A stretch of 64,000 nucleotides of DNA from positions 899-64,898 of the forward strand of contig CAZXNT010000003.1 in the NCBI GenBank assembly GCA_964642155.1, in the 5' to 3' direction. The DNA comes from an uncultured Candidatus Saccharibacteria bacterium (GTDB taxonomy: Bacteria > Patescibacteriota > Minisyncoccia > UBA6257 > UBA9933). Below, piece after piece: positions 1 to 64,000 of this stretch (positions are counted from its first letter, which is position 1; the number at the start of each line of letters is the position of its first letter). The position numbers and the translations under genes are program-made. The notes under the pieces were generated by a model that was not told where the DNA came from, ran no database searches, and saw only the letters and a list, made by a program, of their open reading frames with translations.

Positions 1-12
1 CCGCATAAGTCC

Positions 13-543
13 GTGTTAAGTCCGCGTAAGTCTGCGTTTATAGCCACAATAGAATTCTTTCCGGAAGAAGGAAAATACCATTATGACGGCCATCTTGATT
101 GTAAAATTTATCTGTCGCCGACAGAAACGAAAAAATATAACGGCATCTGCCCGAAATGCGGAAAAAAATTGACAATCGGCGTAATGAATCGGGTTGATGA
201 ACTGGCTGACAGGGAAATCGGCAAAGATTTCATCCCCTATCGCAATCTTATTCCACTGGGAGAAATAATCGCCGAAGCGTTCGGCGTCGGTGAAAATACG
301 AAACAAGTCAAAAAAGAATACGAAAAATTAATAAAAACTTTCGGCAATGAATTGAAAATTCTGATGGAAACCGGAGAAAATGAATTAAAATCCGTCGCCG
401 ACCCAGCCGTAACCGAAGGCATAAAAAGAGTCCGCGAAGGCAAAGTCAAAATCCGGCCGGGCTATGATGGAGAATACGGAGAAATAAAAATTTTTACTGA
501 TGAAGAAAGAAAAGAAATTAAAAACCAAGGAAGTTTGTTTTAA
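13..543 (+). CDS. PHP-domain / Zn-ribbon protein, endonuclease Q-like (COG1379); C-terminal part, 5' end outside window
   Basis: ORF open to the window edge. CPKCGKK zinc-ribbon motif and GYDGEYGEIKIF tail recalled from the EndoQ-like family. Assignment is from memory only. Confidence 0.4.
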   Translation: MLSPRKSAFIATIEFFPEEGKYHYDGHLDCKIYLSPTETKKYNGICPKCGKKLTIGVMNRVDELADREIGKDFIPYRNLIPLGEIIAEAFGVGENTKQVKKEYEKLIKTFGNELKILMETGENELKSVADPAVTEGIKRVREGKVKIRPGYDGEYGEIKIFTDEERKEIKNQGSLF

Positions 544-2318
544 ACCTCAATCAACACCGGTAAAATCATTGGACGGCGTTTGGTTTTATTGTAGAGAAAC
601 TGGCCGATTTGATCGCGCATCATTCCTTTAATGTAATCCGCGTCCATTTGCTGTTGCCGCGGAATGCGGGAAATCATAAGTCTGATTTTTTTTCGCAAAT
701 CTTCAACAAGCTCCTTATTCTCTTTGAGATAAATGAAACCGCGGGAAATAATGTCCGGGTTTTTTAAAAAATGACCCGTGCGACGGTCCAAAGTGGCGAT
801 TATTACCACCATTCCTTCTTGCGCCAAAGCTCTTCTGTCGCGTAAAACCACTTCTCCGACATCGCCCACCCCCAATCCATCAACCATTACATAATAAGCC
901 TGCACTGTTTCTTCGGAAATTCGCGCCGCATTTTTTGACAATAATAAAATTTGACCGTTATCAATAATCGGAGTTTCTTCCGGCTTTAATTTTAATGACT
1001 CTTGCGCTAATTGAGCATTGCGCCACCTCATAAAATAATAGCCGTGGACCGGAGTATAAAATTTCGGCTTTACCATTTTCATCGCAATTTTAAGGTCTTC
1101 TTGAGGCGCGTGCCCACTAGAATGAATATCAACCATCCTTGAGTGATAAATTATTCCTCCTTGCCTAGCAATATCATCTAAAAGAATTTGAACGCTTCTT
1201 TCGTTTCCGGGAATAACTGATGAAGACAAAATTACCGTGTCTCCTTTTTTAATCTGGATCTGGCGATGTTCACCATTGATAATGCGCATCAAACTGGCAT
1301 TCGGCTCTCCTTGCGCGCCGGTGCACAATACGACAATTTTATCGTCGCGATATTTATTAATTTCTTCCAAGGGCGCGATAGTTTCTTTTTTAATTTTCAT
1401 ATATCCGAGGTTTTGGGCAATTTGAATATTGGCTTTCATTGAAAATCCGCTGATAAAAATTTTTCTGTTATGTTTTTCCGCGATTTTAATAATTTCTCCA
1501 AGCCTGTCCAAAAGAGAAGCAAATGTGGCAACAAAAATTCTGCCCTCAGCTTTTTTGAAAATTTTTTCTATTTCCGCTTCCACAACGCGCTCAGAAAGAG
1601 AATGTCCCTCCTTGTCAGCTCCGGTTGACTCAAGTAAAAGCGTATGAATTTTTTGCTTTCCAATTTTTTCCCAAGTATCCAAATTTTGAGGATTTCCTTC
1701 AATATCATAATCAATTCTAAAATCTCCGGGATGAACCATTTTGCCGACCGGCGTATCTAAAATCACGCCGATGCTATCGGGAATTGTATGCGCGGTGCTA
1801 AAAAATTCCACCTTGAAATTTTCCGATAATTGCCTGGTTTCGCCGTCTTTCACTATTTCAAAATTCAATTTCGGAGCATTTTGAAATTCTTCCTGCCGGC
1901 GATTAAGCATTTCCTTGTTAAGCATAGTGGTGTAAATCGGCGGATTGCCAATCTTTTCCATTATGTAAGGAACGGCGCCGATGTGGTCCAAATGGCCGTG
2001 AGTGATAATTAAAGCCCTAATATTTTTTTTCTTGCTTTCAAGATAAGAAGTATTGGGGATAATAAAATCAATGCCCGGAGTCGTTTCTTCCGGAAATTGC
2101 AAACCGGCGTCAATAATGACAATTTCATCGCCATATTCAAAAAACATCATATTACGGCCGATTTCTTCTAAGCCGCCCAAAGCCGCGAATTTAACCGTTG
2201 GCTCGGAATCAATTTTAGAGTCAATTTTGAAAGCTGGCTTAATAGGCCTCGCAAAAGAAGACCTTCTTGTTCTCGGCTCATAAGGCCGCTTTGTTTTTAT
2301 ATTGGTATTTGTTCTCAT
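540..2318 (-). CDS. rnj: ribonuclease J (metallo-beta-lactamase / beta-CASP RNase)
   Basis: HGHLDHIG MBL motif and beta-CASP region. The track ORF extends to 2381 but overlaps the tRNA. The internal Met (MRTNTNIK) at 2318 is the likely start. Confidence 0.85.
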   Translation of the reverse strand: MRTNTNIKTKRPYEPRTRRSSFARPIKPAFKIDSKIDSEPTVKFAALGGLEEIGRNMMFFEYGDEIVIIDAGLQFPEETTPGIDFIIPNTSYLESKKKNIRALIITHGHLDHIGAVPYIMEKIGNPPIYTTMLNKEMLNRRQEEFQNAPKLNFEIVKDGETRQLSENFKVEFFSTAHTIPDSIGVILDTPVGKMVHPGDFRIDYDIEGNPQNLDTWEKIGKQKIHTLLLESTGADKEGHSLSERVVEAEIEKIFKKAEGRIFVATFASLLDRLGEIIKIAEKHNRKIFISGFSMKANIQIAQNLGYMKIKKETIAPLEEINKYRDDKIVVLCTGAQGEPNASLMRIINGEHRQIQIKKGDTVILSSSVIPGNERSVQILLDDIARQGGIIYHSRMVDIHSSGHAPQEDLKIAMKMVKPKFYTPVHGYYFMRWRNAQLAQESLKLKPEETPIIDNGQILLLSKNAARISEETVQAYYVMVDGLGVGDVGEVVLRDRRALAQEGMVVIIATLDRRTGHFLKNPDIISRGFIYLKENKELVEDLRKKIRLMISRIPRQQQMDADYIKGMMRDQIGQFLYNKTKRRPMILPVLIEV

Positions 2319-2338
2319 AATAAATAAATTTTTATTTG

Positions 2339-2422
2339 TGCCCCCGAGAGGATTTGAACCCCTACGACCTTGCGGCCACACGCCCCTGAAGCGCGCGCGT
2401 CTGCCAATTCCGCCACGGGGGC
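2339..2422 (-). tRNA. tRNA-Leu (anticodon CAG), type II with long variable arm
   Basis: Manual cloverleaf. Acceptor GCCCCCG/CGGGGGC, anticodon stem CGCGC/GCGTG with loop TTCAGGG (CAG, G37), variable arm GGCC-GCAA-GGTC, T loop TTCAAAT, discriminator A. Confidence 0.85.
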
Positions 2423-2428
2423 AAATAT

Positions 2429-4117
2429 TTACTTAAACGCCCTTGTTGTTTCCACATACCATTTTTCAATATTGTTAAAACGGTCGCTGGAGAATGAAAT
2501 AAATTTTTCCTCCGGTGTTAAAGAATCAAATCTGTAAAATTTCTTTTTTCCGACATAAATGTAGTCCGGCGAATAAAGAAAAACGGCCGGATAATCCGAA
2601 GCAATCAACGATTGCAGTTTTCCCAAATCAGCGGAGCGTTTGTCATCGTTAAAATTTTCTCTTATTGATTCTATTAGTTTATCAGCTGTTTTATTTTCGT
2701 AAAGCGATAAATTAAGTCCGGGATAAAATTTTTCCGAAGAATGCCAAAATGAATATAAATCCGGGCTCTTGCCGAGAATATTTCCGAAAATAATCATTTG
2801 ATAATCTCTGGTTTTTATAATTTCATTGTTAATTTCTGATAAAGAAAGAATTGAAATATTGGCTTTCACGCCAACTTTCTCCCATTCTTGTTTTATCAAT
2901 TCGGCGGTATCAACTAAAATCTGGATTTGCGGAACAACCAGCGAAAATTCCATTTTTACCACTTCTTTGCCGATTGTTTTTTGCCTTATCCCATCTTCAT
3001 TTAACAGCCAACCGCTATCATCAAGAATTTTACCTGCCCCGTAGCCACCGCTCTGGCGAAGTGCTTCGGAGTTGGCTTCGTCAATGGAAGACGAATAAGA
3101 GTTGCTATTTTTCTTGGTTAACGGTCCCGAAATAATTGTCGCGTAACCGCTAAAAATATTTTTAACTAATTCTTCTTTATTAATTGCCAAATCTAAAGCC
3201 ATTCTAACATTTTCTTCTTTAAAAGCCGGATGAGAATAATGGTTGAAGAAAACAGCGTAATATTTCAGTGTCTTAAAAGAAAAAATTTGATGGGGAGAAA
3301 TGATTTTTTCAACATTACGACTATTAACCAACCCAAAGCCGTCAATTTCACCGTTATTAAAAGCGCTGATAATTTCATCTTCGCCAGTGTAAAAAATAAT
3401 TTTTATTTTTTTCAAATAAGGCTTATCGCCGGAATAATTATCATTGCGTTCTAAAATATAAGAATCAATAAAGCCGTCCGATTGTTTTTTAAAGCTTAAA
3501 ATTTTATACGGTCCGCTGCCAACTGGATTAATATTATAATCCGATAATTTTAAATTGGCTGCCGGAATTTTCGCGAAAATATGTTTCGGTATCGGCCTTA
3601 AATCCTCCAAGGCATTCTTGAAAAAAACGTAAGCGGTCGGCAATTTGAATTCAATTTCTCTTTCGCTTACTCTTTCAACTTTGACTCCTTGCCAATTTTG
3701 TAAAATCGGAGAATAAACATCCTGATTTTGAATGTTTTCTATGGTAAAAATAATGTCATCACTGGTGATTTTTTCGCCATCCTGCCACTTAACGCCTTCT
3801 TTTAAACGATACCGCCAAATTTTCCCGTTATTTTCAACTTTATAATTTTCCGCCAATTGACCAAGGTCGCTGAAAATCAATTTTATCAAATCACGGTCAA
3901 CGTCTCCGCTCGCCAAAACCGGATTAATAAAACTCGGCTGACCGACAATGCCTTCATTATAATTTCCGCCACTAACGGCAGTTATCTTGGTTTTTTGAAT
4001 AACAAACTCCGCCAATGCTAATGAAAATGAAATTATAAAAATTCCGGCGGCAACCAAAAAAATCAAAAGTTCTTTCCGGGAAAAAGATTTAAATAGACGA
4101 ACAAAAAAATGAATCAT
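2429..4117 (-). CDS. ABC transporter substrate-binding protein, family 5 (peptide/nickel type)
   Basis: N-terminal TM/signal helix, PVGSGPYK-like family-5 SBP signature, length ~560 aa. Confidence 0.75.
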   Translation of the reverse strand: MIHFFVRLFKSFSRKELLIFLVAAGIFIISFSLALAEFVIQKTKITAVSGGNYNEGIVGQPSFINPVLASGDVDRDLIKLIFSDLGQLAENYKVENNGKIWRYRLKEGVKWQDGEKITSDDIIFTIENIQNQDVYSPILQNWQGVKVERVSEREIEFKLPTAYVFFKNALEDLRPIPKHIFAKIPAANLKLSDYNINPVGSGPYKILSFKKQSDGFIDSYILERNDNYSGDKPYLKKIKIIFYTGEDEIISAFNNGEIDGFGLVNSRNVEKIISPHQIFSFKTLKYYAVFFNHYSHPAFKEENVRMALDLAINKEELVKNIFSGYATIISGPLTKKNSNSYSSSIDEANSEALRQSGGYGAGKILDDSGWLLNEDGIRQKTIGKEVVKMEFSLVVPQIQILVDTAELIKQEWEKVGVKANISILSLSEINNEIIKTRDYQMIIFGNILGKSPDLYSFWHSSEKFYPGLNLSLYENKTADKLIESIRENFNDDKRSADLGKLQSLIASDYPAVFLYSPDYIYVGKKKFYRFDSLTPEEKFISFSSDRFNNIEKWYVETTRAFK

Positions 4118-4173
4118 AATAAAAGTTTGAAAGCCAATAAGCTAATAAGCTTAAAAGCTAAAAAATGTATCGC

Positions 4174-4389
4174 TTATTTAAGGTAGATATTTAATAAAGA
4201 CAATGTCACAAGAGCAATGATAAAAAAAATCGTGGCGCCGAAAATTAATTTTTCCAAGCCACGGCGCGTTTGATAAAATCCTTCCTCTCCACCACCAAAA
4301 ACTCCGGAAAGACCAGAACTGCGTTCCTGAAGAAGAATTAAAACAATTAAAATAATGGATATGACTATTTGGGCTATTGAGATATACAT
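4174..4389 (-). CDS. secG: preprotein translocase subunit SecG
   Basis: 71 aa, two TM helices, LLQ..SSGLSGVFGGG motif. Confidence 0.7.
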   Translation of the reverse strand: MYISIAQIVISIILIVLILLQERSSGLSGVFGGGEEGFYQTRRGLEKLIFGATIFFIIALVTLSLLNIYLK

Positions 4390-4392
4390 AAT

Positions 4393-4755
4393 TTAAACAA
4401 AACGTTTCCCTACAAAACCTAATATAAAATGAGCAACGCTTATTACAATAGTAGCATATAAAAGAGGCGTTATTCCATTAATAATAACGCTGTCAGAAAT
4501 AAAGTCAAGGAAATAAAGCATAGCAGCATTGACAAAAATTAATCCCAGCCCTAGTGTGATAATAATAAAAGGGCTTAAAACAAGCTTTATAATTGGCTTA
4601 ATAAAAATATTTATTAAAGTGAAGATGGCGGCAACAATAGAAAATTCAATCCAACCGGCCGAGATTTCAAAGCCGTCAACAAAATAAGCCACTGCGTAAA
4701 GCGCCAATGCGTTAAATAAAAACAAAAACAGTATTTTAATTGCTAATTTTGACAT
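4393..4755 (-). CDS. DUF360 / phage-holin-family-IV-like 4-TM membrane protein
   Basis: 120 aa, four hydrophobic helices, YvlD-like pattern. Confidence 0.5.
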   Translation of the reverse strand: MSKLAIKILFLFLFNALALYAVAYFVDGFEISAGWIEFSIVAAIFTLINIFIKPIIKLVLSPFIIITLGLGLIFVNAAMLYFLDFISDSVIINGITPLLYATIVISVAHFILGFVGKRFV

Positions 4756-4861
4756 AGAAGTTATCCACAGGCTTATAGCTGTTATTTTATCTATTTTAAA
4801 CTTATAATATAGATAGGTAAGAAATTTAAAAGGTCGGTTTAATTAATAATAACACAATCTA

Positions 4862-5539
4862 ATGATAATTCAAAATCTAACAGATGCAACAATAAGTTCA
4901 ATTTTTAGCGTTTGGGTTGGCGTTATCAGTTTTATTCCGTCATTAATCGGAGCGATAATAGTTTTGATTATCGGCATGATTATAGCTTCTGCCCTAAAAA
5001 CGTTAGTTGAGAAAATTTTGGACGCCGTTAAATTGGACGGCTTACTTCGCAAACTTGAGATAGAAAAATATCTTCAACGCGCTAATGTTTCTCTCAATTC
5101 AGGAAAATTTTTCGGCGCTTTGGTATATTGGTTTTTCGTGATTGTCTTTATTTTAGTAGCGGCCGATATTTTGAAATTGGAAGGTCTTTCTCAATTCTTG
5201 AGTCAAGTTGTTCTATACGCGCCGAATATTATTCTTGCGGCTTTGATAATGTTGGCAACAATTGTTGTGGCCAATTTTCTCAGGTCATTGGTTAAAGTTT
5301 CGGTATCCGGAGCAAAACTTCACGCTTCCAAATTTTTGGGAACGGCAACTTGGTGGGCTACGATAATTTTTGGTCTTTTGGCGGCCTTGATTCAACTTGG
5401 CATCGCCCCGGCACTCTTGAATACGATAATCACCGGCATAGTGGCAATGTTTGCCATCGCCGGCGGCATCGCTTTCGGATTAGGAGGAAAAGATTACGCT
5501 GCTTATCTTGTTAATAAATTGAAAGAAAGAACTGAATAA
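4862..5539 (+). CDS. membrane protein with two conserved TM-helix repeats (MscS-related small channel-like)
   Basis: 225 aa. Duplicated hydrophobic helix followed by a charged segment. Sits between a terminator and a leaderless-style start. Confidence 0.5.
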   Translation: MIIQNLTDATISSIFSVWVGVISFIPSLIGAIIVLIIGMIIASALKTLVEKILDAVKLDGLLRKLEIEKYLQRANVSLNSGKFFGALVYWFFVIVFILVAADILKLEGLSQFLSQVVLYAPNIILAALIMLATIVVANFLRSLVKVSVSGAKLHASKFLGTATWWATIIFGLLAALIQLGIAPALLNTIITGIVAMFAIAGGIAFGLGGKDYAAYLVNKLKERTE

Positions 5540-5553
5540 AAAACAGTTCAACT

Positions 5554-5580
5554 AAAAACTCCCTTAATGGGAGTTTTTAG
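5554..5580 (+). terminator. rho-independent terminator
   Basis: aaaaactccc-ttaa-gggagttttt hairpin with T tail just after the stop at 5539. Confidence 0.6.
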
Positions 5581-5582
5581 TT

Positions 5583-5680
5583 GCTTGCAAAGCAGAAAAT
5601 TTTTTTCTGAAACCTAAACGAAAGCGCAGCCCCGCTAAGCGGGGCGTGAGCGGGTTGAATAAAAAAATTTCTGCTTTGCA
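5583..5680. repeat. copy 1 of a repeated structured element (candidate ncRNA)
   Basis: Outer stem gcaaagcagaaaattttttt / aaaaaaatttctgctttgc enclosing a conserved core (CTGAAACCTAAACGAAAGCGCAGCC ... GCGTGAGCGGGTTGAA) and an inner hairpin ccccgctaagcgggg. Second copy at ~22950. Confidence 0.4.
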
Positions 5681-5683
5681 AAA

Positions 5684-7426
5684 CTATTTAAAAAATTCCA
5701 ATAATTTCTCAAGGGGTTGAGTATTGATAATATCCCCTTTTTCCGCCCAACCGCGGCGAGCTTGGCTCACGCCATATTCCATAAAATCCATTTGTTCTTC
5801 GCGATGGCTGTCAGTATTAATAATCATTTTCACGCCCATTTGTTTGGCTTTTCTGATATTCGCGTCTTTCAAATCCAACCTATACGGACTGGCGTTAATT
5901 TCCAAAATCGTGCCGGTTTCTTTCGCGGCTTTTAAAATTTTATCAAAATCAATTTCATATTCTTCGCGCCTTTGCAAAATTCTACCGGTTGGATGCGCAA
6001 TAATGTCAACATTCGGATTTTCCATCGCTTTAATAATTCTTTCAGTCATTTTCGCCTTGGGCATTTTCATTTGAGAATGAACTCCCACAATAACATAATC
6101 AAGTTTTGCCAACGCATTGTCGCTAATGTCAATGAAACCGTCCGCCATTATGTTCGCTTCGCAACCGCACAAAATTTTCAATTTACAATTTTCAATTTTC
6201 AATTTCTGATTTAATTTATCAATATATTTTTTCTGTTCCGCTAATTGCTTTTCATCTAATCCATATTCAATCGCCAAAAATTTTGTATGGTCGGAAATTC
6301 CGATATATTCATAACCGCGCTCCATCGCCAATTCCGCATATCGCTTAATTATTTGCAAACCCGCTTCTTTTCCTTCACCCCAATGCGAATGACAATGCAA
6401 GTCGCCTTTTATGTCTTTATAATCAACGAGTTTTGGAATTTTACCCGCAAGAGCCGTTTCAATTTCTCTTTGATTTTCCCGCATTTCCGGCGGAATCCAT
6501 TGAAGTCCTAATTTTTCATAAATTTTTTTTTCGGTCTCGCCGGCAATCATTTTTGAATTGCGAAACAAACCGTATTCCGACAATTTTAATCCTTTTTTAA
6601 TGGCGATTTTTCGCAAAACAATATTATGTTCTTTTGAACCGGTAAAATATTGCAAAGCCGAACCAAAACTTTCTTTTTTCAAAACCCGCAAATCAATATC
6701 AAATCCGTCTTCCAAACGGACAGACGCTTTAGTCGGTCCCTTGCCCCAAATTTTCACGACGCCCGGCAAAGAAACAAAATAATCAATAACCGCCTTGGGT
6801 TTTGAAGAAATAACTAAAATATCGGCGTCGCCGATTGTTTCTTTCCTGCGGCGAAACGAACCGGCTTCGGAAACAAATTCCGTTTCTTTAAGATTCGCCA
6901 ATCCGGCCATAATTTTCCTGACTTTCGGCAAAATATGCCCCAATAAAAATCTACCCGCGCTTCTTTTTAAAAATTCAATGCCTTCTAAAATATTTTTTTC
7001 TGTTTTTTCGCCAAAACCTGATAATGAAGCGATTTTATGTTTTTTCGCCGCGTTTTCCAAATCGCGCAGATTTTTAATCTTTAATTTTTGATATAAAATT
7101 TTTATTTTCTTCGGACCCAATCCTTCAACTCCCAGCAGTTCTTCAATATCAACCGGCGTTTTCTTTTTGAGAGCTATGAGTTCTTTGATTTTTCCGGTTT
7201 TCAAATATTCCTCAATTTTAAAAGCAATGCCCCTGCCAACGCCGGGTATTCCCATCAGCGCTTTTAACCCGCCTTTATTGTAAATATTTTTCACATCCTC
7301 ACTTAGGGCCTCCAAATTAACCGCCACTTTTTTAAAAGCGATTGATTTGAAAGGAACCACACTTCCTTCCATGTCCAAATAATTGACGATTTCGTAGAAT
7401 ATTTTAGCAAGTTCTTGATTGATCAC
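5684..7426 (-). CDS. polX: DNA polymerase X family protein with C-terminal PHP phosphoesterase domain
   Basis: HhH GIPGVGRGIA, pol-beta-like palm, PHP HCHSHWGEG. GTG start at 7426 is proposed because the upstream MRTFPPPFFFEF stretch is just the reverse complement of a plus-strand Shine-Dalgarno. Confidence 0.8.
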   Translation of the reverse strand: MINQELAKIFYEIVNYLDMEGSVVPFKSIAFKKVAVNLEALSEDVKNIYNKGGLKALMGIPGVGRGIAFKIEEYLKTGKIKELIALKKKTPVDIEELLGVEGLGPKKIKILYQKLKIKNLRDLENAAKKHKIASLSGFGEKTEKNILEGIEFLKRSAGRFLLGHILPKVRKIMAGLANLKETEFVSEAGSFRRRKETIGDADILVISSKPKAVIDYFVSLPGVVKIWGKGPTKASVRLEDGFDIDLRVLKKESFGSALQYFTGSKEHNIVLRKIAIKKGLKLSEYGLFRNSKMIAGETEKKIYEKLGLQWIPPEMRENQREIETALAGKIPKLVDYKDIKGDLHCHSHWGEGKEAGLQIIKRYAELAMERGYEYIGISDHTKFLAIEYGLDEKQLAEQKKYIDKLNQKLKIENCKLKILCGCEANIMADGFIDISDNALAKLDYVIVGVHSQMKMPKAKMTERIIKAMENPNVDIIAHPTGRILQRREEYEIDFDKILKAAKETGTILEINASPYRLDLKDANIRKAKQMGVKMIINTDSHREEQMDFMEYGVSQARRGWAEKGDIINTQPLEKLLEFFK

Positions 7427-7500
7427 AAAGTTTAATATATCATAAAATTTAGAAGCTTTAAAATAAAATAGGGGAAACTCAAAAAAGAAAGGAGGGGGAA

Positions 7501-7773
7501 ATGTTCTCAAAAAATAAGTTAGAAAACGTCATCGTCGCTTATGATGACAAAAAAAAGTGCCCTGTATTCTTTGGATCTAAAAAAGGAAAGTTGGGACGCC
7601 GTAGCCTGGGAGATATTATCTGTTTTGAGAGTTCAGATCTTCTCAGGATTAATAACGTCTTAGACTTTGTAATTTTTGTTCATTTCTTGTTGAATATTTC
7701 TTCTGGACTACACGCCAAAGAATTCTACTGTAGTTCTGCAGGTTACGAAAATGCCTATCTTTTTTATAAGTAA
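7501..7773 (+). CDS. small hypothetical protein (90 aa)
   Basis: Strong SD AAAGGAGGGGGAA 5 nt before the ATG. Followed by the hairpin terminator at 7802. No recognisable domain. Confidence 0.4.
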   Translation: MFSKNKLENVIVAYDDKKKCPVFFGSKKGKLGRRSLGDIICFESSDLLRINNVLDFVIFVHFLLNISSGLHAKEFYCSSAGYENAYLFYK

Positions 7774-7801
7774 GGCAAAACGCCTCGCCAAACAGACCGC
7801 C

Positions 7802-7837
7802 AGCCCTGATCACTTGCATATCAGGGCTTTTTATTTT
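7802..7837 (+). terminator. rho-independent terminator
   Basis: agccctgat-cacttgcat-atcagggct followed by tttttatttt. Confidence 0.55.
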
Positions 7838-10372
7838 CTATACAATTTCTATTTCTCCGCTTTTTATAACTGCTTTAACACTATCTCCTTTTGCAACTTC
7901 TCCCCTTAAAATTTTTTCCGCCAAAACAGAACGCAGTTTTTCAGAAATCACGCCGCGCAGGGGCCGGGCGCCGAAAACCGGGTCATAACCGAGTTCCGCT
8001 ATTTTACGCGTTGCTTCCTCGTCGCATGAAAAACCGATGCCCTGTTCTTCCAAACTTTTTGCCAATGATTTTAATTGGAATTTTGCGATTGCCACGATGT
8101 CCTCGCGGGAAAGATTTTTAAAAACAATTATTTGCGAAAATCGATTCAACAATTCCGGCTTGAAATATTCAGTAAGTTTTTTCTTTAATTCTTCGCTGAT
8201 TTTTTTAATATTATCGCCTGCTTCAATCCGTTCTTTGATAAAATTAGAATGGGCGTTGGAGGTGGCGATGATAATCGTATTGCTGAAATCAACCGTCCTG
8301 CCTAAACTATCGGTAAGCCGGCCATCATCAAAAACCTGCAAAAATAAATTTAAAATATCCGGATAAGCTTTTTCAAATTCATCAAGTAAAACTAAACTGA
8401 ACGGCTTTTGCATTATGGCGTCGGTAAGGCTGCCACTGATTTTTCCATCCGGCGTTCCGATAAATCTCATAATGCTTTCTTTTGTCTGATACTCTGACAT
8501 ATCAAAACGAACCATTAAATTTTCAGAGCCGAATTGTATTTTTGCCAGAATTTTTGAAAGCTCAGTCTTGCCCACGCCGGTCGGACCAACGAACAAAAAC
8601 GAGGCGATGGGTCCACCTTTGCGGCTTAATCCGCTGCGATATTCTCTTAACGCGCGGCTAACGGCTGAAACCGCCTGCTCCTGGTCAACTAAAAATTGAT
8701 GAATGATATTTTCCAAATTCAATAATTTTTTTGCTTCTTCTTTGCCCGCGCGACGCACCGGAATGTTTAATTTTCTTTCAACAACCGCGATAACATCATC
8801 TGCCTGAAGCAATCCGTCTTTGCAACTGATGGCGAACGACAAAGATTCTCTCAATAAATCCTGAGCGCTTGAAGGCAAAAGTTTCTGTCTAAAATATTTA
8901 TGGCTAAGTTCAACCGCGGCCTTAATGGCGCTGAAACTAATTGTTATTTTGTACTGTTTTTCCAAAATTAAACTGTCATACGCGAGAATTTTTATCGCAT
9001 CGTCTTCGCTTATTTCTTCAATACGAATATTTTCAAAAGCATTCGTAAAATCACTAAGCGGTTCAATAAACTGCTTAAATTCTCTCGGGTAAGTGGCGCC
9101 GATGAGCGGGAAAGCGTCGTTATTTATCACCGGCATTAAAATATCAGCCGCGTTCATTGTGTCTCCGGAAGTTTTAACTAAATTATGAATATCAGGTATG
9201 TAAAGAATAATATTCCCGGAAGAAATAATTTCTTCAACCACTTTATTGAGGCGGCTGGAAATTTCAGCAGTTGAAGCTCCGGAAATTAAATTACCTAATT
9301 GAAGCGAAACAACCCGTTTATCAAAAATTGATTCCGGAACTTCGTCTTTAATGATAGCATGCGCCAAAGCCGAAATAATGGCTTCTTTGCCGCTTCCGGG
9401 CTCGCCGACAAGCAAAGCATTCGGCTTAATGGAACGCGACAAGATATCAATTAAACGGTTATATTCCTGCTGATGGCCGATTAAAAATCCAGCTTCGCCG
9501 GCAGCAGCCATGTCGGTAAAATCAATGCTAAAACTATCAAGTGTGGGAGTTGGCCTGGAAGTCCAAGCGCGATTCATCACCCGATGCCTAATTTTTTTAG
9601 GACGCGAAGCAAAGCCGCCTAAATTTTTGGGCAAACTACTCCAAAATCCCTTTTTAAAGCGGCTGAAAATCATCGCCTTTTCCAAATCCAACGGATTAAT
9701 TTCAAAAAAAGTAAAAATTTTATTCGTCTGGGAATCATTAATTTCGCCTAAAGCCGAAAATAAATCAACCGGCTCAATAAAACGATTGTTATTGGCAATG
9801 GCGACAATAAAAGCCGCTTTTGCGATTAATTCTATTTGGAGCAATAATTCTTTTTTATCGGTTTTATTTCTTTCCGCGTCGCTTTTAATAATCGCATCCG
9901 CTTGTTTTTTCATTTCCTCAGCGTCAATATCCATCCGCGAAAGCCCGTTCTTGATTTCCGGGAGTTGAACAAGAAATTTTAACGCTTGCAGATAAAAATT
10001 ACCTCCAACCGCCGATGTTTTGTCAAAAGCCGATTCTAAAATCCTAAAACTTGCGGAAGAAAAATAACGGGCAGTATTGATATTTTCCGGCAAGATAGTT
10101 TCATGATTTTTCCGACGGCTTAAACGCGGAAAATGCCTTGTTAAGCCGATAAATGATTTTTGAGCTTGGCCCAAATGAATAATTTTGTCTCCCAAAAATA
10201 ACGCGATGAAAATTCCTATCCAAAATAATGGTTTAATGTCTGAAAATAAAAAAGTGATGCCGGCGACCGCAAAAACCGAATATGACGAATAATAAATCAA
10301 CCGCGTTAAAAAACGCGAAAAATGACTCATTTGAAAACGCAAATCTTGAAAATATAAATTATTAATATCCAT
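7838..10372 (-). CDS. Clp/Hsp100 AAA+ ATPase (ClpC/ClpA-like) with N-terminal transmembrane extension and degenerate first nucleotide-binding domain
   Basis: Clp N-repeat NNRFIEPVDLFSALG. NBD1 Walker A is GEPGSGKE and Walker B is IPDIHNL, both non-canonical. NBD2 is intact (GPTGVGKTE, LLDEFEKAYPD, sensor/arginine region). The first ~90 aa are hydrophobic. Confidence 0.8.
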   Translation of the reverse strand: MDINNLYFQDLRFQMSHFSRFLTRLIYYSSYSVFAVAGITFLFSDIKPLFWIGIFIALFLGDKIIHLGQAQKSFIGLTRHFPRLSRRKNHETILPENINTARYFSSASFRILESAFDKTSAVGGNFYLQALKFLVQLPEIKNGLSRMDIDAEEMKKQADAIIKSDAERNKTDKKELLLQIELIAKAAFIVAIANNNRFIEPVDLFSALGEINDSQTNKIFTFFEINPLDLEKAMIFSRFKKGFWSSLPKNLGGFASRPKKIRHRVMNRAWTSRPTPTLDSFSIDFTDMAAAGEAGFLIGHQQEYNRLIDILSRSIKPNALLVGEPGSGKEAIISALAHAIIKDEVPESIFDKRVVSLQLGNLISGASTAEISSRLNKVVEEIISSGNIILYIPDIHNLVKTSGDTMNAADILMPVINNDAFPLIGATYPREFKQFIEPLSDFTNAFENIRIEEISEDDAIKILAYDSLILEKQYKITISFSAIKAAVELSHKYFRQKLLPSSAQDLLRESLSFAISCKDGLLQADDVIAVVERKLNIPVRRAGKEEAKKLLNLENIIHQFLVDQEQAVSAVSRALREYRSGLSRKGGPIASFLFVGPTGVGKTELSKILAKIQFGSENLMVRFDMSEYQTKESIMRFIGTPDGKISGSLTDAIMQKPFSLVLLDEFEKAYPDILNLFLQVFDDGRLTDSLGRTVDFSNTIIIATSNAHSNFIKERIEAGDNIKKISEELKKKLTEYFKPELLNRFSQIIVFKNLSREDIVAIAKFQLKSLAKSLEEQGIGFSCDEEATRKIAELGYDPVFGARPLRGVISEKLRSVLAEKILRGEVAKGDSVKAVIKSGEIEIV

Positions 10373-10712
10373 ATAAAATCTTATAAATCACAAAAATCGG
10401 AAACGCCAGCCAAATCAAATATAATCCCGCTGCCGCTCCAATAATAACTAAATAAAATAATCCTCCCACAAGAAGCCTTTGCAATCTGAAAATAAATCCC
10501 AAAATATATCCCAAAACAGTTCTATCTTGATAGAGCGGATGAAAAAGATAACGCCAAGTTATTTTAAAAGCGAAAAATCTGTCAATTTTTTCAAGAAACG
10601 AAACAATAAATTGGCTGTAAACAAAAAAACTATTAATGTACCAATGGCGCAAAAACTCTTTAATGCGAAATATAGAGTGATTTAAAAGGTAAATAAACAA
10701 CATAAATTTCAC
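10362..10712 (-). CDS. hypothetical membrane protein
   Basis: 116 aa hydrophobic ORF with no recognisable motif. Confidence 0.35.
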   Translation of the reverse strand: MKFMLFIYLLNHSIFRIKEFLRHWYINSFFVYSQFIVSFLEKIDRFFAFKITWRYLFHPLYQDRTVLGYILGFIFRLQRLLVGGLFYLVIIGAAAGLYLIWLAFPIFVIYKILYGY

Positions 10713-10719
10713 TAACTGT

Positions 10720-12105
10720 TTAGGGAGTTAAATATCTCACAATCACAATACCCGAACCGCCAGATCCTGCCAATCCTATTGGTGAATAATATTGCGATCC
10801 ACCGCCACCGCCACCGCCAGTGTTTACAGTCCCATTAACAGCATTGCCACCGCCGTAGCTAGTGCCTCGCCCGCCACCTCCAGTTCCTCCATTTCCATAA
10901 GTTACATCTCCACATCCTCCGCCACCGCCGGCATAAACCACAGAAGAACCGGAAATTGAATATGTAATACCATTGCCTCCATTTCCACCTTGATAATTCA
11001 AGGGAGCGTTTTGACCTACTGCATTAGCTCCTCCTCCTCCTCCAGCACCGTTATAAGAAGTGCATGGTGAATAACCATTACCTCCATTATTTCCTTGTCC
11101 TGAAGTTCCACTGCCACCCGAAGTTAAACAAGCTCCTCCTCCGCCACCACTACCTCCGGCAAGCCCATTTCCAGAATGTATTCCTCCACCTCCTCCACCA
11201 ATAGCTGTTATGGAACTAAAAATAGAATTACCGCCATTTGAGCCATTTGCCCCATCATTTGCTTGACCTCCGGCGCCTACGGTTACAGAAATATTCCCCG
11301 AGGAAACAGGAAAACTGGAATTATAAACATATCCTCCAGCTCCGCCACCACCGCCCCTCATTCCACCGCCGCCTCCACCGCCGCCCACAACAAGAACTTG
11401 GACATTGCCGCTACCTGTAACTGCGAATGTTCCGTTTGATGTAAAGGTATGAACTGTAAACGCCCCATCAGTTGTTGTTGCGCCGCCAGTAGCGCTAAAA
11501 GGAGTAGACGTAGACCCTCCTCCGGAAGTATTCCATAGGGCAAGGTCAGAGCCAAGTTCAAATCTGGTATTGTCATAACCTCCGTCATTCTGGGCAATGG
11601 GAAGGTATTTAACTGATTCTATTTTAGTTGTTAGAGACCAGGAACCTGGGATATAGGCGTAATAGTAGGAACTGTTATTAATGGGATCTACTGGAAGAAT
11701 TGCCAAGGGAGGACTTGCTTGGGTGGAATTGAAATTGACGGGTATCCAGCCTGTTCCGTCTGTTTTTCTGTATTCTGATTCTGGTTTACAGGTATATGTC
11801 CAACCTGCTGTGAGAGAAGGAAGGTCGGCAGAATATAAAGAACAGTTAGCATTGGAATCCGGGAGAGATAGATAGACGGCTGAAGAAGTGCCGTAATATA
11901 GAGTGTTGGAATTGAAGGTGTAGAGTCTTATGGCGTCGTCTATGACTTTGATTTCGGAGAGACGTTTGGCGTCTCTGGATTGTTTGAGGAGTTCCGCGGG
12001 GTTGAGAACCAATATGACGACTGTGGCTAAGGTTGCCAATACACCTATGACGATGAGGAGTTCAAGGAGGGTGAAGGCGGTTTTATTAAAAAAATTTTTA
12101 TTCAT
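10720..12105 (-). CDS. prepilin-type N-terminal domain protein with long glycine-rich C-terminal region
   Basis: Class III signal (basic leader, then AFTLLELLIVIGVLA with Glu at +5). The C-terminal ~250 aa are Gly/Asn/Ser-rich repeats ending GSGIVIVRY. Confidence 0.6.
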   Translation of the reverse strand: MNKNFFNKTAFTLLELLIVIGVLATLATVVILVLNPAELLKQSRDAKRLSEIKVIDDAIRLYTFNSNTLYYGTSSAVYLSLPDSNANCSLYSADLPSLTAGWTYTCKPESEYRKTDGTGWIPVNFNSTQASPPLAILPVDPINNSSYYYAYIPGSWSLTTKIESVKYLPIAQNDGGYDNTRFELGSDLALWNTSGGGSTSTPFSATGGATTTDGAFTVHTFTSNGTFAVTGSGNVQVLVVGGGGGGGGMRGGGGGAGGYVYNSSFPVSSGNISVTVGAGGQANDGANGSNGGNSIFSSITAIGGGGGGIHSGNGLAGGSGGGGGACLTSGGSGTSGQGNNGGNGYSPCTSYNGAGGGGGANAVGQNAPLNYQGGNGGNGITYSISGSSVVYAGGGGGCGDVTYGNGGTGGGGRGTSYGGGNAVNGTVNTGGGGGGGSQYYSPIGLAGSGGSGIVIVRYLTP

Positions 12106-12113
12106 AATTATAA

Positions 12114-13154
12114 TTATACCGGTATTAAATACTTTACTTCGCCTTTTTCAATAAACATTTTAATATTTTCAATATCGGTATCTAAAATGCGCTGCAACGC
12201 TTCTTTGGTATTAAAAGCGGTATGCGGCGTAATAACAACATTTGGCATATCAATTAAAACATGGTCGGCCAAAACAGCCCTAAGATTGTGCCCCTCCAAA
12301 CTGCCGGAAAGCAAAAATTGACGTTCATCTTTTATAATTCCCTCTTCTTCCAAAACATCCGCGCCATAGCCTCCTAAAATTTCTTCGCTCAAAGCTTTAA
12401 CCAAGGCTTCTGTTTCCACGAGCGGACCGCGCGCCGTATTGATAAGCAAAGCACCTTTTTTAATTTTAAGAATATTATTGGCGTTGATTATATGATGCGT
12501 GGATTCATTATAAGGAACGTGCAAGCTCACCACGTCCGAATTCGCCAATAATTCATCCAAAGAGACATATTTAAATCCCAATTCTTCCGCCATTTTTTGA
12601 TTTGGATAAGCATCAAAAGCCAGAACCTCCATCCCGAATCCCTTGGCGATTTTTACCATAAATCTGCCGATTCTGCCCGTGCCGACAATACCGATTGTTT
12701 TTCCGTTCAAATCAAATCCGCGCAACCCTTTAAAATCAAATTGCCCTTTCTCTTTGATGCGGTCGTACGCTTCAAAAATTTTCCGCGACAAACTAAGAAT
12801 CAAAGCAAAAGCGAATTCCGCCACAGTATTGTCGCCGTAACCCGGAATATAAGCGGTTAAAATTCCTTTTTCTTTGGCATAAGCCGCGTCAATGTGGTCA
12901 AAACCAGTGGAGCGGGTAGCGATAAGCTTCAAATTCGGGAAAGCGTCAATAACTTCTTTTTTGATTTCCGAGCCGACAAAAACCGAAATAACGTCAAAAT
13001 CAAATCTGAAAGATTTGTCCTGAGCCAGCCGAAGGACTTCGTCCTTATTTAATTTCCCATCATAAAAAAACAATTCCTGATTACTGATTACTGATTTCTG
13101 ATTCCTAATATAATCGGTTTCCCAATTTTCTATTTCAAAGAATGCGATCTTCAT
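12114..13154 (-). CDS. D-isomer-specific 2-hydroxyacid dehydrogenase (D-lactate/phosphoglycerate dehydrogenase family)
   Basis: NAD-binding GIVGTGRIGRFMVKIAKGFGMEV, catalytic R/E/H pattern, 346 aa. Confidence 0.85.
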   Translation of the reverse strand: MKIAFFEIENWETDYIRNQKSVISNQELFFYDGKLNKDEVLRLAQDKSFRFDFDVISVFVGSEIKKEVIDAFPNLKLIATRSTGFDHIDAAYAKEKGILTAYIPGYGDNTVAEFAFALILSLSRKIFEAYDRIKEKGQFDFKGLRGFDLNGKTIGIVGTGRIGRFMVKIAKGFGMEVLAFDAYPNQKMAEELGFKYVSLDELLANSDVVSLHVPYNESTHHIINANNILKIKKGALLINTARGPLVETEALVKALSEEILGGYGADVLEEEGIIKDERQFLLSGSLEGHNLRAVLADHVLIDMPNVVITPHTAFNTKEALQRILDTDIENIKMFIEKGEVKYLIPV

Positions 13155-13160
13155 AGTTTT

Positions 13161-13189
13161 ATTTTACAATAAATTAGATTATGGAGCAA
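13161..13189 (-). promoter_or_regulatory. sigma70-like promoter TTGCTC-N17-TAAAAT; ATG 6 nt downstream (leaderless)
   Basis: Minus-strand reading TTGCTCCATAATCTAATTTATTGTAAAATAAAACTATG. Nearly identical copy at 14201..14229. Confidence 0.45.
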
Positions 13190-13250
13190 ATCAATTATTG
13201 GCGCCTATTTAATTTTTGCTTTATTTTTCAAAAATATATAAACTTGATTT

Positions 13251-13730
13251 ATGGAGGACTTATCAAATTATAATAAATTAAAGGAAGATGCACAAAAATT
13301 CTATAATGACATAGGAAAGATTTTTTCTCCCGCTCTTAATCAAAATATTCATTTCAACGCAGAAGGATTTAATCATATCGTTTTTAAAAGCGCTCGATCC
13401 GAAAGAGAACGATCATCTCAAATATTAAGATTTAAATTATTGCCTTTGGCAATTAAACTAATAAAAATATCTACTACTTATCAAGAATTTGAAGAAACAC
13501 TGAAAGAGTTTTCTGTTAAAAGTTTTAAAAAACGCATCCAAAAAACTCAACCAGTAAAATATTGGGGTATTATCGCCATAATTGATGGTAGAAAAATAAA
13601 AATAATAATCAGGCGGATTGGAGATAATGGCATAATGCACTTTTGGAGTATCGTGCCTGCTTGGACCACAAACAAACATCGCGATATAAGATTTTTTACA
13701 ACAATGAAAGGTAATCCGGAAGAAGATTAA
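13251..13730 (+). CDS. hypothetical protein
   Basis: 159-aa ORF followed by a terminator. No recognisable domain. Confidence 0.4.
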   Translation: MEDLSNYNKLKEDAQKFYNDIGKIFSPALNQNIHFNAEGFNHIVFKSARSERERSSQILRFKLLPLAIKLIKISTTYQEFEETLKEFSVKSFKKRIQKTQPVKYWGIIAIIDGRKIKIIIRRIGDNGIMHFWSIVPAWTTNKHRDIRFFTTMKGNPEED

Positions 13731-13738
13731 AAACAAAA

Positions 13739-13765
13739 ACACCGCCATAAAGCGGTATTTTTGTT
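13739..13765 (+). terminator. rho-independent terminator
   Basis: accgc-cataaa-gcggt followed by atttttgtt. Confidence 0.5.
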
Positions 13766-13906
13766 ATGCTTGCCTTCAGCTTATGTATTAGCCGAATAGG
13801 GCTGACGCCCCACAAGCACATTATTACCATAAAGCATAATACATCAAAAATCAAGAGAAAAATGTGAATAACTCAATTTATTACCAACAACAAAAAATCC
13901 ACAATT

Positions 13907-14194
13907 TTATTTATTACTTCGTTCTTCTTCTATTTTTTCAAGACCATAATTTATCGTTTCTTCTTTCCATCCATCATTTTTAAGGAGGTCTTTCAAATAT
14001 CTTTCTCTTTCTTGGTGATATTCTTCATTCGTTTTATAAAGACCCCAAATAACAACAGCAAAAAAAGTGATTGTTGCCCCAACCTTAATTCCCAAAATAA
14101 TCGATGGTGCAAAAACTATAATATAAACTAAACCAATCCATTTTATTATATTAATTATCATTTCGGTCCAATTCTTTCCCAAAATATTTTTCAT
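13907..14194 (-). CDS. small membrane protein (2 TM) with charged C-terminal tail
   Basis: 95-aa ORF preceded by the duplicated promoter. Confidence 0.45.
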   Translation of the reverse strand: MKNILGKNWTEMIINIIKWIGLVYIIVFAPSIILGIKVGATITFFAVVIWGLYKTNEEYHQERERYLKDLLKNDGWKEETINYGLEKIEEERSNK

Positions 14195-14200
14195 ATATCT

Positions 14201-14229
14201 ATTTTACAATAAATTAGATTATAGAGCAA
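14201..14229 (-). promoter_or_regulatory. second copy of the TTGCTC-N17-TAAAAT leaderless promoter
   Basis: Minus-strand reading TTGCTCTATAATCTAATTTATTGTAAAATAGATATATG. Confidence 0.45.
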
Positions 14230-14241
14230 ATTGATTTTTTA

Positions 14242-14865
14242 TTATCTTCTAATCATCTCCAATTTTCCATTTTTAAGCTTAATTAAGGCGGATGGTCGGC
14301 CGGATATTTTTCCGGCGTCATAATAAACAACTTTATTTTCAAAATATTTTCTTGCCTCTTTTATGTTTTTAGCTGGTTTTTCTCCTTCCCAATTGGCGCT
14401 CGGCGCAACAAGCGGACCGGAAATTTTTAAAACCTTCGTCAAAAATTCGCTTTTGGGCATTCGAACGGCCAATGTCTCGGTCCCGCGATGAAGATATTCA
14501 AATTTTTTACCGGGGCATTTTAAAATAACGCTGATTTTTGCCGGCCATATCTTTTTTAAAATTTTTCTATCCGCCCCAGAAATTTTAATCCCAAAATTTT
14601 TTAAATCATTAAAATCCGAAATTAAAACTATCATCGGCTTTTTAAAATTCCTTTTTCTCAATTTGTAAATTTTTTCAACCGCGCTTTTATCCAGCGCCGA
14701 GCCACAAATCCCGTAAATCGTGTCAGTCGGCATCACCGCCACCGCCCCGTCTTTTAAAAGCAACGCCAATTTGCGCCACGCCAAAGCTTGCTCGCCTTTT
14801 AAAACTTTTTCACTGAAATTTTTTATTACACTCTTATTTTTCATCTTTTGGCTTCGGCTTGGCAC
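14242..14865 (-). CDS. tsaC: L-threonylcarbamoyladenylate synthase (TsaC/YrdC family)
   Basis: YrdC fold signature VMPTDTIYGICGSAL...PMIVLISD. Confidence 0.85.
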   Translation of the reverse strand: MPSRSQKMKNKSVIKNFSEKVLKGEQALAWRKLALLLKDGAVAVMPTDTIYGICGSALDKSAVEKIYKLRKRNFKKPMIVLISDFNDLKNFGIKISGADRKILKKIWPAKISVILKCPGKKFEYLHRGTETLAVRMPKSEFLTKVLKISGPLVAPSANWEGEKPAKNIKEARKYFENKVVYYDAGKISGRPSALIKLKNGKLEMIRR

Positions 14866-15221
14866 ACTTGCTCTTCATCCATTCCGAAATGATGGGCGAT
14901 TTCATGCCAAACGGTATTTTTTACTATTTCTTTAATGTCTTTCTCGTCGCGCGCTTCTTCTTCAATCGGTTTTTGAAAAATAGTTATTTTATCCGGCAAC
15001 ACAAAAGTATAATTTGCTCCGCGTTCCAATTGCGGCACGCCTTCGTATAAACCAAATAGCGTCCAGTTTGGGTGAATGTTTAATTTCTTCTTTTGGGCTG
15101 GCGTTGGCTTATCTTCAATAACGATTACCACATTTTTTAGTTTTCGTAAAAACTTTTCCGGGATTGCTTTTATTCCTTCTTCCACAAATTTCTCAAATTT
15201 TGCCTGATTTAATTTTCTCAT
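14841..15221 (-). CDS. zincin-like metallopeptidase family protein
   Basis: HEIAHHFGMDEE (HExxH) near the C-terminus, 126 aa. Confidence 0.6.
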   Translation of the reverse strand: MRKLNQAKFEKFVEEGIKAIPEKFLRKLKNVVIVIEDKPTPAQKKKLNIHPNWTLFGLYEGVPQLERGANYTFVLPDKITIFQKPIEEEARDEKDIKEIVKNTVWHEIAHHFGMDEEQVCQAEAKR

Positions 15222-15290
15222 AAATTTACTTGCCCCGTAGCAAGCTTTGCCTTACTACTGGGGTTCGTCTAATTTTTTTATGGTCAACTC

Positions 15291-15318
15291 ATTGAACAAT
15301 TCTATGGAATTGTTCAAT
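15291..15318. promoter_or_regulatory. 12-4-12 inverted repeat ATTGAACAATTC-TATG-GAATTGTTCAAT (putative ArsR-type operator), copy 1
   Basis: Seen directly. Lies upstream of the metallopeptidase/tsaC unit and 10 bp downstream of the ArsR stop. Confidence 0.5.
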
Positions 15319-15328
15319 AACTGCTTAA

Positions 15329-15595
15329 CTACTTTATTGTAATTTCAATTATTTTTTGGAAATCTTTGGGCATTTGAGGATTTATAGAATAAAAAACATG
15401 CCCCTCAACGCCTTGCGCATCCAAAACATCCAGATTTTTAAGTATGGCAAGGTGGTTAGAAGTGGCTTTAAAAGAAATATTCAAATCCTCCGCAATATCG
15501 CCGACATTCATCTTGTGGCCACCGGTCAGCATTTTAATTATTTTTAGCCGGTTAATATTGGCCAAAGCTCTAAAAATTACAGTCCATCTTTTCAT
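15329..15595 (-). CDS. ArsR/SmtB family transcriptional regulator
   Basis: Winged HTH INRLKIIKML...DIAEDLNISFKATSNHLAILKNLDVL. Confidence 0.8.
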   Translation of the reverse strand: MKRWTVIFRALANINRLKIIKMLTGGHKMNVGDIAEDLNISFKATSNHLAILKNLDVLDAQGVEGHVFYSINPQMPKDFQKIIEITIK

Positions 15596-15620
15596 ATAAT
15601 AATATTATAGGATAATTTAT

Positions 15621-15650
15621 CATTGTACAATTCTATGGAATTGTACAATG
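15621..15650. promoter_or_regulatory. operator copy 2 (CATTGTACAATTC-TATG-GAATTGTACAATG) immediately upstream of the ArsR start
   Basis: Compensatory A/T change in both arms preserves the dyad symmetry. Confidence 0.5.
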
Positions 15651-15686
15651 AGTTAATCGCCTATTTTTTTTGTTAACCAAGAAATT

Positions 15687-16214
15687 TTATTCATATTCCC
15701 ACTCTATTATTAAAAGATTCTTTTTTTTAATTCCGCAAGCTAATGCCCCTTCAATAAACTTAGTTTGTGCTTTTGTTAATTTATCTTTTCCTTTGTGTTT
15801 ACTTTCACAAAATAAAATATCCCCATTCTTCCAAAGAAACACATCAAAACAAGCAGTGGTTTTTCCTGCTTTCCATATACGCTTTAACAAATTTTCTTTA
15901 TCTTCTGGTATGGGGATACTGCTTTGGGCCAATTTCCAACTATTGGGCATGGTCCGAATAAAATTTTTTCCCCCATAAGTTTCCACCCAAACTCCATCCC
16001 ATCCCAATGAAGTAAATAACTTTAAGATAGCGAGTTCTGCAAATGTGGCTTTACTATTATATTTAACGAAGGGCTTTTTACCAAAATCAAATCTTGGCAC
16101 TTTACCCGCCCACCTCCTAAAAACTGCGTAGTATAAGGGCAACGTTACTTTTTTACCAGATGGCAATAATACTGTTGTCTTATTAATATTTTTTAGCTCC
16201 GGTGGTATAGTCAT
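15687..16214 (-). CDS. VRR-NUC domain (PD-(D/E)xK) nuclease family protein
   Basis: CFDVFLW...ILFCESKHKGKDKLTKAQTKFIEGALACG matches the VRR-NUC D...ExK core. Confidence 0.6.
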   Translation of the reverse strand: MTIPPELKNINKTTVLLPSGKKVTLPLYYAVFRRWAGKVPRFDFGKKPFVKYNSKATFAELAILKLFTSLGWDGVWVETYGGKNFIRTMPNSWKLAQSSIPIPEDKENLLKRIWKAGKTTACFDVFLWKNGDILFCESKHKGKDKLTKAQTKFIEGALACGIKKKNLLIIEWEYE

Positions 16215-16248
16215 AATTTATTCTCCCAATTTTTTTTGTTGGCCGAAT

Positions 16249-16278
16249 CATTGAACAATTCTATGGAATTGTTCAATG
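16249..16278. promoter_or_regulatory. operator copy 3 (CATTGAACAATTC-TATG-GAATTGTTCAATG) upstream of the VRR-NUC gene
   Basis: Seen directly. Confidence 0.5.
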
Positions 16279-16287
16279 AAAATTAAA

Positions 16288-16803
16288 TTAATTAAGTTTT
16301 TGACTTTTTATTGAATTATTAAGCGTTGGTTTCAAATATTTTTCCACCAAGGCGTCATATTTTTTAAGAATATCTTTAGAGATATTCAAATAATCCGCTT
16401 TTTCTAACGGCCAACCTTTTAATCTTTTGTTTTTATCGTGATAAGGCGGTTTTGTTATTAAAAAATAAGGTTCTTGATAACAATTCACAAAAATGATTAT
16501 TGGTTGCCAAAAATGATTTAACCGATTCAACATTTCAAAATCGTTTTTATGCCACTTCGGACTCCAACGGAATTTGACTTCAATAAAAAATGGTTCGCCC
16601 TTTTTATTGATTACCAATAAATCCGGGATAGAACGTATTTTCTCCCCTATTTCGGTATGCCGGTCAAAAACTTTCTCAACTTGTGTTAAATTTTGTAATG
16701 TTGATTCGTAACCGAAACGATAAACTTGATTACCGGCTTCCCGCAAAATTTCGCTAACTAATGATTCCGCCATCCGGCCTTTTAAAATTGACTCAGGATT
16801 CAT
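16288..16803 (-). CDS. PD-(D/E)xK nuclease superfamily protein (YraN/Hjc-like core)
   Basis: GRMAESLVSEILREAGNQV ... PDLLVINKKGEPFFIEVKFR pattern. Confidence 0.5.
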   Translation of the reverse strand: MNPESILKGRMAESLVSEILREAGNQVYRFGYESTLQNLTQVEKVFDRHTEIGEKIRSIPDLLVINKKGEPFFIEVKFRWSPKWHKNDFEMLNRLNHFWQPIIIFVNCYQEPYFLITKPPYHDKNKRLKGWPLEKADYLNISKDILKKYDALVEKYLKPTLNNSIKSQKLN

Positions 16804-16830
16804 AAATTCATTTTACCACATCAACAACAA

Positions 16831-16866
16831 AAAATCCGCCCCGCTAAACGGGGACGGTTTTTATTA
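16831..16866. terminator. bidirectional hairpin terminator
   Basis: aaaaatccgccccgctaaacggggacggttttt. A tract on one side and T tract on the other. Follows the clpP stop. Confidence 0.5.
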
Positions 16867-16870
16867 AAAT

Positions 16871-17461
16871 TTACTTATTGTTTTTCCCTTTAATAATCTC
16901 GTCAATAATGCCGTATTCTTTGGCTTCAAAAGCATTAAGATAAAAATCGCGGTCAGTGTTTTTTTCAATTTTGGAAATCGGCTGACCGGTGTGCTTAGCC
17001 AAAATTTGATTGAGTTTGTCTTTGATTTTTAAAATCTGGCGGGCGGCGATTTCCACTTCCACCGCCTGGCCTTCAACTCCACCCAAAACTTGATGAAGTA
17101 AAATTTCGGAATTCGGCAAAGCAAATCGCTTGCCTTTTTTGCCGGCTGCTAAAAGCACGGCGCCCATTGAAGCCGCCATACCCACGCAAATTGTGGAAAC
17201 ATCCGGCTTAATATGCTGCATTGTGTCATAAATCGCCATACCAGCGGTAACCACACCCCCCGGAGAATTGACATAAAGTTTAATGTCTTTTTTCGGGTCC
17301 TCGTGTTCCAAAAATAAAAACTGGGCGATTATGCTGTTCGCCACTTGGTCGTTTATCGGCCCGCCGAGAAAAATAATTCTGTCCTTCAAAAGTCGCGAAT
17401 AAATATCATACGCGCGTTCTCCATATTGCGATTTTTCAACCACCATTGGAACTAAGTTCAT
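16871..17461 (-). CDS. clpP: ATP-dependent Clp protease proteolytic subunit
   Basis: Catalytic-triad context GMAASMGA, 196 aa. Confidence 0.9.
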
Positions 17462-19434
17462 TTTAAAAATCTAACAATTAACAACGCCACAATATTCATT
17501 ACTTTAATTAGTGGGTTGATTGCCGGGCCAACAGTGTCTTTATACGGGTCACCGACCGTGTCGCCAGTAACAGCCGCCTTATGCGCTTCCGAACCCTTAC
17601 CGCCGTGATTGCCGGATTCAATATGTTTTTTGGCGTTATCCCACGCAGCTCCTCCGGAAGTCATTTTAATCGCCATAAATAATCCGGAAATAATTGAACC
17701 GATTAAAAGTCCTCCTAAAGCTTTGGCGCCCAATAAAAATCCGACTGCCAAAACCGCCACAATCGGAACCAGTGACGGGATAATCATTTGCCGCAAAGCG
17801 GCTTTTGTCACGATATCAACCGCGCGGTCATATTCCGGCTTTGCCGTTCCCTCCATAATGCCCTTAATTTCGCGGAATTGCCGCCTGACTTCGTCAACCA
17901 CCGAACCCGCGGTTTCTCCCACCGCGCGCATTGCCATTGAACCAAAAAGATAAGGTATTGCCGCGCCCAACAGCAATCCGGCTATAACATAAGGGTCCTG
18001 CAAATCAAATCTCACGTCTTTAATCACGGTTGCCAATTCTTCAGCATAGCTGGCAAATAAAACTAAGGCGGCCAAACCGGCTGAGGCAATCGCGTATCCC
18101 TTAGTTACCGCTTTTGTAGTATTGCCGACCGCGTCAAGGCTGTCGGTAATGTTTCTGATTTCTTTCGGCTGATTAGTCATTTCCGCAATACCGCCGGCAT
18201 TATCGGTAATCGGTCCGAAGGAATCAATCGCCACGATTATTCCGGCAGTGGAAAGCATGCTCAAAGCCGCTACGGCAATGCCATAAAGTCCGGCAAACCA
18301 AAAACTTATCAAAATTCCTCCGGTGATAACGACAATAGGCAAAAAAGTGGCTTCCATTCCAACTGCCAAACCCATAATAATATTAGTGGCATGACCAGAA
18401 GTTGACGCTTCGGCAATGGAACGAACCGGCCGAAAATGTTTTGCCGTATAATAATCAGTGATAAAAACCATTAACAAAGTAACAGCCAGCCCGATTAAAG
18501 CGCAAAAATAAATTCCCAAATAATTCTGGCCAAAATAAAATTTTGTCAAAGGATAAAAAAGAACGGCTGAAATCGCAACTGTGCCGATAAGTCCCTTATA
18601 AAGCGCAGCCATAATTTTTTCCGACCTGTCTTTGAAACTTAATTTCACAAAAAAACTTCCAATTATTGAAGCTAAAATCGCCACTGAAGCCAGTGCCAAC
18701 GCGAAAGCAATGGCGCTGGGACCGACAATCAACGCTCCCAAAAGCAAAGCCGCCGTCAAAGTTACGACATAAGTTTCAAAAAGGTCAGCCGCCATGCCGG
18801 CGCAATCGCCGACATTATCGCCGACATTATCGGCAATCACCGCCGGATTGCGCGGGTCATCTTCCGGAATGCCGGCTTCAAGTTTACCGACTAAATCCGC
18901 GCCCACATCTGCCGCTTTGGTAAAAATTCCACCACCCAATCGCGCAAAAACCGAAATCAAACTCGCGCCAAAACTTAAACTTATTAAAAGGCGCAAATCA
19001 TTGGTTAAAAAATAAAATCCGGCAACACTCAACAACGCCAGCGCCACCACGAGAAAGCCCGTAACCGAACCAGCTTTAAAAGCCAAAGAAAACGCCGATG
19101 ATAAACTTTTTTTTGCGGCTTCAGTTGTTTTAACATTGGAACGAACGGCGATATTCATTCCGATATAACCGGCTAAAGAAGAAGCAACTGCGCCGATTAA
19201 AAATCCGGCGACCGAAAGCCAACCAAACGCAAAGTAAAGAATTATTGATAAAACAACGGCAACCAACGCGACGCTGCGCGATTGGCGATTAAGATAAGCT
19301 TTGGCGCCGGAAGCAATCGCATTGGAAATTTCTTTCATTTCCGCGCTACCGCTTGGCTGTTTCCGCAACCACAAAATAATATAAACGCTGTATAAAATGG
19401 CAATTAAAGCCGGAATAAAAATTATTGTCTTCAT
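17458..19434 (-). CDS. hppA: membrane-bound H+/Na+-translocating pyrophosphatase
   Basis: [37 protein letters not shown] motifs. Multi-TM, 658 aa. Confidence 0.9.
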
Positions 19435-19446
19435 AATTTTATTTTA

Positions 19447-20637
19447 CTATTCTTCTTTTTCTTTTTCAATATTTTCAGCCTTTGCGCTCTCTGCTTCGGA
19501 AACGCTTTCCGCAATTCCTTCCGCTAAAACTTCATCGGGTCTTGATAATGAACGAACGTCTATTTTCCAACCGGTCAATTTTGCCGCTAAACGCACATTT
19601 TGTCCGCCTTTGCCGATTGCCAAACTTAACTGGTCTTCGGGAACAAAAACTTTCGCTTCGCGACGCGGCAGAACATCCACTCCCTTAACTTTCGCCGGAG
19701 ACAAGGAAGCGCCCACGAATTTTGCCGGGTCTTCCGACCATTCAATAATATCTATTTTTTCATTGCCAAGCTCATTTGTTACGGATATCACGCGCATCCC
19801 CCGCTGGCCGACGCAAGCGCCAACCGGGTCAACTCCCTCAACACTGGAAGCAACGGCGACTTTTGTTCGGTTGCCGGCTTCCCTCGCGATTGATTTAATT
19901 TCCACCGTTTTATCATGAATTTCCGGCACTTCCAATTCAAATAATTTACTTATAAATTTTGGGTGAGAACGCGAAAGTATCAAACCGGGCATTCTTTCTT
20001 CTTCCTGAACCGCCAAAAGATAAAATTTCATTCTTTCGTTAATTCTATAATATTCTCCCGGGATAGTTTCATTAAAAAACATTACGCCCGTGGCGCGACC
20101 AAGGTCAACAAAAACATTGCCACGCTCAATCCGCTGAATTATGCCACTGATAATTTCGCCCTCCTTGCCCTGATATTCTTTGATGACAGATTCCTTTTCC
20201 GCTTCCCTGATTTTTTGCAAAATAACCTGCTTGGCCGCTTGAGCCGCTATCCGGCCGAAATCTTCGCGCTCTTCAAGCGAAAACTCCAAATCTTCTCCAA
20301 TTTGTGCGTTTGATTTTATATTTTTCGCTTCTTCCAATAAAATATGACGTTCCGGATTGTATAACGGCAGAACCTCTTCTCCTTCTTCCTTTTTTTCTTT
20401 TCTTTTTTCTTCGTCAAAAATCACCGTACTTTCGTCAACTACGTTTCTTATTTTCCAAAATTTAACTTCGCCTGTTTTAGAATCAAGCTTAGCTTTGATA
20501 ATTTCGCCTCTTTTGGCGTATTCTTTTTTATAAGCCGCGGCGATTGACGATTCCACCACTTCCAGAATTTTTCTCTTATCAATTCCTTTCTCGTCGGCAA
20601 TCTGTTCAATCGCGCGGTTAAGATTTTTTAAATCCAT
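19447..20637 (-). CDS. nusA: transcription termination/antitermination factor NusA
   Basis: N-terminal domain, S1 and two KH domains, 396 aa. Confidence 0.9.
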   Translation of the reverse strand: MDLKNLNRAIEQIADEKGIDKRKILEVVESSIAAAYKKEYAKRGEIIKAKLDSKTGEVKFWKIRNVVDESTVIFDEEKRKEKKEEGEEVLPLYNPERHILLEEAKNIKSNAQIGEDLEFSLEEREDFGRIAAQAAKQVILQKIREAEKESVIKEYQGKEGEIISGIIQRIERGNVFVDLGRATGVMFFNETIPGEYYRINERMKFYLLAVQEEERMPGLILSRSHPKFISKLFELEVPEIHDKTVEIKSIAREAGNRTKVAVASSVEGVDPVGACVGQRGMRVISVTNELGNEKIDIIEWSEDPAKFVGASLSPAKVKGVDVLPRREAKVFVPEDQLSLAIGKGGQNVRLAAKLTGWKIDVRSLSRPDEVLAEGIAESVSEAESAKAENIEKEKEE

Positions 20638-21129
20638 CCCTCACCCTTCAAAGATTTTATTTTCCATTTAAAAAATGAAAAATATTAATTCTTTGAATTT
20701 TTATTTTTATTTGAATTTTTATCCACTTACTCTTCAATAATATTTTTTTAAAATATCTTTGAAGGGTGAGGGATAATTTATGTTAATAAATCCGCTCATT
20801 GGCGGACTTTAATAATTAAATTATATGATAATTAAAGAACGAAAGTCAATAACTCGCTCCTTAGAAAATAAAAAATATTTTTGAACAAAATTTCGTTTAA
20901 CGTATCGGGATAAAAGAAGTTTTGCGGAGTGAAACGAAATAAAATTTGGGAAAAATGCGAGCTGAGCATTTTTCCGCATACTCGGTGTTAGGCGTCCCGA
21001 AGTTCCGCCTTCCTTAATGTAATTTTAATTAAAAAAGGCGGAACGAGAGCGCAGCGTGGCTTGAATAATAAAAAGCCTTTTAATTTATATTCCTTATGAA
21101 AAAATTTCGGCAATTTATTTAGAATTACA

Positions 21130-21690
21130 TTATTCTTCTCTGATTTTTTTCAGTTTCTCTTGCATTTTTTTAGGATCTTTTTTGTATTCTTCCATTCTAT
21201 ATAACCTTATTTTATTATGATCCTCCTTGGCTTCTGAGAAAATGTTTTCTACGCCAAACTCTTTGAAAATCTGTTGCATAATTTTTTCGCAACTTTCATC
21301 AACTGGCCTCCATGGCGTGCGATCAAGCACAGGATAGAATCCATAGGCAATTTTTTTAAAATCTTCTGGCGTTATTATTTCTTTGCTATTTCTGATTAAG
21401 TCAAATATGCCAGCAGATGATGGACAATTTTCAAGTCCAGAGTTTTTCATTTTTTCTATTCTTTTATCTAATTCACTTTCAAATAATTCCCTCTTTGTTC
21501 CTTTTCCTTCAAATAATTTCTGTCTTCTTTCTGCATCTTCATGCTTAGTTATGCCTGCCATTTTTTTAGCTTCCTTTAGCTCTTTGGGAGTTTTAATTTC
21601 CAAATTATCCTCTTCGTAGGCAGGATGATTTTTCCATTGGTTTTCTATACTCATAGTTTTTTGTGAGCCGGTCATAAAATAAATTGCCAA
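21130..21690 (-). CDS. hypothetical protein
   Basis: 186-aa charged ORF with no recognisable motif. The true start may be the internal Met (MSIENQW). Confidence 0.35.
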   Translation of the reverse strand: MAIYFMTGSQKTMSIENQWKNHPAYEEDNLEIKTPKELKEAKKMAGITKHEDAERRQKLFEGKGTKRELFESELDKRIEKMKNSGLENCPSSAGIFDLIRNSKEIITPEDFKKIAYGFYPVLDRTPWRPVDESCEKIMQQIFKEFGVENIFSEAKEDHNKIRLYRMEEYKKDPKKMQEKLKKIREE

Positions 21691-21852
21691 AATTTATAAA
21701 AAAATAAATTAAAAGGCTTTTTATTATTACGCCTAACTCGTTATTATACGACGTGTTTGATGTATAATATGCGCATTGTTGTATATTATACGAAATTATA
21801 ATATTATCGACCCATATTACATTTTATTAAATTATAACGAAATTTTATAAAT

Positions 21853-22581
21853 TTACAAGAGCTTGTTTTTTCTCTGCCATTCATCTATTTTTTTATGATT
21901 TCCGGACAAAAGGATTTTTGGAACTTTATATTTTTTTCCGCCAGCTGGCGGATAAACAAATACTTCCGGCCTGGTGTAAACGGGCAAACCGACGCCATGC
22001 CGCTTTTCTTCCAAAGATTCCTGCTTGCCCAAAACGCCGGAAATCTGGCGCGAAACAGAATCAATTAAAATCATTGCTGGAAGTTCACCGCCGGTTAAAA
22101 CATATGGCCCGACAGATATTTCCTGAATCTTAAATCCTAAATCCAAAATAACTTTTTTAACTCGGGCGTCTATTCCTTCATAACGACCGCAAATTAAAAT
22201 AAGGTTGTCATATTTTTCAGATAATTGCTTCGCAATTTTATTGTCAAATTGTTTGCCTACCGGCGAAAATAAAATTACTTTAATTCTGTTAATTCTCAAA
22301 TTCTCAAGAATTTGAGAATTAACATCTATTTTTTTCTTAATTTTCAAAATCGAACTTATCGCTTTTATCAAAGGTTCAATTTTAAAAACCATTCCCGGTC
22401 CTCCGCCAAAAGGCCTGTCATCAACTTTGCGATGCTTATCTTTGGTAAAATCGCGCAAATTATGAATTTCAATTTGAATAAGTTTATTTTTTTGCGCCCG
22501 CTTCAAAATAGACTCGTTTAAATATGATCCGTCTTTGGCGGAAAAAATTTTCGGAAAAATTGTGATGATGTCAAATTTCAT
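21853..22581 (-). CDS. trmD: tRNA (guanine37-N1)-methyltransferase TrmD, carrying an in-frame 12-codon insertion encoded by a 36-bp palindrome
   Basis: SPOUT motifs DDRPFGGGPGMV and ICGRYEGID. The palindrome at 22288..22323 encodes VNSQILENLRIN, which is absent from the equivalent E. coli TrmD region. Confidence 0.9.
   Translation of the reverse strand: MKFDIITIFPKIFSAKDGSYLNESILKRAQKNKLIQIEIHNLRDFTKDKHRKVDDRPFGGGPGMVFKIEPLIKAISSILKIKKKIDVNSQILENLRINRIKVILFSPVGKQFDNKIAKQLSEKYDNLILICGRYEGIDARVKKVILDLGFKIQEISVGPYVLTGGELPAMILIDSVSRQISGVLGKQESLEEKRHGVGLPVYTRPEVFVYPPAGGKKYKVPKILLSGNHKKIDEWQRKNKLL
22288..22323. repeat. 36-bp palindromic element (17-2-17) inserted in frame in trmD
   Basis: GTTAATTCTCAAATTCT-CA-AGAATTTGAGAATTAAC. 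Related copies at 48844..48879, 49161..49196 and 50055..50090. Confidence 0.7.
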
Positions 22582-22949
22582 AAAATCATTTGTAAGAATT
22601 AATTGCGTTATTTACAATATTCTCGGACAAATTATTTTTCAGAAGCAGAATAATTTTGTTCCAGCGGCACCCCGCTAAGCGGGGCTTCGCCCTCGGGCTG
22701 GCATCCAGCCAATTTAATACTTCATTTTAATCTCAAATTCCTGTTATTTCAACGATAGTTGAAATAACAGGAATTGTCGAAATTGAAAAATTTGATTGAA
22801 AGATATTAAAAATTCTTTTATTCTATCTATAAACTGGCTGGAATCAAGCTGCCAACCCTGCGGGATGTTCCGAAAAACAATTTGTCCGAGATATAAAGAT
22901 AAAATCAGGCGTAAAATCTTTTTTATAGCCAACTTGTCTGGGTAGGGGG

Positions 22950-23050
22950 AAATAGCAAAAACAAAATTATTTCTGAAACCTTAACGGAAGCGCAGCCCAG
23001 CACATAACTTGTTATGTGCTGGGCGTGAGCGGGTTGAAGAAATAATTTTG
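22950..23050. repeat. copy 2 of the repeated structured element
   Basis: Same conserved core CTGAAACCTTAACGGAAGCGCAGCC ... GCGTGAGCGGGTTGAA, with a different inner hairpin and an outer stem that covaries with copy 1. Confidence 0.4.
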
Positions 23051-23125
23051 TATTTGCTGTTCATGCGGCGAAAAAAGATTTTACGCTTGATGTAAATAAC
23101 GCTCGAGATTCTTACATATATAGTA

Positions 23126-23158
23126 AACCAAAAATCCCGCCATTGAAAGCGGGATTTT
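23126..23158 (-). terminator. rho-independent terminator after the KH-domain gene
   Basis: On the minus strand aaatcccgc-tttcaatg-gcgggattt followed by ttgg ttt. Confidence 0.5.
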
Positions 23159-23171
23159 CATTTTACTAAAT

Positions 23172-23471
23172 TTATATACCATCCGTAGGTCTGTTAAATG
23201 ACGGCCTTGGTCCTCTTGTTGAACCCTCCGGCTCAATAATCTTCAAATTGACGCGGGCATTGTTTTTGATGCCAACGATTTTGAGAAGTGAGCGGATGGA
23301 TTGCGCAGTGGCTCCTCCTTTGCCAATAATTTGCGCCATATCCGTGGCATTAACTTTGAGAGTTAAAAGCACCCCCATTTCATCAACCTTGCGTTCAACT
23401 TTTACTTCATCCGGATGGTCAACGATTGATTGTATAAGAAATTCAAGGAATTTCTGGTCTTTTGCTTCCAT
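23172..23471 (-). CDS. KH-domain RNA-binding protein (UPF0109/YlqC family)
   Basis: GKGGATAQSIRSLLK KH signature. Sits between rpsP and trmD as in the conserved rpsP-KH-rimM-trmD operon. Confidence 0.75.
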   Translation of the reverse strand: MEAKDQKFLEFLIQSIVDHPDEVKVERKVDEMGVLLTLKVNATDMAQIIGKGGATAQSIRSLLKIVGIKNNARVNLKIIEPEGSTRGPRPSFNRPTDGI

Positions 23472-23543
23472 GCTATTAAAATTCTTTCTTTATTTCTTTT
23501 TTTCTTTTTTTCGACCTTTCTTTAACATCCTGCAATTTTAAAT

Positions 23544-23828
23544 CTATTTGGCTTCTTCCGTCTTTTTCTTTTTATGGACAGCTATTTTTTTACTCTCAAT
23601 CACGCCCGCTTTTACCAATAAATTATGAATACTGGCTGTTGGCTGAGCGCCGGTTTTCAACCTATACGCTATTCTTTCTTTTTTAATTTCAAATTTTTTT
23701 GAAATGGGATCGTACCAGCCCAAATCCTCAACGCAATCCCCGCCCATTTTTGAGCGTTTTTCAGCCACAATAATCCGATAACTCGGCTGATGCTTTTTCC
23801 CTATTCTTTTTAATTTAATGGCTAACAT
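23544..23828 (-). CDS. rpsP: 30S ribosomal protein S16
   Basis: MLAIKLKRIGKKHQPSYRIIVAEKRSK N-terminus. Confidence 0.9.
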   Translation of the reverse strand: MLAIKLKRIGKKHQPSYRIIVAEKRSKMGGDCVEDLGWYDPISKKFEIKKERIAYRLKTGAQPTASIHNLLVKAGVIESKKIAVHKKKKTEEAK

Positions 23829-23854
23829 AGAATATAGCTTTTAGCTTATAGTTT

Positions 23855-26062
23855 TTAACTTTTAGTGTCAAGCTTCAACGATAATAACTTTGACGTGCCG
23901 TCGTCGTTCATTGTGACGCCGTATAAAACATCGGCCACTTCCATTACCGCCCGATTGTGGGTAACGATGATAAATTGCGTGTCTCCGGAAAAATCTTTAA
24001 CAAGATTGGCGAACATTTGGGAATTTTTTTCGTCTAAAGGCGCGTCAATTTCGTCCAAAACCAAAAACGGCGGCGGACTAACGGAAATTAAAGCGAAAAG
24101 CGCGGCGATGGAAACCAAACTTTTTTCTCCTCCGGAAAGCATCTCCACTCCGGTAATTTTTTTTCCGGGCAAATTCAAATCAATTTCAACGCCAATTTTT
24201 TCTTCCTGTTCTTGTTCATCATTTTGATTTTCACTATTGTTTTCGTCTTCGCCGTTTTTGATTTTTGAGATTTGATTTTTGATTTTAAGCTTAGCGTGTC
24301 CTCCTTTGAACATCAATCTGAAAAAATGGTCGAATTTTTCGTTTATCGCGCGAAAAGCGTTTAAAAATTCTTTATGAATCCGCTCTTTCAAGTCCTTGAT
24401 TAAAATTTTCAAATCATCTGTCGCTTTTTCCAAATCATTAATCTGACCGGATAAAAAATTATAATGTTTTTCCGTTTCTTCGGCTTCTTTTATCAAGGAT
24501 TGGTCTATTTCGCCGATACTCGCCAATTCTCCGCGCAAACGAAGCATTTTTCGCTCCGCCTCATAAATATTCACCTCTTCGGGGTCAATATTAAAGCCTT
24601 GCGGAGGCAATAATCTAAATTCGTTTATTGACCGGCCGATTTGCTCCAACTGCGCCTCTAAATCACTTAATTTCATATCAAGTTTTTCTCGCTCAAAAAT
24701 CATCTGCTGTTTCTTATTTTCCAGCAATCTTATTTCATCGCGTTTGGCATCCATCGCTTCAAACGCTTTTTGAAATTGCTTATTAAAATCCTGCAAGCCA
24801 GCGGTAATTTCCGCTTCCATTTTTTCAACTTGTTTTAAATCGGTTTCAATCAAAACGATTTCTTTAAGCAAATCGTTTTTTATTTTAATAATGTCTTCCA
24901 ATTCTTTGGATTTTGAAAAATCAGCCGGTTTATTGTTTTTGGAATCGGAGAAAAAAACGCCTATCTTTTCCACAACGCTTTTAATGACGGCCGCGACTTC
25001 TTTCATATTTTCAAAAACAATATCATCAAGAGATTTTTTTATTTCCTTGACCAGTCGCGCTAATTCATCTCCGTTAAAAGACAATTCTTCCTTTTTTTCT
25101 TTTTCGCCGTGAAAAGAAATATCGCCGAGAATTTCCGCTTTTGCCTCCAAACGGCTTAATTCTTTTTGGATTTTAAGATGTTTACTTGATAATTCATTTT
25201 TACGGGTTTTAACGGAATCAAAATTGCCGCCTTCGGATTTTTCTTCCAATTTTCTAACATTGCTTTCCAAAATTTTTAATTCCGCGATTTTCTCCGCAAT
25301 AATTTTGGCCGTTTCTTCCAATTCCGGCTCTAATTTTTGTTTATCTTTTTCTATTCCGCTTAATTTTAAAGAAAAATATCCGTCTTCAAGATTTTTCAAT
25401 TCGGTTTCCAATTGCGCTCTTTTTTCCCATTTGACAGTCTGGCGTTTCAACATTCTTAAGCGCGGCAAAACTTCTTCAACCATCGCTTTCACTCTTTCAA
25501 GATTGATATTGGTATTATTCAGTTTTCTTTCCGCTTCTGATTTTTTGATCTGAAATTCGCGAAGACCAAGAACTTCTTCAATCATTATTCTTCTTTCTTC
25601 GGGACTCACGCGGACAAACAAATCGCTGGAACCCTGATTAATTATCGCAAGTCCTTTTGTGCCAAGCCGCGCCCGAGCGAAAAAATCAACAATATCTTTT
25701 AACCTCACTTCCGATTTATTGAGAAAATATTGGGAAGCGCCGTCGCGCGCCACGCGCCGGACAATGGAAATTTCAGGAAATTCTTCATCAACCAATTTGG
25801 AATTATTTTCAAAATTAAGAGAAACTTGCGCCATTCCCGCCCGGCTTTTTTTCGACGTACCGGCAAAAATCAAATTTTCAATTTTATCGCCCCTTAAATT
25901 TTTAGCTTCCCGTTCTCCAAAAATCCAGCGAATAGCGTCAATAATATTGCTTTTGCCGCTTCCGTTCGGACCGACAATCGCGGTAATCCCTTTTGGAAAT
26001 TCCAAAACCGCCTTTGAAGCGAATGATTTAAATCCGTTAAGTTCCAATGATTTAAGAAACAT
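23855..26062 (-). CDS. smc: SMC-family ATPase (short, apparently hinge-less)
   Basis: N-terminal FKSF...GPNGSGKSNIIDAIRW, C-terminal LSGGEKSLVSIAALFAL...LDEIDAPLD. Lies in an rnc-smc operon context. At 735 aa it is shorter than canonical SMC. Confidence 0.7.
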   Translation of the reverse strand: MFLKSLELNGFKSFASKAVLEFPKGITAIVGPNGSGKSNIIDAIRWIFGEREAKNLRGDKIENLIFAGTSKKSRAGMAQVSLNFENNSKLVDEEFPEISIVRRVARDGASQYFLNKSEVRLKDIVDFFARARLGTKGLAIINQGSSDLFVRVSPEERRIMIEEVLGLREFQIKKSEAERKLNNTNINLERVKAMVEEVLPRLRMLKRQTVKWEKRAQLETELKNLEDGYFSLKLSGIEKDKQKLEPELEETAKIIAEKIAELKILESNVRKLEEKSEGGNFDSVKTRKNELSSKHLKIQKELSRLEAKAEILGDISFHGEKEKKEELSFNGDELARLVKEIKKSLDDIVFENMKEVAAVIKSVVEKIGVFFSDSKNNKPADFSKSKELEDIIKIKNDLLKEIVLIETDLKQVEKMEAEITAGLQDFNKQFQKAFEAMDAKRDEIRLLENKKQQMIFEREKLDMKLSDLEAQLEQIGRSINEFRLLPPQGFNIDPEEVNIYEAERKMLRLRGELASIGEIDQSLIKEAEETEKHYNFLSGQINDLEKATDDLKILIKDLKERIHKEFLNAFRAINEKFDHFFRLMFKGGHAKLKIKNQISKIKNGEDENNSENQNDEQEQEEKIGVEIDLNLPGKKITGVEMLSGGEKSLVSIAALFALISVSPPPFLVLDEIDAPLDEKNSQMFANLVKDFSGDTQFIIVTHNRAVMEVADVLYGVTMNDDGTSKLLSLKLDTKS

Positions 26063-26735
26063 ATTTCAGGGCATTCTTCGCTGCTTCCACTTCCGCTTCC
26101 TGTTTTGAAGAGCCTTTGCCTTCGGCAATTAATTTATCGCCGCAATAAACGCCCACCGTAAAAATCTTGGCATGGTCCGGCCCCTTTTCGGATAAAACTT
26201 CGTAAACGGGCGTGGTTTTTGATTTCTCCTGAATTATTTCCTGAAACAAACTTTTCGGGTCCTCGTAAAGCTTGTTTTTCATCACTTCATCAAGATGATT
26301 GATAACCGTTTTTTCAATAAAATTTTTCGCTATCGCGTATCCGGCGTCAAGATAAATCGCGCCCAAAAGCGCTTCAAAAACATTCGCCAAAATAACTTCT
26401 CGCGCCTTGCCCGTGTCTTTCGCTTCTCCGCGCGAAAGCAAAATGAAATTATCCAATTCCGTTTCTTTGGCGACAATCGCAAGCATCTGGTAATTAACCA
26501 AAGCCGCCCGAATACTCGTAAGGTCGCCTTCCGGCAAATCAGGAAATCTGTTAAAAAGTCCTTCGGTCGTTGCCAATTCCAAAACCGCGTCCCCTAAAAA
26601 TTCCAAACGCTCATTATGCGGCACCCCCCATTTGGGATTTTCATTCAAATAAGAACGATGAGTTAAAGCTTCTTTAAGAAAATCCTTATTTTTGAAAACA
26701 ACGCCGATTTTATTTTCTAATTTTGTAAAATCCAC
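26052..26735 (-). CDS. rnc: ribonuclease III
   Basis: ERLEFLGDAVLEL signature plus a dsRBD. Confidence 0.9.
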   Translation of the reverse strand: MDFTKLENKIGVVFKNKDFLKEALTHRSYLNENPKWGVPHNERLEFLGDAVLELATTEGLFNRFPDLPEGDLTSIRAALVNYQMLAIVAKETELDNFILLSRGEAKDTGKAREVILANVFEALLGAIYLDAGYAIAKNFIEKTVINHLDEVMKNKLYEDPKSLFQEIIQEKSKTTPVYEVLSEKGPDHAKIFTVGVYCGDKLIAEGKGSSKQEAEVEAAKNALKYVS

Positions 26736-26811
26736 CCGAGTTAGTAATTAGGAAATAATAATCAATAACTAGGGTTTAAAAAATCATTCCCTGGTTACTA
26801 GTTACTAATTT

Positions 26812-27237
26812 CTAGTTGCTAGTTCCTATTTGTTTATACACCGTCCCCAACACTCCGTTTATGAATTTTGAAGAATTCGGGCCGCTGTAATTTTTTGCTA
26901 ATTCTATCGCTTCGTTAATCGCCACTTTCTCCGGCACTTCTTTTTTATCCGCGTATAAAAGTTCGTAAAGCCCGATACGCAAAACATTCCTGTCAACTAT
27001 GGAAATCTGGCTCAACGGCCATTCCGGAGCGGCTTTTTCAATAATTTTATCAAGAGCGTCCAAATGTTCAATAACTCCCTTAATAATTCGCCAAGCGAAA
27101 TCCGGCTCATCAACGCCACTGCCAAATTCATTAAGATTCCGTTCAACAATTTTATTTAAATCCTCTTTTTTATTGTAAAAATCCCACTCGTAAAGAGATT
27201 GAAGAACAATACTTCTTATCAAGTGCCGAGTGGCCAT
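26812..27237 (-). CDS. nusB: transcription antitermination factor NusB
   Basis: NusB fold pattern. Adjacent to rpmF. Confidence 0.8.
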
Positions 27238-27431
27238 TATTTTTTAACTCTAATTTTCGGGACTTTTACAACCTTGCCTTTATAGCTTCCACAACTTGCG
27301 CAAATTTTATGCGGTCTGTTCGGCGCCTGACAATTCTGGCAAGCAAAAATCTGACTCGGTTTTAAAGCTAAGTGCGACCGCCTGCGGCCAACTTTAGATT
27401 TAGTATGATGTTTTACCGATACGCCACCCAT
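27237..27431 (-). CDS. rpmF: 50S ribosomal protein L32 (zinc-ribbon type)
   Basis: [14 protein letters not shown] plus CxxC...CxxC. Confidence 0.8.
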
Positions 27432-27470
27432 AGTTTAATCAGTTTAATTTTAAAATTTCAAAAAGTCAAC

Positions 27471-27893
27471 TTAAACGCCGGTGCTACCGAATCCGTTTTC
27501 TCCTCTTTGGCTTTCATTTAATTCAGAAACTATTTCAATTCGCGGCTGTTCAATTTTTTGGATAAGCATTTGGGCGATTTTAGAATTCTTTTTCACAATA
27601 AAATCTTCTTGCCCCAAATTTATTAAAACAACTTTTATTTCTCCGCGATAACCCGCGTCAATCACGCCAGCCATTGTTTTAACGCCATTTTTAACGGCCA
27701 AGCCGCTTTTATCCCAAACCAATCCGACATATCCTTCGGGGATTTACATTTTAACGCCGGTTCTTATTGCTTTTCTTTCCATTGGCTTCAAAACAATGTC
27801 TTCAACCGAATAAAAATCAAGCCCCGCGTCGCCCTTCGTCGCGTAATTAGGAACCGTTGCGTCTGAATCAATTTTTAAAATTTTAATTTTCAT
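27471..27893 (-). pseudogene. dut: dUTP diphosphatase interrupted by a single in-frame TAA (at 27744..27746)
   Basis: N-terminal 49 codons (MKIKILKIDSDATVPNYATKGDAGLDF...TGVKM), then TAA, then IPEGYVGLVWDKSGLAVKNG...GVIDAGYRGEI in the same frame. Confidence 0.6.
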
Positions 27894-27942
27894 AAAAATA
27901 TTTTATAGAAAAAATAAGGGACTAACAACTATTAATTTCCAT

Positions 27943-28833
27943 TTAATTTTGAACATTTAACAATTTTTGTTTAAGTTTATGCGTATTTCCGTATTTTAAC
28001 AACCCCAAATAAGAATTAATTGATTCTATTTTCGCGTCTGCGGTTATTTTTCTAAACATTCTTCTCTTTGTAGTTGTTCTCAAAACCCTATTATGCGGAA
28101 AATTTACCCAACCGAGAAAATCGACGCCCGAATCGAACGTTTTTATGGAAACCTTATCAGGATGAAGCGAGAGTTTTAATTGTATTTCTAAAAATTTGGA
28201 TATTTTAGAGATAAGATTTTCCAAATAATTTTTATTTTCCGAAAAAATTACAAAGTCGTCGGCATAACGGATATAATAACGAATTTTTAATTCTCTTTTA
28301 ATAAAATGATCAAATTTATTCATATAAACATTTACAAAAAGCTGGCTAGTGAGATTGCCAAGCGGAAGTCCGACACCAATTTTTCCTTCGGTATTAAAAC
28401 TATCTATAATCTGCGAAAGAAGCCATAAAATATCTTTATCCTTAATATGTTTCACCAAAATATTTTTTAATATTTCGTGGTCAATACTCGCAAAAAACTT
28501 TCTGATGTCGCATTTTAAAATCCAACATGTTTTGGTGTTGTTTTCGTTTGTAATACGCGCTAATTTTCTGAATCTGTTAATCGCCTTGTGTGTACCTTTT
28601 CTTAATCGGCAAGAAAAAGAGTCCGCTATGAATTTTTTGTCAAAATACGGATATAAAATACTATAAATAGCGCGATGAACAAGCCGGTCGCGAACACTTG
28701 CTTTATGAATATCTCTCGGTTTCGGGTCGTTAATTTTAAACGCTTCGTACCCTCCGTGTTGATACGATTTTCCCGCCAATTCCCGATGAAGCGATAAAAT
28801 ATTATCCAAAAAATGCAACGAAAATTCCGCCAC
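27943..28833 (-). CDS. diversity-generating retroelement (DGR) reverse transcriptase, main body
   Basis: RT motifs PRDIHKASVRDRLV, DGR-specific LPLGNLTSQLF (I/LGxxxSQ) and YADD (RYADDFVIF). About 300 aa with no maturase or endonuclease. The N-terminal LENLLVSWREFLRGKRK segment lies upstream of an in-frame TGA at 28840..28842 (ORF 28840..29022). Confidence 0.8.
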   Translation of the reverse strand: MAEFSLHFLDNILSLHRELAGKSYQHGGYEAFKINDPKPRDIHKASVRDRLVHRAIYSILYPYFDKKFIADSFSCRLRKGTHKAINRFRKLARITNENNTKTCWILKCDIRKFFASIDHEILKNILVKHIKDKDILWLLSQIIDSFNTEGKIGVGLPLGNLTSQLFVNVYMNKFDHFIKRELKIRYYIRYADDFVIFSENKNYLENLISKISKFLEIQLKLSLHPDKVSIKTFDSGVDFLGWVNFPHNRVLRTTTKRRMFRKITADAKIESINSYLGLLKYGNTHKLKQKLLNVQN

Positions 28834-28914
28834 ATCTTTTCATTTTCTTTTCCCGCGCAAAAACTCCCGCCACGATACAAGTAAATTCTCCAAAGATATG
28901 ATATTATTAAAAGT

Positions 28915-29313
28915 ATGACGAAGCCGTCTTACTCTCTCTCTCTCTCTCTCGGGAACGCATCCATCCTTCAGCGAATCAAAGAGGGATACTTGATTTGGGT
29001 TAATATTGTTCCGCATATTCAAAGAAGTAGTCGCTACACAATCGGCGCGCGAATTGAAAATAAGTTTCTTGATTTGCTGGAATTGTCATATATCGCCTAT
29101 TTTACGGAAAAAGAAAGGAAAATTGAAGAGATTAAAAAATGTATTTTAACTCTTGATACTCTCAAATTTTTAATCTCCATTGCTTGGGAAGCGAAAATCA
29201 TTTCCAATAAACAGTATGAAGAAGTCGCAGTTAAACTGAATGAAATCGGAAAAATGTTCGGCGGATGGAAAAACAGCTTAAAAAATCCGGAAAAGAAAAA
29301 CCGCGCTTTGTAA
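28915..29313 (+). CDS. Avd-like accessory protein (four-helix-bundle / 23S rRNA intervening-sequence protein family), opposite strand
   Basis: 132 aa. C-terminal LNEIGKMFGGWKNSL resembles Bordetella bAvd EVGRILGSWI. The (CT)9 tract falls at codons 6-12. Confidence 0.55.
   Translation: MTKPSYSLSLSLGNASILQRIKEGYLIWVNIVPHIQRSSRYTIGARIENKFLDLLELSYIAYFTEKERKIEEIKKCILTLDTLKFLISIAWEAKIISNKQYEEVAVKLNEIGKMFGGWKNSLKNPEKKNRAL
28932..28950. repeat. (CT)9C dinucleotide microsatellite
   Basis: ctctctctctctctctctc seen directly. Encodes SLSLSL in avd and ERERER in the upstream RT frame. Confidence 0.9.
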
Positions 29314-29332
29314 ACGCGGAAAAGGATTGACT

Positions 29333-29465
29333 TTCGGAGACGGAAAACGAACTTGTTGTTGTCATTCCACCTGTTCGAGGGCTTGGCATTGTTGTCGTTA
29401 AGCCACAAGCCATCATCATTCCTGTTGAGGTTGAACACGTTCGGATTGCCATCGCGGGCGGTTAT
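29333..29465 (-). repeat. DGR template repeat (TR)
   Basis: ~133 bp. About 97 percent identical to the VR except at adenines (minus-strand sense). Rich in AAY codons. Confidence 0.8.
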
Positions 29466-29781
29466 GTATGCCACGCCATCCAAACCACTGCCTATTTAGT
29501 CCGTTAAAACGGAAGAAATTGGGCTGTATTTTACTCGGCATCTTCAATGCCCCAGCGCCGCACACTAAGTTAATTTCTTTTTTTAGACAAAATATACACC
29601 ACTCTGTAAGAAGCCGTAACCGCTTACATTCTCGATTTATACTTGCCAGAAAGGTTTCAAAAAGCCGTAGCCGTTTAATACAACCAATCCGTAATAATTG
29701 TATCAAAAAAATCGGAAAAAATTAAAAGAATCAAAGGATCTAAGTGTTAAAGAATCAAAAAATTATAAAAAAATAAAATTT

Positions 29782-31587
29782 CTAAGTTTTTAACTTGCGG
29801 AGACGGAAAACGAACCTGCGGTTGCCACTCCACCTGAGCGAGGGCCTGGCAATGTCGTCGTGAAGCCACAAGCCAACAGCACCCCTGAGGAGGTAGAACA
29901 CGTACGGAAAGCCATCGCGGGCGGTAATTTGCTTCATGGCGATTAATATGTAATCAGGAGTGGAATTTTGGAGGCGGAGGTTGGGGCCGGTGTCTTGCGG
30001 GCAAAGTTCCAGACCGAGTTCTTCGGATCTTTGGTAGATTTCATCAGTGGTGGCGCCGTTGGGAAAGCCGAGGTCTTTAACGGTTAAGCGAACGAGATTG
30101 AGATGTTCTTTTTTTGAGACGGTGATTTTTTTCAGCATATCCATAGCATAATCGGAGATCTTGATGTTTTTTTCTCTCAGCTCTTTTTCCAGCTGGCTTC
30201 CGTCTTTTCCCTCCAGTTCCGCTTCCATTTTCTTTACCATTCCTTCAGGAAAAGAAGTGCCGATATGTTCCAAGTTTAATTGGAATACGCCCTTGAAGAG
30301 AGGGCCGATGTAGGCCTTGGTGTTTTTGCTGATTTCTTTTTGATTGAAAACGATTTGATTTGGTTCGCATTCAAAGACAATCGGCGCGTCTTCTTGGGGA
30401 TTTCTGGCTTTGATGATTTCGGTAATGCGGGGGTCTCTTTGATAGCCGAAACCTTCTATTGGTTCGTTGATTTCATAAAGGAAGATGAGGTCTTCTTTGG
30501 TGAGCGGTTCTTTCTTTTTGGTTTTGTTGTCTATGGCGGTGAGGAACTTCATGTCGGCGGATTTTTTCTCATACGCCTTGCCGTCGGGAAATTCGGAAAG
30601 TTTGTTTTTAACAACATCATTGATATGCGGATCAAGATTTTGTTCGTGGGCAATGCCACGGATTTCGGCGATGTCCCCGCCCTGCATTCTGATGGCGGCT
30701 CTGGGAATATTCGGCTTTCCGTTTTCGTCGTAAGAGTAGTAGACGTAAAAATCTCCGGCCTGAAGCTGCGCCTCAGCTGTTGATTCTCCGGCCGTGCACC
30801 AGCCAGTGCCATGCCCTTGAAGAGAATTGACGAGAGGCATATGGTCTTTTCCTTGGCGATATTTTACCCATTCGCCTTTAGTATTAGCGAGAACTTCCTC
30901 GGAAGCCAGAGTGACTTTATCTATGGCGAAGGCGTAGAGCTTGGCGAAGTTTTCTCCTTGGAGAAGTTTTTGGAATTCGGGGTCTTGTGGCTGGATTTTT
31001 CTTTGATATTTCTTTTCAATGGCGTCAAGAACATAAGCCAGCGCCTCGCGATTGATATCGGGAAAAGGTTTGGTTGTGCCTTTGGAGCGTTTAGTAAATT
31101 GTTTCTTTTCTTTGTCGTAGTCGCCCATGTCGAGAATACTGCGGAAAGCGTAATATTTCAGCCAATCGGGATAGATGGCGTCATTTGAGGAAAGATAATC
31201 AATCCAGTTATCAAGCGAACTTTTTTGGTCGGTGATTATAACTTCGGTTAATTGCTTCCGCATTTCTTCGGATATTTCAATCTCGCCATAGCCTTGTTCG
31301 CGGGCGAGACGCCTTTGATTTTCAAAATATGCTTCGGGGACTTCTTCTTCTTTTATTACGAATTTATCGTGAAGAATGTGTTTTAACGCTTCAACGCCCC
31401 GCTCGCGCTTAGCCGGCTCTTTGCGCTCGATAATTTCCGTAAAGCGATCCAGATAGTTTTGGATTTTGGTTTCGGGGTCTTGCGGAACTTTTTCGCCTGT
31501 GCGTTTTTCTGTACGCTTCGTCGCCGACTCCACTTCCGGAGCGTTATGCAAATCGTATTTCTTTTTGAGAAAGTCTGGTTGTTCCAT
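29782..31587 (-). CDS. DGR target protein with C-terminal variable repeat (CLec/FGE-like C-terminus), no obvious signal peptide
   Basis: C-terminus ITARDGFPYVFYLLRGAVGLWLHDDIARPSLRWSGNRRFVFRLRK aligns to the TR-encoded ITARDGNPNVFNLNRNDDGLWLNDNNAKPSNRWNDNNKFVFRLRK. Confidence 0.8.
   Translation of the reverse strand: MEQPDFLKKKYDLHNAPEVESATKRTEKRTGEKVPQDPETKIQNYLDRFTEIIERKEPAKRERGVEALKHILHDKFVIKEEEVPEAYFENQRRLAREQGYGEIEISEEMRKQLTEVIITDQKSSLDNWIDYLSSNDAIYPDWLKYYAFRSILDMGDYDKEKKQFTKRSKGTTKPFPDINREALAYVLDAIEKKYQRKIQPQDPEFQKLLQGENFAKLYAFAIDKVTLASEEVLANTKGEWVKYRQGKDHMPLVNSLQGHGTGWCTAGESTAEAQLQAGDFYVYYSYDENGKPNIPRAAIRMQGGDIAEIRGIAHEQNLDPHINDVVKNKLSEFPDGKAYEKKSADMKFLTAIDNKTKKKEPLTKEDLIFLYEINEPIEGFGYQRDPRITEIIKARNPQEDAPIVFECEPNQIVFNQKEISKNTKAYIGPLFKGVFQLNLEHIGTSFPEGMVKKMEAELEGKDGSQLEKELREKNIKISDYAMDMLKKITVSKKEHLNLVRLTVKDLGFPNGATTDEIYQRSEELGLELCPQDTGPNLRLQNSTPDYILIAMKQITARDGFPYVFYLLRGAVGLWLHDDIARPSLRWSGNRRFVFRLRKLKT
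29794..29928 (-). repeat. DGR variable repeat (VR) at 3' end of target gene
   Basis: About 22 substitutions relative to TR, every one at a TR adenine. Confidence 0.8.
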
Positions 31588-31649
31588 ATTGTTATTTTAT
31601 TACATAAAATTTACTATTTGTCAAACACAAAAATTCGGCACCTAAAATT

Positions 31650-32231
31650 TTATCCGCAAAGTTCCCTGATTATTTCATCAACCCGATTATGAAGTTCTTC
31701 AATCGAACCGTTGTTATCAATAATATAATCGGCGTTGTTTCTTAACCCTTTAATCTGAATCTCTGATTCTTGTTCAAGTTCTTTTTTAAATTGTTCAAAA
31801 GTTTTTGTATTATCGTCTGAATTTTCGCCACGAACTGAAATTCTTTTATATCTTTTCTCGACATCCGCCTCAATATAAATAAGCTTAAACCCCGGAAGGT
31901 CTTTTAAAAATTTTATATCCGACAATCTTCTTACGCCATCTATCACCAATATTTCATCTTCGCTGTTTTTCGCTTCTTTCGCTATGACCAACGACAAAAT
32001 ATCTTGGCCGAAATTATCACGCAATAAAGTAGAAAGTTTTTGCAAATTTTCGCGCGTCTCTCCCAAATAAAGCCTGTTTAAAATATCCCTGAGAATTGTT
32101 GAAAATCTAAAATTCTTACCATTATGATTTTTAACGATAAAATCCGTAACCGTTCCTTTGCCGCTCGCCATTTCGCCGGCTAATCCAAGAATTATTTTAT
32201 TCTTACATATCGTCATATTTCTGAATTTCAT
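31650..32231 (-). CDS. deoxynucleoside monophosphate kinase-like P-loop kinase (T4 gp1-like)
   Basis: GLAGEMASGKGTVTDFI and C-terminal IDNNGSIEELHNRV align to T4 dNMP kinase LSGVKRSGKDTTADFI ... ITNDGSLEELFSKI (from memory). Confidence 0.5.
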   Translation of the reverse strand: MKFRNMTICKNKIILGLAGEMASGKGTVTDFIVKNHNGKNFRFSTILRDILNRLYLGETRENLQKLSTLLRDNFGQDILSLVIAKEAKNSEDEILVIDGVRRLSDIKFLKDLPGFKLIYIEADVEKRYKRISVRGENSDDNTKTFEQFKKELEQESEIQIKGLRNNADYIIDNNGSIEELHNRVDEIIRELCG

Positions 32232-32709
32232 TATTTACCAAAACATACTCAACTTCCGCTTCCTTAAAAATTTCCTTGCTTCTTCCGCCAGCATGATAAT
32301 CCTTGGCGCAAACCACTTTTTTTATTCCTGAATTAATAATCATTTTCGCGCACGTATAACATGGAGTCATATTGCAATATAAAGTCGCGCCGTTAAGCGC
32401 CACTCCGAATCGCGCCGAATTAGCAATGGCATTTTGTTCCGCGTGGGCAGTCCTGATACAATGACGGGTTTGTGTCCCGTCCTCATGAATAACCGAATGC
32501 ATTTCATGCCCGGCATCATCGCAATGTTTCGCTCCAATCGGAGAACCGACATAACCGGTAGTCAAAATTCTTTTATCTTTAACAATAACGCAACCGGCTC
32601 TTCCTCTATCGCAAGTCGCGCGAGTGCTGATTACTTGAATAAGATTTAAAAAATATTCATCCCAAGAAGGACGCTGATGTTTTGTATCCATATTGATATA
32701 ATAAAACAA
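32203..32709 (-). CDS. dCMP deaminase (CMP/dCMP deaminase zinc-binding family)
   Basis: HAEQNAI and PCYTCAKMI zinc-binding motifs. Confidence 0.85.
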   Translation of the reverse strand: MFYYINMDTKHQRPSWDEYFLNLIQVISTRATCDRGRAGCVIVKDKRILTTGYVGSPIGAKHCDDAGHEMHSVIHEDGTQTRHCIRTAHAEQNAIANSARFGVALNGATLYCNMTPCYTCAKMIINSGIKKVVCAKDYHAGGRSKEIFKEAEVEYVLVNNEIQKYDDM

Positions 32710-32730
32710 ATAATAACTATTTTCAATAAA

Positions 32731-34233
32731 TTAAAAATCAAGTGATTTATCTTGAACATAAGACAAACCTTTTTTCAGCGCTATTTCCGCTTTTTGAAGT
32801 TCTGCGCCAACATCAAGCAAATGGTCCGGCCGGCTCAAAATCTCCAATTGAGCGATTTTTTTCATTATTTCCTTGGCGGTTTTAGCGTTAAAGCTCAATA
32901 ACTCCTCTCCTTGCGGTCCCTGAAAAACAGCCGAGATTTCTTCATTCTTCACATTAATCACCAGATATCCCCTTGGGTCTCTTTGAGTTTTCTCATCAAA
33001 AATCAAATTTGGCTCCCTTTCCCAAAACGCGCACTTCACCAATTGAGAAGCATTATTCCAATCTTGCTCATAAATATGAGCTGATTCAGAAGTAATTTTA
33101 AGTTGTCCCAATTCAAAACCCAATTCCTGACTTACCTTTTTTTGCAAAGTCCGCAAACCAAAAGCATTCGGAATCGCGCCCTTGAAAATATCATGGCTTC
33201 TAACCGTCGCTAAAAAATGAAGCTTGCCATTGCTTTGAAGCGCCTGTATCTGAGTGATGCATGGTGACTCTTTTGAAAAAGCATCAATTTCCGGCACCAA
33301 TGTTGTCGCCACGGCGCGCCGTGAATCCGGAGAATCTCTAAGCTGTTTAATAATTACCTCTTTAATCTGATCCAAATTTCCATCACTTAGAGGATATTTC
33401 ATCAAACGATTTCCATAAGTATAAGAGATTCCGGCGGGCGGTTCTGGCGATAAAAAAACCGAATAGTATTCTTTAAGGTCTTTTTCAATCGCACCCGTAA
33501 CTTTTTGCAATTCTTCCGGCCATTCTAAGACCAATGACAAGTCCGGTTCATCCGGGTCTTCATCACTTATCACCCAAGTTACTCCAATCAATTCCCTTTG
33601 TTGATAACCATATTGTGTTCCTTTAATCAAACCGTATCTCATAATTCTTTCAACCACTCTTAACCATGCTTCAACGATTGTTTTCCCGCGCACCAACCAA
33701 CCGACTTCTTCCGAAGGAAATGTTTCCACCTCTTCTAAAATAGCGTCAGAAAATTTTATTGGCTCCATATATGATTCGCCGGCTATCTTTGTATCTTTAA
33801 TATATTTTTCCGCTTCTTCAAATGAAAGATGGCTTATGTCAATCAACTCAACGTTACTGATAATCTTTTTCACAATTTCTATATCAATTTCTTTTTCCAG
33901 TTTGAATTTTGTGCCCTTTACGAAACCGTCAGAATCAATACCTTCTTTCCAGATTTTTTCAATTAACGATTTTCCCATTAAACCGAATTGAGTGTTGGAA
34001 AGCCCGCCGTTGCCCCAGATAAAAAATTTTCTAATCTGAGGATTTAAGGCCAAGTTGCGGAAAATTACATTAACTCCGGAACGACTATAAAGCGTGCCCA
34101 AAATTGCGGTTTTTTCCTGCAAAACTTTGGATTTATTAAAAACCGCCTCAGCTTCATTCCAAATAGTGCAAAAGCCTAAAGATTTCCCGCTTCCTAAAAA
34201 CACTTTGTATTTTTCCGGCTGATAAAGATTCAT
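32731..34233 (-). CDS. thymidylate synthase (ThyA)-fold protein with ~190-aa N-terminal and ~120-aa C-terminal extensions
   Basis: Core RRAVATTLVP...SPCITQIQALQ...LHFLATVRSHDIFKGAIPNAFG...SESAHIY matches the ThyA/dCMP-hydroxymethylase catalytic Cys-Pro and R..D motifs. At 500 aa it is about twice canonical length. Confidence 0.55.
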   Translation of the reverse strand: MNLYQPEKYKVFLGSGKSLGFCTIWNEAEAVFNKSKVLQEKTAILGTLYSRSGVNVIFRNLALNPQIRKFFIWGNGGLSNTQFGLMGKSLIEKIWKEGIDSDGFVKGTKFKLEKEIDIEIVKKIISNVELIDISHLSFEEAEKYIKDTKIAGESYMEPIKFSDAILEEVETFPSEEVGWLVRGKTIVEAWLRVVERIMRYGLIKGTQYGYQQRELIGVTWVISDEDPDEPDLSLVLEWPEELQKVTGAIEKDLKEYYSVFLSPEPPAGISYTYGNRLMKYPLSDGNLDQIKEVIIKQLRDSPDSRRAVATTLVPEIDAFSKESPCITQIQALQSNGKLHFLATVRSHDIFKGAIPNAFGLRTLQKKVSQELGFELGQLKITSESAHIYEQDWNNASQLVKCAFWEREPNLIFDEKTQRDPRGYLVINVKNEEISAVFQGPQGEELLSFNAKTAKEIMKKIAQLEILSRPDHLLDVGAELQKAEIALKKGLSYVQDKSLDF

Positions 34234-34847
34234 AAATTTTTCTCCACCTCCTTTTTTATAGATTCAAAAACTTTTACTATCGACCTATTGCCGTCAATGA
34301 TAATTATTTTTTCGTCCGGTAAAACCTCCGGAAGCATAAGAAAATTACGGCGCGCCTCTTCTTGAAATTCTTTTTGTTCAAAAACTTCTTTATGAGATCT
34401 ATTGCTGTCTTTTACAACGCGTTCAAGAGCCACATCAACCGGCGTATCAATAATTATCGCTAAATCCGGCGCTAAAATTCCTTTGTGCATTTCAAAAATT
34501 TTTTCAAAAGAGACTCCTTGAATTTTCTGATAAACCAACGTTACATATTTATACCTGTCGCAAACAACATGAATGCCGCTATTCAAAAAATCGCCAATTA
34601 ATTCCACGTGAACCTTTCTGTCTTTAACAAATAATTCCGCTAAAAGTTCGGCATTATCTTTAGGATTAATGCCTTCTTTTAAAAGCCGCCTTATTTCCGC
34701 GTAATATTCGCTATTATACGGCTCTCTGGTTAAAAAAATATGGTTTTTCTTATCACTGTCAAAAATAAAATCCACTAGTAATTTTATTTGCGTTCCCTTG
34801 CCACAACCGTCAATTCCGTCTATTACTATAAATTTTCCTTTTTTCAT
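34230..34847 (-). CDS. tmk: thymidylate kinase
   Basis: FIVIDGIDGCGKGTQ P-loop and DRY-like motif. Confidence 0.85.
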   Translation of the reverse strand: MKKGKFIVIDGIDGCGKGTQIKLLVDFIFDSDKKNHIFLTREPYNSEYYAEIRRLLKEGINPKDNAELLAELFVKDRKVHVELIGDFLNSGIHVVCDRYKYVTLVYQKIQGVSFEKIFEMHKGILAPDLAIIIDTPVDVALERVVKDSNRSHKEVFEQKEFQEEARRNFLMLPEVLPDEKIIIIDGNRSIVKVFESIKKEVEKNL

Positions 34848-36067
34848 ATTTTTTGAATTTCCAAAATTCTGTTATATTTCGCCAATCTTTCCGGTTTTGC
34901 CGGCGCGCCGGCTTTAATGCCCCAAGCGTTAATGGCAACGCTTAAATCCGCGATAAAATCGTCCATTGTTTCGCCACTCCGATGGCTCACCACCGCCTGC
35001 CAATTATTTTCATAAGCCATTTTTACGACATTTAATGTTTCCGTAAGCGTGCCGATTTGATTCGGTTTTATTAAAATCGCATTGCCGGATTTTTTCTCTA
35101 TCGCGGTTTTTAGACGTTCAGAATTGGTAGTCGTCAAATCATCCGTGATAATTAAAAAATCGTCCGCTGCTATCCTATGGGATAGCACGGAAAAATCATT
35201 AAAAGATTCTTCATAAAACGGGTCTTCAATTGAAATAATATTATAAGCGTCAATCAGTTTTAAATAATAATCTTTCAATTCCTCTGCTGAATATTTCTTG
35301 CCGTTTATTAAATAATATCCATCTTTACCCTCCTTCGCTAAAGCTTCGGCGGGCACGTAAAATTGAGTTGCCGCAACGTCTAACCCAATTTTTAATGGGT
35401 ATTTATATTTTTCAATCAAATCCGCCAAAATTTCAAGCGCCTCTTCATTATTTCTGAACGGCGCGGAAAATCCGGCCTCGTCGCCCAAAAAAATATTTTC
35501 CTTGCCGAATTTATTTTCCAAAAATTCTTGTAATTTGCGATAAAATTCTTTGCCAATGCTTAAGGCGATGCCGAAATCATCCACCGTTGGTATAACTTGA
35601 AATTCCTGAAACTCAAGCTTATTTTGAGCATGCGCCCCGCCATTGATAACGTTGAAAATCGGCTTTGGTGTTCCTAATTTCTGATTATTAATTCCTAATT
35701 CCTTATTTATATATTGGAAAAGTTCCTTCCCCTCACTTTTTGTTTTCAATCGCGCGAAGGCCAAGGACAAAGATAAAATCAAATTACCGCCCAAACTGCT
35801 TTTATTTTCCGTGCCGTCCAAAGAAATTAAAAAATTGTCGAATTCTTTCTGGCTTTGAAAATCTTTTTCCAATATCTTATTTCTAATTTCTTCAAATTTT
35901 TCTAACGCCTTTTTCGGTTCCAAAACGAATGCTTCGTGCGCACCCGTGCTTTTTCCGGCCGGCACGCTGGCAATTGCCGAAAATTCGCCGCTTTTCAATT
36001 CCGCTTCTAAAGTTTCTTTACCGCGAGAATCTAAAATGATTTTTAAATTGACATTAATAATTTTCAT
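34844..36067 (-). CDS. eno: enolase
   Basis: IILDSRGKETLEAEL..., catalytic residues, ~407 aa from the internal Met. The track ORF extends to 36103. Confidence 0.9.
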   Translation of the reverse strand: MKIINVNLKIILDSRGKETLEAELKSGEFSAIASVPAGKSTGAHEAFVLEPKKALEKFEEIRNKILEKDFQSQKEFDNFLISLDGTENKSSLGGNLILSLSLAFARLKTKSEGKELFQYINKELGINNQKLGTPKPIFNVINGGAHAQNKLEFQEFQVIPTVDDFGIALSIGKEFYRKLQEFLENKFGKENIFLGDEAGFSAPFRNNEEALEILADLIEKYKYPLKIGLDVAATQFYVPAEALAKEGKDGYYLINGKKYSAEELKDYYLKLIDAYNIISIEDPFYEESFNDFSVLSHRIAADDFLIITDDLTTTNSERLKTAIEKKSGNAILIKPNQIGTLTETLNVVKMAYENNWQAVVSHRSGETMDDFIADLSVAINAWGIKAGAPAKPERLAKYNRILEIQKI

Positions 36068-36090
36068 TTCTAATTCTAAATCCAAATAAA

Positions 36091-36124
36091 AACATTCTAA
36101 CATTCTTGAGAATGTTAGAATGTT
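36091..36124. promoter_or_regulatory. 16-2-16 palindrome AACATTCTAACATTCT-TG-AGAATGTTAGAATGTT
   Basis: Seen directly. Overlaps the stop of the ArsR gene and lies upstream of eno. Confidence 0.45.
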
Positions 36125-36381
36125 TTTATAAAACTTATAAATCTTTTGCCGTAAGGCGAAAGTGTGTGAATTACTTGCCTGCCTTTGTATTTTTTATTTA
36201 AAAGCCCGGCTTGAACTAACCGCCTGGTATGTTGAGATATTGTCTTAAAATTACAACCTAAATCCTTAGATATTCCGTCTAAGGAAACGCCCTCTAATCT
36301 ATTTACTAACAATAAAATTTCAATCCTCCTATGGTTAGCCGCGCCCTTAAAATACCTTTCCAGTTGTTTTGCCGTTTTCAT
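36115..36381 (-). CDS. ArsR-family winged-HTH regulator (paralog B)
   Basis: ANHRRIEILLLV ... CNFKTISQHTRRLVQAGLL. Confidence 0.75.
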   Translation of the reverse strand: MKTAKQLERYFKGAANHRRIEILLLVNRLEGVSLDGISKDLGCNFKTISQHTRRLVQAGLLNKKYKGRQVIHTLSPYGKRFISFIKTF

Positions 36382-36410
36382 ATTTTTATTTTTATATTTT
36401 ATATACTATC

Positions 36411-36450
36411 ACAACATTCTAACATTCTCAAGAATGTTAGAATGTTGTGT
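36411..36450. promoter_or_regulatory. 19-2-19 palindrome CACAACATTCTAACATTCT-CA-AGAATGTTAGAATGTTGTG upstream of ArsR-B
   Basis: Seen directly. Inverse orientation of the 36091 copy. Confidence 0.45.
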
Positions 36451-36695
36451 ATTGAAATTCAATCATTAATTATTTGTGTAATGTTCTCAGTTTTATGGCC
36501 GTATTAAAATCTCCCCCGATTGATTGCTTTATAATATCTGTCTTTTTGGTATCCCGCTTTTTCCATTTTTTGGTTGGCTTGCATAAACCGCAAGTAGATT
36601 TTTTTTTCGCATATTTTTTTAATTAAATAATTTTATTTTAAATCAATTCTTCTTTTATAATTTCAAAAATTTTCTGGTGGCTCTATAATTTTGAA

Positions 36696-37376
36696 TCAAA
36701 ATGTCTTTAAGATAAAATCTTTAACCTTCCGGAAAATGTATTCGTGACCCTCATCATTAGGATGCACCCCGTCAGCAAGCATCTTTTTATAATCAATCTT
36801 CCGCCACGCTTCAAAAATATGAATTACTTTTGCGCCATTTTTTCTTGCCACTTTATTAAGCATTTTATTAAAGTGCGTAATTTTTTTATTATCGTAAAAA
36901 CATTTTTTGTTCCAAATAACGGGTTTTGTAAATCTTTCGTCAACCGGTGCGACTTCCAAAAAGAATATTTTATTGGAAAATCTTTTAGCTCGTTTAATTA
37001 TTTCATCAATATTTCTTTCTGATTCTTTTATATTTAGAAAGGCTGTGTCATTTTTGCCTATTTGAAAGATAAATATTTCTTCGGTGGTGTTCCAAACCAT
37101 TCTTTTTTTTGCTTCAAATTCAAATCTTTCTAAAATTCTCTTGGTTGTATCGTCAGTTATACCAAGAGGATAAACCATATAATAAAAACTGTGCTTGGGA
37201 AACTTAGGAGATATTGTCATCCATTCATCAAAATATTGCTTTAATCTTGTAGCCCAACCTCCTTTACTATCCCAAAACCCTTGAGTATTACTATCGCCAA
37301 AAATGAAAAAGTCCTTTTCAGAATTTCCCTTTAATTTCCTTATTTCTTTCGTTTGCGCGGTAGTTTTAATAGTCAC
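36696..37376 (-). CDS. SGNH/GDSL hydrolase family protein
   Basis: FIFGDSNT block I, DGVHPNDEGH block V. Confidence 0.7.
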   Translation of the reverse strand: MTIKTTAQTKEIRKLKGNSEKDFFIFGDSNTQGFWDSKGGWATRLKQYFDEWMTISPKFPKHSFYYMVYPLGITDDTTKRILERFEFEAKKRMVWNTTEEIFIFQIGKNDTAFLNIKESERNIDEIIKRAKRFSNKIFFLEVAPVDERFTKPVIWNKKCFYDNKKITHFNKMLNKVARKNGAKVIHIFEAWRKIDYKKMLADGVHPNDEGHEYIFRKVKDFILKTF

Positions 37377-37405
37377 TTTAATTTACTGAAAATTCTTAAA
37401 CTAAT

Positions 37406-37972
37406 TTATTTTTTAACTTTAAACATTTTTCCGTGCCCCGGGATTATCCAATCCGCCAACTCTAATATTTTTTTCCTGCTTTCTTTTAACTTTTTATTAT
37501 CGCTGGCATACGGGTCGTTTTCTGGAAAATTTTCTTTCCAAAATAAATCGCCGCAAATAGCAATAACGCCTTTATTCGTTTTTACCAAAAGAGTAATATG
37601 GTCGTAATTATGACCCGGCGTTTTTATTATTTGGATATCATCCGTAAAATCTTTTTTCCAATCTTCAACAGTATTTTTGTCCCAAAGCCCAAAATATTCC
37701 AAAGTTTTTGCCCTTGGAAACATTCCTATATTCCGATAATGGTCAATATGAGAATGAGTAATACAAACGACATTCACATCGTCTATGGTTAATCCTTCCT
37801 CTTTTAATCTATTAACGAGAATGTTTTGATCTTCTAATACGCCCGGGTCAACAACCATCGCAATATCTTTATCTCTTACTAAAATAATCGTGGCGCAAGT
37901 TTTCTCTTCGCCGCTTGACGCTCCTGCATCGTCAGTTGTATAGCCCTCTACTAAAATTTTAACTTCTGCCAT
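37406..37972 (-). CDS. MBL-fold metallo-hydrolase
   Basis: ITHSHIDH motif. Confidence 0.75.
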   Translation of the reverse strand: MAEVKILVEGYTTDDAGASSGEEKTCATIILVRDKDIAMVVDPGVLEDQNILVNRLKEEGLTIDDVNVVCITHSHIDHYRNIGMFPRAKTLEYFGLWDKNTVEDWKKDFTDDIQIIKTPGHNYDHITLLVKTNKGVIAICGDLFWKENFPENDPYASDNKKLKESRKKILELADWIIPGHGKMFKVKK

Positions 37973-37979
37973 AAAATTT

Positions 37980-40412
37980 TTACTTTTTTAATTGTTTTTC
38001 TTTTTTAACAACCTCAATAGTGGTTTTAATAATCGTATCCGGATTAAGAGAAATGCTTTCAATACCATCTTCCACTAAAAATTCGGCGAATTCCGGATAA
38101 TCTGAAGGCGCCTGACCGCAAATGCCGATGTATTTCTTTTTGGCGCGGCATTTTTTGACGACTTCGGAAATTAATTTTTTCACCGATGCGTCATTTTCAT
38201 TCGTAATAGCCCTTATCATTTCGTTACCGTCGCGGTCAATACCAACGGTTAATTGCGTCAAATCATTTGAACCGATGCTCATCCCGTCAAAAATTTCCAA
38301 AAATTCATCGGCTAAAATGACATTAGAAGGAATTTCGCACATGACAAAAACTTTTAATTTTTTGCCATTATTTTTTCGCAAGCCGAATTTATCAATAATC
38401 TGCAACACTTTTTTTCCTTCTTCCGGCGTTCTGCAAAACGGCACCATTACCACCACATTATCCAAGCCCATTTCTTCGCGGACTTTTTTAATAGCTTTTA
38501 ATTCCAAAATAAAAGCTGACGCGAAATTCGGATGATAATAACGCGACGCCCCGCGCCAACCAATCATCGGATTTTCCTCCTGCGGCTCATATAATTCGCC
38601 ACCGACAAGCGTTCTATATTCATTAGTTTTAAAATCGGAAAACCTCACAATCACCGGTTTCGGATAAAACGCCGCTCCGATTTTAGCGATTCCATAAGCC
38701 AATTTATCAACATAAAATTGAGTTTTATTTTGATAGCCAATAGTTTTTTTATCAATCTGAGTTTTAAGATTTTGCGACAATTTAGAATAATTTATAAGCG
38801 CATTGGGGTGGATTCCAATATCGCCTGCGATAATAAATTCCTCTCTTGCCAATCCCACTCCGTCATTGGGCAGAAATGATTTCTCAAAAGCCGTATCTGG
38901 TGTGGCGATATTCATCATTATTTTGGTTTTTGGCTTCAGAAACTTCTTGATATTGTGTTCAATAATTTCAAATTTTAAAACGCCATCATATACAAAACCT
39001 TCGCTGCCCGTTGTATCAATCGTAATCATCTGGCCGGTTTTAATTTTTTTGGTAGCGTTTTCTGAACCAACAATACAAGGAATGCCAAGTTCGCGGCTCA
39101 CAATCGCCGCGTGGCTTGTACGCCCGCCCTTGTCCGTAATAATCGCCGAAGCGATTTTCATAATCGGTTCCCAATCCGGGTCAGTCATATCGGTTATTAA
39201 AACCTCTCCCGCCTTAAATTGCCCGACATTTTTCGCGTCTAAAATAATATGCGCCTTTCCAATAGCAATTTTACTGCCTACCGACGCTCCTTTAACTAAA
39301 ATTTTAGGATTTTGGATTTTGGATTTTGGATTTTCTAACTGATATTCCTTGATTTTTGAAAAATTCCGCAACGCATGGATTGTTTCCGGACGCGCCTGGA
39401 CAATAAACAATTCGCCGGTTCTGCCGTCTTTTGCCCATTCCATATCCATCGGCATCCATTTTTTATATTTTTTTGAATAATGCTCTTCAATTAAAACTCC
39501 CCATTTTGCCAATTGCAGAATTTCTTTTTCAGATAAAACAAAAGATTCTTTTTCCTTTTGCGAAGCTGAAATAATTTTTGTGTTTTTTATGGAAACTCCT
39601 TTGCCTTCCGAATAAATCATCTTTTGATTTTTGATGCCAAGTTTTTTGCTGATTATCGCGTTCGGCGACTTATCCAATGTTTTTTTAAAGACAAGAAATT
39701 CATCCGGCGTCACTTCTCCCTGAACAATCATTTCTCCAAGCCCCCAAGAGCCGTTAATTAAAACAACATCGCGAAAGCCTGATTCGGTATCCAAAGTAAA
39801 CATAACGCCGGAACAGCTCAAATCTGAACGAATCATTTTTTGAACACCAACTGAAAGCGCCACTTTAAAATGGTCAAAACCCTTGTCAACGCGGTAAGAA
39901 ATCGCGCGGTTCGTAAACAATGAAGCCATTGCCGATTTCACTGATTTTAAAACTTCTTCCGCGCCGCGAATATTAAGATAAGTTTCGTGTTCGCCGGCAA
40001 ATGACGCACCAGGAAGGTCTTCTGCAGTAGCGGAAGAACGCGCCGCCACATCTACATTTTTGCCGTATTCTTTTTCCATTTGCTCATACGCTTTAATAAT
40101 TTCCTGATTCAATTCTTCCGGAAATTCCGCCTTTTTGATTGTTTCGCGAATTAATTTTCCTCGCTTCGCTAAATCCATAAGATTTTTAGTATTTAAACCC
40201 TGAAGCGTTTTTTTAATAAATTTGTCCAAACCGGTTTCTTCTAAAAAGTATCGATAAGCATCAGCTGTTACCACAAATCCGCCGGGAATTTTTACGCCTT
40301 TAGACGTCAAATTCTGAATCATTTCGCCGAGTGAAGCGTTTTTCCCGCCGACTTCGGAAACGTCTTTTATGCCGACCTCGTTTAATTTTTTAATAAAAGA
40401 TTTGTTATTCAT
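37980..40412 (-). CDS. ppsA: phosphoenolpyruvate synthase (pyruvate, water dikinase)
   Basis: GGKNASLGEM, phospho-His GGRTSHAAIVSRELGIPCIVG, PEP-utilising C-terminal domain. Confidence 0.9.
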   Translation of the reverse strand: MNNKSFIKKLNEVGIKDVSEVGGKNASLGEMIQNLTSKGVKIPGGFVVTADAYRYFLEETGLDKFIKKTLQGLNTKNLMDLAKRGKLIRETIKKAEFPEELNQEIIKAYEQMEKEYGKNVDVAARSSATAEDLPGASFAGEHETYLNIRGAEEVLKSVKSAMASLFTNRAISYRVDKGFDHFKVALSVGVQKMIRSDLSCSGVMFTLDTESGFRDVVLINGSWGLGEMIVQGEVTPDEFLVFKKTLDKSPNAIISKKLGIKNQKMIYSEGKGVSIKNTKIISASQKEKESFVLSEKEILQLAKWGVLIEEHYSKKYKKWMPMDMEWAKDGRTGELFIVQARPETIHALRNFSKIKEYQLENPKSKIQNPKILVKGASVGSKIAIGKAHIILDAKNVGQFKAGEVLITDMTDPDWEPIMKIASAIITDKGGRTSHAAIVSRELGIPCIVGSENATKKIKTGQMITIDTTGSEGFVYDGVLKFEIIEHNIKKFLKPKTKIMMNIATPDTAFEKSFLPNDGVGLAREEFIIAGDIGIHPNALINYSKLSQNLKTQIDKKTIGYQNKTQFYVDKLAYGIAKIGAAFYPKPVIVRFSDFKTNEYRTLVGGELYEPQEENPMIGWRGASRYYHPNFASAFILELKAIKKVREEMGLDNVVVMVPFCRTPEEGKKVLQIIDKFGLRKNNGKKLKVFVMCEIPSNVILADEFLEIFDGMSIGSNDLTQLTVGIDRDGNEMIRAITNENDASVKKLISEVVKKCRAKKKYIGICGQAPSDYPEFAEFLVEDGIESISLNPDTIIKTTIEVVKKEKQLKK

Positions 40413-40486
40413 AAAATAATTATAAAATAAAATTGTAAAAATATAAAGCCCCTCTTATCAGTGGGGCTTCAAAATAAACACCTCCT

Positions 40487-41080
40487 TTACCAAACCATTA
40501 TTCTTATATTTTTATCTTTTACATTAAATCTTTTAAATCCTTTTATCCTATCGACATCTTCCGCCGTTAAATCTAAAATAATTCCCGCCATCTTTATGGC
40601 ATCGCCATTTTTCATACGAATACATCCCCGACTCGCTTTTTTGCCGATGCTTGCCTCATCGTTTGTTCCATGCAAACGAATCGGAAATTTCATCGGCTGA
40701 TCAAATTCAAAAATAAATTTAACCCTTCCCATGGCATTTCTATGGTGCCCGGGTAGCACAATATTTGGTAATTCCACTTTCTTTTTTTTCAAATAATCCT
40801 CTTTTGTATTTGGGGTCGGCTTCCAAAAAGGATTGATTTGAATTTCTATCAATTTGCCGGTAAGCGGTAATTGATAATAATCTCCTTTTGGAACGCCGAT
40901 GGCATAAGCACTCACTTTGAGCCGCCTATTTTTCTCAAATAAATACAGTGTCCTCTCTGAAAAAGAAACCGAAATGACTGCTTTTTCATTTGTGGTCGCG
41001 CCGAGCTCAGTGGGCATTAATAAAATAACGCTTACTATCTTAAAAACCAGATACCACTTTATTAATTTCTTAAAGAACAT
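40487..41080 (-). CDS. L,D-transpeptidase (YkuD family)
   Basis: LHGTNDEASIGKKASRGCIRM catalytic Cys motif. N-terminal signal/TM. Confidence 0.8.
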   Translation of the reverse strand: MFFKKLIKWYLVFKIVSVILLMPTELGATTNEKAVISVSFSERTLYLFEKNRRLKVSAYAIGVPKGDYYQLPLTGKLIEIQINPFWKPTPNTKEDYLKKKKVELPNIVLPGHHRNAMGRVKFIFEFDQPMKFPIRLHGTNDEASIGKKASRGCIRMKNGDAIKMAGIILDLTAEDVDRIKGFKRFNVKDKNIRIMVW

Positions 41081-41102
41081 CCGACACCTCCTTTTATCTA
41101 AA

Positions 41103-42434
41103 TTATTTTAACACAACCATTAAATCCGCCACATTAAAACATTTCTTTTTAGCATAAATTAAATCATCGGTTTTGTCAAAAAAGTCAAACGATTTATTTT
41201 GTTTTAAAAATTCTTCCGGAGAAATGCCCGACTCCTCCGCTTTTTTTAAAGTCAAAATATCGCTAATCGCTCCCGCAGCCTCGGTATTGTCATGACCATC
41301 GGAAGTAAAAGACATTATAATTAAATTTTCAATTTTAAATTTTAAATTTTTAATTTTTGCCAAAGCGCCAAGTACAGATTCCGTATTTCTTCCGCCTTTG
41401 CCTTTCGGCCGGCCCTCTAAATCAACTGTTGTTTCGCCAGCCGCTAAAAATGCCTGACCAGATTTTACCATCTTAATCATCGGCATTAACGCGTTTTTTG
41501 CCTCGCCCTGCAACGTTAAGGAATAAATTTTCGTTTTAAAGCCCAATTCTTTTGATTTTTTCATCATCGCCATTATCGCGTCCTGATTACAAATAAAAAG
41601 AATATTTTTAACTTTTTTAAAATATTTTTTTTCTTTTGGATTTTCATGAAAATGAAATTTCTTTGACTCAAGGCCGTATTTTTTTAAAATTTTCTCCGCG
41701 TCTTTATTTGTTGTTTTATCGTAAACCGTCGGGCCCGAAGCGATAAAAGACAAATCATTGCCGCAAATATCCGATACAATCAAAGAAACGATTGTCGCCG
41801 GATAAGCCATTTTTGCCAATCCTCCGCCCTTCACTTCTGATAAATGTTTTCTAATGGTGTTTAATTTAAAAATATCGGCGCCGACTTCGGTCAAATGTTT
41901 AAAAATCTCCTGCGAATGCTTTAATTCTTTTTCCGAACCGCACATTAACGCCGAACCGCCGCCGCAGATAAATGTAATCAACAAATCGTCCTTGTTTAAA
42001 TTTTTCGCAAGCTTGATAATTTCCCGCGTGGCTCTGATGTTTTGTTTTGATGGAAGAGGATGCGTACCTTTAAAAATTTTTAATTTCCAATTTTTAATTT
42101 TAAATTTTGGCTTAACGATGTCTAAAGCAATACCGCTAGTCAATTTATTTTTTAAAATTTCCGCTAAAGCTACGCTTGCCAACGCCGAACCCTTGCCAAC
42201 GCCAACAATAAAAACTCTTTTAAAATTATTTAAATTCAATTTTAAAGGAGGTTTGACCTCCCGAATATTAACTACAATTTTAGGAGGTCGAACCTCCAAA
42301 ATATTGCCGTCTAAATTTATTCGCTCCGAAACCGTCTTTTCAATTTCAATCGCCTCATATCCCGCCTCGGCAATTAAAAGCGCCTTTCTACGCAAAGAAT
42401 TTCTAGCTAAATTTTTAAAATTGGAGATAATCAT
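41103..42434 (-). CDS. glycerate 2-kinase (MOFRL family)
   Basis: MOFRL N- and C-terminal domains, ~440 aa. Confidence 0.7.
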   Translation of the reverse strand: MIISNFKNLARNSLRRKALLIAEAGYEAIEIEKTVSERINLDGNILEVRPPKIVVNIREVKPPLKLNLNNFKRVFIVGVGKGSALASVALAEILKNKLTSGIALDIVKPKFKIKNWKLKIFKGTHPLPSKQNIRATREIIKLAKNLNKDDLLITFICGGGSALMCGSEKELKHSQEIFKHLTEVGADIFKLNTIRKHLSEVKGGGLAKMAYPATIVSLIVSDICGNDLSFIASGPTVYDKTTNKDAEKILKKYGLESKKFHFHENPKEKKYFKKVKNILFICNQDAIMAMMKKSKELGFKTKIYSLTLQGEAKNALMPMIKMVKSGQAFLAAGETTVDLEGRPKGKGGRNTESVLGALAKIKNLKFKIENLIIMSFTSDGHDNTEAAGAISDILTLKKAEESGISPEEFLKQNKSFDFFDKTDDLIYAKKKCFNVADLMVVLK

Positions 42435-43357
42435 TATTTAATAAAATAAAATATAATCGGCGCGACAATAAACGATAAAACCGTTGAAATAAATAAAGAA
42501 TTGCCGACTAATTCTTTATTTAAATTAAATTTTTCGGCAATAACGAAAGTCGTCACCGCCACCGGCATTGAAGAAAGCAAAATTAAAATTTGATAATTTT
42601 CCGATTTTAAAAAATAAAAGAGCGTTATAAATACAATAATCGGGAAACAAATAACCTTTAAAAAAGAGACAAAAAACGCCAACCCCAAATCTTTCTTTAA
42701 AAATCTTCCGTATAAAAACGCCCCCAAAGTGAATAAGGCGATTGGCGAAGCCGTGGCTCCCAGCATAGAAATTGATTTTTTAACGGCAAAAATTAAAAAA
42801 TGATCTATTGATAAAATTTTCAAAAAACTCAAAGCAATGCCGACAAAAACCGAAATCATCAGGGGATTTCTGATAAACGCCGATATTTCTTTTACAATAT
42901 CGTATTCTTCATTATGCCAATATCTGATAATAAAGATTGAAATCAATATCGGCGCAACTAAATAAATTACCCCTATTAAAGCGCCATTTAAAATAAATTC
43001 CTTCCCAAAACCCAATTCAATCAAGGGAAATCCCATATAAATCGTATTGCCGACAGTTGCTGTTAAAAATATGGCTGCTTTTAAATCTTTTTTTATTTTT
43101 AAGAAATAAAGCGAAATAAAAACAACCAAAGAAAATAATCCCAAAGTCAGCAAACTTGAAAAAATAATATTCCAAGATTCTTTATTTAAAAAATTAATAT
43201 CCCAAAAACTGGCGATAATTAAAGCCGGCAAAGAAATATAATAAGCAAAAACGTTTAAAATATGCACCCAATCATCCGTCGCTATTTTAAATTTTTTAAA
43301 AAGCCAGCCACTTAAAATAATTAAAAATATAGGAAGTGAAATTAAAAATGTGGACAT
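42434..43357 (-). CDS. AEC (auxin efflux carrier) family transporter
   Basis: 10-TM pattern, 307 aa. Confidence 0.65.
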   Translation of the reverse strand: MSTFLISLPIFLIILSGWLFKKFKIATDDWVHILNVFAYYISLPALIIASFWDINFLNKESWNIIFSSLLTLGLFSLVVFISLYFLKIKKDLKAAIFLTATVGNTIYMGFPLIELGFGKEFILNGALIGVIYLVAPILISIFIIRYWHNEEYDIVKEISAFIRNPLMISVFVGIALSFLKILSIDHFLIFAVKKSISMLGATASPIALFTLGAFLYGRFLKKDLGLAFFVSFLKVICFPIIVFITLFYFLKSENYQILILLSSMPVAVTTFVIAEKFNLNKELVGNSLFISTVLSFIVAPIIFYFIK

Positions 43358-43378
43358 GAATTAATTCTAACACAAAAT

Positions 43379-44113
43379 CTACTTTTTTCTAAAATCCAAC
43401 TGCTTAAATGGCTGAGGCTTGTCTGAAGAACGCCAATTTTCCCATTGCTGTTTTAATTGCTTATAACCAAGACCATGGGAATGATAGACGGAAAATTTAA
43501 TGTCTCGCGCCGCTTTATATCCTTTAGAAAACCAATAATTCGCCCACTCCCCGTCTTCTCCGCCAAGACCGTATTTTTCATTGAAATTTCTTTTCTCCCA
43601 TAAATCTTTCCTAATTATTGCATTTGTAAAACCCATTACCCCCATTCCTCCCTGCTCAATAATAATTTTCTTTTAAAATATATTTCTAATTTTGCAAAGA
43701 TATTTATTAAAAATCAGTTTTTCCCAAACAGAACCGTCGGACAACGCCCAAACAAAACCATAAACTCCCATTATTTTATCATCTGTAAAATTTTTTAATC
43801 CATCCGCAAGCCATGTTTTAGATATAGGCAAAGAATGCCCGCTTAAAATAACCAAATATTTTTCAGCCAAAGATTGTTTAATGCCGTAATTTAAGGCAAA
43901 AGGATAACTAAATTCTTCTTGTTTTATTTTAAAAATTCTAATATTTAAAATTTCGGAAAATTGATTAACAATATCAAGAGTTTTGTCAGTTGACCCGGAA
44001 TCAACAATAATAATTTCAAAATTTTTATAAGTTTGGCTGGATAAACGCTTTAAAATTTCTCCAATCCATTTTTCTTCGTTTTTAGTTCTTATAATTATTA
44101 AAACTTCAACCAT
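43379..44113 (-). pseudogene. family-2 glycosyltransferase interrupted by in-frame TAA (43673..43675)
   Basis: The N-part (IIIVDSGSTDKT, GT-A) and C-part (GGEDGEW...YHSHG) are in the same frame, separated by one TAA and 9 codons. Confidence 0.55.
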
Positions 44114-44163
44114 AAATAAAATTTAATTTTTTATTTTGTTATTATTTAGATATTGACCTACGG

Positions 44164-46008
44164 CTAATTTTTTTCCGAAACAAACGCTATTGTTCCGTAA
44201 AAAGTAGTCCCCGTCCCTTCTTCGGAAGCCGCGCCAATCGTTCCATTGTGGGCTTCAATGATGCCCTTAGCAATTGCCAAACCAAGACCGGTTCCTTTTT
44301 GTTCAACTTTCAAAATACGGGATTGAAATTGTTTGAATTTATTGAAAAGCAAAGGAATATTTTCGGTAGAAATTCCGATGCCGGTATCGGTTACGGCGAT
44401 AATCAAGGAATCGGGAAGATTTTGGATGTTTTTGTCGTCTCCGTGTATTAACCATTCGATTTGGGCCTGTTTCGCTTCCTGGTCAAGATTCTGACCCTTT
44501 CTGTGAATTAACGCTTGAATGGTTACTATTCCTCCGGGCTTGGTGAATTTTAAAGCATTGGAAATAAAATTATTGAAAACCTGGGCTATGCGGACCGGGT
44601 CAACGGAAACCACATCGAGAAAGCCGTCTACCGCAATTTTAAGTGTAATCTTTGCTTCTTTGGCGGCCAACTCGTAGAAATGTATTTTATCCTGAATAAT
44701 TTCTTTGATATTTGTCGGCTGTTTGTGAATTTCAAACTTACCTGCTTCTAATTTAGCCGCGTCCAAAAGGTCATTAACAAGGTCCAACATTCCGCGAGTG
44801 TTTTTCGAAACCATTTGAGTCATTTCTATATAATCTTTGTCTCCCGGCTTCAATGCCCCATCTCCTAAAAGTTCAAGAATTTTCATTACGTTGCTCAACG
44901 GCGAACGAAGCTCATGCACCATCATGGATATAAAATCTTCACGCAAACGTTCAAGTTCTTTTTCTTGAGTAATATCATGTAAAATAACTACGCCTCCGAG
45001 AGTTTCCTCGCCTTTAATTCCGACAACGCTGCGCACGGGAGCCACTAATATCTGATAAAATTTATCTAAAACTACAACATCCTGCGCAGCAAGAGTTTTT
45101 CCGAGTTTTACGCTTTCTTCCAGTTTCCCCCGAATATCAAATTTTCCTCCTAAAACGTCAATAATGTCAAAAATAGTAATATCGTTTTTTGCAGTAAGAC
45201 CGAGAATCCTTTTTGCCGCCGGGTTCACCACTAAAAGCCGATAGTCCTGGTCAGTCATAATAACTCCTTCGGTCATGCTTTCCACCATGGAATTTACTTT
45301 GCGCTGTTCCGTTTGCACCACTTCCTGAAGACGCGTAACTGCCTGGGACGCTTGGTGAGTAATTTTATAAAGAATCGTCATTTCTTCTTCTTTATAAAGA
45401 CCCTTTTCTGTATGCGCCACCGTGAGCATCCCCACCACTTTTTCGCCGATAATAAGGGGAATATTAAAAAACGAGCCAACAAGCACATCTATGTCTTCCA
45501 AAAGAATGGCTCCTGAAAGTAATTCTTCCACTTGGTTTTTTTTAAATTCCCTGTCAAGAAGCGCGGAAAGTGATTTTAACATTCTGTCTTCAATTTCATT
45601 TACAAATGACCGGGAAACCGATTCTTCTAGATGCACCTTAAAAATAATTCTTTCGCCCCCCAAAAGCATATATGAAGCCGCGGAATATTCGATAAACTGA
45701 TGCAAAGAGCCCGTAATAATATCAACGATGTTCTGGATATTAAGCGAGTAGCCAACCCGCTCGCCTAATTCCTTAAGAATTGCTAGTTCGTACATCCGTC
45801 TGTTTATTTCATCTCCTCCGCGTTCAATGTTGGTTTTGGATAACTGCAGTTGTTTTTCAAATTGAATTTTGATTTCTTTTTCCCGCGCCTCCATAACAGC
45901 GACGATTTTTTTATTTTTCCAAAACGCAAAAATAACCGCGCCCGTGATAAAACCGACGACAAACAATATTACTCCAAATATCATTTCAAAATTGTACATT
46001 GAAAGCAA
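44164..46008 (-). CDS. sensor histidine kinase (TM, GAF/PAS, HisKA, HATPase)
   Basis: H-box HELRSPLSNV and G-boxes GTGLGLAIAKGIIEAHNG. No response regulator adjacent. Confidence 0.85.
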   Translation of the reverse strand: MLSMYNFEMIFGVILFVVGFITGAVIFAFWKNKKIVAVMEAREKEIKIQFEKQLQLSKTNIERGGDEINRRMYELAILKELGERVGYSLNIQNIVDIITGSLHQFIEYSAASYMLLGGERIIFKVHLEESVSRSFVNEIEDRMLKSLSALLDREFKKNQVEELLSGAILLEDIDVLVGSFFNIPLIIGEKVVGMLTVAHTEKGLYKEEEMTILYKITHQASQAVTRLQEVVQTEQRKVNSMVESMTEGVIMTDQDYRLLVVNPAAKRILGLTAKNDITIFDIIDVLGGKFDIRGKLEESVKLGKTLAAQDVVVLDKFYQILVAPVRSVVGIKGEETLGGVVILHDITQEKELERLREDFISMMVHELRSPLSNVMKILELLGDGALKPGDKDYIEMTQMVSKNTRGMLDLVNDLLDAAKLEAGKFEIHKQPTNIKEIIQDKIHFYELAAKEAKITLKIAVDGFLDVVSVDPVRIAQVFNNFISNALKFTKPGGIVTIQALIHRKGQNLDQEAKQAQIEWLIHGDDKNIQNLPDSLIIAVTDTGIGISTENIPLLFNKFKQFQSRILKVEQKGTGLGLAIAKGIIEAHNGTIGAASEEGTGTTFYGTIAFVSEKN

Positions 46009-46034
46009 AATTAAAGATTAATTTGCCAATACTA

Positions 46035-46379
46035 TTATTTTTCATCCGCCGAAATTACCGACTTGTAGATAGAACTGGTCAGGCGCGCGGCCACGGTGAT
46101 AAAAATCATGGAAATTAACAAAAATCCATGGCTTATCACATAATGAAAAAAATCTCTCAGTTCTACGGGTAATGGAATAAGGTCATGAAAAATATGGTCA
46201 ACCCCCCAAAGTGTGAAAAAAATTGAAGAAAGTATAAACCATAAATAAGGCCTTCTAATCTGGCCACCCACCAACAATTTTCGCGCCACAATCAATTGCC
46301 AGATTGTATAAATGGACAATCCGACAAAAATGAACAATGGCACCTCATAAATTATTTTTAACATGATGTTAATTATCAT
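46035..46379 (-). CDS. hypothetical membrane protein
   Basis: 114 aa with 3 hydrophobic helices. Confidence 0.4.
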   Translation of the reverse strand: MIINIMLKIIYEVPLFIFVGLSIYTIWQLIVARKLLVGGQIRRPYLWFILSSIFFTLWGVDHIFHDLIPLPVELRDFFHYVISHGFLLISMIFITVAARLTSSIYKSVISADEK

Positions 46380-46458
46380 AAACTACAGACATAACTCTTA
46401 TTAATGAACTTTTTAGCAAGTTTAAGTCAGAGTTTATGAATTTTTAATATATTAATTT

Positions 46459-46731
46459 TTATTCGACTTTTTTATTGAGACTCGGATATTTAGCGAGAAC
46501 CGAGTCCATAGCGTTTTTCACGATGAGTCCGGAGAGCGCGACATATTCATCCATTAGTTTTTGGAATACCGCCTGCGGTTCTCCGTTAATATCGACGACT
46601 ATTCCGTTATCCTCAATTTTTAATTCCTTGACATTACGCGCTTTTAACACGGCAATGTTGGGCCCCAAAATAACAATTTGTTTTTGAATAACCTCTGTTA
46701 GCAGGGATTTATATTGTTCTATATTTTCCAT
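46459..46731 (-). CDS. hypothetical protein
   Basis: 90-aa ORF with no recognisable motif. Confidence 0.35.
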   Translation of the reverse strand: MENIEQYKSLLTEVIQKQIVILGPNIAVLKARNVKELKIEDNGIVVDINGEPQAVFQKLMDEYVALSGLIVKNAMDSVLAKYPSLNKKVE

Positions 46732-46895
46732 AATATTATTTTTTATTTAATGCGTAAACACGCTAACAAACGATTCTTCGACCTTAGAACCACCCAAATA
46801 ATTTTCGTCTTATTTTATATAGTATACTATTTATTCCATTCCAATAAAAATAGTTATCCACAGCCCCCCCATAACTTCTCCCCGACTTGGCAATT

Positions 46896-47351
46896 TTAAA
46901 AAATATTATTTATTTTTATTTTTCTGCCCCTAAATTCAAATTCATCTCCAGATTTCTTTTGCAAAAATATTTGACCGATTGGAGATCCTACACTTATTAA
47001 TTTATATTTCTTTTTATTAATACTAATCTCATTAAGAATTCCAACTGAAATAAAATAATTGCTCTTATTCGTTTCAATAATTGAACCTAATTTGATTTTA
47101 TCAGTAATTTCAAATGGCATTTCATTTACAAAAGACAATAATTGCCGTACATCAAAAAGCTGTTTTTTATAAGAACTAACCGCGGCTTGAGCCTCTTCTT
47201 TAAAAGTATCATATCGCGATTCCATTCTGCCTTTATGACTAGCCGATTCTTTTTGCGCATTATCAATGGCATTTTTTAAAAAATCTATCTTTTTTTCCAA
47301 TTCTAATTTAGAAAATTCAATTAATTTCTTTTTAATTTCAATTTTATTCAT
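46896..47351 (-). CDS. greA: transcription elongation factor GreA
   Basis: Coiled-coil N-terminus and FKBP-like C-terminus (SVGSPIGQIFLQKKSGDEFEF). Confidence 0.8.
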   Translation of the reverse strand: MNKIEIKKKLIEFSKLELEKKIDFLKNAIDNAQKESASHKGRMESRYDTFKEEAQAAVSSYKKQLFDVRQLLSFVNEMPFEITDKIKLGSIIETNKSNYFISVGILNEISINKKKYKLISVGSPIGQIFLQKKSGDEFEFRGRKIKINNIF

Positions 47352-47500
47352 TTTGTTTTTAAAAATTTAATTATCTTTTTATAGCAATTTATACAAATAT
47401 GGAATTTTCTGACTTTGTTTTTATTGGGCGGACTAAACAAAATGGCGCCGAATTTATTTAATTCCTTTTTGCAAAAATCGCATTTGGGTTTTATCGCCAT
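47348..47500 (-). CDS. small zinc-ribbon protein (50 aa), stop overlaps the greA start (ATGA)
   Basis: MAIKPKCDFCKK...FHICINCYKK with two CxxC pairs. Translationally coupled arrangement. Below the 60-aa ORF-track cutoff. Confidence 0.45.
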   Translation of the reverse strand: MAIKPKCDFCKKELNKFGAILFSPPNKNKVRKFHICINCYKKIIKFLKTK

Positions 47501-47570
47501 AAATTTATTTTTTTATTTTTATTTTGTTTATTCCAACCCCGCAAAATGCGGGGTGAGAATTAACTAATTT

Positions 47571-48245
47571 TTATTTTTTGTGAATTTTAATCCCGTCTTC
47601 TCCAATAGTAATAAAAATTGAAGGAACATCTGTCCAACAGCCAGCATTAAAATAATTAACACCCATTATAACTTCTTTCGCTTCCCGATGAGTGTGCCCG
47701 CAAAAAACATAACGAATGCCCCTTTTTAAAGCATAACGCGCCGCGTTCTGGGCAACTTTTCCAGAAAGCCGAAGCCAACTTTTAGAAGCTCTTTTTATAA
47801 AACGGCTGAATCTTAAATCAAATCTTTGCAAAATTCTGTAAATAAACGAGGCAATATCGCTAATAACCTTGTTATTTGCTAAAAACCTATCAAACTGATG
47901 GCCGTGAATTGCCAGATATTTTTCATTTTTATAATTCCAAACATATTCCTGAAACACTTTAATTCCGATAAAACGGGATATTACTTTGAATATAAATTCG
48001 TCGTGATTTCCCAAAACCCAAACTATTTCAATATTGCTTTTTGGGTTGGAAAGTTCCTGAATATAAGAAAGTAATTCCCAATGATTTCTCTCTAAGTGAT
48101 TGAAATTTAAATCATCAAAAATATCACCAAGAAGAATAAGGCGGCTGAAACTGTGATTTTTAAGGACATTGAGCAATTCTTTTGCCCGGCTTACCTCCGA
48201 ACCAAGATGAATATCGGAAACGATAATTGTGTTAATTTTAGGCAT
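47571..48245 (-). CDS. calcineurin-like metallophosphoesterase
   Basis: VSDIHLG, GDIFDD, GNHDE motifs. Confidence 0.75.
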   Translation of the reverse strand: MPKINTIIVSDIHLGSEVSRAKELLNVLKNHSFSRLILLGDIFDDLNFNHLERNHWELLSYIQELSNPKSNIEIVWVLGNHDEFIFKVISRFIGIKVFQEYVWNYKNEKYLAIHGHQFDRFLANNKVISDIASFIYRILQRFDLRFSRFIKRASKSWLRLSGKVAQNAARYALKRGIRYVFCGHTHREAKEVIMGVNYFNAGCWTDVPSIFITIGEDGIKIHKK

Positions 48246-48305
48246 AAATTTAAAGTTTTCTTACTATTTATTATAATATTATCAAAAATTTGAAATTGAC
48301 ATAAT

Positions 48306-48822
48306 TTAAACAAAAATCGCGTTGTTAATCTCAATAAACTCAATTTGATTATTTTCCGTATCCCAAATTAAAAAAGTAGATTTTTTATATTTATGGCCGG
48401 ATATTTCGCCAGGATTGGCAAGTAAGCATTTATTTTCTAATATTTCAGAATATTGAGTATGATCATGCCCATAAAACACGGCGCTGTAACCGTCACTTTT
48501 CGCGGCAATTTCCGCAATATCCGGATAATGAGAAAGAAAAATTTTTACCGTCAATTTCAATCTCGGCACATATTTTATCGGCAATTTCCGCTTGTCCGCC
48601 ACTGGATAAAAAAGTTTTTGTAATTACAACCTTATCTCCGTCATTGTTCCCCCAAACAGCGAAAATATCCAAACCAGAATTTACCAAATTCTTGGCAATG
48701 CCATTATTTATAAAATCACCCCAAAATAACGCTTTTTTAATGCCGCGTTCTTTTATAATTTTCAATGCTTCTTCTAAATTATGGAAGTTATCGTGAATAT
48801 CCGATAAAATTGCGATTTTCAT
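48306..48822 (-). pseudogene. YfcE/MJ0936-type phosphodiesterase disrupted by frameshift at an A5T5 run (48546..48555)
   Basis: N-part ILSDIHDN ... and C-part GHDHTQ ... NPGEISG are in different frames and overlap. A one-base shift in aaaaattttt restores DGK-IFLSHYPD. Confidence 0.55.
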
Positions 48823-48845
48823 ATTTTTTTATTAATTTATTTTCT

Positions 48846-49136
48846 TTATTCCAAAATTCTCAAGAATTTGAGAATTAACTCGCCTCGCTTTGTGAGCTTA
48901 TGGCGGACATTGTGCCCGTTGGAGCGTTTCATTAAAAGACCACTGATTGCCAATCGTCTTATGTGCTCTGACGCGGTTTTAAAATTTAATTTTAATTTAT
49001 CCGCTATTTCCGTCACGGACATCTCCGGCTTCTTTCCTAAAAGTTCCAAAATTTCAACCCGACGATGATTGGCAACGCCTTTTATAATTCTTTCCAAATC
49101 ATAATAAGTTTTTTCTTTTTTCTCCGCTTTTTCCAT
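48846..49136 (-). CDS. ArsR-family winged-HTH regulator (paralog C)
   Basis: ANHRRVEILELL ... LNFKTASEHIRRLAISGLL. Paralogous to the 36115 gene. Confidence 0.75.
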   Translation of the reverse strand: MEKAEKKEKTYYDLERIIKGVANHRRVEILELLGKKPEMSVTEIADKLKLNFKTASEHIRRLAISGLLMKRSNGHNVRHKLTKRGELILKFLRILE

Positions 49137-49160
49137 ATTTTTATATTAACACCTTATTCA

Positions 49161-49196
49161 GTTAATTCCAATATTCTTGAGAATATTGGAATTAAC
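49161..49196. repeat. 36-bp palindromic element GTTAATTCCAATATTCT-TG-AGAATATTGGAATTAAC upstream of ArsR-C
   Basis: Seen directly. Same family as the trmD insertion. Confidence 0.6.
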
Positions 49197-49218
49197 TATT
49201 TTTTGTTATAACATCGCT

Positions 49219-50043
49219 TTATAATATTGCTTTGCGCGCTTTAATGGTTCTGCCGAAAAACTTGCTTCCTAAAATTGTGAATTTATCGGTTAAATCAGTG
49301 GAATAAAAATGAATAATTCCGTTTTTACCGATTTTTTCTTCTATTTCCTTGTGTTTATTTAAATAATCGCTTAGTTTTGACGGCACGACTTTTGTTTCTG
49401 ACACAATACGAATATCCGGCCCGATTATTTTACGTATTTTATTTTCTAAAATTCCATAATGGGTGCAGCCTAAAATTAGGGTGTCTATTTTTTTATTTAC
49501 AAGAGGACGCAAATAATCGCGGATTATCAATTCCGCTGCTTTTGAATTTTGTTCTCCGGATTCAATCAATGGCACAAGAAGAGGGCAGGCTTTTTGAAAC
49601 ACTTTTGCTTTAAGATTAAGTTTTTTAATTTCCCTTACAAATGCTTCTGAGCGTGTTGCGCTTTCTGTCGCAATCACGCCAATTTTTTTATTATGCGTTT
49701 TCTCTACGGCTTCTTCAGTCGCCGGAATAAGCACTCCAAGCGCTTTTTTATCCGACCAATGACTTGGCAAATATTCTTGCTGAATTTTACGCAAAGCCTC
49801 ACTGGAAGCGGTATTACAGGCTAAGATTATAAGCTCGCAATTGTTTTTAAAAAGAAAATTAACCGCTTGTTTAGTGAATTCATATATTGTTTCCTGAGAA
49901 CGCGTTCCATATGGAGTACGGGCAGTATCGCCTAAATAAATATAATTATAATCAGGAAGTTTTTTTACAATGCCGCGCAGAATATCCAACCCGCCGAAAC
50001 CGGAATCAAAAACGCCAATAAATTTATTTTTTGATTTTTGCAT
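49219..50043 (-). CDS. murI: glutamate racemase
   Basis: GVFDSGFGGL and GCTHY motifs. Confidence 0.85.
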   Translation of the reverse strand: MQKSKNKFIGVFDSGFGGLDILRGIVKKLPDYNYIYLGDTARTPYGTRSQETIYEFTKQAVNFLFKNNCELIILACNTASSEALRKIQQEYLPSHWSDKKALGVLIPATEEAVEKTHNKKIGVIATESATRSEAFVREIKKLNLKAKVFQKACPLLVPLIESGEQNSKAAELIIRDYLRPLVNKKIDTLILGCTHYGILENKIRKIIGPDIRIVSETKVVPSKLSDYLNKHKEIEEKIGKNGIIHFYSTDLTDKFTILGSKFFGRTIKARKAIL

Positions 50044-50054
50044 AATAAATAATA

Positions 50055-50090
50055 GTTAATTCTCAAATTCTTGAGAATATTGGAATAAAC
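50055..50090. repeat. 36-bp palindromic element (hybrid arms) upstream of murI
   Basis: GTTAATTCTCAAATTCT-TG-AGAATATTGGAATAAAC. Confidence 0.55.
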
Positions 50091-50113
50091 CACTAAAATT
50101 TTTGTCTAAAAAT

Positions 50114-50437
50114 TTATCCGGTTTTTTCTAAAAATATCTTTTTGTCAAAACCGCCGCGTTTTTGTTTTCTTTCTTCTTTTACTTTTAAAATTTCCTCTTT
50201 GTCCAATCCGAAAGATTTTTCTATATATTCAAGCACTTCCAAAACATCCCCGATTTCTTTTATTAAATCCTGATTGTTTTCCGCTAAAAACAATTCCTCG
50301 ACCTCTTCTTTTATTTTTTTCTTTAATTCTTTTTTATACTCTTCCTCATCCAAAATTCTAACAAACGGCTTTTCGCCGTCTTTTTCAATAATTTCCGGAA
50401 TCCTATCCCGCACCAATTTGTTATAAATTTTTGCCAT
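50114..50437 (-). CDS. MazG-like nucleotide pyrophosphohydrolase
   Basis: KLVRDRIPEII, EE..E.GD metal-binding helix pattern, 107 aa. Confidence 0.65.
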   Translation of the reverse strand: MAKIYNKLVRDRIPEIIEKDGEKPFVRILDEEEYKKELKKKIKEEVEELFLAENNQDLIKEIGDVLEVLEYIEKSFGLDKEEILKVKEERKQKRGGFDKKIFLEKTG

Positions 50438-50440
50438 GGT

Positions 50441-54076
<3,636 letters not shown>

Positions 54077-54148
54077 TTACAAATAAAAAAGGGTAATTAA
54101 AAATTACCCCTTCTCCTTAACATCTGACTTTATCCTCCTTTTTCAAGG

Positions 54149-54319
54149 CTAAATTTTTACTCCGTGGAAATTATTGCCGACATATGCGTAATTATCGCAG
54201 GAGACACATTTAAGTTTATGTAAATCTCCTGCATCTAACGCTATCTCTTCCCTAACATCAGCGCCACATTTCGAGCATTTTATCCCAGGAATTATTTCTT
54301 GATTATTTTTCTCACTCAT
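54149..54319 (-). CDS. small zinc-ribbon protein (56 aa)
   Basis: MSEKNNQEIIPGIKCSKCGADV...KCVSCDNYAY. Perfect SD AAAGGAGGTG 5 nt upstream. Below the ORF-track cutoff. Confidence 0.55.
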   Translation of the reverse strand: MSEKNNQEIIPGIKCSKCGADVREEIALDAGDLHKLKCVSCDNYAYVGNNFHGVKI

Positions 54320-54341
54320 CTTTACACCTCCTTTCCTTTTT

Positions 54342-54593
54342 TTAATTCTGAATTTTAACCACGATCCCCGTGTCCCTTAATTTTTTAATAAAAGAGCTTG
54401 TGAAGATGTTTTTTAATTCTTTTTTCTCCCCCTTTATTAAATATGCATGAGAGCCGACTTCTGAAATGGCGAATTTTTTATCAGCAATATTTAAAATGTC
54501 TTGCTCTGTGAATATGATCGCAAAACTACAAATATTAACTTTAATACGCCGCCACTTTGGGAATATTACTTTAATCGCTTTCATATCCAACAC
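54342..54593 (-). CDS. hypothetical protein
   Basis: 83-aa ORF. Confidence 0.35.
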   Translation of the reverse strand: MLDMKAIKVIFPKWRRIKVNICSFAIIFTEQDILNIADKKFAISEVGSHAYLIKGEKKELKNIFTSSFIKKLRDTGIVVKIQN

Positions 54594-54624
54594 CCCCTAT
54601 TTAAAATTTTTAATTTGCTACTTT

Positions 54625-55683
54625 TTATTTATCAAATCTTTCTTCATCTGGTTTGTCAATAGAAATAGGTTCCAAACCGGCAGCTTCGCCAGTAATCCGC
54701 AAAACGTCTTTATCAATTTTACCAAGTTCTTTGGAAGCGGAATTATACATATTAACCGTGGTGCCCAGATGCGTTCCCAGTTTTTTCATATAATTTTCAT
54801 AACTCCCCAAATGACGACCCAATTCTTCAACGCGTTTGCGAATTTCTTTCGCCGATTCTTCAATCTGTAAAGCTTTCAACCCCTGTAAAACTGTCTGTAA
54901 ATAAGCCAGAAAGGTTGTCGGCGAAACAATCATCACTTTTTTATCGCCGGTCGCGTATTCAATTAAATCGCGTGTGTTTGATTTTACGGCGCCAATTTTA
55001 TTGATAAGCAAATCGTAATAAACCGCTTCTGACGGAATAAACATAAAAGCGAAATCCATCGTGTTTTCCGACGGCTTGATATATTTTGAAGTTTCGTCAA
55101 TGCGGGCCTTTAAATCGTCGCGGAAAACGCTTTCCAATTTTTGCCTTTCTGTTTCGTTTCGCGTTTCCAGAATCCGATTGTAATTTTCAAGAGAAAATTT
55201 AGAATCAATTGGAATTATTTTATCTTTGACAAAAACCACGGCATCAACAATACTGCCGTCTTTAAACTCATATTGCATCTGAAAACTGCCGGGGGGCAAA
55301 ACATTTTCCAAAACAGTTTTGAGAAAATATTCTCCCAGAACTCCGCGCTGTTTCGGATTTTTCAAAATATCCTGCAAACTTTCCAATTGGCGGGCGATGT
55401 CAACGACCTGTTTCTGGCCCTCGCCGACTTTTGTAAGCTCTTGAGTGATTTCCTTGATAATCCGGCTGCTTTCGCCGAACTGGCGCTGCATAATTTGAGT
55501 GGATTGTTCAAGTCTTGAATCAACCTGCCGGCTGATTTCCTGAATTTGATTTTGAAGCAAAAGCATAACCGGACTATTGCTTTCTTTCTCCCGAGCTTTT
55601 TGAAAATTTCTTAAAAACAAAAATCCGGCTACCAAACCAATCAATAAAACCGCCAGTATTGATGTCAAAAAAATTATTTCCAT
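54625..55683 (-). CDS. rmuC: DNA recombination protein RmuC
   Basis: N-terminal TM, coiled coil, RmuC C-terminal domain. Confidence 0.75.
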   Translation of the reverse strand: MEIIFLTSILAVLLIGLVAGFLFLRNFQKAREKESNSPVMLLLQNQIQEISRQVDSRLEQSTQIMQRQFGESSRIIKEITQELTKVGEGQKQVVDIARQLESLQDILKNPKQRGVLGEYFLKTVLENVLPPGSFQMQYEFKDGSIVDAVVFVKDKIIPIDSKFSLENYNRILETRNETERQKLESVFRDDLKARIDETSKYIKPSENTMDFAFMFIPSEAVYYDLLINKIGAVKSNTRDLIEYATGDKKVMIVSPTTFLAYLQTVLQGLKALQIEESAKEIRKRVEELGRHLGSYENYMKKLGTHLGTTVNMYNSASKELGKIDKDVLRITGEAAGLEPISIDKPDEERFDK

Positions 55684-55723
55684 ATCTGTTTACTGTTTAC
55701 TGTTTCCTGTTTACTATATAATA

Positions 55724-57286
55724 ATGTCTTTATTGCCAGAATACAATTATACAAAAATCGGTTCGGCAAGCGATTTAAGCGACCCAAAAGAGCGTCGGAT
55801 ATACAGAATACTGGAAATTTTTCCGGCCGGATTGTCCTGGCTTACTTTAATCAGCGTTGTTCTTGTATCGTGGCTGACGCCAGTTTTCGCCGCGATTTTC
55901 ATAATCGTTTTTGATATTTATTGGCTTTTAAAAACCGTTTATCTTTCTTTTCATTTACGTTCCGCGTTTAAAAAAATGCGGCACAATATGGAAATAAATT
56001 GGTTCAGCAAACTAATTCAGAATGAAGAATTAAAAATTAAGAATTGGCAAAATATTTATCATTTAATTTTCCTCCCTTTTTACAACGAATCGGAAGAAAC
56101 GATTCGTGCTTCAATTGAAAGCCTATCAAACGCCAATTATCCGAAAGATAAAATGATTGTTGTTTTGGCGGCTGAAGAACGAGCTGGAGAATCTGCTACA
56201 TTTATTACCGAAAAAATTAAAAAAGAATACGAAAATAAATTTTTCAAATTTTTGACGACTATTCATCCCGCGAATCTTTCAAATGAAATTCCGGGCAAAG
56301 GTTCAAATATCGCCTGGGCGGGGGAACAAGCTAAAAAAGAAATTATTGATAATTTAAAAATCCCTTATGAAAACGTTTTAGTTTCGGCTTTTGACGTGGA
56401 CACCGTGATTTATCCGGATTATTTCAGCCGACTAACTTATGTTTTTCTTAATACTCCGAATAATCAAAATTTCAGTTATCAGCCGGTGCCTTTTTACACC
56501 AATAATATCTGGCAATCGCCGGCTCTGGCGCGCGTTGTGGCTTTTTCCGCGACCTTCTGGCACACCATTCAGCAAGAAAGAATGGAACGGCTAACAACAT
56601 TCTCTTCCCACTCAATGCCATTACAAGCCCTTATCAATGTTGATTTCTGGCAGACGAATATGGTCAGCGAAGATTCAAGAATTTTCTGGCAAAGCCTTCT
56701 CCGCCATAACGGCGATTACGGAACAATGCCGCTTTATTATCCGGTGAAAATGGACGCGAACGCGGCGCCGAAATTTTGGCAAACAATGAAAAATTTATAC
56801 AAACAGCAGCGGCGGTGGGCATGGGGCTGCGAAAATATTCCATATATGCTTTTCGGATTTTGGAAAAACAAAAAAATTCCGTTCCGCAAAAAATGGCATT
56901 ACGCCTGGGTTTATATTGAAGGATTTTGGTCATGGTCAACAAATACTTTAATTATTTTTATGCTTGGCTGGCTGCCAATACTGCTAGGCGGAGAAGTTTT
57001 CAAACAAACCCTGCTCGCTTATAATCTTCCGCAAATCACAAGATGGCTGATGACTCTGGCGACTGTCGGAATCATCACTTCAGCCTATCTGACAATGGTA
57101 ATTTTGCCGCCAAAACCAATGGAATACGGAAAATATAAATATCTTGAAATGATTCTGCAATGGCCTCTGCTTTTGATAACAATGGTTATTTTCGGCGCGT
57201 TCCCGGCATTGGAAGCCCAAACGCGGCTAGCATTAAGCGGAAAATTCCGGCTCGGTTTTTGGGTAACGCCGAAAGAAAAATTGTAA
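55724..57286 (+). CDS. processive family-2 glycosyltransferase (cellulose/chitin-synthase-like, QxxRW) membrane protein
   Basis: QQRRWAWG motif, D,D,D pattern, multiple TM helices. Confidence 0.75.
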   Translation: MSLLPEYNYTKIGSASDLSDPKERRIYRILEIFPAGLSWLTLISVVLVSWLTPVFAAIFIIVFDIYWLLKTVYLSFHLRSAFKKMRHNMEINWFSKLIQNEELKIKNWQNIYHLIFLPFYNESEETIRASIESLSNANYPKDKMIVVLAAEERAGESATFITEKIKKEYENKFFKFLTTIHPANLSNEIPGKGSNIAWAGEQAKKEIIDNLKIPYENVLVSAFDVDTVIYPDYFSRLTYVFLNTPNNQNFSYQPVPFYTNNIWQSPALARVVAFSATFWHTIQQERMERLTTFSSHSMPLQALINVDFWQTNMVSEDSRIFWQSLLRHNGDYGTMPLYYPVKMDANAAPKFWQTMKNLYKQQRRWAWGCENIPYMLFGFWKNKKIPFRKKWHYAWVYIEGFWSWSTNTLIIFMLGWLPILLGGEVFKQTLLAYNLPQITRWLMTLATVGIITSAYLTMVILPPKPMEYGKYKYLEMILQWPLLLITMVIFGAFPALEAQTRLALSGKFRLGFWVTPKEKL

Positions 57287-57336
57287 AATAAATCCTTGAT
57301 TATAATCGCATTGAGTTGTAAATTATAAAAAACATT

Positions 57337-57410
57337 TGCGGGATCATCTAGTGGTAGGATGCGACTCTCTGAAAGTCGTCACCTTGGTTCGAATCCAAGT
57401 CCCGCAGCCA
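57337..57410 (+). tRNA. tRNA-Gln (anticodon CTG), CCA encoded
   Basis: Manual fold. U1:A72 acceptor TGCGGGA/TCCCGCA, anticodon loop CTCTGAA, T loop TTCGAAT, discriminator G, CCA. Confidence 0.85.
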
Positions 57411-57450
57411 ATCAAAATAAAAACGCCATAATGGCGTTTTTATTTTGATT
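57401..57450 (+). terminator. long perfect hairpin overlapping the tRNA 3' end
   Basis: gccaatcaaaataaaaacgcc-ataat-ggcgtttttattttgattggc. Confidence 0.45.
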
Positions 57451-57587
57451 GGCTGTCTGTCCTGAACAAAATCCGAACCTTTTTCCAAACTAATCCGACT
57501 GACTACTAATCTGCGCGCCTCGTCCGCTCCCTGCGGTCGCGGGAGCAAAAACCAAAAATTTTCCTTACCTTTCTTCTTTTCCTCGGC

Positions 57588-57603
57588 GGGGGGGGTGGGG
57601 GGG
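57588..57603. repeat. homopolymeric G8-T-G7 tract
   Basis: ggggggggtggggggg seen directly, ~85 bp upstream of the XRE gene. Confidence 0.9.
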
Positions 57604-57688
57604 AGCCGACAAAAAATGGAAAGGAGATTTTTGGTTTTGCTTCGCCGCCAGCATAAATACATTATATGGCAGTTTGGAATAATACACA

Positions 57689-57934
57689 ATGGAATACTAT
57701 ACTTACAATGTAATGCCTAGAGCAATTTATACAAAAGACCATAATGCAATCGTTGAACGCTTGAAAAAGGCGCGTCTTGAGTCTGGGCTTGGACAGGTTG
57801 ATGCTTCAAAGAAACTTGGCAAGACACAGTCTTATCTTTCAAAAATTGAATCTGGGCAAAGACGATTTGATGTTTTGCAATTAAAAGAATTTGCAAAAAT
57901 TTATAAAAAGGACATCAATTATTTCATCAAATAA
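57689..57934 (+). CDS. XRE-family (Cro/C1-type) HTH regulator
   Basis: QVDASKKLGKTQSYLSKIESGQR helix-turn-helix. Confidence 0.7.
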   Translation: MEYYTYNVMPRAIYTKDHNAIVERLKKARLESGLGQVDASKKLGKTQSYLSKIESGQRRFDVLQLKEFAKIYKKDINYFIK

Positions 57935-57938
57935 GAAT

Positions 57939-58460
57939 ATGGAAATAAATTCTCATAAAACGATTGTAGGTATCATTGGTGGTCATTCTCATAATACAAA
58001 CCAACAGGCATTATCTCTTGCAGAAAAAACTGGGGAACAATTAGCGAAACTTGGTATTACTATTGCTTGCGGTGGCGAGGATGGAATTATGGAAGCAATT
58101 TGTAAAGGAGCAAAACAATGCGGTGGCACAACAATAGCCATCACTAAAAGTAACAAAAAAGGGGATGCGAATAAGTATGTTGATTATGTAATTCCAACAT
58201 CGCTTGATCTCGCTTTTATGAATGTCCTCGCTTGGTCATCTGACGCGGTGATTGCATTTGATGGGCGTTTTGGAACGATGTGTGAAATTGGTTTAATTCT
58301 CGATATCGGTAGACCTTTGGTGCTTCTTGGTAAACATGAGTTAATTTATACCGAGAAGATAAGGGTTCAGAACTTTGCTCATTTTAAGGAGTACTCTGAT
58401 GAAAATATTCAGAAAGCTATTGATTTTGTAATACAACACATTCCTAAAAATATCTCGTAA
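57939..58460 (+). CDS. LOG/TIGR00725-family Rossmann-fold protein
   Basis: IVGIIGGHSH...ITIACGGEDGIMEA...DAVIAFDGRFGTMCE. Start taken at the internal Met just after the HTH stop. Confidence 0.6.
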   Translation: MEINSHKTIVGIIGGHSHNTNQQALSLAEKTGEQLAKLGITIACGGEDGIMEAICKGAKQCGGTTIAITKSNKKGDANKYVDYVIPTSLDLAFMNVLAWSSDAVIAFDGRFGTMCEIGLILDIGRPLVLLGKHELIYTEKIRVQNFAHFKEYSDENIQKAIDFVIQHIPKNIS

Positions 58461-58466
58461 AATAAT

Positions 58467-59033
58467 ATGCCATACTCAAGTTTTATTTTTGATAGATATA
58501 TAGAAGAAATTATTCGACTATTAAAACCAGAGACTCTTCTTGATCTTGGTGCCGGTGCCGGAAAATACGGCGAGTTAGCAAAAAAGATCAGTCCATCCAT
58601 AAAATTAACAGCTGTTGAAATTGAAAAAGACTACATAAAAAATTTTAAGCTCCCTTCCGTTTACGATGAAGTATGGAACATTTCTGTTACGGATTTAATT
58701 AACCCAAAATATTATGATTCAACCTTTGATGTGGTTATGATTGGCGATATTATTGAACACCTAAAAAAATCAGATGGTATTGATTTACTCAATTTTTTAA
58801 TTTACAGATGTCGTTGGATTATCCTTGAATTTCCCTATCGCTATCTCCAAAACTCTGTTGATGGGTATCATTCAGAGGCTCACATATCAGTATGGACAAA
58901 AGATGACTTTATTTCGTTCGAAAGGACTCAGCTATATGAGAAAGATGCTCAGCGTTTGGTCGTACTTCGCGGATATCTTGAAAGCAAGATGTCTGTCGCA
59001 GACATTGAGTCATTGATTGATAAACATGAATAA
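58467..59033 (+). CDS. class I SAM-dependent methyltransferase
   Basis: LLDLGAGAGKYG motif I. Confidence 0.7.
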   Translation: MPYSSFIFDRYIEEIIRLLKPETLLDLGAGAGKYGELAKKISPSIKLTAVEIEKDYIKNFKLPSVYDEVWNISVTDLINPKYYDSTFDVVMIGDIIEHLKKSDGIDLLNFLIYRCRWIILEFPYRYLQNSVDGYHSEAHISVWTKDDFISFERTQLYEKDAQRLVVLRGYLESKMSVADIESLIDKHE

Positions 59034-59859
59034 TAATGATTTAAAAATTGGTGTGTGTATTATGGTGCATAATATGGCCCCTTTTATTGGGGCTTGCGTA
59101 CAATCGCTTCAATGGACAGATGGAATATTTATATATGATGATCATTCTACTGATGGAAGTGTTGAGGTGGCGCGATCTCAGTCTGAAATACCGATTAATG
59201 TCGAGTACTCAAAGAATAAAGATGTGGCTTTCAAGAGAGGAGAACTTGAGACACGAAATTATGTTATTGACCGAGCCTTTGAAGAACTTAATGTTGATAT
59301 TTTGATGATTGCAGATGCCGACGAATTATTCTCATCATCACTCCGTTCAAAAATAATCGAGTCTTTTAGTAATCCTGATACGGACGGGATAGCTTTTTCA
59401 ATATGGCATCTTTATAACGAAGAGCAATATATTCACTTTTGGGAAATAAAAATCAATGGTGTGGATATGATTGATCCGCATACTCGTATTATTAAAAAGG
59501 GTAGACATTTCATTCCTCTTTTTGAGGATGGCAGTCACCCAATTCTTGAGCCAACAAAACACACTGTGTGTTTTCACGGCCCTTACCATTTTCATCTTAA
59601 ATATCACCATAAAAGCACTTTCCCTAATTACTCGATTTATTTTTTACCCGAAAAACTAAGAGAAGAGGATGTGTTGCCATACCTTAGACCATTACCTTTC
59701 GAGTTGCCGAATGATGTAAGGTCAGCCATTTCGTTGGTTAATTGGGATAGCCTACCACCCCACAAAGAAACGCCTCACTATTTATCAAAACGTGTGAAAT
59801 TTACCGATCCAAGTGAGGCACTAATTCACCCTAAAGATAAAAAATATGATAAAAATTGA
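59017..59859 (+). CDS. glycosyltransferase family 2-like (GT-A)
   Basis: IYDDHSTDGS and DADE motifs. Confidence 0.55.
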   Translation: MINMNNNDLKIGVCIMVHNMAPFIGACVQSLQWTDGIFIYDDHSTDGSVEVARSQSEIPINVEYSKNKDVAFKRGELETRNYVIDRAFEELNVDILMIADADELFSSSLRSKIIESFSNPDTDGIAFSIWHLYNEEQYIHFWEIKINGVDMIDPHTRIIKKGRHFIPLFEDGSHPILEPTKHTVCFHGPYHFHLKYHHKSTFPNYSIYFLPEKLREEDVLPYLRPLPFELPNDVRSAISLVNWDSLPPHKETPHYLSKRVKFTDPSEALIHPKDKKYDKN

Positions 59860-60790
59860 ACGAGGAAAAGATGTATTACTTTTCTATGAAAAGCATAAAT
59901 GGGATTATGTTGAAACATATTCAAAAAGAAGTATCTCAGGCTTTTACGCGTGGTATACGCTTCTCGCTCGTGCTCTAAAGGAAAATGGCTATCGTGTTTA
60001 CGAAAATGATTACGAACTGGCCATAGCTAACCCGACATATCCGATAGGAATTGTTGGCACTCCAAACTGTATTCCAAAATGGTCGTTGCCAAATCCGGCA
60101 ATTTTAGGTCCAAGTATGTATGATAACCCATCTCAAAATCCAAGTTTAATGAAAGATCCAAGATTCAAATATTATTTACTGACATGCAATTGGCTTAAAA
60201 ATGTTTTTGAAAAAACGTACGGCAATGCGTGTGTTATATGGTATGCAGGAATTTCAACGGGCGAGTGGGAAGATACAAAAAATAACCAGAAATCTATCGA
60301 CGTACTTATTTATGATAAAATTCGCTGGGAAAGAGAAAAAACTGTTCCATTATTTCTTGATCCGATTAAAGCATATCTAGATAAAAAGGGTCTGTCATAT
60401 TTTGTACTACCATACGGAAATATCACACACGAAGCTTATAAAGATTTATTGAGAAAAAGCCGGTCAATGGTTTTTCTCTGCGAACATGAAACCCAAGGAA
60501 TAGCTTACCAAGAAGCCCTTGCTTCAAATGTGCCTATTATTGCATGGGATCACGGATGGTGGACTGATCCTGTTTGGCCTGCATTCTCTGAAAATCCTAT
60601 CCCTGCAACATCTGTACCAAACTTCTCAAAAGAGTGCGGAGAAAAATTTAAAATGATTTCAGATTTTCCCGTAACTTTTGAGAAATTTTGGACCAATCTT
60701 AATTCTTATACGCCACGTGCTTATATAGAAAAAGAAGTTTCTTTCAAGGTATCAGCTGATTTGTACGCAAAATATTATTTTAGCATCTAA
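59846..60790 (+). CDS. putative GT-B glycosyltransferase
   Basis: C-terminal E-x7-E-like region ETQGIAYQEALASNVPIIAWD. Confidence 0.45.
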   Translation: MIKIERGKDVLLFYEKHKWDYVETYSKRSISGFYAWYTLLARALKENGYRVYENDYELAIANPTYPIGIVGTPNCIPKWSLPNPAILGPSMYDNPSQNPSLMKDPRFKYYLLTCNWLKNVFEKTYGNACVIWYAGISTGEWEDTKNNQKSIDVLIYDKIRWEREKTVPLFLDPIKAYLDKKGLSYFVLPYGNITHEAYKDLLRKSRSMVFLCEHETQGIAYQEALASNVPIIAWDHGWWTDPVWPAFSENPIPATSVPNFSKECGEKFKMISDFPVTFEKFWTNLNSYTPRAYIEKEVSFKVSADLYAKYYFSI

Positions 60791-60795
60791 CTATT

Positions 60796-61815
60796 ATGGC
60801 GACCTACAAATGCGCGTGGTTTATAAATTTTACTGGTATCGGAAACGGAACAACTATTACACCCCTACTCCAATGTTTTGAGAAAAGTTATCCAACAACG
60901 GACTACTTTCATAGTGAAAATGAAATTCTTTCAGACAAATGGTTTATTGAAAAAGCTGGATTGAAAAGACTGAAAGGATTTAGTCCAATTGCATGGAGAC
61001 GGTTTAATAGAGAAGACTGGGACAAGATTGTCGATTTTGTAAATCAAAATCAGATTGATTTGATTGTTAATTTGCGTAATGAGGGTCCAAAGTATGATAT
61101 TAATTACTATGAATTTAAGAAATTTCTAAAACAGGATCACAATGTTGTTTTTTGGGATTTGGATTTTAATATTATTGAAAATAGAGAAAAACAAGAAAAT
61201 CTGACTGGTGATCTCCTGAGAATGTTTCAGCAACAGGGTGTTGATATTTCTCATTATAAATCTCGATGGCTCTCTGTTTACAGTGAAGATAAAAGTGGAA
61301 TCGGTTTTGGTATGGCTGCTAGTCAGAAAAATAAGCGTTGGCCAACACATAAGTGGGTTGAACTAGCACAAAAAATATTAAAAAACTATGATCAAAAAAT
61401 AATTTTATTTCATGGCTTGTCACAAGAGGAAACGGATCAAGCAATAGAAGTACAAAAGGTTATTGGATCGAATAGGTGCGAACTGATCAACCACCAAGAA
61501 CTTAGTCACATTGCGATTATGTTGGGAAAGTTAAAATGTTTTATTTCAAATGATACTGGCCTTTTGCATATTTGTTCTGCGGCTGGAATTCCTACAATCG
61601 GTCTATATACAAACACTGACCCTAATATATGGGCACCTTATAATAAAACAAATTTTTTATACTGCGTTAATATTTTTATGAAAAAATGTCCAGCGCGTAA
61701 AATATACTGTGGAAATTGTTTTCATTATTATGATCCTTGTCCGGCGATTACTCAGTATGGTGACAGTATCAGTCCTAAACAAGTATTTGAGCTAGTTAAG
61801 GAAATGATTGTTTAG
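60796..61815 (+). CDS. glycosyltransferase family 9 (heptosyltransferase-like)
   Basis: KRWPTHKW...ISNDTGLLHICSAAGIPTIGLY. Confidence 0.7.
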   Translation: MATYKCAWFINFTGIGNGTTITPLLQCFEKSYPTTDYFHSENEILSDKWFIEKAGLKRLKGFSPIAWRRFNREDWDKIVDFVNQNQIDLIVNLRNEGPKYDINYYEFKKFLKQDHNVVFWDLDFNIIENREKQENLTGDLLRMFQQQGVDISHYKSRWLSVYSEDKSGIGFGMAASQKNKRWPTHKWVELAQKILKNYDQKIILFHGLSQEETDQAIEVQKVIGSNRCELINHQELSHIAIMLGKLKCFISNDTGLLHICSAAGIPTIGLYTNTDPNIWAPYNKTNFLYCVNIFMKKCPARKIYCGNCFHYYDPCPAITQYGDSISPKQVFELVKEMIV

Positions 61816-62675
61816 GTATCCTTTCTAGTTCGATTTATCTTTTGCAGTTGAGATTGTTCCACAAGCAATCTTTTGTAAGAACCATATATTTTTATTTTTG
61901 ATTTTTTAGTGGCATGACTAAAAAAAGTTTCAAATATGCTAACCCAGTCAATAAATAATATTTTCTTGATTTCTTTATCTTCAGGAATATGTATGTTACT
62001 CAAAATAATTTTGACCTGCAGATTGCTCATTACGCTTTTTAGAGCTTCTTTAATACAAGGCTTTTGTCGCTCAAAAATATAAACCAAAAAATCTTTAAAC
62101 TGCTCTGATTTTTGTTTATCAAAAACAGGGCTCTCTCTTTTTTTAATAGATATGAAAGCCGTATCAAATTTTGGCCTAGGACTATAGTTTGACTTATCAA
62201 TATCCATGAGTAATTTTATCTCAAAATTGATATTTAAAATATGTGATAGGAGAGGAGAATGTGCGTGCGGCGCGCCTATAAATTTAACAGCGGCATCTTT
62301 CTGTATAATGAGGTAGGCAGTATATAATTTTGACTGTTCATCTGTAATTTTTCTAACAATATTCGCTGTAATATTAAAGGGGATATTAGAAACGATAATA
62401 AATGGTTCGTTTGGTGTTGTGTATTTTAAAAAATCAGCTTGGATAAGCGAAAGATTAATTACATTCGCATATCTTTTTTGTAATTCAGAAAAGAGTTTCG
62501 GATCAGCCTCAATCGCAATAATATTCTTATTTTGTTTGATAAGAATATCAGTTATAATGCCTTTACCCGGGCCAATTTCGAGAATAGTTTTAGTCGATTC
62601 AAAGTCAACAAATCCAAGCAACTTGTGAACAAGTTGCTGATTATTGATATAATTTTGTGAATCAGATAATCCCAT
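61812..62675 (-). CDS. rRNA adenine N6-methyltransferase family protein (Erm/KsgA-like)
   Basis: EIGPGKGIIT, NIPFNIT, YSPRPKFDTAFISIKKRE. Alignment to ErmC from memory is good. Whether it is Erm or KsgA cannot be resolved by eye. Confidence 0.7.
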   Translation of the reverse strand: MGLSDSQNYINNQQLVHKLLGFVDFESTKTILEIGPGKGIITDILIKQNKNIIAIEADPKLFSELQKRYANVINLSLIQADFLKYTTPNEPFIIVSNIPFNITANIVRKITDEQSKLYTAYLIIQKDAAVKFIGAPHAHSPLLSHILNINFEIKLLMDIDKSNYSPRPKFDTAFISIKKRESPVFDKQKSEQFKDFLVYIFERQKPCIKEALKSVMSNLQVKIILSNIHIPEDKEIKKILFIDWVSIFETFFSHATKKSKIKIYGSYKRLLVEQSQLQKINRTRKDT

Positions 62676-62975
62676 AGTCTTTACAAGCTATTTTAACAAA
62701 AAATTTGGTTTAATGCCATTTTTTTAAGGGAGCAATCCCCGCCGTTTTATAATATCTCCTAAAAACGGCGGGGATTTGTACGCGCACTGGGTGGGCGGGG
62801 CAAGCACGATGTATTTGAGCCTCGGATATTTCCGCTCCCACACTGATTAAAAAAGTTATTGAAGCGGCAATTATGTTTTCGGGTGTTTATATTTTATTAA
62901 CCTAAATCTATTACTTCGACAAACTCAACGAAAACTGGCATAAATAAAAATTTAAACATATAATAAATTTATTCA

Positions 62976-63260
62976 ATGATTAAAATCATAGAAAACGACA
63001 TATTCAGGGGACGGGAAAAAATCGGTTATATCCGAGGCAATGATATTTGGGAAGTCGGCGGAAATAAAATCGGCTATTATATCGGCGACGACATTTATAA
63101 TTACAAAGGCGTGAAAATCGGCTACATTGAAAACAATTACATTAAATACGAAAACGGAAACAGGAAAATCAGCTTACAGGAAGCTAAAAATAACGTTATC
63201 GGCGGGACAATTCCCGACATCTGCCGCGCGGCGATAAAACTATTATTCGGGGATAATTGA
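62976..63260 (+). CDS. small protein with four tandem ~13-aa repeats (KIGYIxGNDIW)
   Basis: Internal repeat seen in the translation. Terminator follows. Confidence 0.4.
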   Translation: MIKIIENDIFRGREKIGYIRGNDIWEVGGNKIGYYIGDDIYNYKGVKIGYIENNYIKYENGNRKISLQEAKNNVIGGTIPDICRAAIKLLFGDN

Positions 63261-63275
63261 AATATTTAAAATAAT

Positions 63276-63311
63276 AAAAAAACCGTCCCGCAATGCGGGA
63301 CGGTTTTTTTG
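63276..63311. terminator. bidirectional rho-independent terminator
   Basis: aaaaaaaccgtcccg-caat-cgggacggttttttt. Confidence 0.6.
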
Positions 63312-63672
63312 TCGGTAAGTGATAGGCCGGATTTTGTGTCTAAACGATAATTTATCTGGGTCCTTGATTACTCGCGGACTCTAGTCCTTCGATAAACTCA
63401 GGACAATAGCGGCACTCCGAACACTCAAAACGTTGAATGTTCAGTTCGGCCTTGCGCTTAGTAAGGATTTAGCCGTTTCACTCCTGTTTTTTTGTCCCTA
63501 TACAGGATTAAGCCATTTAGCTTGGGATTAGGCTTCCCCTCGGCTTTCGCCTCGGGACGTCACTGCTCGCACCTCTCGCATTACTGCGGCTCCGCTGTTA
63601 GCGGGGTACTTCCATAAGCGTCCGGACCTTCCTCTCCGACTTTTACGTCAGAGCTATCGTTTCCTTACCGAT
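63312..63672 (-). ncRNA. rnpB: RNase P RNA (bacterial type), candidate
   Basis: Minus strand contains GGAAGGUCCGGAC (P4-like), ACAGGAGUGAAACGGCU and AGCGCAAGGCCGAACUGAACAUUC. 5' and 3' ends (UCGGUAAG / CUUACCGA) can pair as P1. TTGACA-N16-TATAAT promoter just upstream, terminator downstream. Confidence 0.55.
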
Positions 63673-63702
63673 TTAATCATTATACTAATCTTTAACGGTT
63701 TG

Positions 63703-64000
63703 TCAAAATAACCCAACTTGGCTGTTCAATTCCCTATTCACCAACCAATCGGCTTTTTTATTTTCCTCGCGCGGGATATGGATAAAATTCACTTTCCCAA
63801 AATCCTGCTTTAAATTCCAAATCTCAATAAAAAACGGGATTAGGCTTTTTTCTTTGATTTTATATTTTCCGCTTAATTGATTAACAATCAATTCGCTGTC
63901 CATTTTTATTTCAATTTCCATTTTTTCCGCTTTTTTCCCGCCAATCAGATGTTTTATTTTTTTCAAAGTGAAAATCGCCGATTGGTATTCCGCTTCATTA
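63703..64000 (-). CDS. ribonuclease H (RNase HI-like), N-terminus beyond window end
   Basis: NEAEYQSAIFTL and C-terminal HIPREENKKADWL. The frame stays open to position 64000. Confidence 0.6.
   Translation of the reverse strand, partial: NEAEYQSAIFTLKKIKHLIGGKKAEKMEIEIKMDSELIVNQLSGKYKIKEKSLIPFFIEIWNLKQDFGKVNFIHIPREENKKADWLVNRELNSQVGLF

Follow-up and report, generated by a model that had tools for sequence, protein, structure and literature searches.

Two copies of a hairpin element in the window

The window, a 64,000-nucleotide stretch of DNA from an uncultured Candidatus Saccharibacteria bacterium, contains two copies of an intergenic hairpin element, H, one between the convergent genes for PolX and an MscS-like protein and the other between the KH gene and trmD, where it lies beside a second structured element, A (Table 1). 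As reported in the preliminary description, both full copies share a common core and each is enclosed by an outer inverted repeat (21–22 bp, given there as ~19 bp) that differs between the copies yet stays complementary, whereas the apical hairpins are wholly different; the limits of the two copies have been refined. Each copy folds into one long hairpin (MFE −45.7 kcal/mol, z = −6.2 for copy 1 and MFE −55.4 kcal/mol, z = −10.2 for copy 2, relative to shuffles), and folding of the window copies gives a very stable hairpin on either strand. The 5′ half of the core, CTGAAACCTWAACGRAAGCGCAGCC, occurs exactly twice in the window, both times on the plus strand, with no occurrence expected from 100 shuffles, and GGCGTGAGCGGGTTGAA is likewise found exactly twice, at the two 3′ core halves. 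In copy 1, the 5′ half comprises the CU[GA] strand of the tandem G.A loop, the P2 strand AACCU, an 8-nt bulge AAACGAAA and the P3 strand GCGCA. No third copy was found in the window by a covariance model built from relatives.

Copy 1 is flanked by the stop codon of PolX (5684) and by a terminator-like hairpin common to the two convergent genes, an arrangement present in three genomes, and therefore resides within the PolX 3′ UTR; this terminator-like hairpin is also kept beside H in the related loci L240 and L241. Copy 2 is surrounded by an additional outer inverted repeat, and three independent assemblies stop within its right arm, at 23074. The window encodes RNase III (rnc), none of its 55 ORFs contains a transposase, HUH or integrase domain, and between the paired H copies there are only housekeeping genes and no mobilising enzyme.

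Table 1. Positions of elements H and A and of neighbouring features within the window
Feature	Position	Strand	Basis or remark
Terminator-like hairpin common to convergent PolX and MscS-like genes	5549..5583	−	Adjoins copy 1, outside element H
H copy 1 (whole)	5585..5681	+	Covariance model R1, 91.8 bits, E 7e-20
H copy 1 outer stem, 5′ arm	5585..5606	+	Partner arm 5660–5681; 20/22 positions complementary
H copy 1 core, 5′ half	5607..5631	+	Exact pattern match
H copy 1 variable apical hairpin GCCCCGCTAAGCGGGGC	5629..5645	+	Other structures in its place at orthologous sites L240, L241
H copy 1 core, 3′ half (bulged G, UGAGC, GGGUU, GA)	5643..5659	+	Exact pattern match
H copy 1 outer stem, 3′ arm	5660..5681	+	Fold and arm complementarity
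Element A, second conserved structured element	22621..22891	− (tentative)	Related contigs, compensatory changes
TATAAA box at 3′ edge of A, towards H	22892..22897	+	Candidate −10 element only; read from sequences
Extra 16-bp outer inverted repeat around copy 2, left arm GCGTAAAATCTTTTTT	22909..22924	.	Pairs with 23071–23086
H copy 2 (whole)	22952..23060	+	Covariance model R1, 95.8 bits, E 7e-21
H copy 2 core, 5′ half	22973..22997	+	Exact pattern match
H copy 2 variable apical hairpin GCCCAGCACATAACTTGTTATGTGCTGGGC	22995..23024	+	Read from sequence
H copy 2 core, 3′ half	23022..23038	+	Exact pattern match
Extra 16-bp outer inverted repeat around copy 2, right arm	23071..23086	.	Sequence; assembly ends
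Terminator-like hairpin of rpsP-KH operon (context)	23129..23160	−	Terminator scan; L237 comparison

H belongs to an undescribed family in Patescibacteria

Both window copies are members of a family of palindromic intergenic repeats that form hairpins; the family is undescribed and is found in Patescibacteria, which are tiny groundwater bacteria. Contrary to the possibility, raised in the preliminary description, that the element lacks further homologs, more than 100 relatives were found: a genome scan yielded at least 15 true copies in at least 14 loci of CPR genomes, and 114 metagenome stretches contributed 103 unique copies. Every relative that could be attributed is from Patescibacteria. 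Copy number is apparently modest, with two copies in the 64 kb studied here and few others in ~620 kb of flanks. Searches for a match to H among Rfam families, plasmids, viral contigs and papers found none; the Rfam scan proposed earlier returned RF01742 as the best match, with a sub-threshold score of 28 bits compared with a gathering threshold of 70 bits.

Members of the family measure ~90–120 nt, and all relatives combine an asymmetric core of ~45 nt with a variable outer stem and a variable apical hairpin. The outer stem at the base spans ~21–25 bp and is free in sequence provided that pairing holds. It is followed by a 2×2 tandem G.A loop (CUGAAA / UUGAAG) and by a 5-bp helix of invariant sequence (AACCU / GGGUU) with a conserved U.G pair at its end. 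Next come a purine-rich 8-nt bulge (WAACGRAA), a short invariant helix with a G.A mismatch (GCGCA / UGAGC), a bulged G and, at the tip, the exchangeable apical hairpin. The core columns are invariant or almost so among 32 diverse copies, estimates that are inflated because exact-match scans fixed parts of the core and the copies from the genome scan are a lower bound; the positions left free by each scan are nevertheless almost invariant.

Covariation and strand preference

The fold of H is maintained by compensatory change. In the curated set, 95.6% of cells pair, compared with 73% in shuffles and ~50% in slid controls, and double changes are seen at 28 of the 39 pairs, with the observed values reached by none of 500 shuffles. 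RNAalifold independently arrives at this fold as well. Pairing is better on the CTGAAACC strand than on its complement, with G.U-type exceeding A.C-type mismatches by 113 to 35 in all copies and by 47 to 17 in the curated set, and the sign of this wobble bias is identical in every gene context. In addition, a U.G or C-G pair is conserved at columns 30-87. The wobble statistics, together with RNA-like motifs (the tandem G.A loop, the conserved U.G pair, the G.A mismatch, the bulged G and the GRAA-containing bulge), point to selection on H as a folded single strand rather than as duplex DNA.

H copies are positioned regardless of gene orientation: relative to the local coding strand, 23 are opposite, 20 are the same and 19 are mixed, and all four gene configurations are represented. 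No orientation bias with respect to the probable direction of replication is evident. Among the H copies there is no common upstream motif beyond the stem and no common promoter or terminator, and no link to the regulation of a particular gene was found.

Element A and its relation to H

In relatives, element A, which occurs at 26 places in related contigs, consists of a closing stem P1, a tandem-mismatch loop, a hairpin P2 and a three-way junction with P3/P4, and its junctions are also conserved. Compensatory changes are present in 25 of its 50 pairs, and its mismatches, 16 A.C versus 4 G.U, suggest, weakly, that A pairs better on the strand opposite to that of H. The window copy is aberrant, having a mini-hairpin (22670–22684) in place of the P2 3′ strand and ~120 nt inserted in the P4 loop, and is missed by the covariance model for A (R2) because of its insertions. 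The preliminary description had placed a partial copy of H at 22640–22700; the 15-mer ccccgctaagcgggg is indeed identical at 22670–22684 and 5630–5644, but its flanks are those of A. A decayed H copy was rejected for this stretch, which contains no H core and is part of A. The TATAAA box at the 3′ edge of A was not called by a generic promoter scan; a TAnnnT box is conserved at this edge in tandem A-H modules. A is also found nested inside the apex of H, and P4 of A carries the same types of apical hairpin as H copies whose arms are unrelated.

Gain, loss, exchange and inversion at orthologous loci

Copies of H are gained or lost between relatives. The gap between KH and trmD measures 57 nt in L237, where the rpsP-KH terminator-like hairpin is the only intervening feature and both A and H are absent, and in L235 it is filled by unrelated sequence. 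The earlier remark that the supposed partial copy lies where rimM would normally sit is misleading, and a replacement of rimM is rejected: rimM is missing in relatives too, and their gap is 57 nt where A and H are absent.

One copy can nevertheless stay at a locus for long while its apex is exchanged. H is kept at the PolX-MscS site in three genomes: in L240, the outer arms are nearly identical to those of copy 1 and the apical hairpin is different, while in L241-243 the arms are homologous but compensated and a whole A element occupies the apex. Conversely, the apical hairpin of copy 2 recurs in another genome (L075), enclosed by completely different outer arms. At the vertically inherited PolX locus the core of H is ~94% conserved, compared with only 80% identity for PolX. 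Provided that gene conversion is not frequent, this pattern resembles purifying selection at the level of the host more than the remains of a selfish element.

H is also inverted, both at orthologous sites, as between MacA-MacB orthologs, and relative to its own outer flanks. At least 16 copies form a subfamily with fixed outermost inverted termini (TACTTTGAATTACGAAA...TTTCGTAATTCAAAGTA) and unrelated flanks; the core is inverted in two of its members, and no direct-repeat target duplication is seen in this subfamily. The suggestion that many copies with identical termini would indicate a MITE thus applies to this one subfamily, but not to most copies, the termini of which vary.

Possible nature of H

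The preliminary description had regarded H as a structured RNA rather than a MITE. Massive stem covariation across more than 100 relatives and single-strand selection bear out its structured character, but the dichotomy between RNA and mobile repeat fails for an element that is gained and lost, inverted and recombined at its apex, that is found in any gene orientation with no common promoter or terminator, and that includes a subfamily with fixed termini. We tentatively favour H being a REP/REPIN-like structured repeat, the core of which is recognised by a putative trans-acting factor. The asymmetric core would then represent the recognition site of a candidate factor encoded elsewhere, which could be a nuclease, recombinase or RNA-binding protein and may act on the folded single strand. 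Spread and renewal would both draw on copying of the whole element, on recombination or gene conversion between the two conserved core halves, which would swap apical modules, and on recombination between the inverted arms, which would flip the core. Where H is read through, the resulting long hairpin of double-stranded RNA would probably be an RNase III substrate. Against the repeat reading stand the absence of a mobilising enzyme among the genes examined, the apparently modest copy number, the core conservation at the PolX locus and the conserved features left unpaired (tandem G.A, GNRA-like GRAA, U.G), which are those typically seen in functional RNAs.

H could instead be a family of trans-acting structured non-coding RNA genes, transcribed from the CTGAAACC strand with several paralogs per genome, in which A would sometimes form the apical domain of a ~265–290 nt composite; the invariant core would then serve in protein binding or catalysis, with outer stem and apex as tolerated decorations. 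This possibility, which we judge to be real if rather doubtful, agrees with a strongly conserved core amid covarying helices, RNA-typical unpaired nucleotides, retention of the core at PolX in three genomes, and a one-stranded wobble bias and an orientation that are both independent of neighbouring genes, the latter as expected of a stand-alone gene. Moreover, a TATAAA/TATAAT box is conserved 4–20 nt upstream of the H stem in tandem A-H modules (TTCAAG-N16-TATAAT in L215), and the nested composite H[A] recurs in two lineages and folds as a unit (z = −10.5). However, the copies have no promoter motif in common, copy 1 is immediately preceded by a terminator hairpin and lacks a promoter-like site on the plus strand, a U-tract terminator after H is absent, and A seems, on weak evidence, to pair better on the other strand; flips, apex swaps, presence/absence and a burst subfamily with fixed termini would also be unusual for RNA genes. 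We consider it unlikely that H is a cis-acting transcript element, such as a terminator/insulator or an RNase III processing/stabilising site at mRNA 3′ ends, that spread through host benefit as proposed for REP, ERIC or Correia elements. H often begins 0–30 nt from a stop codon, lies a median of 18 nt from the right-hand gene when convergent, resides in the PolX 3′ UTR in three genomes and is very stable on both strands, with RNase III encoded in the window; yet the core is asymmetric and almost invariant while its orientation to transcription is random and differs between orthologs. Such core conservation is unexplained by a plain hairpin function, host transcripts at both window loci carry the worse-pairing strand, and H, lacking a U-tract behind it, does not score as an intrinsic terminator.

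The strand preference in all contexts, the lack of target-site duplications, module exchange at the apex and an attC-like layout, as well as GTTGAAT in copy 1, which fits the attC R′ consensus GTTRRRY, would be compatible with a folded single-stranded-DNA recombination site, like integron attC or HUH transposase hairpins, recognised by structure and a few conserved boxes on one strand. This appears improbable, given that the 5′ box departs from RYYYAAC, most copies have GTTGAAG or GTTGAAA, the 21–25 bp lower stem has no attC counterpart, no cassette arrays, integrase or HUH gene were found nearby, and orientation is unbiased relative to probable replication direction. Least probable is an ordinary cut-and-paste MITE, in which a DDE transposase would bind the terminal inverted repeats and the hairpin would be a mere by-product: the elements are short non-coding palindromes present in multiple copies, with fixed outermost inverted termini in one subfamily, but in most copies conservation is lowest at the termini and highest in the centre, a pattern by which this reading is already largely refuted. 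Furthermore, the arms change by compensation, wobble is strand-asymmetric, and neither direct-repeat target duplications nor a transposase were found.

Comparison with known systems

Hairpin-folding MITEs such as Correia/NEMIS, ERIC, RUP and BOX resemble H as ~100–150 nt intergenic palindromic repeats that can be co-transcribed and cut by RNase III, and that show insertion polymorphism between strains. Their terminal inverted repeats are conserved, they are bordered by target duplications (TA for Correia) and they decay uniformly without compensation, in contrast to the variable termini (bar the outer layer of one subfamily), invariant centre, covariation and absence of duplication in H. Integron attC sites share with H an imperfect hairpin recognised by structure on one strand, a location just downstream of ORFs, conserved paired boxes, extrahelical bases and a variable terminal structure, whereas H does not match the R″/R′ consensus, has an additional long lower stem and far more conserved sequence, and is without cassette arrays or integrase.

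The lactis-plasmid RNA motif (RF01742) likewise forms a long hairpin rich in A/U, and its purine-rich internal loop (CUGAAAC ... GUGAAAG) is situated close to the lower stem, but the remaining core is unrelated and the motif is hosted by Lactococcus plasmids in another context. TIGR stem-loop arrays likewise occur in CPR bacteria and have palindromic stems around short conserved motifs (PMC12045711); however, TIGR units (box C/D-like guide) form tandem arrays beside a Tas gene, their small C/D motifs being separated by variable spacers (PMC12045711), whereas H copies are solitary, with no variable spacer in the core and no Tas neighbour.

REPINs conserve their two inverted REP ends, which have a GTAG-type motif, around a middle that is free, whereas H conserves one asymmetric central core and leaves the flanking arms free; H also differs in its seemingly lower copy number, the lack of a detected RAYT gene, its exchangeable apical module and its nesting with a second element. 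Nevertheless, REP/REPIN sequences resemble H: each is a short extragenic repeat that is non-coding, forms a hairpin, is present several to many times per genome and often lies between convergent genes or at the 3′ end of a gene. Both persist vertically for long periods, keep the hairpin by compensatory change without target duplication, and presumably depend on a trans-encoded factor, which for REP/REPIN is a RAYT transposase.

Two copies of H in the window

The hairpin element H (~90-120 nt) occurs twice in the window, and both of its core motifs, for which chance predicts no occurrence, are found at each site, so that the two full copies reported in a preliminary description of this DNA are real. 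Its further claims that the outer inverted repeat differs in sequence between the copies yet stays complementary, and that the apical hairpins are unrelated to each other, also hold: the outer repeat extends over 21-22 bp, with 20/22 and 19/21 positions complementary plus one wobble. Each copy folds into one long hairpin (-45.7 kcal/mol for copy 1 and -55.4 kcal/mol for copy 2), with z-scores of -6.2 and -10.2, respectively, against shuffled controls. A covariance model of relatives sets the limits of the copies and scores them at 91.8 and 95.8 bits; no third H copy is found with this model in the 64 kb, the remaining matches being generic palindromes.

Copy 1 is located between the stop codon of PolX and a bidirectional terminator common to the convergent MscS-like gene, and copy 2 is found between the KH-gene terminator and trmD, upstream of the latter. 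At both sites, host transcripts would hold the complement of the better-pairing H strand. Copy 2 is enclosed by a further perfect 16-bp inverted repeat with asymmetric spacers, and three independent Logan assemblies of this locus (L232-L234) stop within that repeat, at window position 23074. The contig ends near copy 2 (14 nt away) were therefore withdrawn as evidence for multiple copies, because a 16-bp inverted repeat alone breaks de Bruijn assemblies.

Coordinates of H, A and neighbouring features in the window
Feature	Position	Strand	Remark
H copy 1	5585-5681	+	PolX-MscS locus
H copy 2	22952-23060	+	KH-trmD locus
25-nt core motif CTGAAACCTWAACGRAAGCGCAGCC	5607-5631; 22973-22997	+	
17-nt core motif GGCGTGAGCGGGTTGAA	5643-5659; 23022-23038	+	
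Called terminators next to H	5549-5583; 23129-23160		
16-bp perfect inverted repeat	22909-22924 with 23071-23086		Surrounds copy 2
KH-trmD gap	22582-23171		
A	22621-22891	tentative	Covarying structured element; also in L131, L147, L215, L241-243 and others
TAnnnT box (TATAAA)	22892-22897		Edge of A towards H
Mini-hairpin CCCCGCTAA(G/A)CGGGG	5630-5644; 16839-16853; 22670-22684		
Complete diversity-generating retroelement (DGR)	27943-31587		
DGR reverse transcriptase	27943-28833	-	Only reverse transcriptase in the window; ordinary DGR
DGR bAvd	28915-29313	+	Part of DGR
DGR template repeat	29327-29465		
DGR variable repeat	29790-29928		3' end of a 601-aa ORF without Pfam match
Palindrome family GTTAATTCTCAAATTCT..AGAATTTGAGAATTAAC	22280-22323; 36086-36124; 36408-36446; 48836-48879; 49153-49196; 50047-50090		~40 nt, near-perfect, A/T-rich
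IleRS-like class I aminoacyl-tRNA synthetase	50441-54064		1207 aa
Perfect 23-bp hairpin	57405-57455		Overlaps tRNA-Gln 3' end
G-run region	57500-57650		After the tRNA-Gln hairpin

Anatomy, covariation and strand of H

From base to tip, the outer stem of H is variable, with a semi-conserved inner third (AAAnrwTTTTCT), and leads into a tandem G.A loop (2x2). Next comes the helix AACCU/GGGUU, which is invariant and closes with U.G in 28 copies out of 32 and with C-G in 4. Above it are an 8-nt bulge (WAACGRAA) and then the helix GCGCA/UGAGC, which contains a G.A mismatch and after which a bulged G follows. The tip is formed by an apical hairpin of 9-37 nt.

Thirty-two copies with different arms were set flush, and RNAalifold independently predicts the same structure from this alignment as the manual one. 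In the alignment, which was pre-filtered for at least 17/21 arm pairs in register and thus leans to pairing, 95.6% of the cells pair, compared with 73% in column shuffles and 40-53% with slid partners. Both-sided changes are present in 28/39 pairs and the covariation score is 0.60 against 0.16, with none of 500 shuffles attaining any observed measure; the copies are related, so that these counts, like those of mismatches, do not represent independent events. H therefore has what is expected of a structured non-coding RNA, namely a structure backed by compensatory changes.

Transition mismatches on the CTGAAACC strand are predominantly of the G.U type rather than the A.C type (113 vs 35 in all copies, and 47 vs 17 in the curated alignment with the invariant pair left out), A.C-type mismatches being wobbles on the opposite strand. 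The sign of this bias is identical in every gene context, and deamination of the non-transcribed or lagging-template strand predicts the opposite bias in the commonest gene context; a mutational origin is rejected on both grounds. We therefore read the bias as selection that would act on the folded plus strand of H, either as RNA or as single-stranded DNA.

Relatives and gene context of H

Scanning one genome per species for an exact pattern gave chance matches in G+C-rich genomes for the most part, together with at least 15 true H copies in at least 14 loci. The H-bearing genomes listed are metagenome-assembled genomes labelled Patescibacteria, Paceibacterota, Wolfebacteria, Jorgensenbacteria, Saccharibacteria or unclassified 'bacterium', a distribution that is a lower bound. 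A second pattern, with other parts of the core fixed, retrieved 114 metagenome stretches, mainly from groundwater, and the two scans combined give at least 134 complete and at least 103 unique copies. Because each scan fixed different core bases by construction, conservation was judged in the parts left free: CTGAAACCYWAACGRA and TTGAR hardly vary in the genome-scan copies, and GCGCA and GU are essentially constant in the metagenome-scan copies, although exact-match seeding inflates the figures for core conservation. In the metagenome copies, the apical stem shows covariation at its first three pairs (GCC/GGC, GCU/AGC, ACC/GGU, GUC/GAC and GAA/UUC). A scan of viral contigs gave 0 matches and a plasmid BLAST none; the only relevant result of a literature search, TIGR-Tas, does not fit. 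H is absent from Rfam and the searchable literature, and is found in several classes of the CPR.

Relative to the H strand, all four configurations of flanking genes occur (-,- 32; +,+ 17; -,+ 13; +,- 11, based on simple ORF calling). H usually occupies a short intergenic gap, where its start is often 0-30 nt from a stop codon. A link between its orientation and replication or transcription was rejected, as 23 copies are opposite to the coding strand of the locus, 20 the same and 19 mixed; orientations are mixed even inside single contigs. The position profile of 98 left flanks carries no information outside the stem that would indicate a shared promoter, and a generic promoter scan found no plus-strand promoter upstream of copy 1 or copy 2. 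H is not called as an intrinsic terminator: a terminator scan picks out its neighbours instead, and no U-tract follows H.

Orthologous loci

In a Wolfebacteria relative (TrmD 74% identical), the KH-trmD gap measures only 57 nt, which looks ancestral and corresponds to the KH terminator hairpin (L237 2443-2501), and a closer relative (TrmD 79%) has 237 nt of unrelated sequence without H. Thus, A and H are additions in the window genome. The preliminary description had placed them where rimM would normally sit; however, no rimM was replaced here, as the gene is missing between the KH-domain gene and trmD from the whole lineage.

At the PolX-MscS locus, a genome with an 87% identical PolX matches the window in the place and orientation of H, and its arms are near-identical and include one compensated pair, but its apical hairpin is different. 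In genomes with 80% identical PolX, the arms are homologous and keep their pairing while ~1/4-1/3 of positions differ (by eye), 2-3 core positions differ, and the apical hairpin is replaced by a complete A; at 75% identity of PolX, synteny is gone. An H copy can therefore be old, with compensating arms, a near-constant core and an apex that is a hot spot of exchange. In two orthologous MacA-MacB operons, H directly follows the MacA stop codon in both, in opposite orientation and with different apical hairpins.

A is a second structured element

The supposed partial copy upstream of copy 2 (22640-22700) is not a decayed H: it has only a 15-nt mini-hairpin in common with copy 1, and the stretch as a whole belongs to A, a second undescribed structured element that is not in Rfam. 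In relatives, A is ~150 nt long and comprises a covarying closing stem of at least 16 bp, a tandem-mismatch loop, a 13-bp hairpin, a three-way junction in which ACCCUCG, ACCAAG and CUGCGGGAUG are invariant, and a variable hairpin. Compensatory changes are present in 25/50 pairs, and a covariance model of A finds 26 places in the collected loci. The window copy is aberrant, with P2 broken by the mini-hairpin and ~120 nt inserted in P4, and is missed by the model because of these disruptions. A is found by itself, as a tandem partner on the DNA strand of H, 20-110 nt upstream of it, or nested in the apex of H (in two lineages), the last arrangement being designated H[A].

Mismatches in A favour the strand opposite to that of H (16 vs 4), evidence that is weak because the A sequences are related. 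On that opposite strand, the internal loop of A is a tandem G.A with the same CUGAAA/UUGAAG motif as H, flipped. On its better-pairing strand, A is followed by a start codon at a distance of 10-45 nt in 10 of 19 cases; the genes concerned are trmD in the window and, elsewhere, galU, glycosyltransferases, a helicase and membrane proteins. A conserved TAnnnT box at the edge of A towards H could be a candidate -10 element for H, in tandem A-H modules only.

Repeat-like behaviour of H

In one long-form subfamily, comprising at least 16 copies from one aquifer, arms and apex are near-identical, and an extra outer layer with fixed termini (the TACTTTGAATTACGAAA ... TTTCGTAATTCAAAGVA region) is joined to the inner stem through asymmetric loops. 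The flanks past the termini are unrelated, and two members carry their core in inverted orientation with respect to the asymmetric loops. The outer repeat of this subfamily (TTGAATTACGAAA...TTTCGTAATTCAA) also surrounds an H-free cargo of ~130 nt, and in one place has only 6 nt inside (L127 2933-3096; L204 480-517 for these occurrences); it may for this reason be a separate palindromic element that hosts a nested H.

Apical hairpin types recur among H copies with unrelated arms and also in P4 of A, and an identical apex is found in copy 2 and in a copy of another genome (L075). We suggest that apical modules would move by recombination between the two conserved halves of the core, and that the core would flip when the inverted arms recombine. 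A transposase, HUH enzyme or integrase was found neither among the 55 window ORFs nor between paired H copies. We note that the G+C-rich mini-hairpin has three roles in the window: it forms the apex of H, contributes to a terminator-like hairpin found after a gene, and occurs inside A. This suggests a pool of small hairpins copied between structured elements.

Other features of the window

The repeats of the DGR differ at 24 positions, 23 of which are minus-strand adenines. One member of the A/T-rich palindrome family lies in frame within a variable linker of trmD, where the window TrmD exceeds three of the four compared relatives in length by 8-13 residues, and is reminiscent of the Rickettsia palindromic elements. 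The arms of the hairpin at tRNA-Gln resemble the outer arms of H, and the region that follows it contains odd G-runs. In the IleRS-like synthetase, a histidine-phosphatase domain (His_Phos_1) is inserted at residues 515-681. Of the called ORFs, 45/55 are on the minus strand, including nearly all left of ~55.7 kb, and those on the right are mostly on the plus strand; this switch suggests a nearby replication origin.

Interpretation of H

The reading that fits the data best, and that we tentatively favour, is that H is a structured repeat of the REP/REPIN kind. A putative trans-acting factor, working on the folded single strand, would recognise its invariant asymmetric centre, with arms and apex free to change. 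The main rival reading is that H constitutes a true family of non-coding RNA genes, in which A may serve as an apical domain. The RNA-like core, its retention at an old locus and the independence of orientation speak for this family, but the lack of promoter and terminator signals at H and its repeat-like dynamics speak against it, and we consider it unlikely. We are likewise doubtful that H, alone or as H[A], represents a new Patescibacteria-specific functional structured RNA class, made up of modular genes that swap apical domains through recombination and have multiplied like a mobile element; the invariant purine-rich core would then be a candidate ribonucleoprotein scaffold or small ribozyme.

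A cis-acting mRNA or terminator element is less probable still, since it leaves an asymmetric invariant core in random orientation unexplained. The folded strand could also be an attC-like single-stranded-DNA site, which we regard as very unlikely because H is without the defining boxes, arrays and enzyme, and a classical MITE is contradicted by the conservation pattern of H to the point of being hardly credible.

The genomes of Patescibacteria (CPR), ~1 Mb in size, contain very little non-coding DNA, and to our knowledge almost nothing is known of the non-coding elements of these bacteria. The conservation of the H core, albeit in figures inflated by seeding, is at a level usual only in rRNA, tRNA and RNase P, while the helices around it covary freely. 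If H is an enzyme-driven repeat, it points to a new structure-specific nucleic-acid enzyme in Patescibacteria and, as a repeat, provides a natural model of how hairpins are maintained, flip-flop and exchange modules. Were H an RNA, it would add a new non-coding RNA class, with A possibly as a second, in a lineage where function is read from sequence. In addition, palindromes such as H disrupt the assembly of metagenomes and may pass for regulatory leaders.

Comparison of H with known classes

An Rfam search of the whole window returned only a tRNA above the gathering threshold, and Rfam 15 holds no family for H. Permissive scans of copy 2, a tandem A-H locus, a nested H[A] and a long-form copy gave nothing above ~28 bits, and ARAGORN found no tRNA or tmRNA at the H or A elements. 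The best sub-threshold match of H is the lactis-plasmid RNA (RF01742; 28.0 bits, E = 0.03 in a 751-nt search), membership of which is rejected against a threshold of 70 bits. By contrast with box C/D-like k-turn or TIGR units, which have a C box RUGAUGA on the 5' side, a D box CUGA on the 3' side, a 3-nt bulge and variable guide spacers, H has CUGA 5' and UUGAAG 3', forming a symmetric 2x2 G.A loop with no bulge, and neither a variable spacer nor an array. Likenesses judged by eye, to the box C/D k-turn, SRP helix 8, 5S rRNA, group II domain V, the 11-nt tetraloop receptor, boxA, and single-strand promoters or origins, cover only a few nucleotides.

Integron attC sites require R'' (RYYYAAC) and R' (GTTRRRY) and stand in cassette arrays, whereas H copies are solitary between housekeeping genes; the 5' side of H (CTGAAAC) does not fit, and the 3' side (GTTGAAG, GTTGAAA or GTTGAAT) fits R' in copy 1 only. 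MITEs have sequence-conserved terminal inverted repeats, which H lacks, as columns 1-11 of its outer arms show 3-5 pair types each and its information content is ~0 past position -24. The preliminary reading that H does not have the identical termini of a MITE thus stands for most copies, whose arms are variable, but not for the single subfamily whose extra outer repeat is fixed. In 17 long-form copies aligned with their flanks, similarity stops at the palindrome, the flanks prolong the inverted repeat (TAC...GTA), and no direct-repeat target-site duplication is present. No autonomous IS with H-like ends was found in the window or between paired H copies.

The cognate gene of REP sequences, a RAYT (Y1 HUH), is usually flanked by the repeats; none of the 55 window ORFs contains an HUH domain. 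REP/REPIN elements consist of two inverted REP units with a conserved GTAG-type end, whereas H has a single asymmetric central core and no inverted conserved pair. As in REP/REPIN elements, however, H is extragenic, multi-copy and hairpin-forming.

Follow-up and report, generated by a model that had tools for sequence, protein, structure and literature searches.

Palindromes and winged-helix genes in the window

The window, by which the whole analysed stretch of 64,000 nucleotides is meant, contains three arsR paralogs, each with its own palindrome type, and related palindromes also adjoin eno and murI and lie within trmD. The features are listed below.

15290..15319: type-0 palindrome CATTGAACAATTC-TATG-GAATTGTTCAATA, 3' of arsR-A
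15329..15595, minus strand: arsR-A, third paralog, 88 aa (phmmer against ArsR-C, E = 3e-6; Pfam HTH_5, E = 6.5e-10; NCBIfam HTH_metalloreg, above its cutoff)
15621..15650: type-0 palindrome CATTGTACAATTC-TATG-GAATTGTACAATG, 5' of arsR-A
16249..16278: type-0 palindrome, one gene upstream of arsR-A
21853..22581, minus strand: trmD, intact 242-aa ORF hosting an in-frame copy (Pfam tRNA_m1G_MT, E = 1e-46; alignments)
22288..22323: A-type palindrome GTTAATTCTCAAATTCT-CA-AGAATTTGAGAATTAAC inside the trmD coding sequence, translated as VNSQILENLRIN
22596..22626: candidate decayed half copy GTTATTTACAATATTCT, weak, with 15 of 17 positions as in the A-type arm and only one arm recognisable, 26–42 nt upstream of the trmD ATG
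36092..36123: B-type palindrome ACATTCTAACATTCT-TG-AGAATGTTAGAATGT, including the arsR-B stop codon, 20 nt upstream of the eno start
36115..36381, minus strand: arsR-B, 88 aa, ArsR/SmtB-type winged-helix protein ending in ...FIKTF*, as its subfamily does (Pfam HTH_5/HTH_27; NCBIfam; alignment)
36414..36445: B-type palindrome, near edge 33 nt and centre 48.5 nt upstream of the arsR-B ATG
47526..47564: rearranged A-type copy, outer arms GTTTATTCCAA...TGAGAATTAAC around a G+C-rich hairpin CCCCGCAAAATGCGGGG
48844..48879: A-type copy with one degenerate (left) arm, encoding the end of ArsR-C
48846..49136, minus strand: arsR-C, 96 aa, ArsR/SmtB-type winged-helix protein (Pfam HTH_5, E = 3e-8; PDB HlyU, E = 8e-6)
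49161..49196: perfect A-type palindrome, near edge 25 nt and centre 42.5 nt upstream of the arsR-C ATG, 3' of murI
50055..50090: A-type copy with hybrid arms, upstream of murI

The six palindromes that a preliminary description had placed at 22288, 48844, 49161, 50055, 36091 and 36411 were all found there, the B-type cores lying at 36092 and 36414 on either side of arsR-B as claimed. The ORFs that it had named ArsR paralogs and TrmD were likewise identified as such by Pfam, and its placing of the 36091 copy upstream of eno also holds, the true eno start being 36066 and not the ATG at 36103. The core ATTCTYRAGAAT (ATTCT-YR-AGAAT) has six matches in the window against 0.06 expected, a number reached in 0 of 100 shuffles; the 36-base palindromes are not a product of chance and form a real family. 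A seventh copy, at 47526–47564, comes in addition to the six core matches.

Members of the family are about 32–38 bp long and are built from four ATTCT-type heptamers, two direct and two inverted around a 2-nt centre. Perfect arms extend over 18 nt in the trmD copy (22287–22324), 21 nt (36086–36129) and 19 nt (36410–36449) in the B-type copies, and over 49160–49197 at the 49161 copy. For perfect copies the folding energy is −20 to −25 kcal/mol with z of about −7 to −8 (−20.3 kcal/mol for the RNA hairpin of the trmD copy). The copies at 48844 and 50055 make poor and weak hairpins, at −7.7 and −11.9 kcal/mol. Two copies in the window were flagged as terminator-like, and the 36092 copy, with A5/T5 flanks, is the sole one so flagged on the gene strand. 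It had been proposed that arms are shuffled between copies; the mixing was observed, but its nature is that of two interchangeable half-site variants, and such mixing is frequent in other genomes too.

Palindrome-bracketed arsR genes

The predicted model of ArsR-C (pLDDT 88) has AspA, HlyU, CzrA and SmtB as its best fold matches, with similar E-values for many ArsR-family structures, and the protein has no cysteine. The 48844 copy, described earlier as 3' of arsR-C, instead encodes the last 10 residues of the protein (LILKFLRILE) and the stop codon. Residues 83–95 form the C-terminal helix in the model; in this subfamily the helix is encoded by the stop-overlapping copy, and 113 of 120 ArsR-C homologs terminate in [FL]L[RK]xLE, which is palindrome-encoded. 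The arsR-B stop codon also falls inside a palindrome.

A survey that started from the protein rather than the palindrome found 80 metagenomic ArsR-B relatives with the same bracketed layout. A 5' copy was present in 74 of 75 relatives, a 3' copy in 74 of 76, and both in 68 of 71 (96%). The centre of the 5' copy lies 30–54 nt upstream of the ATG, the 3' centre has the same fixed offset in 67 of 77, and the stop codon is always within the 3' palindrome. A single genome can carry several distinct variants, each associated with a winged-helix gene of its own, and related genomes differ in their variants. These observations are best read as a coupling of each variant to a small, cysteine-poor protein of the ArsR/SmtB fold.

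The bracketing copies and the protein also covary, although shared ancestry confounds both the covariation and the correlation between helix and base: the centre dinucleotide covaries between 5' and 3' copies (z = 7.5), and a recognition-helix residue follows the half-site (KT-A-S with AAATTCT; KT-T/I-S with ACATTCT). Dispersed copies match the local variant in 8 of 8 GC-centred and 23 of 24 YR-centred cases. The A+T-rich motif is retained even in contigs of 65–69% G+C.

Related genomes differ in the presence of copies. The 47526 and 48844 copies bracket a 1.3-kb block, and at the corresponding place relative L206 lacks the block and has just one copy; the arsR-B cassette is missing from L206 as well. 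These differences could be deletions through recombination between repeats instead of insertions. The 49161 copy and the identical arm hybrid of the 50055 copy are conserved in L206, and the 36414 copy is conserved in the syntenic relatives L126–L128.

In-frame insertions, dispersal and their interpretation

The copy in trmD adds about 15 residues and is absent from the other 119 closest TrmD relatives listed; the 12 residues in question were found in none of these. Solved TrmD structures show a 16-residue gap opposite the insertion. The insertion had been assigned to a linker, but its place is an N-terminal-domain loop (residues ~85–100) rather than the linker between the domains. A second TrmD clade shows this loop in intact, altered and absent states, the insertion point within the loop differs between clades, and most relatives have no insertion. 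The trmD copy is probably a lineage-specific insertion. Three trmD loci of 15–21 kb contained just a single copy each, a sign of low copy density. In relative L125 the symmetry of the trmD-internal palindrome is kept via compensating changes, which could mark such copies as functional sites rather than tolerated insertions.

Many copies exist beyond the window. A scan of a genome collection gave at least 120 loci with at least 146 sites, mostly in the ultra-small Patescibacteria (CPR) of many classes, this first locus sample having been selected by the pattern itself. At least 16 other copies lie inside Pfam-verified housekeeping genes of other Patescibacteria, all in one reading frame (xHSNILENVGMSx). 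The hosts, which include TrmD, TsaD, TGT, MnmA, TruB, YchF and tRNA synthetases, are enriched for tRNA-modification genes. Downstream of the intergenic copies, 61 Pfam families were found among 58 genes, with no common function. By crude gene calls (longest ORFs), 28 of 105 intergenic copies (27%) lie between convergent genes against a background of 15%, and copies abut 3' ends of genes more often than 5' ends (103 vs 69). The sequence flanking the copies is rich in A on the 5' side and in T on the 3' side. The density is ~0.15–0.24 copies per kb within 1 kb of an arsR gene and 0 at 3–4 kb; so low a density is nearer to that of a set of transcription-factor sites than to that of REP elements. 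No transposase or recombinase linked to the element was found, no target-site duplication was seen, and no Rfam family matched the palindromes.

We give a probability of roughly 0.6 to the reading that this is a dispersed palindrome family, similar to REP and Rickettsia palindromic elements, that spans the Patescibacteria and is coupled to a cognate winged-helix protein. We infer that one or two dimers of the protein bind each palindrome, in the manner of ArsR/SmtB repressors on their 12-2-12 sites, and that through this binding the protein may regulate its own gene. Extra copies would be made through some copying or recombination process and would persist where they are tolerated: in spacers between genes, above all at the 3' ends of genes, and in surface loops of housekeeping proteins, where a single reading frame is permissive. 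We found no published description of such a palindrome-winged-helix family.

The preliminary description had offered two readings. The likeness to Rickettsia palindromic elements gains support from the closest TrmD relatives without the insertion, the further in-frame hosts and the variable TrmD loop. The other reading, ArsR operators that have spread, stands as far as cognate sites are concerned (bracketing, one type per paralog, covariation) but is insufficient as a plain operator regulon. Each reading explains part of the evidence, and jointly they describe it.

It is rather unlikely that the palindromes simply serve a small regulon as ordinary operators, through which the ArsR paralogs repress their own genes and target promoters, with no mobility and with intragenic copies selected as roadblock or internal-promoter operators. 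The essentially invariant gene-flanking layout would suit such a regulon, as would the clustering of copies within ~3 kb of the regulator gene, their low overall density, the symmetry kept inside trmD, the enrichment of hosts for tRNA modification and the known binding of ArsR/SmtB proteins to 12-2-12 inverted repeats. However, a plain operator regulon is insufficient because the downstream genes are unrelated and show no recurrent target, 27% of the intergenic copies sit in convergent spacers, which offer no promoter to control, and some copies lie in coding sequence. The excess at 3' ends also speaks against it, and a gain of 12–15 residues in a protein requires an insertion event, at a point in the TrmD loop that varies by clade and is unoccupied in most relatives.

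That the palindromes act as RNA hairpins, either as intrinsic terminators or as mRNA stabilisers as proposed for REP, with an incidental ArsR link, appears improbable. The stability of the perfect copies, the A-rich and T-rich flanks, the enrichment at 3' ends and between convergent genes and the two terminator-like flags agree with such a role. However, a stem sequence fixed throughout a superphylum is unexpected of a terminator, and T-tracts show no polarity relative to transcription: 12 co-directional sites are followed by five or more T, against 22 preceded by five or more A. Arm positions covary symmetrically, sense-strand G.U wobble is not favoured over A.C (38 vs 59), and poorly folding hybrid-arm copies are conserved, which together indicate symmetry at the DNA level rather than an RNA hairpin. 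The bracketing of 96% of arsR-B genes is far from incidental, and the lack of an Rfam match counts against this role as well.

For many Patescibacteria a reliance on DNA uptake is assumed, and the uptake sequences of Neisseria (DUS) and Haemophilus (USS) are likewise found within coding sequence in preferred frames and, as inverted pairs, at the ends of genes. A DNA-uptake or genome-marking sequence that accumulates through biased uptake and recombination would suit a single motif common to a large clade, the preferred frame of coding copies and the 3'-end enrichment, but it is hardly credible here, as the density is orders of magnitude below that of DUS/USS, distinct variants in one genome are each tied to their own cytoplasmic winged-helix gene and differ between related genomes, and a strict four-heptamer palindrome is not a feature of uptake sequences.

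Comparison with known systems

REP/REPIN sequences with their RAYT genes are short dispersed palindromes of 20–40 bp (Bertels and Rainey 2011, PMC3116915; PMC3337134; Di Nocera et al. 2013, PMC3733652). The Patescibacteria family resembles them in a single-copy gene with a repeat on both sides, an own repeat type per paralog, long-term vertical inheritance with co-evolution of protein and repeat, and enrichment at gene 3' ends. Unlike RAYT, an HUH Y1 transposase, the flanked gene encodes an ArsR-fold DNA-binding protein of 88–96 aa without a nuclease domain, and the 3' copy belongs to its coding sequence. The palindromes also differ from REP in having no GTAG or CGTC end tag, in a far lower copy density and in their in-frame occurrence inside genes.

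Rickettsia palindromic elements were reportedly found by Ogata et al. in 2000 to lie in frame in housekeeping genes without destroying them, and we know of neither a transposase nor a cognate protein for them. Insertion at tolerant surface regions and the vertical inheritance and drift of old insertions are common to both families. The Rickettsia elements are ~100–150 bp long and specific to Rickettsia, whereas the palindromes described here are 32–38 bp long, unrelated in sequence, superphylum-wide and tied to a winged-helix gene. Mentions of the Rickettsia elements are found in PMC1779305 and PMC10969869. A similarly short length, capacity to form hairpins and presence in genes are seen in cyanobacterial small dispersed repeats, which differ in sequence and host clade. 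Those repeats are said to be 21–27 nt long, hairpin-capable and nested in one another and inside genes (Elhai and co-workers, 2008); to our knowledge, neither a transposase nor a cognate DNA-binding gene has been described for them.

ArsR/SmtB repressors such as SmtB, CzrA, CadC and HlyU bind 12-2-12 operators. The window proteins share their fold, and the palindromes resemble the operators in being inverted repeats around a 2-bp centre that lie immediately upstream of the gene for the regulator itself; with four half-sites per palindrome, two ArsR-type dimers per site would fit. However, the window proteins have no metal or thiol sensor residues, a second site lies over the stop codon, and sites are dispersed to unrelated genes, convergent spacers and coding sequence. 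The best fold match to the ArsR-C model is AspA, the centromere-binding protein of the Sulfolobus plasmid pNOB8 (PDB 4RS8, 5K5Q). AspA is encoded together with ParB and ParA in a plasmid partition operon, and partners of that kind were not seen here, but it too is a small ArsR-like winged-helix protein without a sensor site, and it binds a palindrome adjoining its own gene.

Palindromes and the genes they bracket

The six palindrome copies named in the preliminary description were all found in place when the sequence was read directly. Their core, ATTCT-YR-AGAAT, occurs six times in the window against 0.06 expected, and no shuffled sequence gives six. Palindromy is perfect in four copies, whose arms are 18-21 nt long. 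An arm is made up of two ATTCT-type heptamers in direct orientation at a period of 8 bp, which gives four in a full site. The arms had been described as shuffled between copies, and they do differ by two interchangeable spacer variants, TCAAA and CAATA. The A-type copies (among them those around arsR-C) and the B-type copies (around arsR-B) end in (A)ACATTC...GAATGT(T) or GTTAATTC...GAATTAAC. In a seventh copy, at 47526-47564, the outer arms remain and a G+C-rich hairpin replaces the inner heptamers.

Palindromes and ORFs of the window (strand given where recorded)
15290, type-0 palindrome
15329..15595, minus strand, arsR-A, third paralog with its own palindrome type
15621, type-0 palindrome
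16249, type-0 palindrome, one gene upstream
21853..22581, TrmD ORF
22288-22323, A-type palindrome
36092-36123, B-type palindrome
36115..36381, ArsR-type winged-helix ORF (ArsR-B)
36414-36445, B-type palindrome
48844-48879, A-type palindrome
48846..49136, ArsR-type winged-helix ORF (ArsR-C)
49161-49196, A-type palindrome
50055-50090, A-type palindrome

The copy at 48844 had been placed 3' of ArsR-C; in fact the final ten residues of that protein and its stop codon are encoded within it. B-type copies do stand on both sides of ArsR-B, but its stop codon falls within the copy at 36092. The true start of eno is at 36066. The type-0 palindrome, CATTG(A/T)ACAATTC-TATG-GAATTGT(T/A)CAATG, has two arms that are each nearly palindromic in themselves, an architecture unlike that of the A and B types. 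Since the copies at 15290 and 15621 bracket arsR-A as well, three paralogs within 64 kb are each arranged as palindrome-gene-palindrome with a type of their own.

Other hairpins were seen in the window. The copy at 47526-47564 looks like the host of a second small hairpin element nested within it. CCCGC-loop-GCGGG hairpins, rich in G+C, occur five times against 0.12 expected, at 5631, 22671, 23136, 47538 and 63287, two of them identical (CCCCGCTAAGCGGGG); the five are probably either terminators or members of another small repeat family. The tRNA gene at 57337-57407 is directly bordered by a palindrome (57405-57455) that is perfect over 25-nt arms. Upstream of trmD is another perfect one with 18-nt arms (22736-22775; AATTCCTGTTATTTCAAC / GTTGAAATAACAGGAATT), whose sequence has no relation to the A and B types.

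The bracketed proteins match Pfam HTH_5 with E-values of 3e-8 (ArsR-C), 2.5e-5 (ArsR-B) and 6.5e-10 (ArsR-A), and sequence matches in the PDB include HlyU and CadC. Structure prediction, run on database homologs, gave an AlphaFold model (pLDDT 88) of H-H-H-E-E-H topology, in which the palindrome-encoded end of ArsR-C falls in the C-terminal helix; its Foldseek matches are AspA, HlyU, CzrA and SmtB. The proteins thus have the HTH_5-type winged helix of the ArsR/SmtB fold (alpha1-alpha2-alpha3-alphaR-beta1-beta2-alpha5). A metal or thiol sensing site (alpha3N CXC or alpha5 Asp/His/His/Glu) was sought in them and not found: cysteine is absent from ArsR-C and present once in ArsR-B, where the recognition helix begins, and the C-terminal helices LILKFLRILE and RFISFIKTF carry no His/Asp/Glu ligand pattern. 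NCBIfam HTH_metalloreg scores are 37 (B) and 47 (C), below the cutoff of 55, and 57 (A), above it. The flanked proteins are members of the ArsR/SmtB fold family without its sensor sites.

Occurrence across Patescibacteria and coupling to the protein

The preliminary description had proposed looking for copies elsewhere, and many were found: an exact-pattern scan of one genome per species with ATTCYNNNATTCTYRAGAATNNNRGAAT returned at least 120 loci with 146 sites. By their record labels, most of these loci come from Patescibacteria, with many classes represented (Wolfe-, Nomura-, Zambryski-, Giovannoni- and Saccharibacteria, Paceibacterota and others). About one-fifth are otherwise labelled in their records, e.g., as Omnitrophota or Planctomycetota, and at least two of these, both labelled Planctomycetota, are genuine high-G+C contigs (L061, 65%; L120, 69%). 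L061 (1-460) carries an ArsR-C-like gene ending in ...ILTFLRTLE, and in L120 (700-1120) a 368-aa gene takes its stop codon and final residues, TFSHS, from a palindrome copy. The retention of an A+T-rich motif in contigs of 65-69% G+C indicates a sequence-specific constraint. The element is 32-38 bp long, with arms of 16-18 nt and the consensus (A)ACATTC(C/T)(A/C)ACATTCT-YR-. Variable arm positions co-vary symmetrically, 0.68-0.87 being complementary against 0.37-0.54 expected when phylogeny is ignored. Topical searching of the literature found no description of this palindromic element, which is limited evidence of novelty. A phage origin was rejected (0 matches in 2.9 million viral contigs), as was a known RNA family, since there was no Rfam match and the window holds one tRNA only.

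In this pattern-selected sample, an ArsR-B/C homolog lies within 100 bp in 26 of 120 loci, and the arsR stop codon is always inside the 3' palindrome, where it takes just three offsets. The selection bias was countered by a metagenome scan that started from a protein alignment and returned 80 loci. Among these protein-ascertained loci, a palindrome lies at most 110 nt upstream in 74 of 75, at the 3' end in 74 of 76 and at both ends in 68 of 71; the centre of the 3' palindrome has one fixed offset in 67 of 77. Upstream, the centre is 30-54 nt from the ATG in most loci, a position that fits a predicted site at the gene's own promoter. Subfamily B, the relatives of ArsR-B, ends in ...FIKTF* or ...TFQHS*, so that the palindrome supplies the last residues and the stop. 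The subfamily C ending, ...ILKFLRILE*, is wholly palindrome-encoded and is found in this form in 113 of 120 database homologs of ArsR-C. The link between palindrome and winged-helix gene is close to a rule.

Protein and palindrome also vary together. The centre dinucleotide matches between the 5' and 3' copies of a locus at a rate well above expectation (TG/TG 27, GC/GC 19; z = 7.5, phylogeny ignored), and other copies within the same loci have the local variant in 8 of 8 GC-centred and 23 of 24 YR-centred cases, again with phylogeny ignored. Among ArsR-C homologs, the recognition helix KT-A-S occurs only with the AAATTCT variant. The KT-T/I-S helix can pair with ACATTCT, the variant of subfamily B, which itself has KT-I/T-S. 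A fourth ArsR-like gene, in locus L124 (10714-11060), is bracketed by another type, GGCTAATTCG-YR-CGAATTAGCC; it adjoins a trmD with an intact in-frame palindrome. Operators of 12-2-12 design are known for the ArsR/SmtB family. Taken together with this design, the co-variation points to direct recognition of the palindrome by the protein, although it is confounded by shared ancestry.

Placement, coding insertions and turnover at the sites

Placement was determined for the 146 sites from crude gene calls based on longest ORFs.

Placement of the 146 sites
Co-directional intergenic, 67
Convergent intergenic, 28
Divergent intergenic, 10
Intragenic, 26
Locus edge, 15

Convergent sites make up 27% of the intergenic sites against 15% of background gene pairs, and 103 sites adjoin gene 3' ends against 69 at 5' ends. 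Extra copies are concentrated within ~3 kb of the arsR gene. Local density is 0-0.24 copies per kb in the fetched loci, and at least 16 copies are intragenic. The copies are not simply promoter operators. Nor do they mark a conserved regulon, as the 58 genes with an upstream site spread over 61 Pfam families, of which only NUDIX repeats, twice.

An RNA-hairpin role alone does not account for the copies either. Folding energies are -20 to -25 kcal/mol for perfect copies, but the two with hybrid arms, at 48844 and 50055, make poor hairpins and are still conserved in a relative; among arm mismatches, sense-strand G.U (38) is not favoured over A.C (59), which argues against a hairpin in the sense-strand RNA. 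A canonical Rho-independent terminator was rejected because T-tracts have no polarity relative to transcription (12 versus 22 of 67 co-directional sites), and only one window copy has a stable hairpin with a U-tract on the gene strand. Promoter-like matches occur at 36431, 48863 and 50071, and the centre TTGAGA resembles a -35 box, but across loci the orientation of the centre is unrelated to gene direction (CA 23, TG 21), and a promoter role was discarded. A fixed relative orientation of the flanking pair was also rejected, as pattern-ascertained pairs follow no rule; in protein-ascertained loci, most pairs have the same centre.

Sixteen copies lie within long ORFs whose Pfam identity is recognised both before and after the insert, and in several hosts the insert splits the domain match.

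Hosts of in-frame copies
tRNA modification: TrmD (2), TsaD (2), TGT, MnmA, TruB
Other translation-related: YchF, class I tRNA synthetase, arginyl-tRNA synthetase fragment
Others: MurD, class V aminotransferase, AIR-synthase-related protein, glycosyltransferase, HsdS, TspO

All 16 read in one frame, xHSNIL(E/K)NVGMSx, which is that of the window's VNSQILENLRIN; a further copy in LigB (locus L010) uses a different frame, and one in L037 probably precedes the real start codon. With the three frames taken as equally likely, finding 16 of 17 in one of them has a calculated p of ~3e-7. Detection from ORFs is blind to stop-containing frames, yet the third frame is open and is unused in the hosts. This bias indicates that the inserts undergo translation and are filtered for a tolerable peptide. 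The alternative of RNA-level excision or split genes was rejected: a search of ORFs interrupted by copies in stop-containing frames found no split genes, only arsR-plus-next-gene cases and one adjacent pair (L103). Five of the 15 host families are tRNA-modification enzymes, and these, together with tRNA synthetases, are strongly over-represented among the hosts. The loci of these two groups are L031, L038, L070, L073, L089, L091, L102, L117 and L059.

The copy in trmD had been assigned to a linker; it lies instead in a loop of the N-terminal domain, at a 16-residue gap in solved TrmD structures. The suggested alignment of orthologs bears out the insertion, as the motif is present only in the window's protein (P0001) among the 120 closest relatives listed, and P0095 (SILKIKKK-T-KIIIF) is shorter there by ~15 residues. 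An exact look-up of the window's TrmD gave no record. The nearest relatives (79-80% identity) have a different 21-nt insert of tandem AGAATTN heptamers, slightly shifted in the loop. Other low-complexity inserts occupy this loop in related Wolfebacteria-like genomes (L121, 3001-3699; L122, 2225-2953; proteins P0002-P0120), one as four tandem AGAATTN heptamers (RIQNLEFRIKKK) and others in the form of repeats of the AATTCTAAA type (NSKFKILNSKQIPNSKFKK). Repeats that contain ATTCT seem to collect preferentially in this loop.

In a second TrmD clade, the palindrome is also in this loop, shifted a few residues towards the N-terminus, and occurs in three states.

States of the insert in the second TrmD clade
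Intact: AHSNILKNVGMSG; AHSQILKNLRINK (almost the window's peptide)
Altered: AFSYIPRNVGMRK, AYSNVLKNNRIKK, AYPPIRSNGKITT
Absent: 212-aa proteins; P0190 and P0151 differ by a clean 14-residue insert

The DNA of three trmD loci of this clade was read. Two have intact palindromes, and the 'altered' copy of the third is a perfect palindrome with 13-nt arms and compensating changes in both (CTCCTACATTCCT|AGGAATGTAGGAG). The symmetry is maintained either by selection or by templated correction from arm to arm. Judged from these states and the DNA, the insertions are old in the second clade and arose independently in the lineage of the window.

Gene content was compared with L206, a syntenic relative whose ArsR-C is 99% identical and whose syntenic genes have ~80-97% nucleotide identity. 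L206 retains the three copies around murI and arsR-C. In the window, the copies at 48844 and 47526, which have their outer arms and ~35 nt of flank in common, bracket a 1.3-kb block with two metallophosphoesterase ORFs; L206 (4560-4700) has one copy and no block, and the sequence to the left of that copy corresponds to the left flank of one window copy, that to its right to the right flank of the other. The whole palindrome-arsR-B-palindrome cassette and ~180 bp (window 36067-36690) are likewise absent from L206 (12340-12470), where the stop codon of a GDSL lipase and the ATG of eno overlap. Part of this lipase's 3' end persists in the window as a non-coding remnant (~36627-36690), beside a GDSL lipase that is only 36% identical. 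The cassette is present at the same place in the further relatives L126-L128. These differences may be insertions or deletions between repeats; in either case, the palindromes are sites of gene turnover. The metallophosphoesterase downstream of arsR-C (48306-48822) is read as two overlapping ORFs, 48493..48822 and 48306..48602, which correspond to the two halves of Pfam Metallophos_2; a frameshift in the gene or an error in sequencing is the apparent cause.

Interpretation and known systems

The best-supported reading is a family of dispersed palindromic elements coupled to a cognate winged-helix protein, for which we infer binding, autoregulation and the origin of the copies. A wider reading, to which we give a probability of roughly one in four, is that gene and palindromes form an ancient, vertically inherited replicator pair, similar to REPIN-RAYT and dating from the root of Patescibacteria. 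Its non-catalytic DNA-binding partner would recruit host recombination or replication, or shield or insulate the copies; the pair would repeatedly have written ~12 residues into essential tRNA-modification enzymes and would mediate gain and loss of cassettes at its sites. In a variant of the replicator-pair reading, the protein would be a genome-wide roadblock or insulator controlling translation-related genes via internal sites.

The genomes of Patescibacteria (CPR) are tiny, with regulators and known mobile elements both scarce, and most of these bacteria cannot be cultured on their own. If one recognisable motif is indeed paired throughout the group with a conserved small DNA-binding protein, the two would make a regulator-site pair open to direct testing in organisms that have hardly any experimental genetics. 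The pairing would also be the second clear case, after Rickettsia, of in-frame palindromes in essential proteins, with a candidate partner, and could account for some of the odd insertions that hamper the alignment of CPR proteins. The motif would flag sites of gene-cassette turnover and serve as a marker for binning and lineage history, and the symbiosis of a repeat with a flanked gene would reach beyond HUH transposases.

REP and REPIN repeats are extragenic and number tens to hundreds of copies per genome. The likeness to REP/REPIN-RAYT lies in the flanked single-copy gene, the dispersed short imperfect palindromes with a type for each paralog, and vertical co-evolution. However, the gene flanked there is an HUH Y1 transposase (RAYT), whereas here it encodes winged-helix proteins of 88-96 aa, whose Pfam and NCBIfam matches include no transposase family, bar one sub-threshold match of ArsR-B to an IS630 HTH region. 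REP repeats carry a GTAG or CGTC tetranucleotide at one end (PMC3733652), a tag that the ends of the window palindromes lack.

The comparison with Rickettsia palindromic elements made in the preliminary description holds for behaviour in coding regions, as the window's trmD and the 16 Pfam-verified hosts take the insert in frame and stay intact. It does not extend to membership: the Rickettsia elements (RPE families) are ~100-150 bp long, and those described here measure 32-38 bp and occur in Patescibacteria. The palindromes belong neither to REP/REPIN-RAYT nor to the Rickettsia elements, with no sequence relation to either and a different size and host. The other suggestion, that they are operators of the ArsR paralogs that have spread, falls short for the copies as a whole, given their placement, and stands for site design and fold, both of which are the same as in ArsR/SmtB repressors.

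What the first reader, a model, noticed from the sequence alone, without database searches (positions are those of the whole stretch)
27943..31587. Complete diversity-generating retroelement: target with VR, TR, Avd-like gene and DGR-type RT
The last ~44 codons of the 601-aa gene (VR ~29794..29928) align to a non-coding-looking copy 330 bp downstream (TR ~29333..29465). About 22 positions differ, and every one is an adenine in the TR copy on the minus/coding strand. Examples are AAT/AAC codons in TR versus TTT, TAC, CTC, GGT, CAC and CGC in VR. This is the adenine-specific mutagenesis signature of DGRs. The adjacent RT carries the DGR-specific I/LGxxxSQ motif (LPLGNLTSQLF) and YADD. A four-helix-bundle Avd-like ORF lies between TR and RT. 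The target has no obvious signal peptide. The cassette is embedded in a nucleotide-metabolism operon (thyA-like, tmk, dcd, dut).
Basis: partly seen in the sequence, partly recalled or inferred. Interest (0 to 1): 0.85.

Follow-up and report, generated by a model that had tools for sequence, protein, structure and literature searches.

The report
Patescibacterial DGR with a broken RT
This is a genuine diversity-generating retroelement of the type common in tiny "candidate phyla radiation" bacteria, but this copy's reverse transcriptase carries a stop codon; comparing it with relatives shows a conserved structured RNA in front of the template and a slippery repeat that shifts the accessory gene in and out of frame.

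Summary
TR (29327-29465) and VR (29790-29928), both on the minus strand, differ at 24 of 139 positions, and 23 of these are TR adenines. The RT is most similar to the Bordetella DGR RT. The Avd ORF matches the bAvd family, and the VR lies in a C-type-lectin fold. The layout TR-(avd, opposite strand)-RT is the published "B3" architecture typical of CPR bacteria, so this is a new member of a known kind.

It is not functionally complete. The RT has an in-frame TGA (28840-28842) where 31 relatives have Arg or Lys, and two sequencing runs show the same TGA and the same VR. The cassette is probably frozen.

Comparison with about 100 related loci added three points:
- A ~225-nt leader RNA 5' of the TR has very strong covariation. 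It is bracketed by a promoter-like box and a terminator, and it is absent from Rfam.
- A (TC)n or poly-C tract lies just after the avd start codon in 55 of 59 modules. It changes length between otherwise identical strains and shifts avd in and out of frame.
- The target belongs to a large, unnamed Patescibacteria family with a GNAT-like fold.

A related lineage shows VR alleles that differ almost only at TR adenines.

The parts
29782..31587 (-). Target gene, 601 aa. Member of a large unnamed Patescibacteria protein family. No signal peptide or membrane segment by inspection.
   Evidence: ORF. 2293 homologs, best 78% identical over full length, no Pfam domain. At least 207 species genomes. AlphaFold model pLDDT 83.
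30655..30876 (-). Approximate region (residues ~238-311) with a GNAT-like acyltransferase fold. It contains the invariant motif QGHGTGWCTAG (30787-30819).
29785..30405 (-). C-terminal domain (residues 395-601) with a C-type-lectin/FGE-like fold that carries the VR.
29790..29928 (-). Variable repeat (VR), the last 46 codons of the target.
29711..29781 (-). Degenerate CTTTGR-type repeats immediately 3' of the VR and stop codon (weak in this window, clearer in relatives). Candidate target-side cis element.
   Evidence: The repeats follow the VR in both direct and inverted arrangements of the TR module. Function is not tested.
29697..29705 (-). Extended -10 promoter-like box (TGATACAAT), the presumed promoter of the TR RNA.
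   Evidence: Consensus TTTTTGnTATAaT is conserved at this position in 30 or more modules, including inverted ones. Promoter function is inferred.
29466..29690 (-). Structured leader of the TR RNA, seven helices: H1 29670-29678/29657-29665; H2 29634-29643/29591-29600; H3 29618-29628/29605-29615; H4 29554-29565/29466-29477; H5 29547-29550/29538-29541; H6 29522-29524/29490-29492; H7 29516-29518/29495-29497. Invariant ACTT(G/A)GT at 29564-29570.
   Evidence: Alignment A3 of 33 modules. RNAalifold: 50 pairs, 44 with compensatory changes. 92.7% of cells paired against 72.8% shuffled and 39-48% slid, 0/500 shuffles reach the observed value. Coordinates. No Rfam family matches.
29327..29465 (-). Template repeat (TR), 43 adenines.
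29291..29326 (-). Short pyrimidine-rich trailer, then an intrinsic-terminator-like hairpin (29301-29319) and T-run (29291-29300). The avd stop codon lies in the hairpin loop on the other strand.
   Evidence: Terminator scan. A hairpin plus T-run is at the same place in all modules read, with different stem sequences between clades.
28915..29313 (+). avd (accessory variability determinant), 132 aa from the conserved ATG, antisense to TR, RT and target.
   Evidence: Pfam PF22296 E=5e-17. NCBIfam DivGenRetAVD E=7e-20 but below the curated cut-off, 71.3 < 80 bits. avd and RT are divergent in every locus that has both.
28932..28950 (.). Simple-sequence tract, (CT)9C on the avd strand and (GA)n on the RT strand, 17 nt after the avd ATG. 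In this window the ATG is in frame with Avd.
   Evidence: It is the only dinucleotide repeat of 10 nt or more in the 64-kb window. A tract is present in 55/59 modules. 26 of 27 such tracts in 834 kb lie at this junction. Length differs between otherwise identical strains.
27943..29022 (-). DGR-type reverse transcriptase reading frame. The conserved core starts near 28917. The true start codon is unresolved.
   Evidence: RVT_1 E=1e-23. The best solved relative is the Bordetella bRT 8ub7, E=6e-42, against about 5e-20 for the next best solved RT chains (group II/retron-type). Motifs LGNLTSQ and YADD.
28840..28842 (-). In-frame TGA nonsense codon in the RT (...RGKRK*KDVAEF...).
   Evidence: The other 31 RTs have Arg (29, including CGA in 4) or Lys (2) here. 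TGA is a normal stop in this genome. Identical in a second run.

Best explanation
The locus is a chromosomal diversity-generating retroelement of the Patescibacteria (CPR) clade with the published B3 layout: target-VR ... TR - (avd on the opposite strand) - RT.

How it most likely works:
1. A discrete non-coding RNA of about 400 nt is made from its own extended -10 promoter. It ends at an intrinsic terminator about 25 nt after the TR (inferred).
2. Its 225-nt 5' leader folds into seven helices, one of which ends at the TR's 5' edge (the structure is shown by covariation). The leader probably recruits and positions the RT-Avd complex, the role played in Bordetella phage by the spacer 3' of the TR (inferred).
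3. RT-Avd copies the TR into cDNA and misincorporates opposite adenines. The cDNA replaces the VR (inferred from the adenine-only mismatch signature here; relatives with one TR carry several VR alleles that differ at TR adenines).
4. The 24 variable codons lie in a C-type-lectin fold at the C-terminus of a conserved, apparently cytoplasmic protein that also has a GNAT-like fold, so the element retunes a binding surface of that protein.
5. A hypermutable (TC)n or poly-C tract a few codons into avd shifts avd in or out of frame by slippage. This would make mutagenesis itself phase-variable (length changes and frame consequences are shown; the regulatory effect is inferred).

In this genome avd is in frame, but the RT carries a CGA-to-TGA type nonsense codon. 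This copy is therefore most likely switched off permanently and its VR frozen.
For: Adenine-specific TR/VR mismatches: 23/24, about 3e-11. TR codon design. RT closest to bRT. Avd family matches. CLec fold of the VR domain. The same module is found in about 36 of 71 species-level loci and in about 35 metagenome loci, always with avd and RT divergent. B3 = TR-(avd)-RT accounts for 90% of CPR DGRs in Wu et al. (PMC5758913). Leader covariation. Terminator. Tract statistics: 55/59 modules carry one; the ATG is in frame in 4/4 tract-less modules and in 16/55 tract-bearing ones. The ten codons after the tract have codon-position entropy 0.76/0.44/1.15, a coding signature. Strain-level length change: one CT unit is the only difference in 5.3 kb, and C8-C13 occur within six clonal groups. 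Activity in relatives: one TR, four VR alleles, 31 of 32 variable columns at TR adenines. RT nonsense codon: of 31 full-length RTs including the window's, the other 30 are uninterrupted; the stop and the VR are identical in two runs.
Against: No read-level data were available, so neither VR heterogeneity nor the allele frequency of the TGA in this population is known. Two consensus assemblies from sibling samples are weak evidence for a frozen VR. The RT start codon is unresolved, and a GTG lies two codons after the TGA, so reinitiation cannot be excluded. The promoter and RNA ends are predicted only. The role of the leader is by analogy. Only about 29% of tract-bearing modules are in frame, no better than chance, so most assembled copies would lack full-length Avd if the ATG is the only start. 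Homopolymer lengths in short-read assemblies can carry errors. I could not read the primary CPR DGR paper (Paul et al. 2017), so some of these features may already be described.
Confidence: 0.85

Rival explanations
1. The cassette is still active. The TGA may be bypassed by reinitiation at the GTG at 28831-28833 or by readthrough, it may be a minority or transient allele, or a second RT elsewhere in the genome may act on this TR in trans.
For: A GTG lies two codons after the TGA. avd is in frame and every other part is intact. At least one relative (L078) keeps the TR and leader with no RT or avd within 6 kb, which hints at trans action or recent loss.
Against: Reinitiation would remove about 25 conserved N-terminal residues that align with bRT residues 11-35. 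The position is Arg or Lys in all other RTs. TGA is a normal stop here and no suppressor tRNA is in the window. The same stop and the same VR appear in two runs.
Confidence: 0.2
2. The (TC)n/poly-C tract is not an on/off switch for Avd. It could be a slippage-prone spacer in the shared divergent promoter region that tunes transcription of avd and/or RT, or a neutral by-product, with Avd translated from a start that does not depend on the tract.
For: The in-frame fraction (16/55) equals the random expectation. Gene callers usually start Avd at a TTG after the tract. On the RT strand the purine tract sits just upstream of a proximal RT ATG in several loci, like part of a ribosome-binding region. 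The arrangement recalls repeat tracts between divergent promoters in other bacteria (my knowledge).
Against: The ten codons between the tract and that TTG show a coding pattern in the avd frame, and there is no ATG, GTG or TTG between the tract and that conserved stretch. All four tract-less modules have the conserved ATG in frame. The tract type changes between (TC)n and poly-C but its position is kept.
Confidence: 0.3
3. The repeat pair is an ordinary duplication next to an unrelated retron or group II intron RT, not a DGR.
For: The NCBIfam best hit for the RT is the group II RT/maturase model, far below its cut-off (142 of 300 bits).
Against: Mismatches are restricted to adenines of one copy. 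Avd is present. bRT is by far the best solved relative. No group II intron or retron RNA was found by Rfam. The same TR/VR/avd/RT unit recurs in dozens of genomes.
Confidence: 0.01

Closest known systems
CPR/Patescibacteria DGRs, architecture B3 'TR-(avd)-RT' (Wu et al. 2018, PMC5758913; Paul et al. 2017, not readable here) = DGR clade 2 of Roux et al. 2021 (PMC8144416)
   Same: Same host group, same order and orientation of TR, avd and RT, chromosomal location, and a target with no recognisable domain or membrane segment.
   Different: This copy has a nonsense codon in the RT. The 5' leader RNA, the terminator right after the TR, the tract in avd, and the size and fold of the target family are not mentioned in the papers I could read. 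Whether they are described elsewhere is unknown.
Bordetella phage BPP-1 DGR (mtd-VR, avd, TR, brt)
   Same: RT homologous to bRT (E=6e-42), Avd family, TR of about 135 nt with AAY codons, adenine-specific mutagenesis signature, VR at the C-terminus in a C-type-lectin fold.
   Different: avd is on the opposite strand and lies between TR and RT. The conserved structured RNA lies 5' of the TR, whereas in BPP-1 the known structure (Rfam RT-10, the spacer) lies 3' of the TR (PMC5737381). Only a terminator follows the TR here. There is no GC-rich hairpin after the VR in this window. The target is a cellular, apparently cytoplasmic protein, not a phage tail fibre.
Simple-sequence contingency loci (poly-G/C or short repeats in the 5' coding region of phase-variable genes in Neisseria, Haemophilus, Campylobacter; e.g. 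PMC4965091, PMC3315296)
   Same: A homopolymer or dinucleotide tract a few codons after the start codon, length differing between clonal isolates, and only one phase in three in frame.
   Different: The gene controlled is an accessory factor of a mutagenesis machine, not a surface structure, and the hosts are CPR bacteria. Switching rates and the expression effect are untested.
DGR variable proteins with solved structures (Treponema TvpA 2y3c, Bordetella Mtd 1yu0) and FGE-type CLec enzymes (EgtB, SenA, SUMF2)
   Different: No detectable sequence similarity. The N-terminal 390 residues are unrelated.
GNAT acyltransferases
   Different: No sequence-level match in Pfam, NCBIfam or PDB profile searches. 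The motif loop is modelled with low confidence. No evidence of catalysis.

Membership tests
Diversity-generating retroelement (DGR) | TR/VR repeat pair whose differences are confined to adenines of the TR | tested here: met
   23 of 24 mismatches at TR adenines, about 3e-11. The one exception is at the extreme 3' end of the repeat.
Diversity-generating retroelement (DGR) | Reverse transcriptase of the DGR type (motif I/LGxxxSQ; closest to known DGR RTs) | tested here: met
   LGNLTSQ and YADD are present. The best solved relative is Bordetella bRT, E=6e-42, 147 bits, against 75 bits for the next. No formal phylogeny was run.
Diversity-generating retroelement (DGR) | Uninterrupted RT reading frame (needed for an active element) | tested here: not met
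   In-frame TGA at 28840-28842.
Diversity-generating retroelement (DGR) | Accessory protein Avd | tested here: met
   Pfam bAvd E=5e-17, above the gathering score. NCBIfam DivGenRetAVD E=7e-20 but 71.3 bits, below the 80-bit cut-off.
Diversity-generating retroelement (DGR) | VR at the 3' end of a gene, in a C-type-lectin (or Ig) fold | tested here: met
Diversity-generating retroelement (DGR) | IMH/IMH* at the 3' ends of VR/TR and a hairpin after the VR | tested here: inconclusive
   The 3' 40 nt of the repeat are identical except for one A-to-C change, then VR and TR diverge. No GC-rich hairpin follows the VR in the window. Phased CTTTGR repeats occur there instead. Function is not testable here.
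Diversity-generating retroelement (DGR) | Ongoing VR diversification in the population | not testable with these tools
   No read-level access. Two consensus assemblies have identical VRs. A related lineage shows four VR alleles differing at TR adenines.
DGR architecture B3 (Wu et al. 2018) | Order TR - avd on the reverse strand - RT | tested here: met
   Coordinates and strands. Definition in PMC5758913.
Simple-sequence contingency (phase-variable) locus | Repeat tract inside the 5' coding region, with reading frame dependent on tract length | tested here: met
   Conserved ATG, then the tract, then conserved Avd codons with a coding signature and no intervening start codon.
Simple-sequence contingency (phase-variable) locus | Tract length varies among otherwise identical strains | tested here: met
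   (CT)8C versus (CT)7C is the only difference in 5324 nt. C8-C13 occur within six clonal groups. This is shown for relatives; this strain's two samples both have 19 nt.
Simple-sequence contingency (phase-variable) locus | Reversible high-frequency switching that changes expression | not testable with these tools
   Needs read-level tract distributions or experiments.
Rfam RT-associated RNA motifs (RT-1 to RT-19, incl. RT-10 of Bordetella DGR) | Match to the covariance model at or near the gathering score | tested here: not met
   Only a 21.7-bit local hit to RT-7 (gathering score 116.8) in the window. Nothing in the same region of nine relatives at E<=1.
GNAT acyltransferase superfamily | Sequence-profile membership and a CoA-binding motif in the right structural position | tested here: inconclusive

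The most novel reading that the evidence does not exclude
In this whole clade of CPR DGRs, hypermutation is itself under a hypermutable switch. A (TC)n or poly-C tract in the first codons of avd flips Avd, and in some lineages perhaps the RT, between in-frame and out-of-frame states on a time scale as fast as VR turnover. Only a fraction of cells would then diversify their target at any time. In addition, the template RNA uses a structured 5' leader plus a 3' terminator instead of the 3' spacer of the Bordetella paradigm, which implies a different way of recruiting and priming the RT.
Probability: 0.45. Interest if true: 0.75.

Novelty: new member of a known kind. Interest (0 to 1): 0.55.

Why it matters
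The locus itself is one more CPR DGR, and probably a dead one. Its value is as an entry point to a very large, well-sampled family.

The family has hundreds of species-level copies with one conserved target protein. One lineage has natural VR alleles, and there is an apparently RT-null allele (this window) for comparison.

The covariation-supported leader gives a concrete RNA to test for RT-Avd binding and priming in the B3 architecture, for which the papers I could read describe no RNA structure.

If the tract in avd is functional, it would be a simple answer to how cells limit the cost of self-mutagenesis.

The target is a conserved, apparently cytoplasmic protein with GNAT-like and C-type-lectin folds, present with and without a DGR. 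That bears on the open question raised by Roux et al. 2021 of whether CPR DGR targets are genuinely non-membrane proteins.

Tried and rejected
1. The Rfam RT-7 hit in the VR-TR spacer was not reproduced in nine relatives, so it was chance.
2. The different Avd protein lengths within 90% clusters (107/115/132/156 aa) looked like evidence of tract variation. They turned out mostly to be different gene-caller start choices on identical DNA, so only DNA-level comparisons were used.
3. The idea that one tract phase puts both avd and a long RT ORF in frame held in the first locus set. In the poly-C lineage, however, the long RT calls occur in avd-out-of-frame states. It is not general, and the RT start remains unresolved.
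4. Pairing between the A-rich leader segment and the U-rich trailer after the TR is seen in many loci but is low-complexity and only -2.4 kcal/mol in the window. Not claimed.
5. L153/L190 (C10 vs C11 with near-identical 60-nt flanks) are not the same strain over longer distances.
6. Sequence searches for the target gave nothing: Pfam at E<=10, NCBIfam, PDB by sequence and by profile.
7. A recoded genetic code as an explanation for the TGA was rejected: TGA ends 4 of 36 long ORFs, and the second interrupted gene uses TAA.
8. The tblastn of dUTPase against phage genomes was uninformative.
9. The primary CPR DGR paper (Paul et al. 2017) is not held.


Full report
**Observation.** The window contains a 139-nt direct repeat, 29327-29465 and 29790-29928, at 83% identity. 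On the minus strand, which is the coding strand of the 601-aa ORF 29782-31587, the two copies differ at 24 positions. In 23 of them the downstream copy has A and the gene copy has T (9), G (8) or C (6). The remaining C/T difference is three bases from the 3' end of the repeat. The downstream copy has 43 A in 139 nt, so this pattern has a probability of about 3e-11 by chance (my binomial arithmetic). Read in the gene's frame, that copy has 12 AAY codons, and its adenines lie at codon positions 1/2/3 = 20/20/3. That allows about 5e22 peptides over 24 variable codons. No other copy of the repeat exists in the 64 kb.

**The parts.**
- RT: the reading frame 27943-29022(-) matches RVT_1 (E=1e-23) and carries LGNLTSQ and YADD. 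Its best solved relative by a wide margin is the Bordetella phage DGR RT (8ub7, E=6e-42, 147 bits). Group II and retron-type RTs score about 75 bits.
- Avd: ORF 28915-29313 matches Pfam bAvd (E=5e-17) and NCBIfam DivGenRetAVD (E=7e-20, slightly below the curated cut-off). It lies on the plus strand, antisense to target, TR and RT.

**Not complete.** The RT frame contains an in-frame TGA at 28840-28842 (...RGKRK*KDVAEF...). Of 31 full-length RTs of this clade including the window's, the other 30 are uninterrupted. At this codon the 31 related RTs have Arg (29, including CGA in 4) or Lys (2). A single C-to-T change explains the stop. TGA is a normal stop in this genome (4 of 36 long ORFs), and the window holds no suppressor-like tRNA. 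The stop is not an assembly accident. A Logan assembly of SRR13723396 is identical to the window over 12.3 kb. A contig from a second run, SRR13723394, is identical over 25792-30645, including the TGA, the 19-nt tract, the TR and the VR. Read-level data are still needed.

**Family context.** The target belongs to a very large family. There are 2293 hits, the best 120 at 56-78% identity over the full length, all unnamed. At least 207 species-representative genomes across Parcubacteria, Microgenomates and Berkelbacteria lineages carry it. The N-terminal 550 residues are highly conserved, with invariant motifs such as GHGTGWCTAG. The last 45 residues are hypervariable on a fixed scaffold. Of 71 species-level loci that include the C-terminus:
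- 36 have a TR/VR pair with almost purely adenine mismatches;
- 16 have none within 3 kb on either side;
- 19 cannot be judged.

Wherever avd and RT are both present they are divergent, and the TR sits next to the 3' end of avd on the RT strand. In several genomes the whole TR-avd-RT unit is inverted relative to the target. This is the "B3" architecture, TR-(avd)-RT. Wu et al. report it for 90% of CPR DGRs and almost nowhere else (PMC5758913). Roux et al. place CPR elements in their DGR clade 2 and note that their targets lack recognisable domains (PMC8144416). The cassette occurs in unrelated neighbourhoods in relatives, so its position among nucleotide-metabolism genes here is incidental. 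The finding is therefore a new member of a known kind.

**The template RNA.** The ~240 nt upstream of the TR are conserved in all modules, including the inverted ones, so they belong to the TR unit and not to the target. The block starts with an extended -10-like box (TTTTTGnTATAaT; window 29697-29705). An alignment of 33 non-redundant modules gives an RNAalifold structure of 50 pairs in seven helices, and 44 pairs keep pairing through changes on both sides. With the controls:
- 92.7% of cells are paired, against 72.8% in shuffles and 39-48% when partners are slid;
- there are 380 double-sided changes, against 121 in shuffles and 63-109 slid;
- 0 of 500 shuffles reach the observed value on any measure.

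Two hairpins share the loop CGGYTACGGCTT. A 12-bp long-range helix pairs the bases after an invariant ACTTGGT with the bases immediately 5' of the TR (window 29554-29565 with 29466-29477). About 25 nt after the TR, every module has a stem-loop followed by a T-run, with different stem sequences in different clades. The avd stop codon lies in its loop on the other strand. Promoter, leader, TR and terminator thus define a discrete RNA of about 400 nt. No Rfam family matches the leader in the window or in nine relatives. The one DGR RNA motif in Rfam, RT-10, is the Bordetella spacer located 3' of the TR (PMC5737381). That the leader is the RT-Avd docking and priming scaffold is an inference by analogy.

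**The repeat tract in avd.** Between the divergent avd and RT genes the window has (CT)9C at 28932-28950, the only dinucleotide repeat of 10 nt or more in 64 kb. At the same place, 55 of 59 unique modules carry either (TC)n of 8-43 nt (39), poly-C of 8-12 nt (14) or both (2). In 834 kb of related loci, 26 of the 27 long tracts of these kinds lie at this junction.

On the avd strand the order is a conserved ATG, 16-20 nt, the tract, then conserved Avd codons. The ATG is the reverse complement of a conserved RT His codon. The ten codons after the tract vary mainly at third positions (entropy 0.76/0.44/1.15), and no start codon intervenes. The tract therefore lies inside the avd coding region. 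All four tract-less modules have the ATG in frame. Of the tract-bearing ones, 16 are in frame (all with open ORFs) and 39 are not.

Strain-level comparisons show that the tract changes faster than anything around it:
- Twelve copies of a Buchananbacteria locus from different samples are identical over 5.3 kb, except that one has (CT)7C instead of (CT)8C. That moves the ATG out of frame into a TAA.
- Among 30 copies of a poly-C lineage, six clonal groups (at most 2 mismatches in 900 nt or more of flanks) each contain several lengths between C8 and C13, and only C9 and C12 are in frame.

Sampling there was biased by the protein form used to fetch contigs, so no ON/OFF ratio can be given. I found no paper linking DGRs with simple-sequence phase variation, but the library is incomplete. 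A real regulatory effect is inferred, not shown. The random in-frame fraction is equally compatible with a tract that matters little. In the window avd is in frame.

**Activity in relatives.** In one sub-lineage of the poly-C group, 13 loci from different samples share one TR but carry four VR alleles. Of the 32 columns that differ between alleles, 31 are TR adenines. Each allele occurs with both in-frame and out-of-frame tract states. The sister sub-lineage has a single VR allele with 6 non-adenine mismatches and looks frozen. Elements of this clade are therefore active in nature, which makes the RT-null state of the window copy meaningful.

**Mechanism and confidence.** That this is a DGR of the CPR B3 type is close to certain. 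That this copy is currently inactive is likely (about 0.65 to 0.7) but rests on a nonsense codon and two identical consensus VRs. That the leader is the functional RNA scaffold is plausible. That the tract is a true phase switch I put near 0.45. What the target protein does is unknown. The best-supported reading is a conserved intracellular protein with an acyltransferase-like core, whose C-terminal lectin-fold surface is retuned by the DGR. The GNAT assignment is at fold level only.

Noticed in passing
window 27471-27893 (-), stop at 27744-27746: The neighbouring dUTPase also has an in-frame nonsense codon (TAA, ...GVKM*IPEGY...) yet matches the full-length Pfam profile. A relative has Glu there. 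The stop is present in both sequencing runs. That makes two nonsense mutations in adjacent genes within 1.1 kb.
   Followed up: partly
window 29711-29781 and the 100 nt after the VR in L002, L010, L019, L023, L028, L032, L062-L064, L067, L070, L079: Four to eight CTTTGR motifs phased at about 10-11 nt follow the VR and stop codon, in both direct and inverted arrangements of the TR module. Several DGR-less homologs (L021, L029, L057, L058, L076) have them too. They could be a target-site recognition element or a regulator-binding array.
   Followed up: partly
window 57588-57603: Two adjacent poly-G runs (G8 and G7), unusual for a 37% GC genome, about 180 nt downstream of a tRNA-Gln. This may be another slippage-prone site.
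   Followed up: no
L078:4804-5441: Target with VR, conserved leader, TR and terminator, but no avd or RT within 6 kb. Either an orphan template RNA gene served in trans or a recent loss of the enzymes.
   Followed up: partly
L005:1980-2430: avd begins 79 nt after the target stop with no TR or spacer. This is consistent with deletion of the VR-TR interval by recombination between the two repeats.
   Followed up: no
L008:7712-7896 and 10818-11002: A 185-nt stretch including the VR is present twice, identically, 3.1 kb apart and upstream of the avd/RT pair. This may be two target genes or a recent duplication.
   Followed up: no
L239:378-701(+) and 1598-1921(-): Two 107-aa bAvd genes in opposite orientation within 1.6 kb on one short contig.
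   Followed up: no
L003:4416-4676: An 86-aa GIY-YIG nuclease-domain ORF sits between the TR and the 3' end of avd in this relative.
   Followed up: no
L209-L220 (e.g. L210:3448-5365): In the Buchananbacteria lineage the target homolog is called as two overlapping ORFs (330 aa and 314/317 aa) instead of one ~600-aa gene.
   Followed up: no
window 32731-34233 (-): A 500-aa protein combining a partial thymidylate-synthase domain with a C-terminal PterinBD-DUF4346 domain and a long N-terminal extension. An unusual ThyA-like fusion.
   Followed up: no
L035:121-254 (-): AdoCbl riboswitch-like match at 46.7 bits, just under the gathering score of 50.
   Followed up: no
window 29575-29585 with 29320-29330, and equivalents in relatives: The conserved A-rich leader segment (AAAAAGAAA) is complementary to the conserved U-rich trailer after the TR (UUUUCUUU) in many loci. 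Pairing would bracket the TR, but it is low-complexity and weak in the window.
   Followed up: partly
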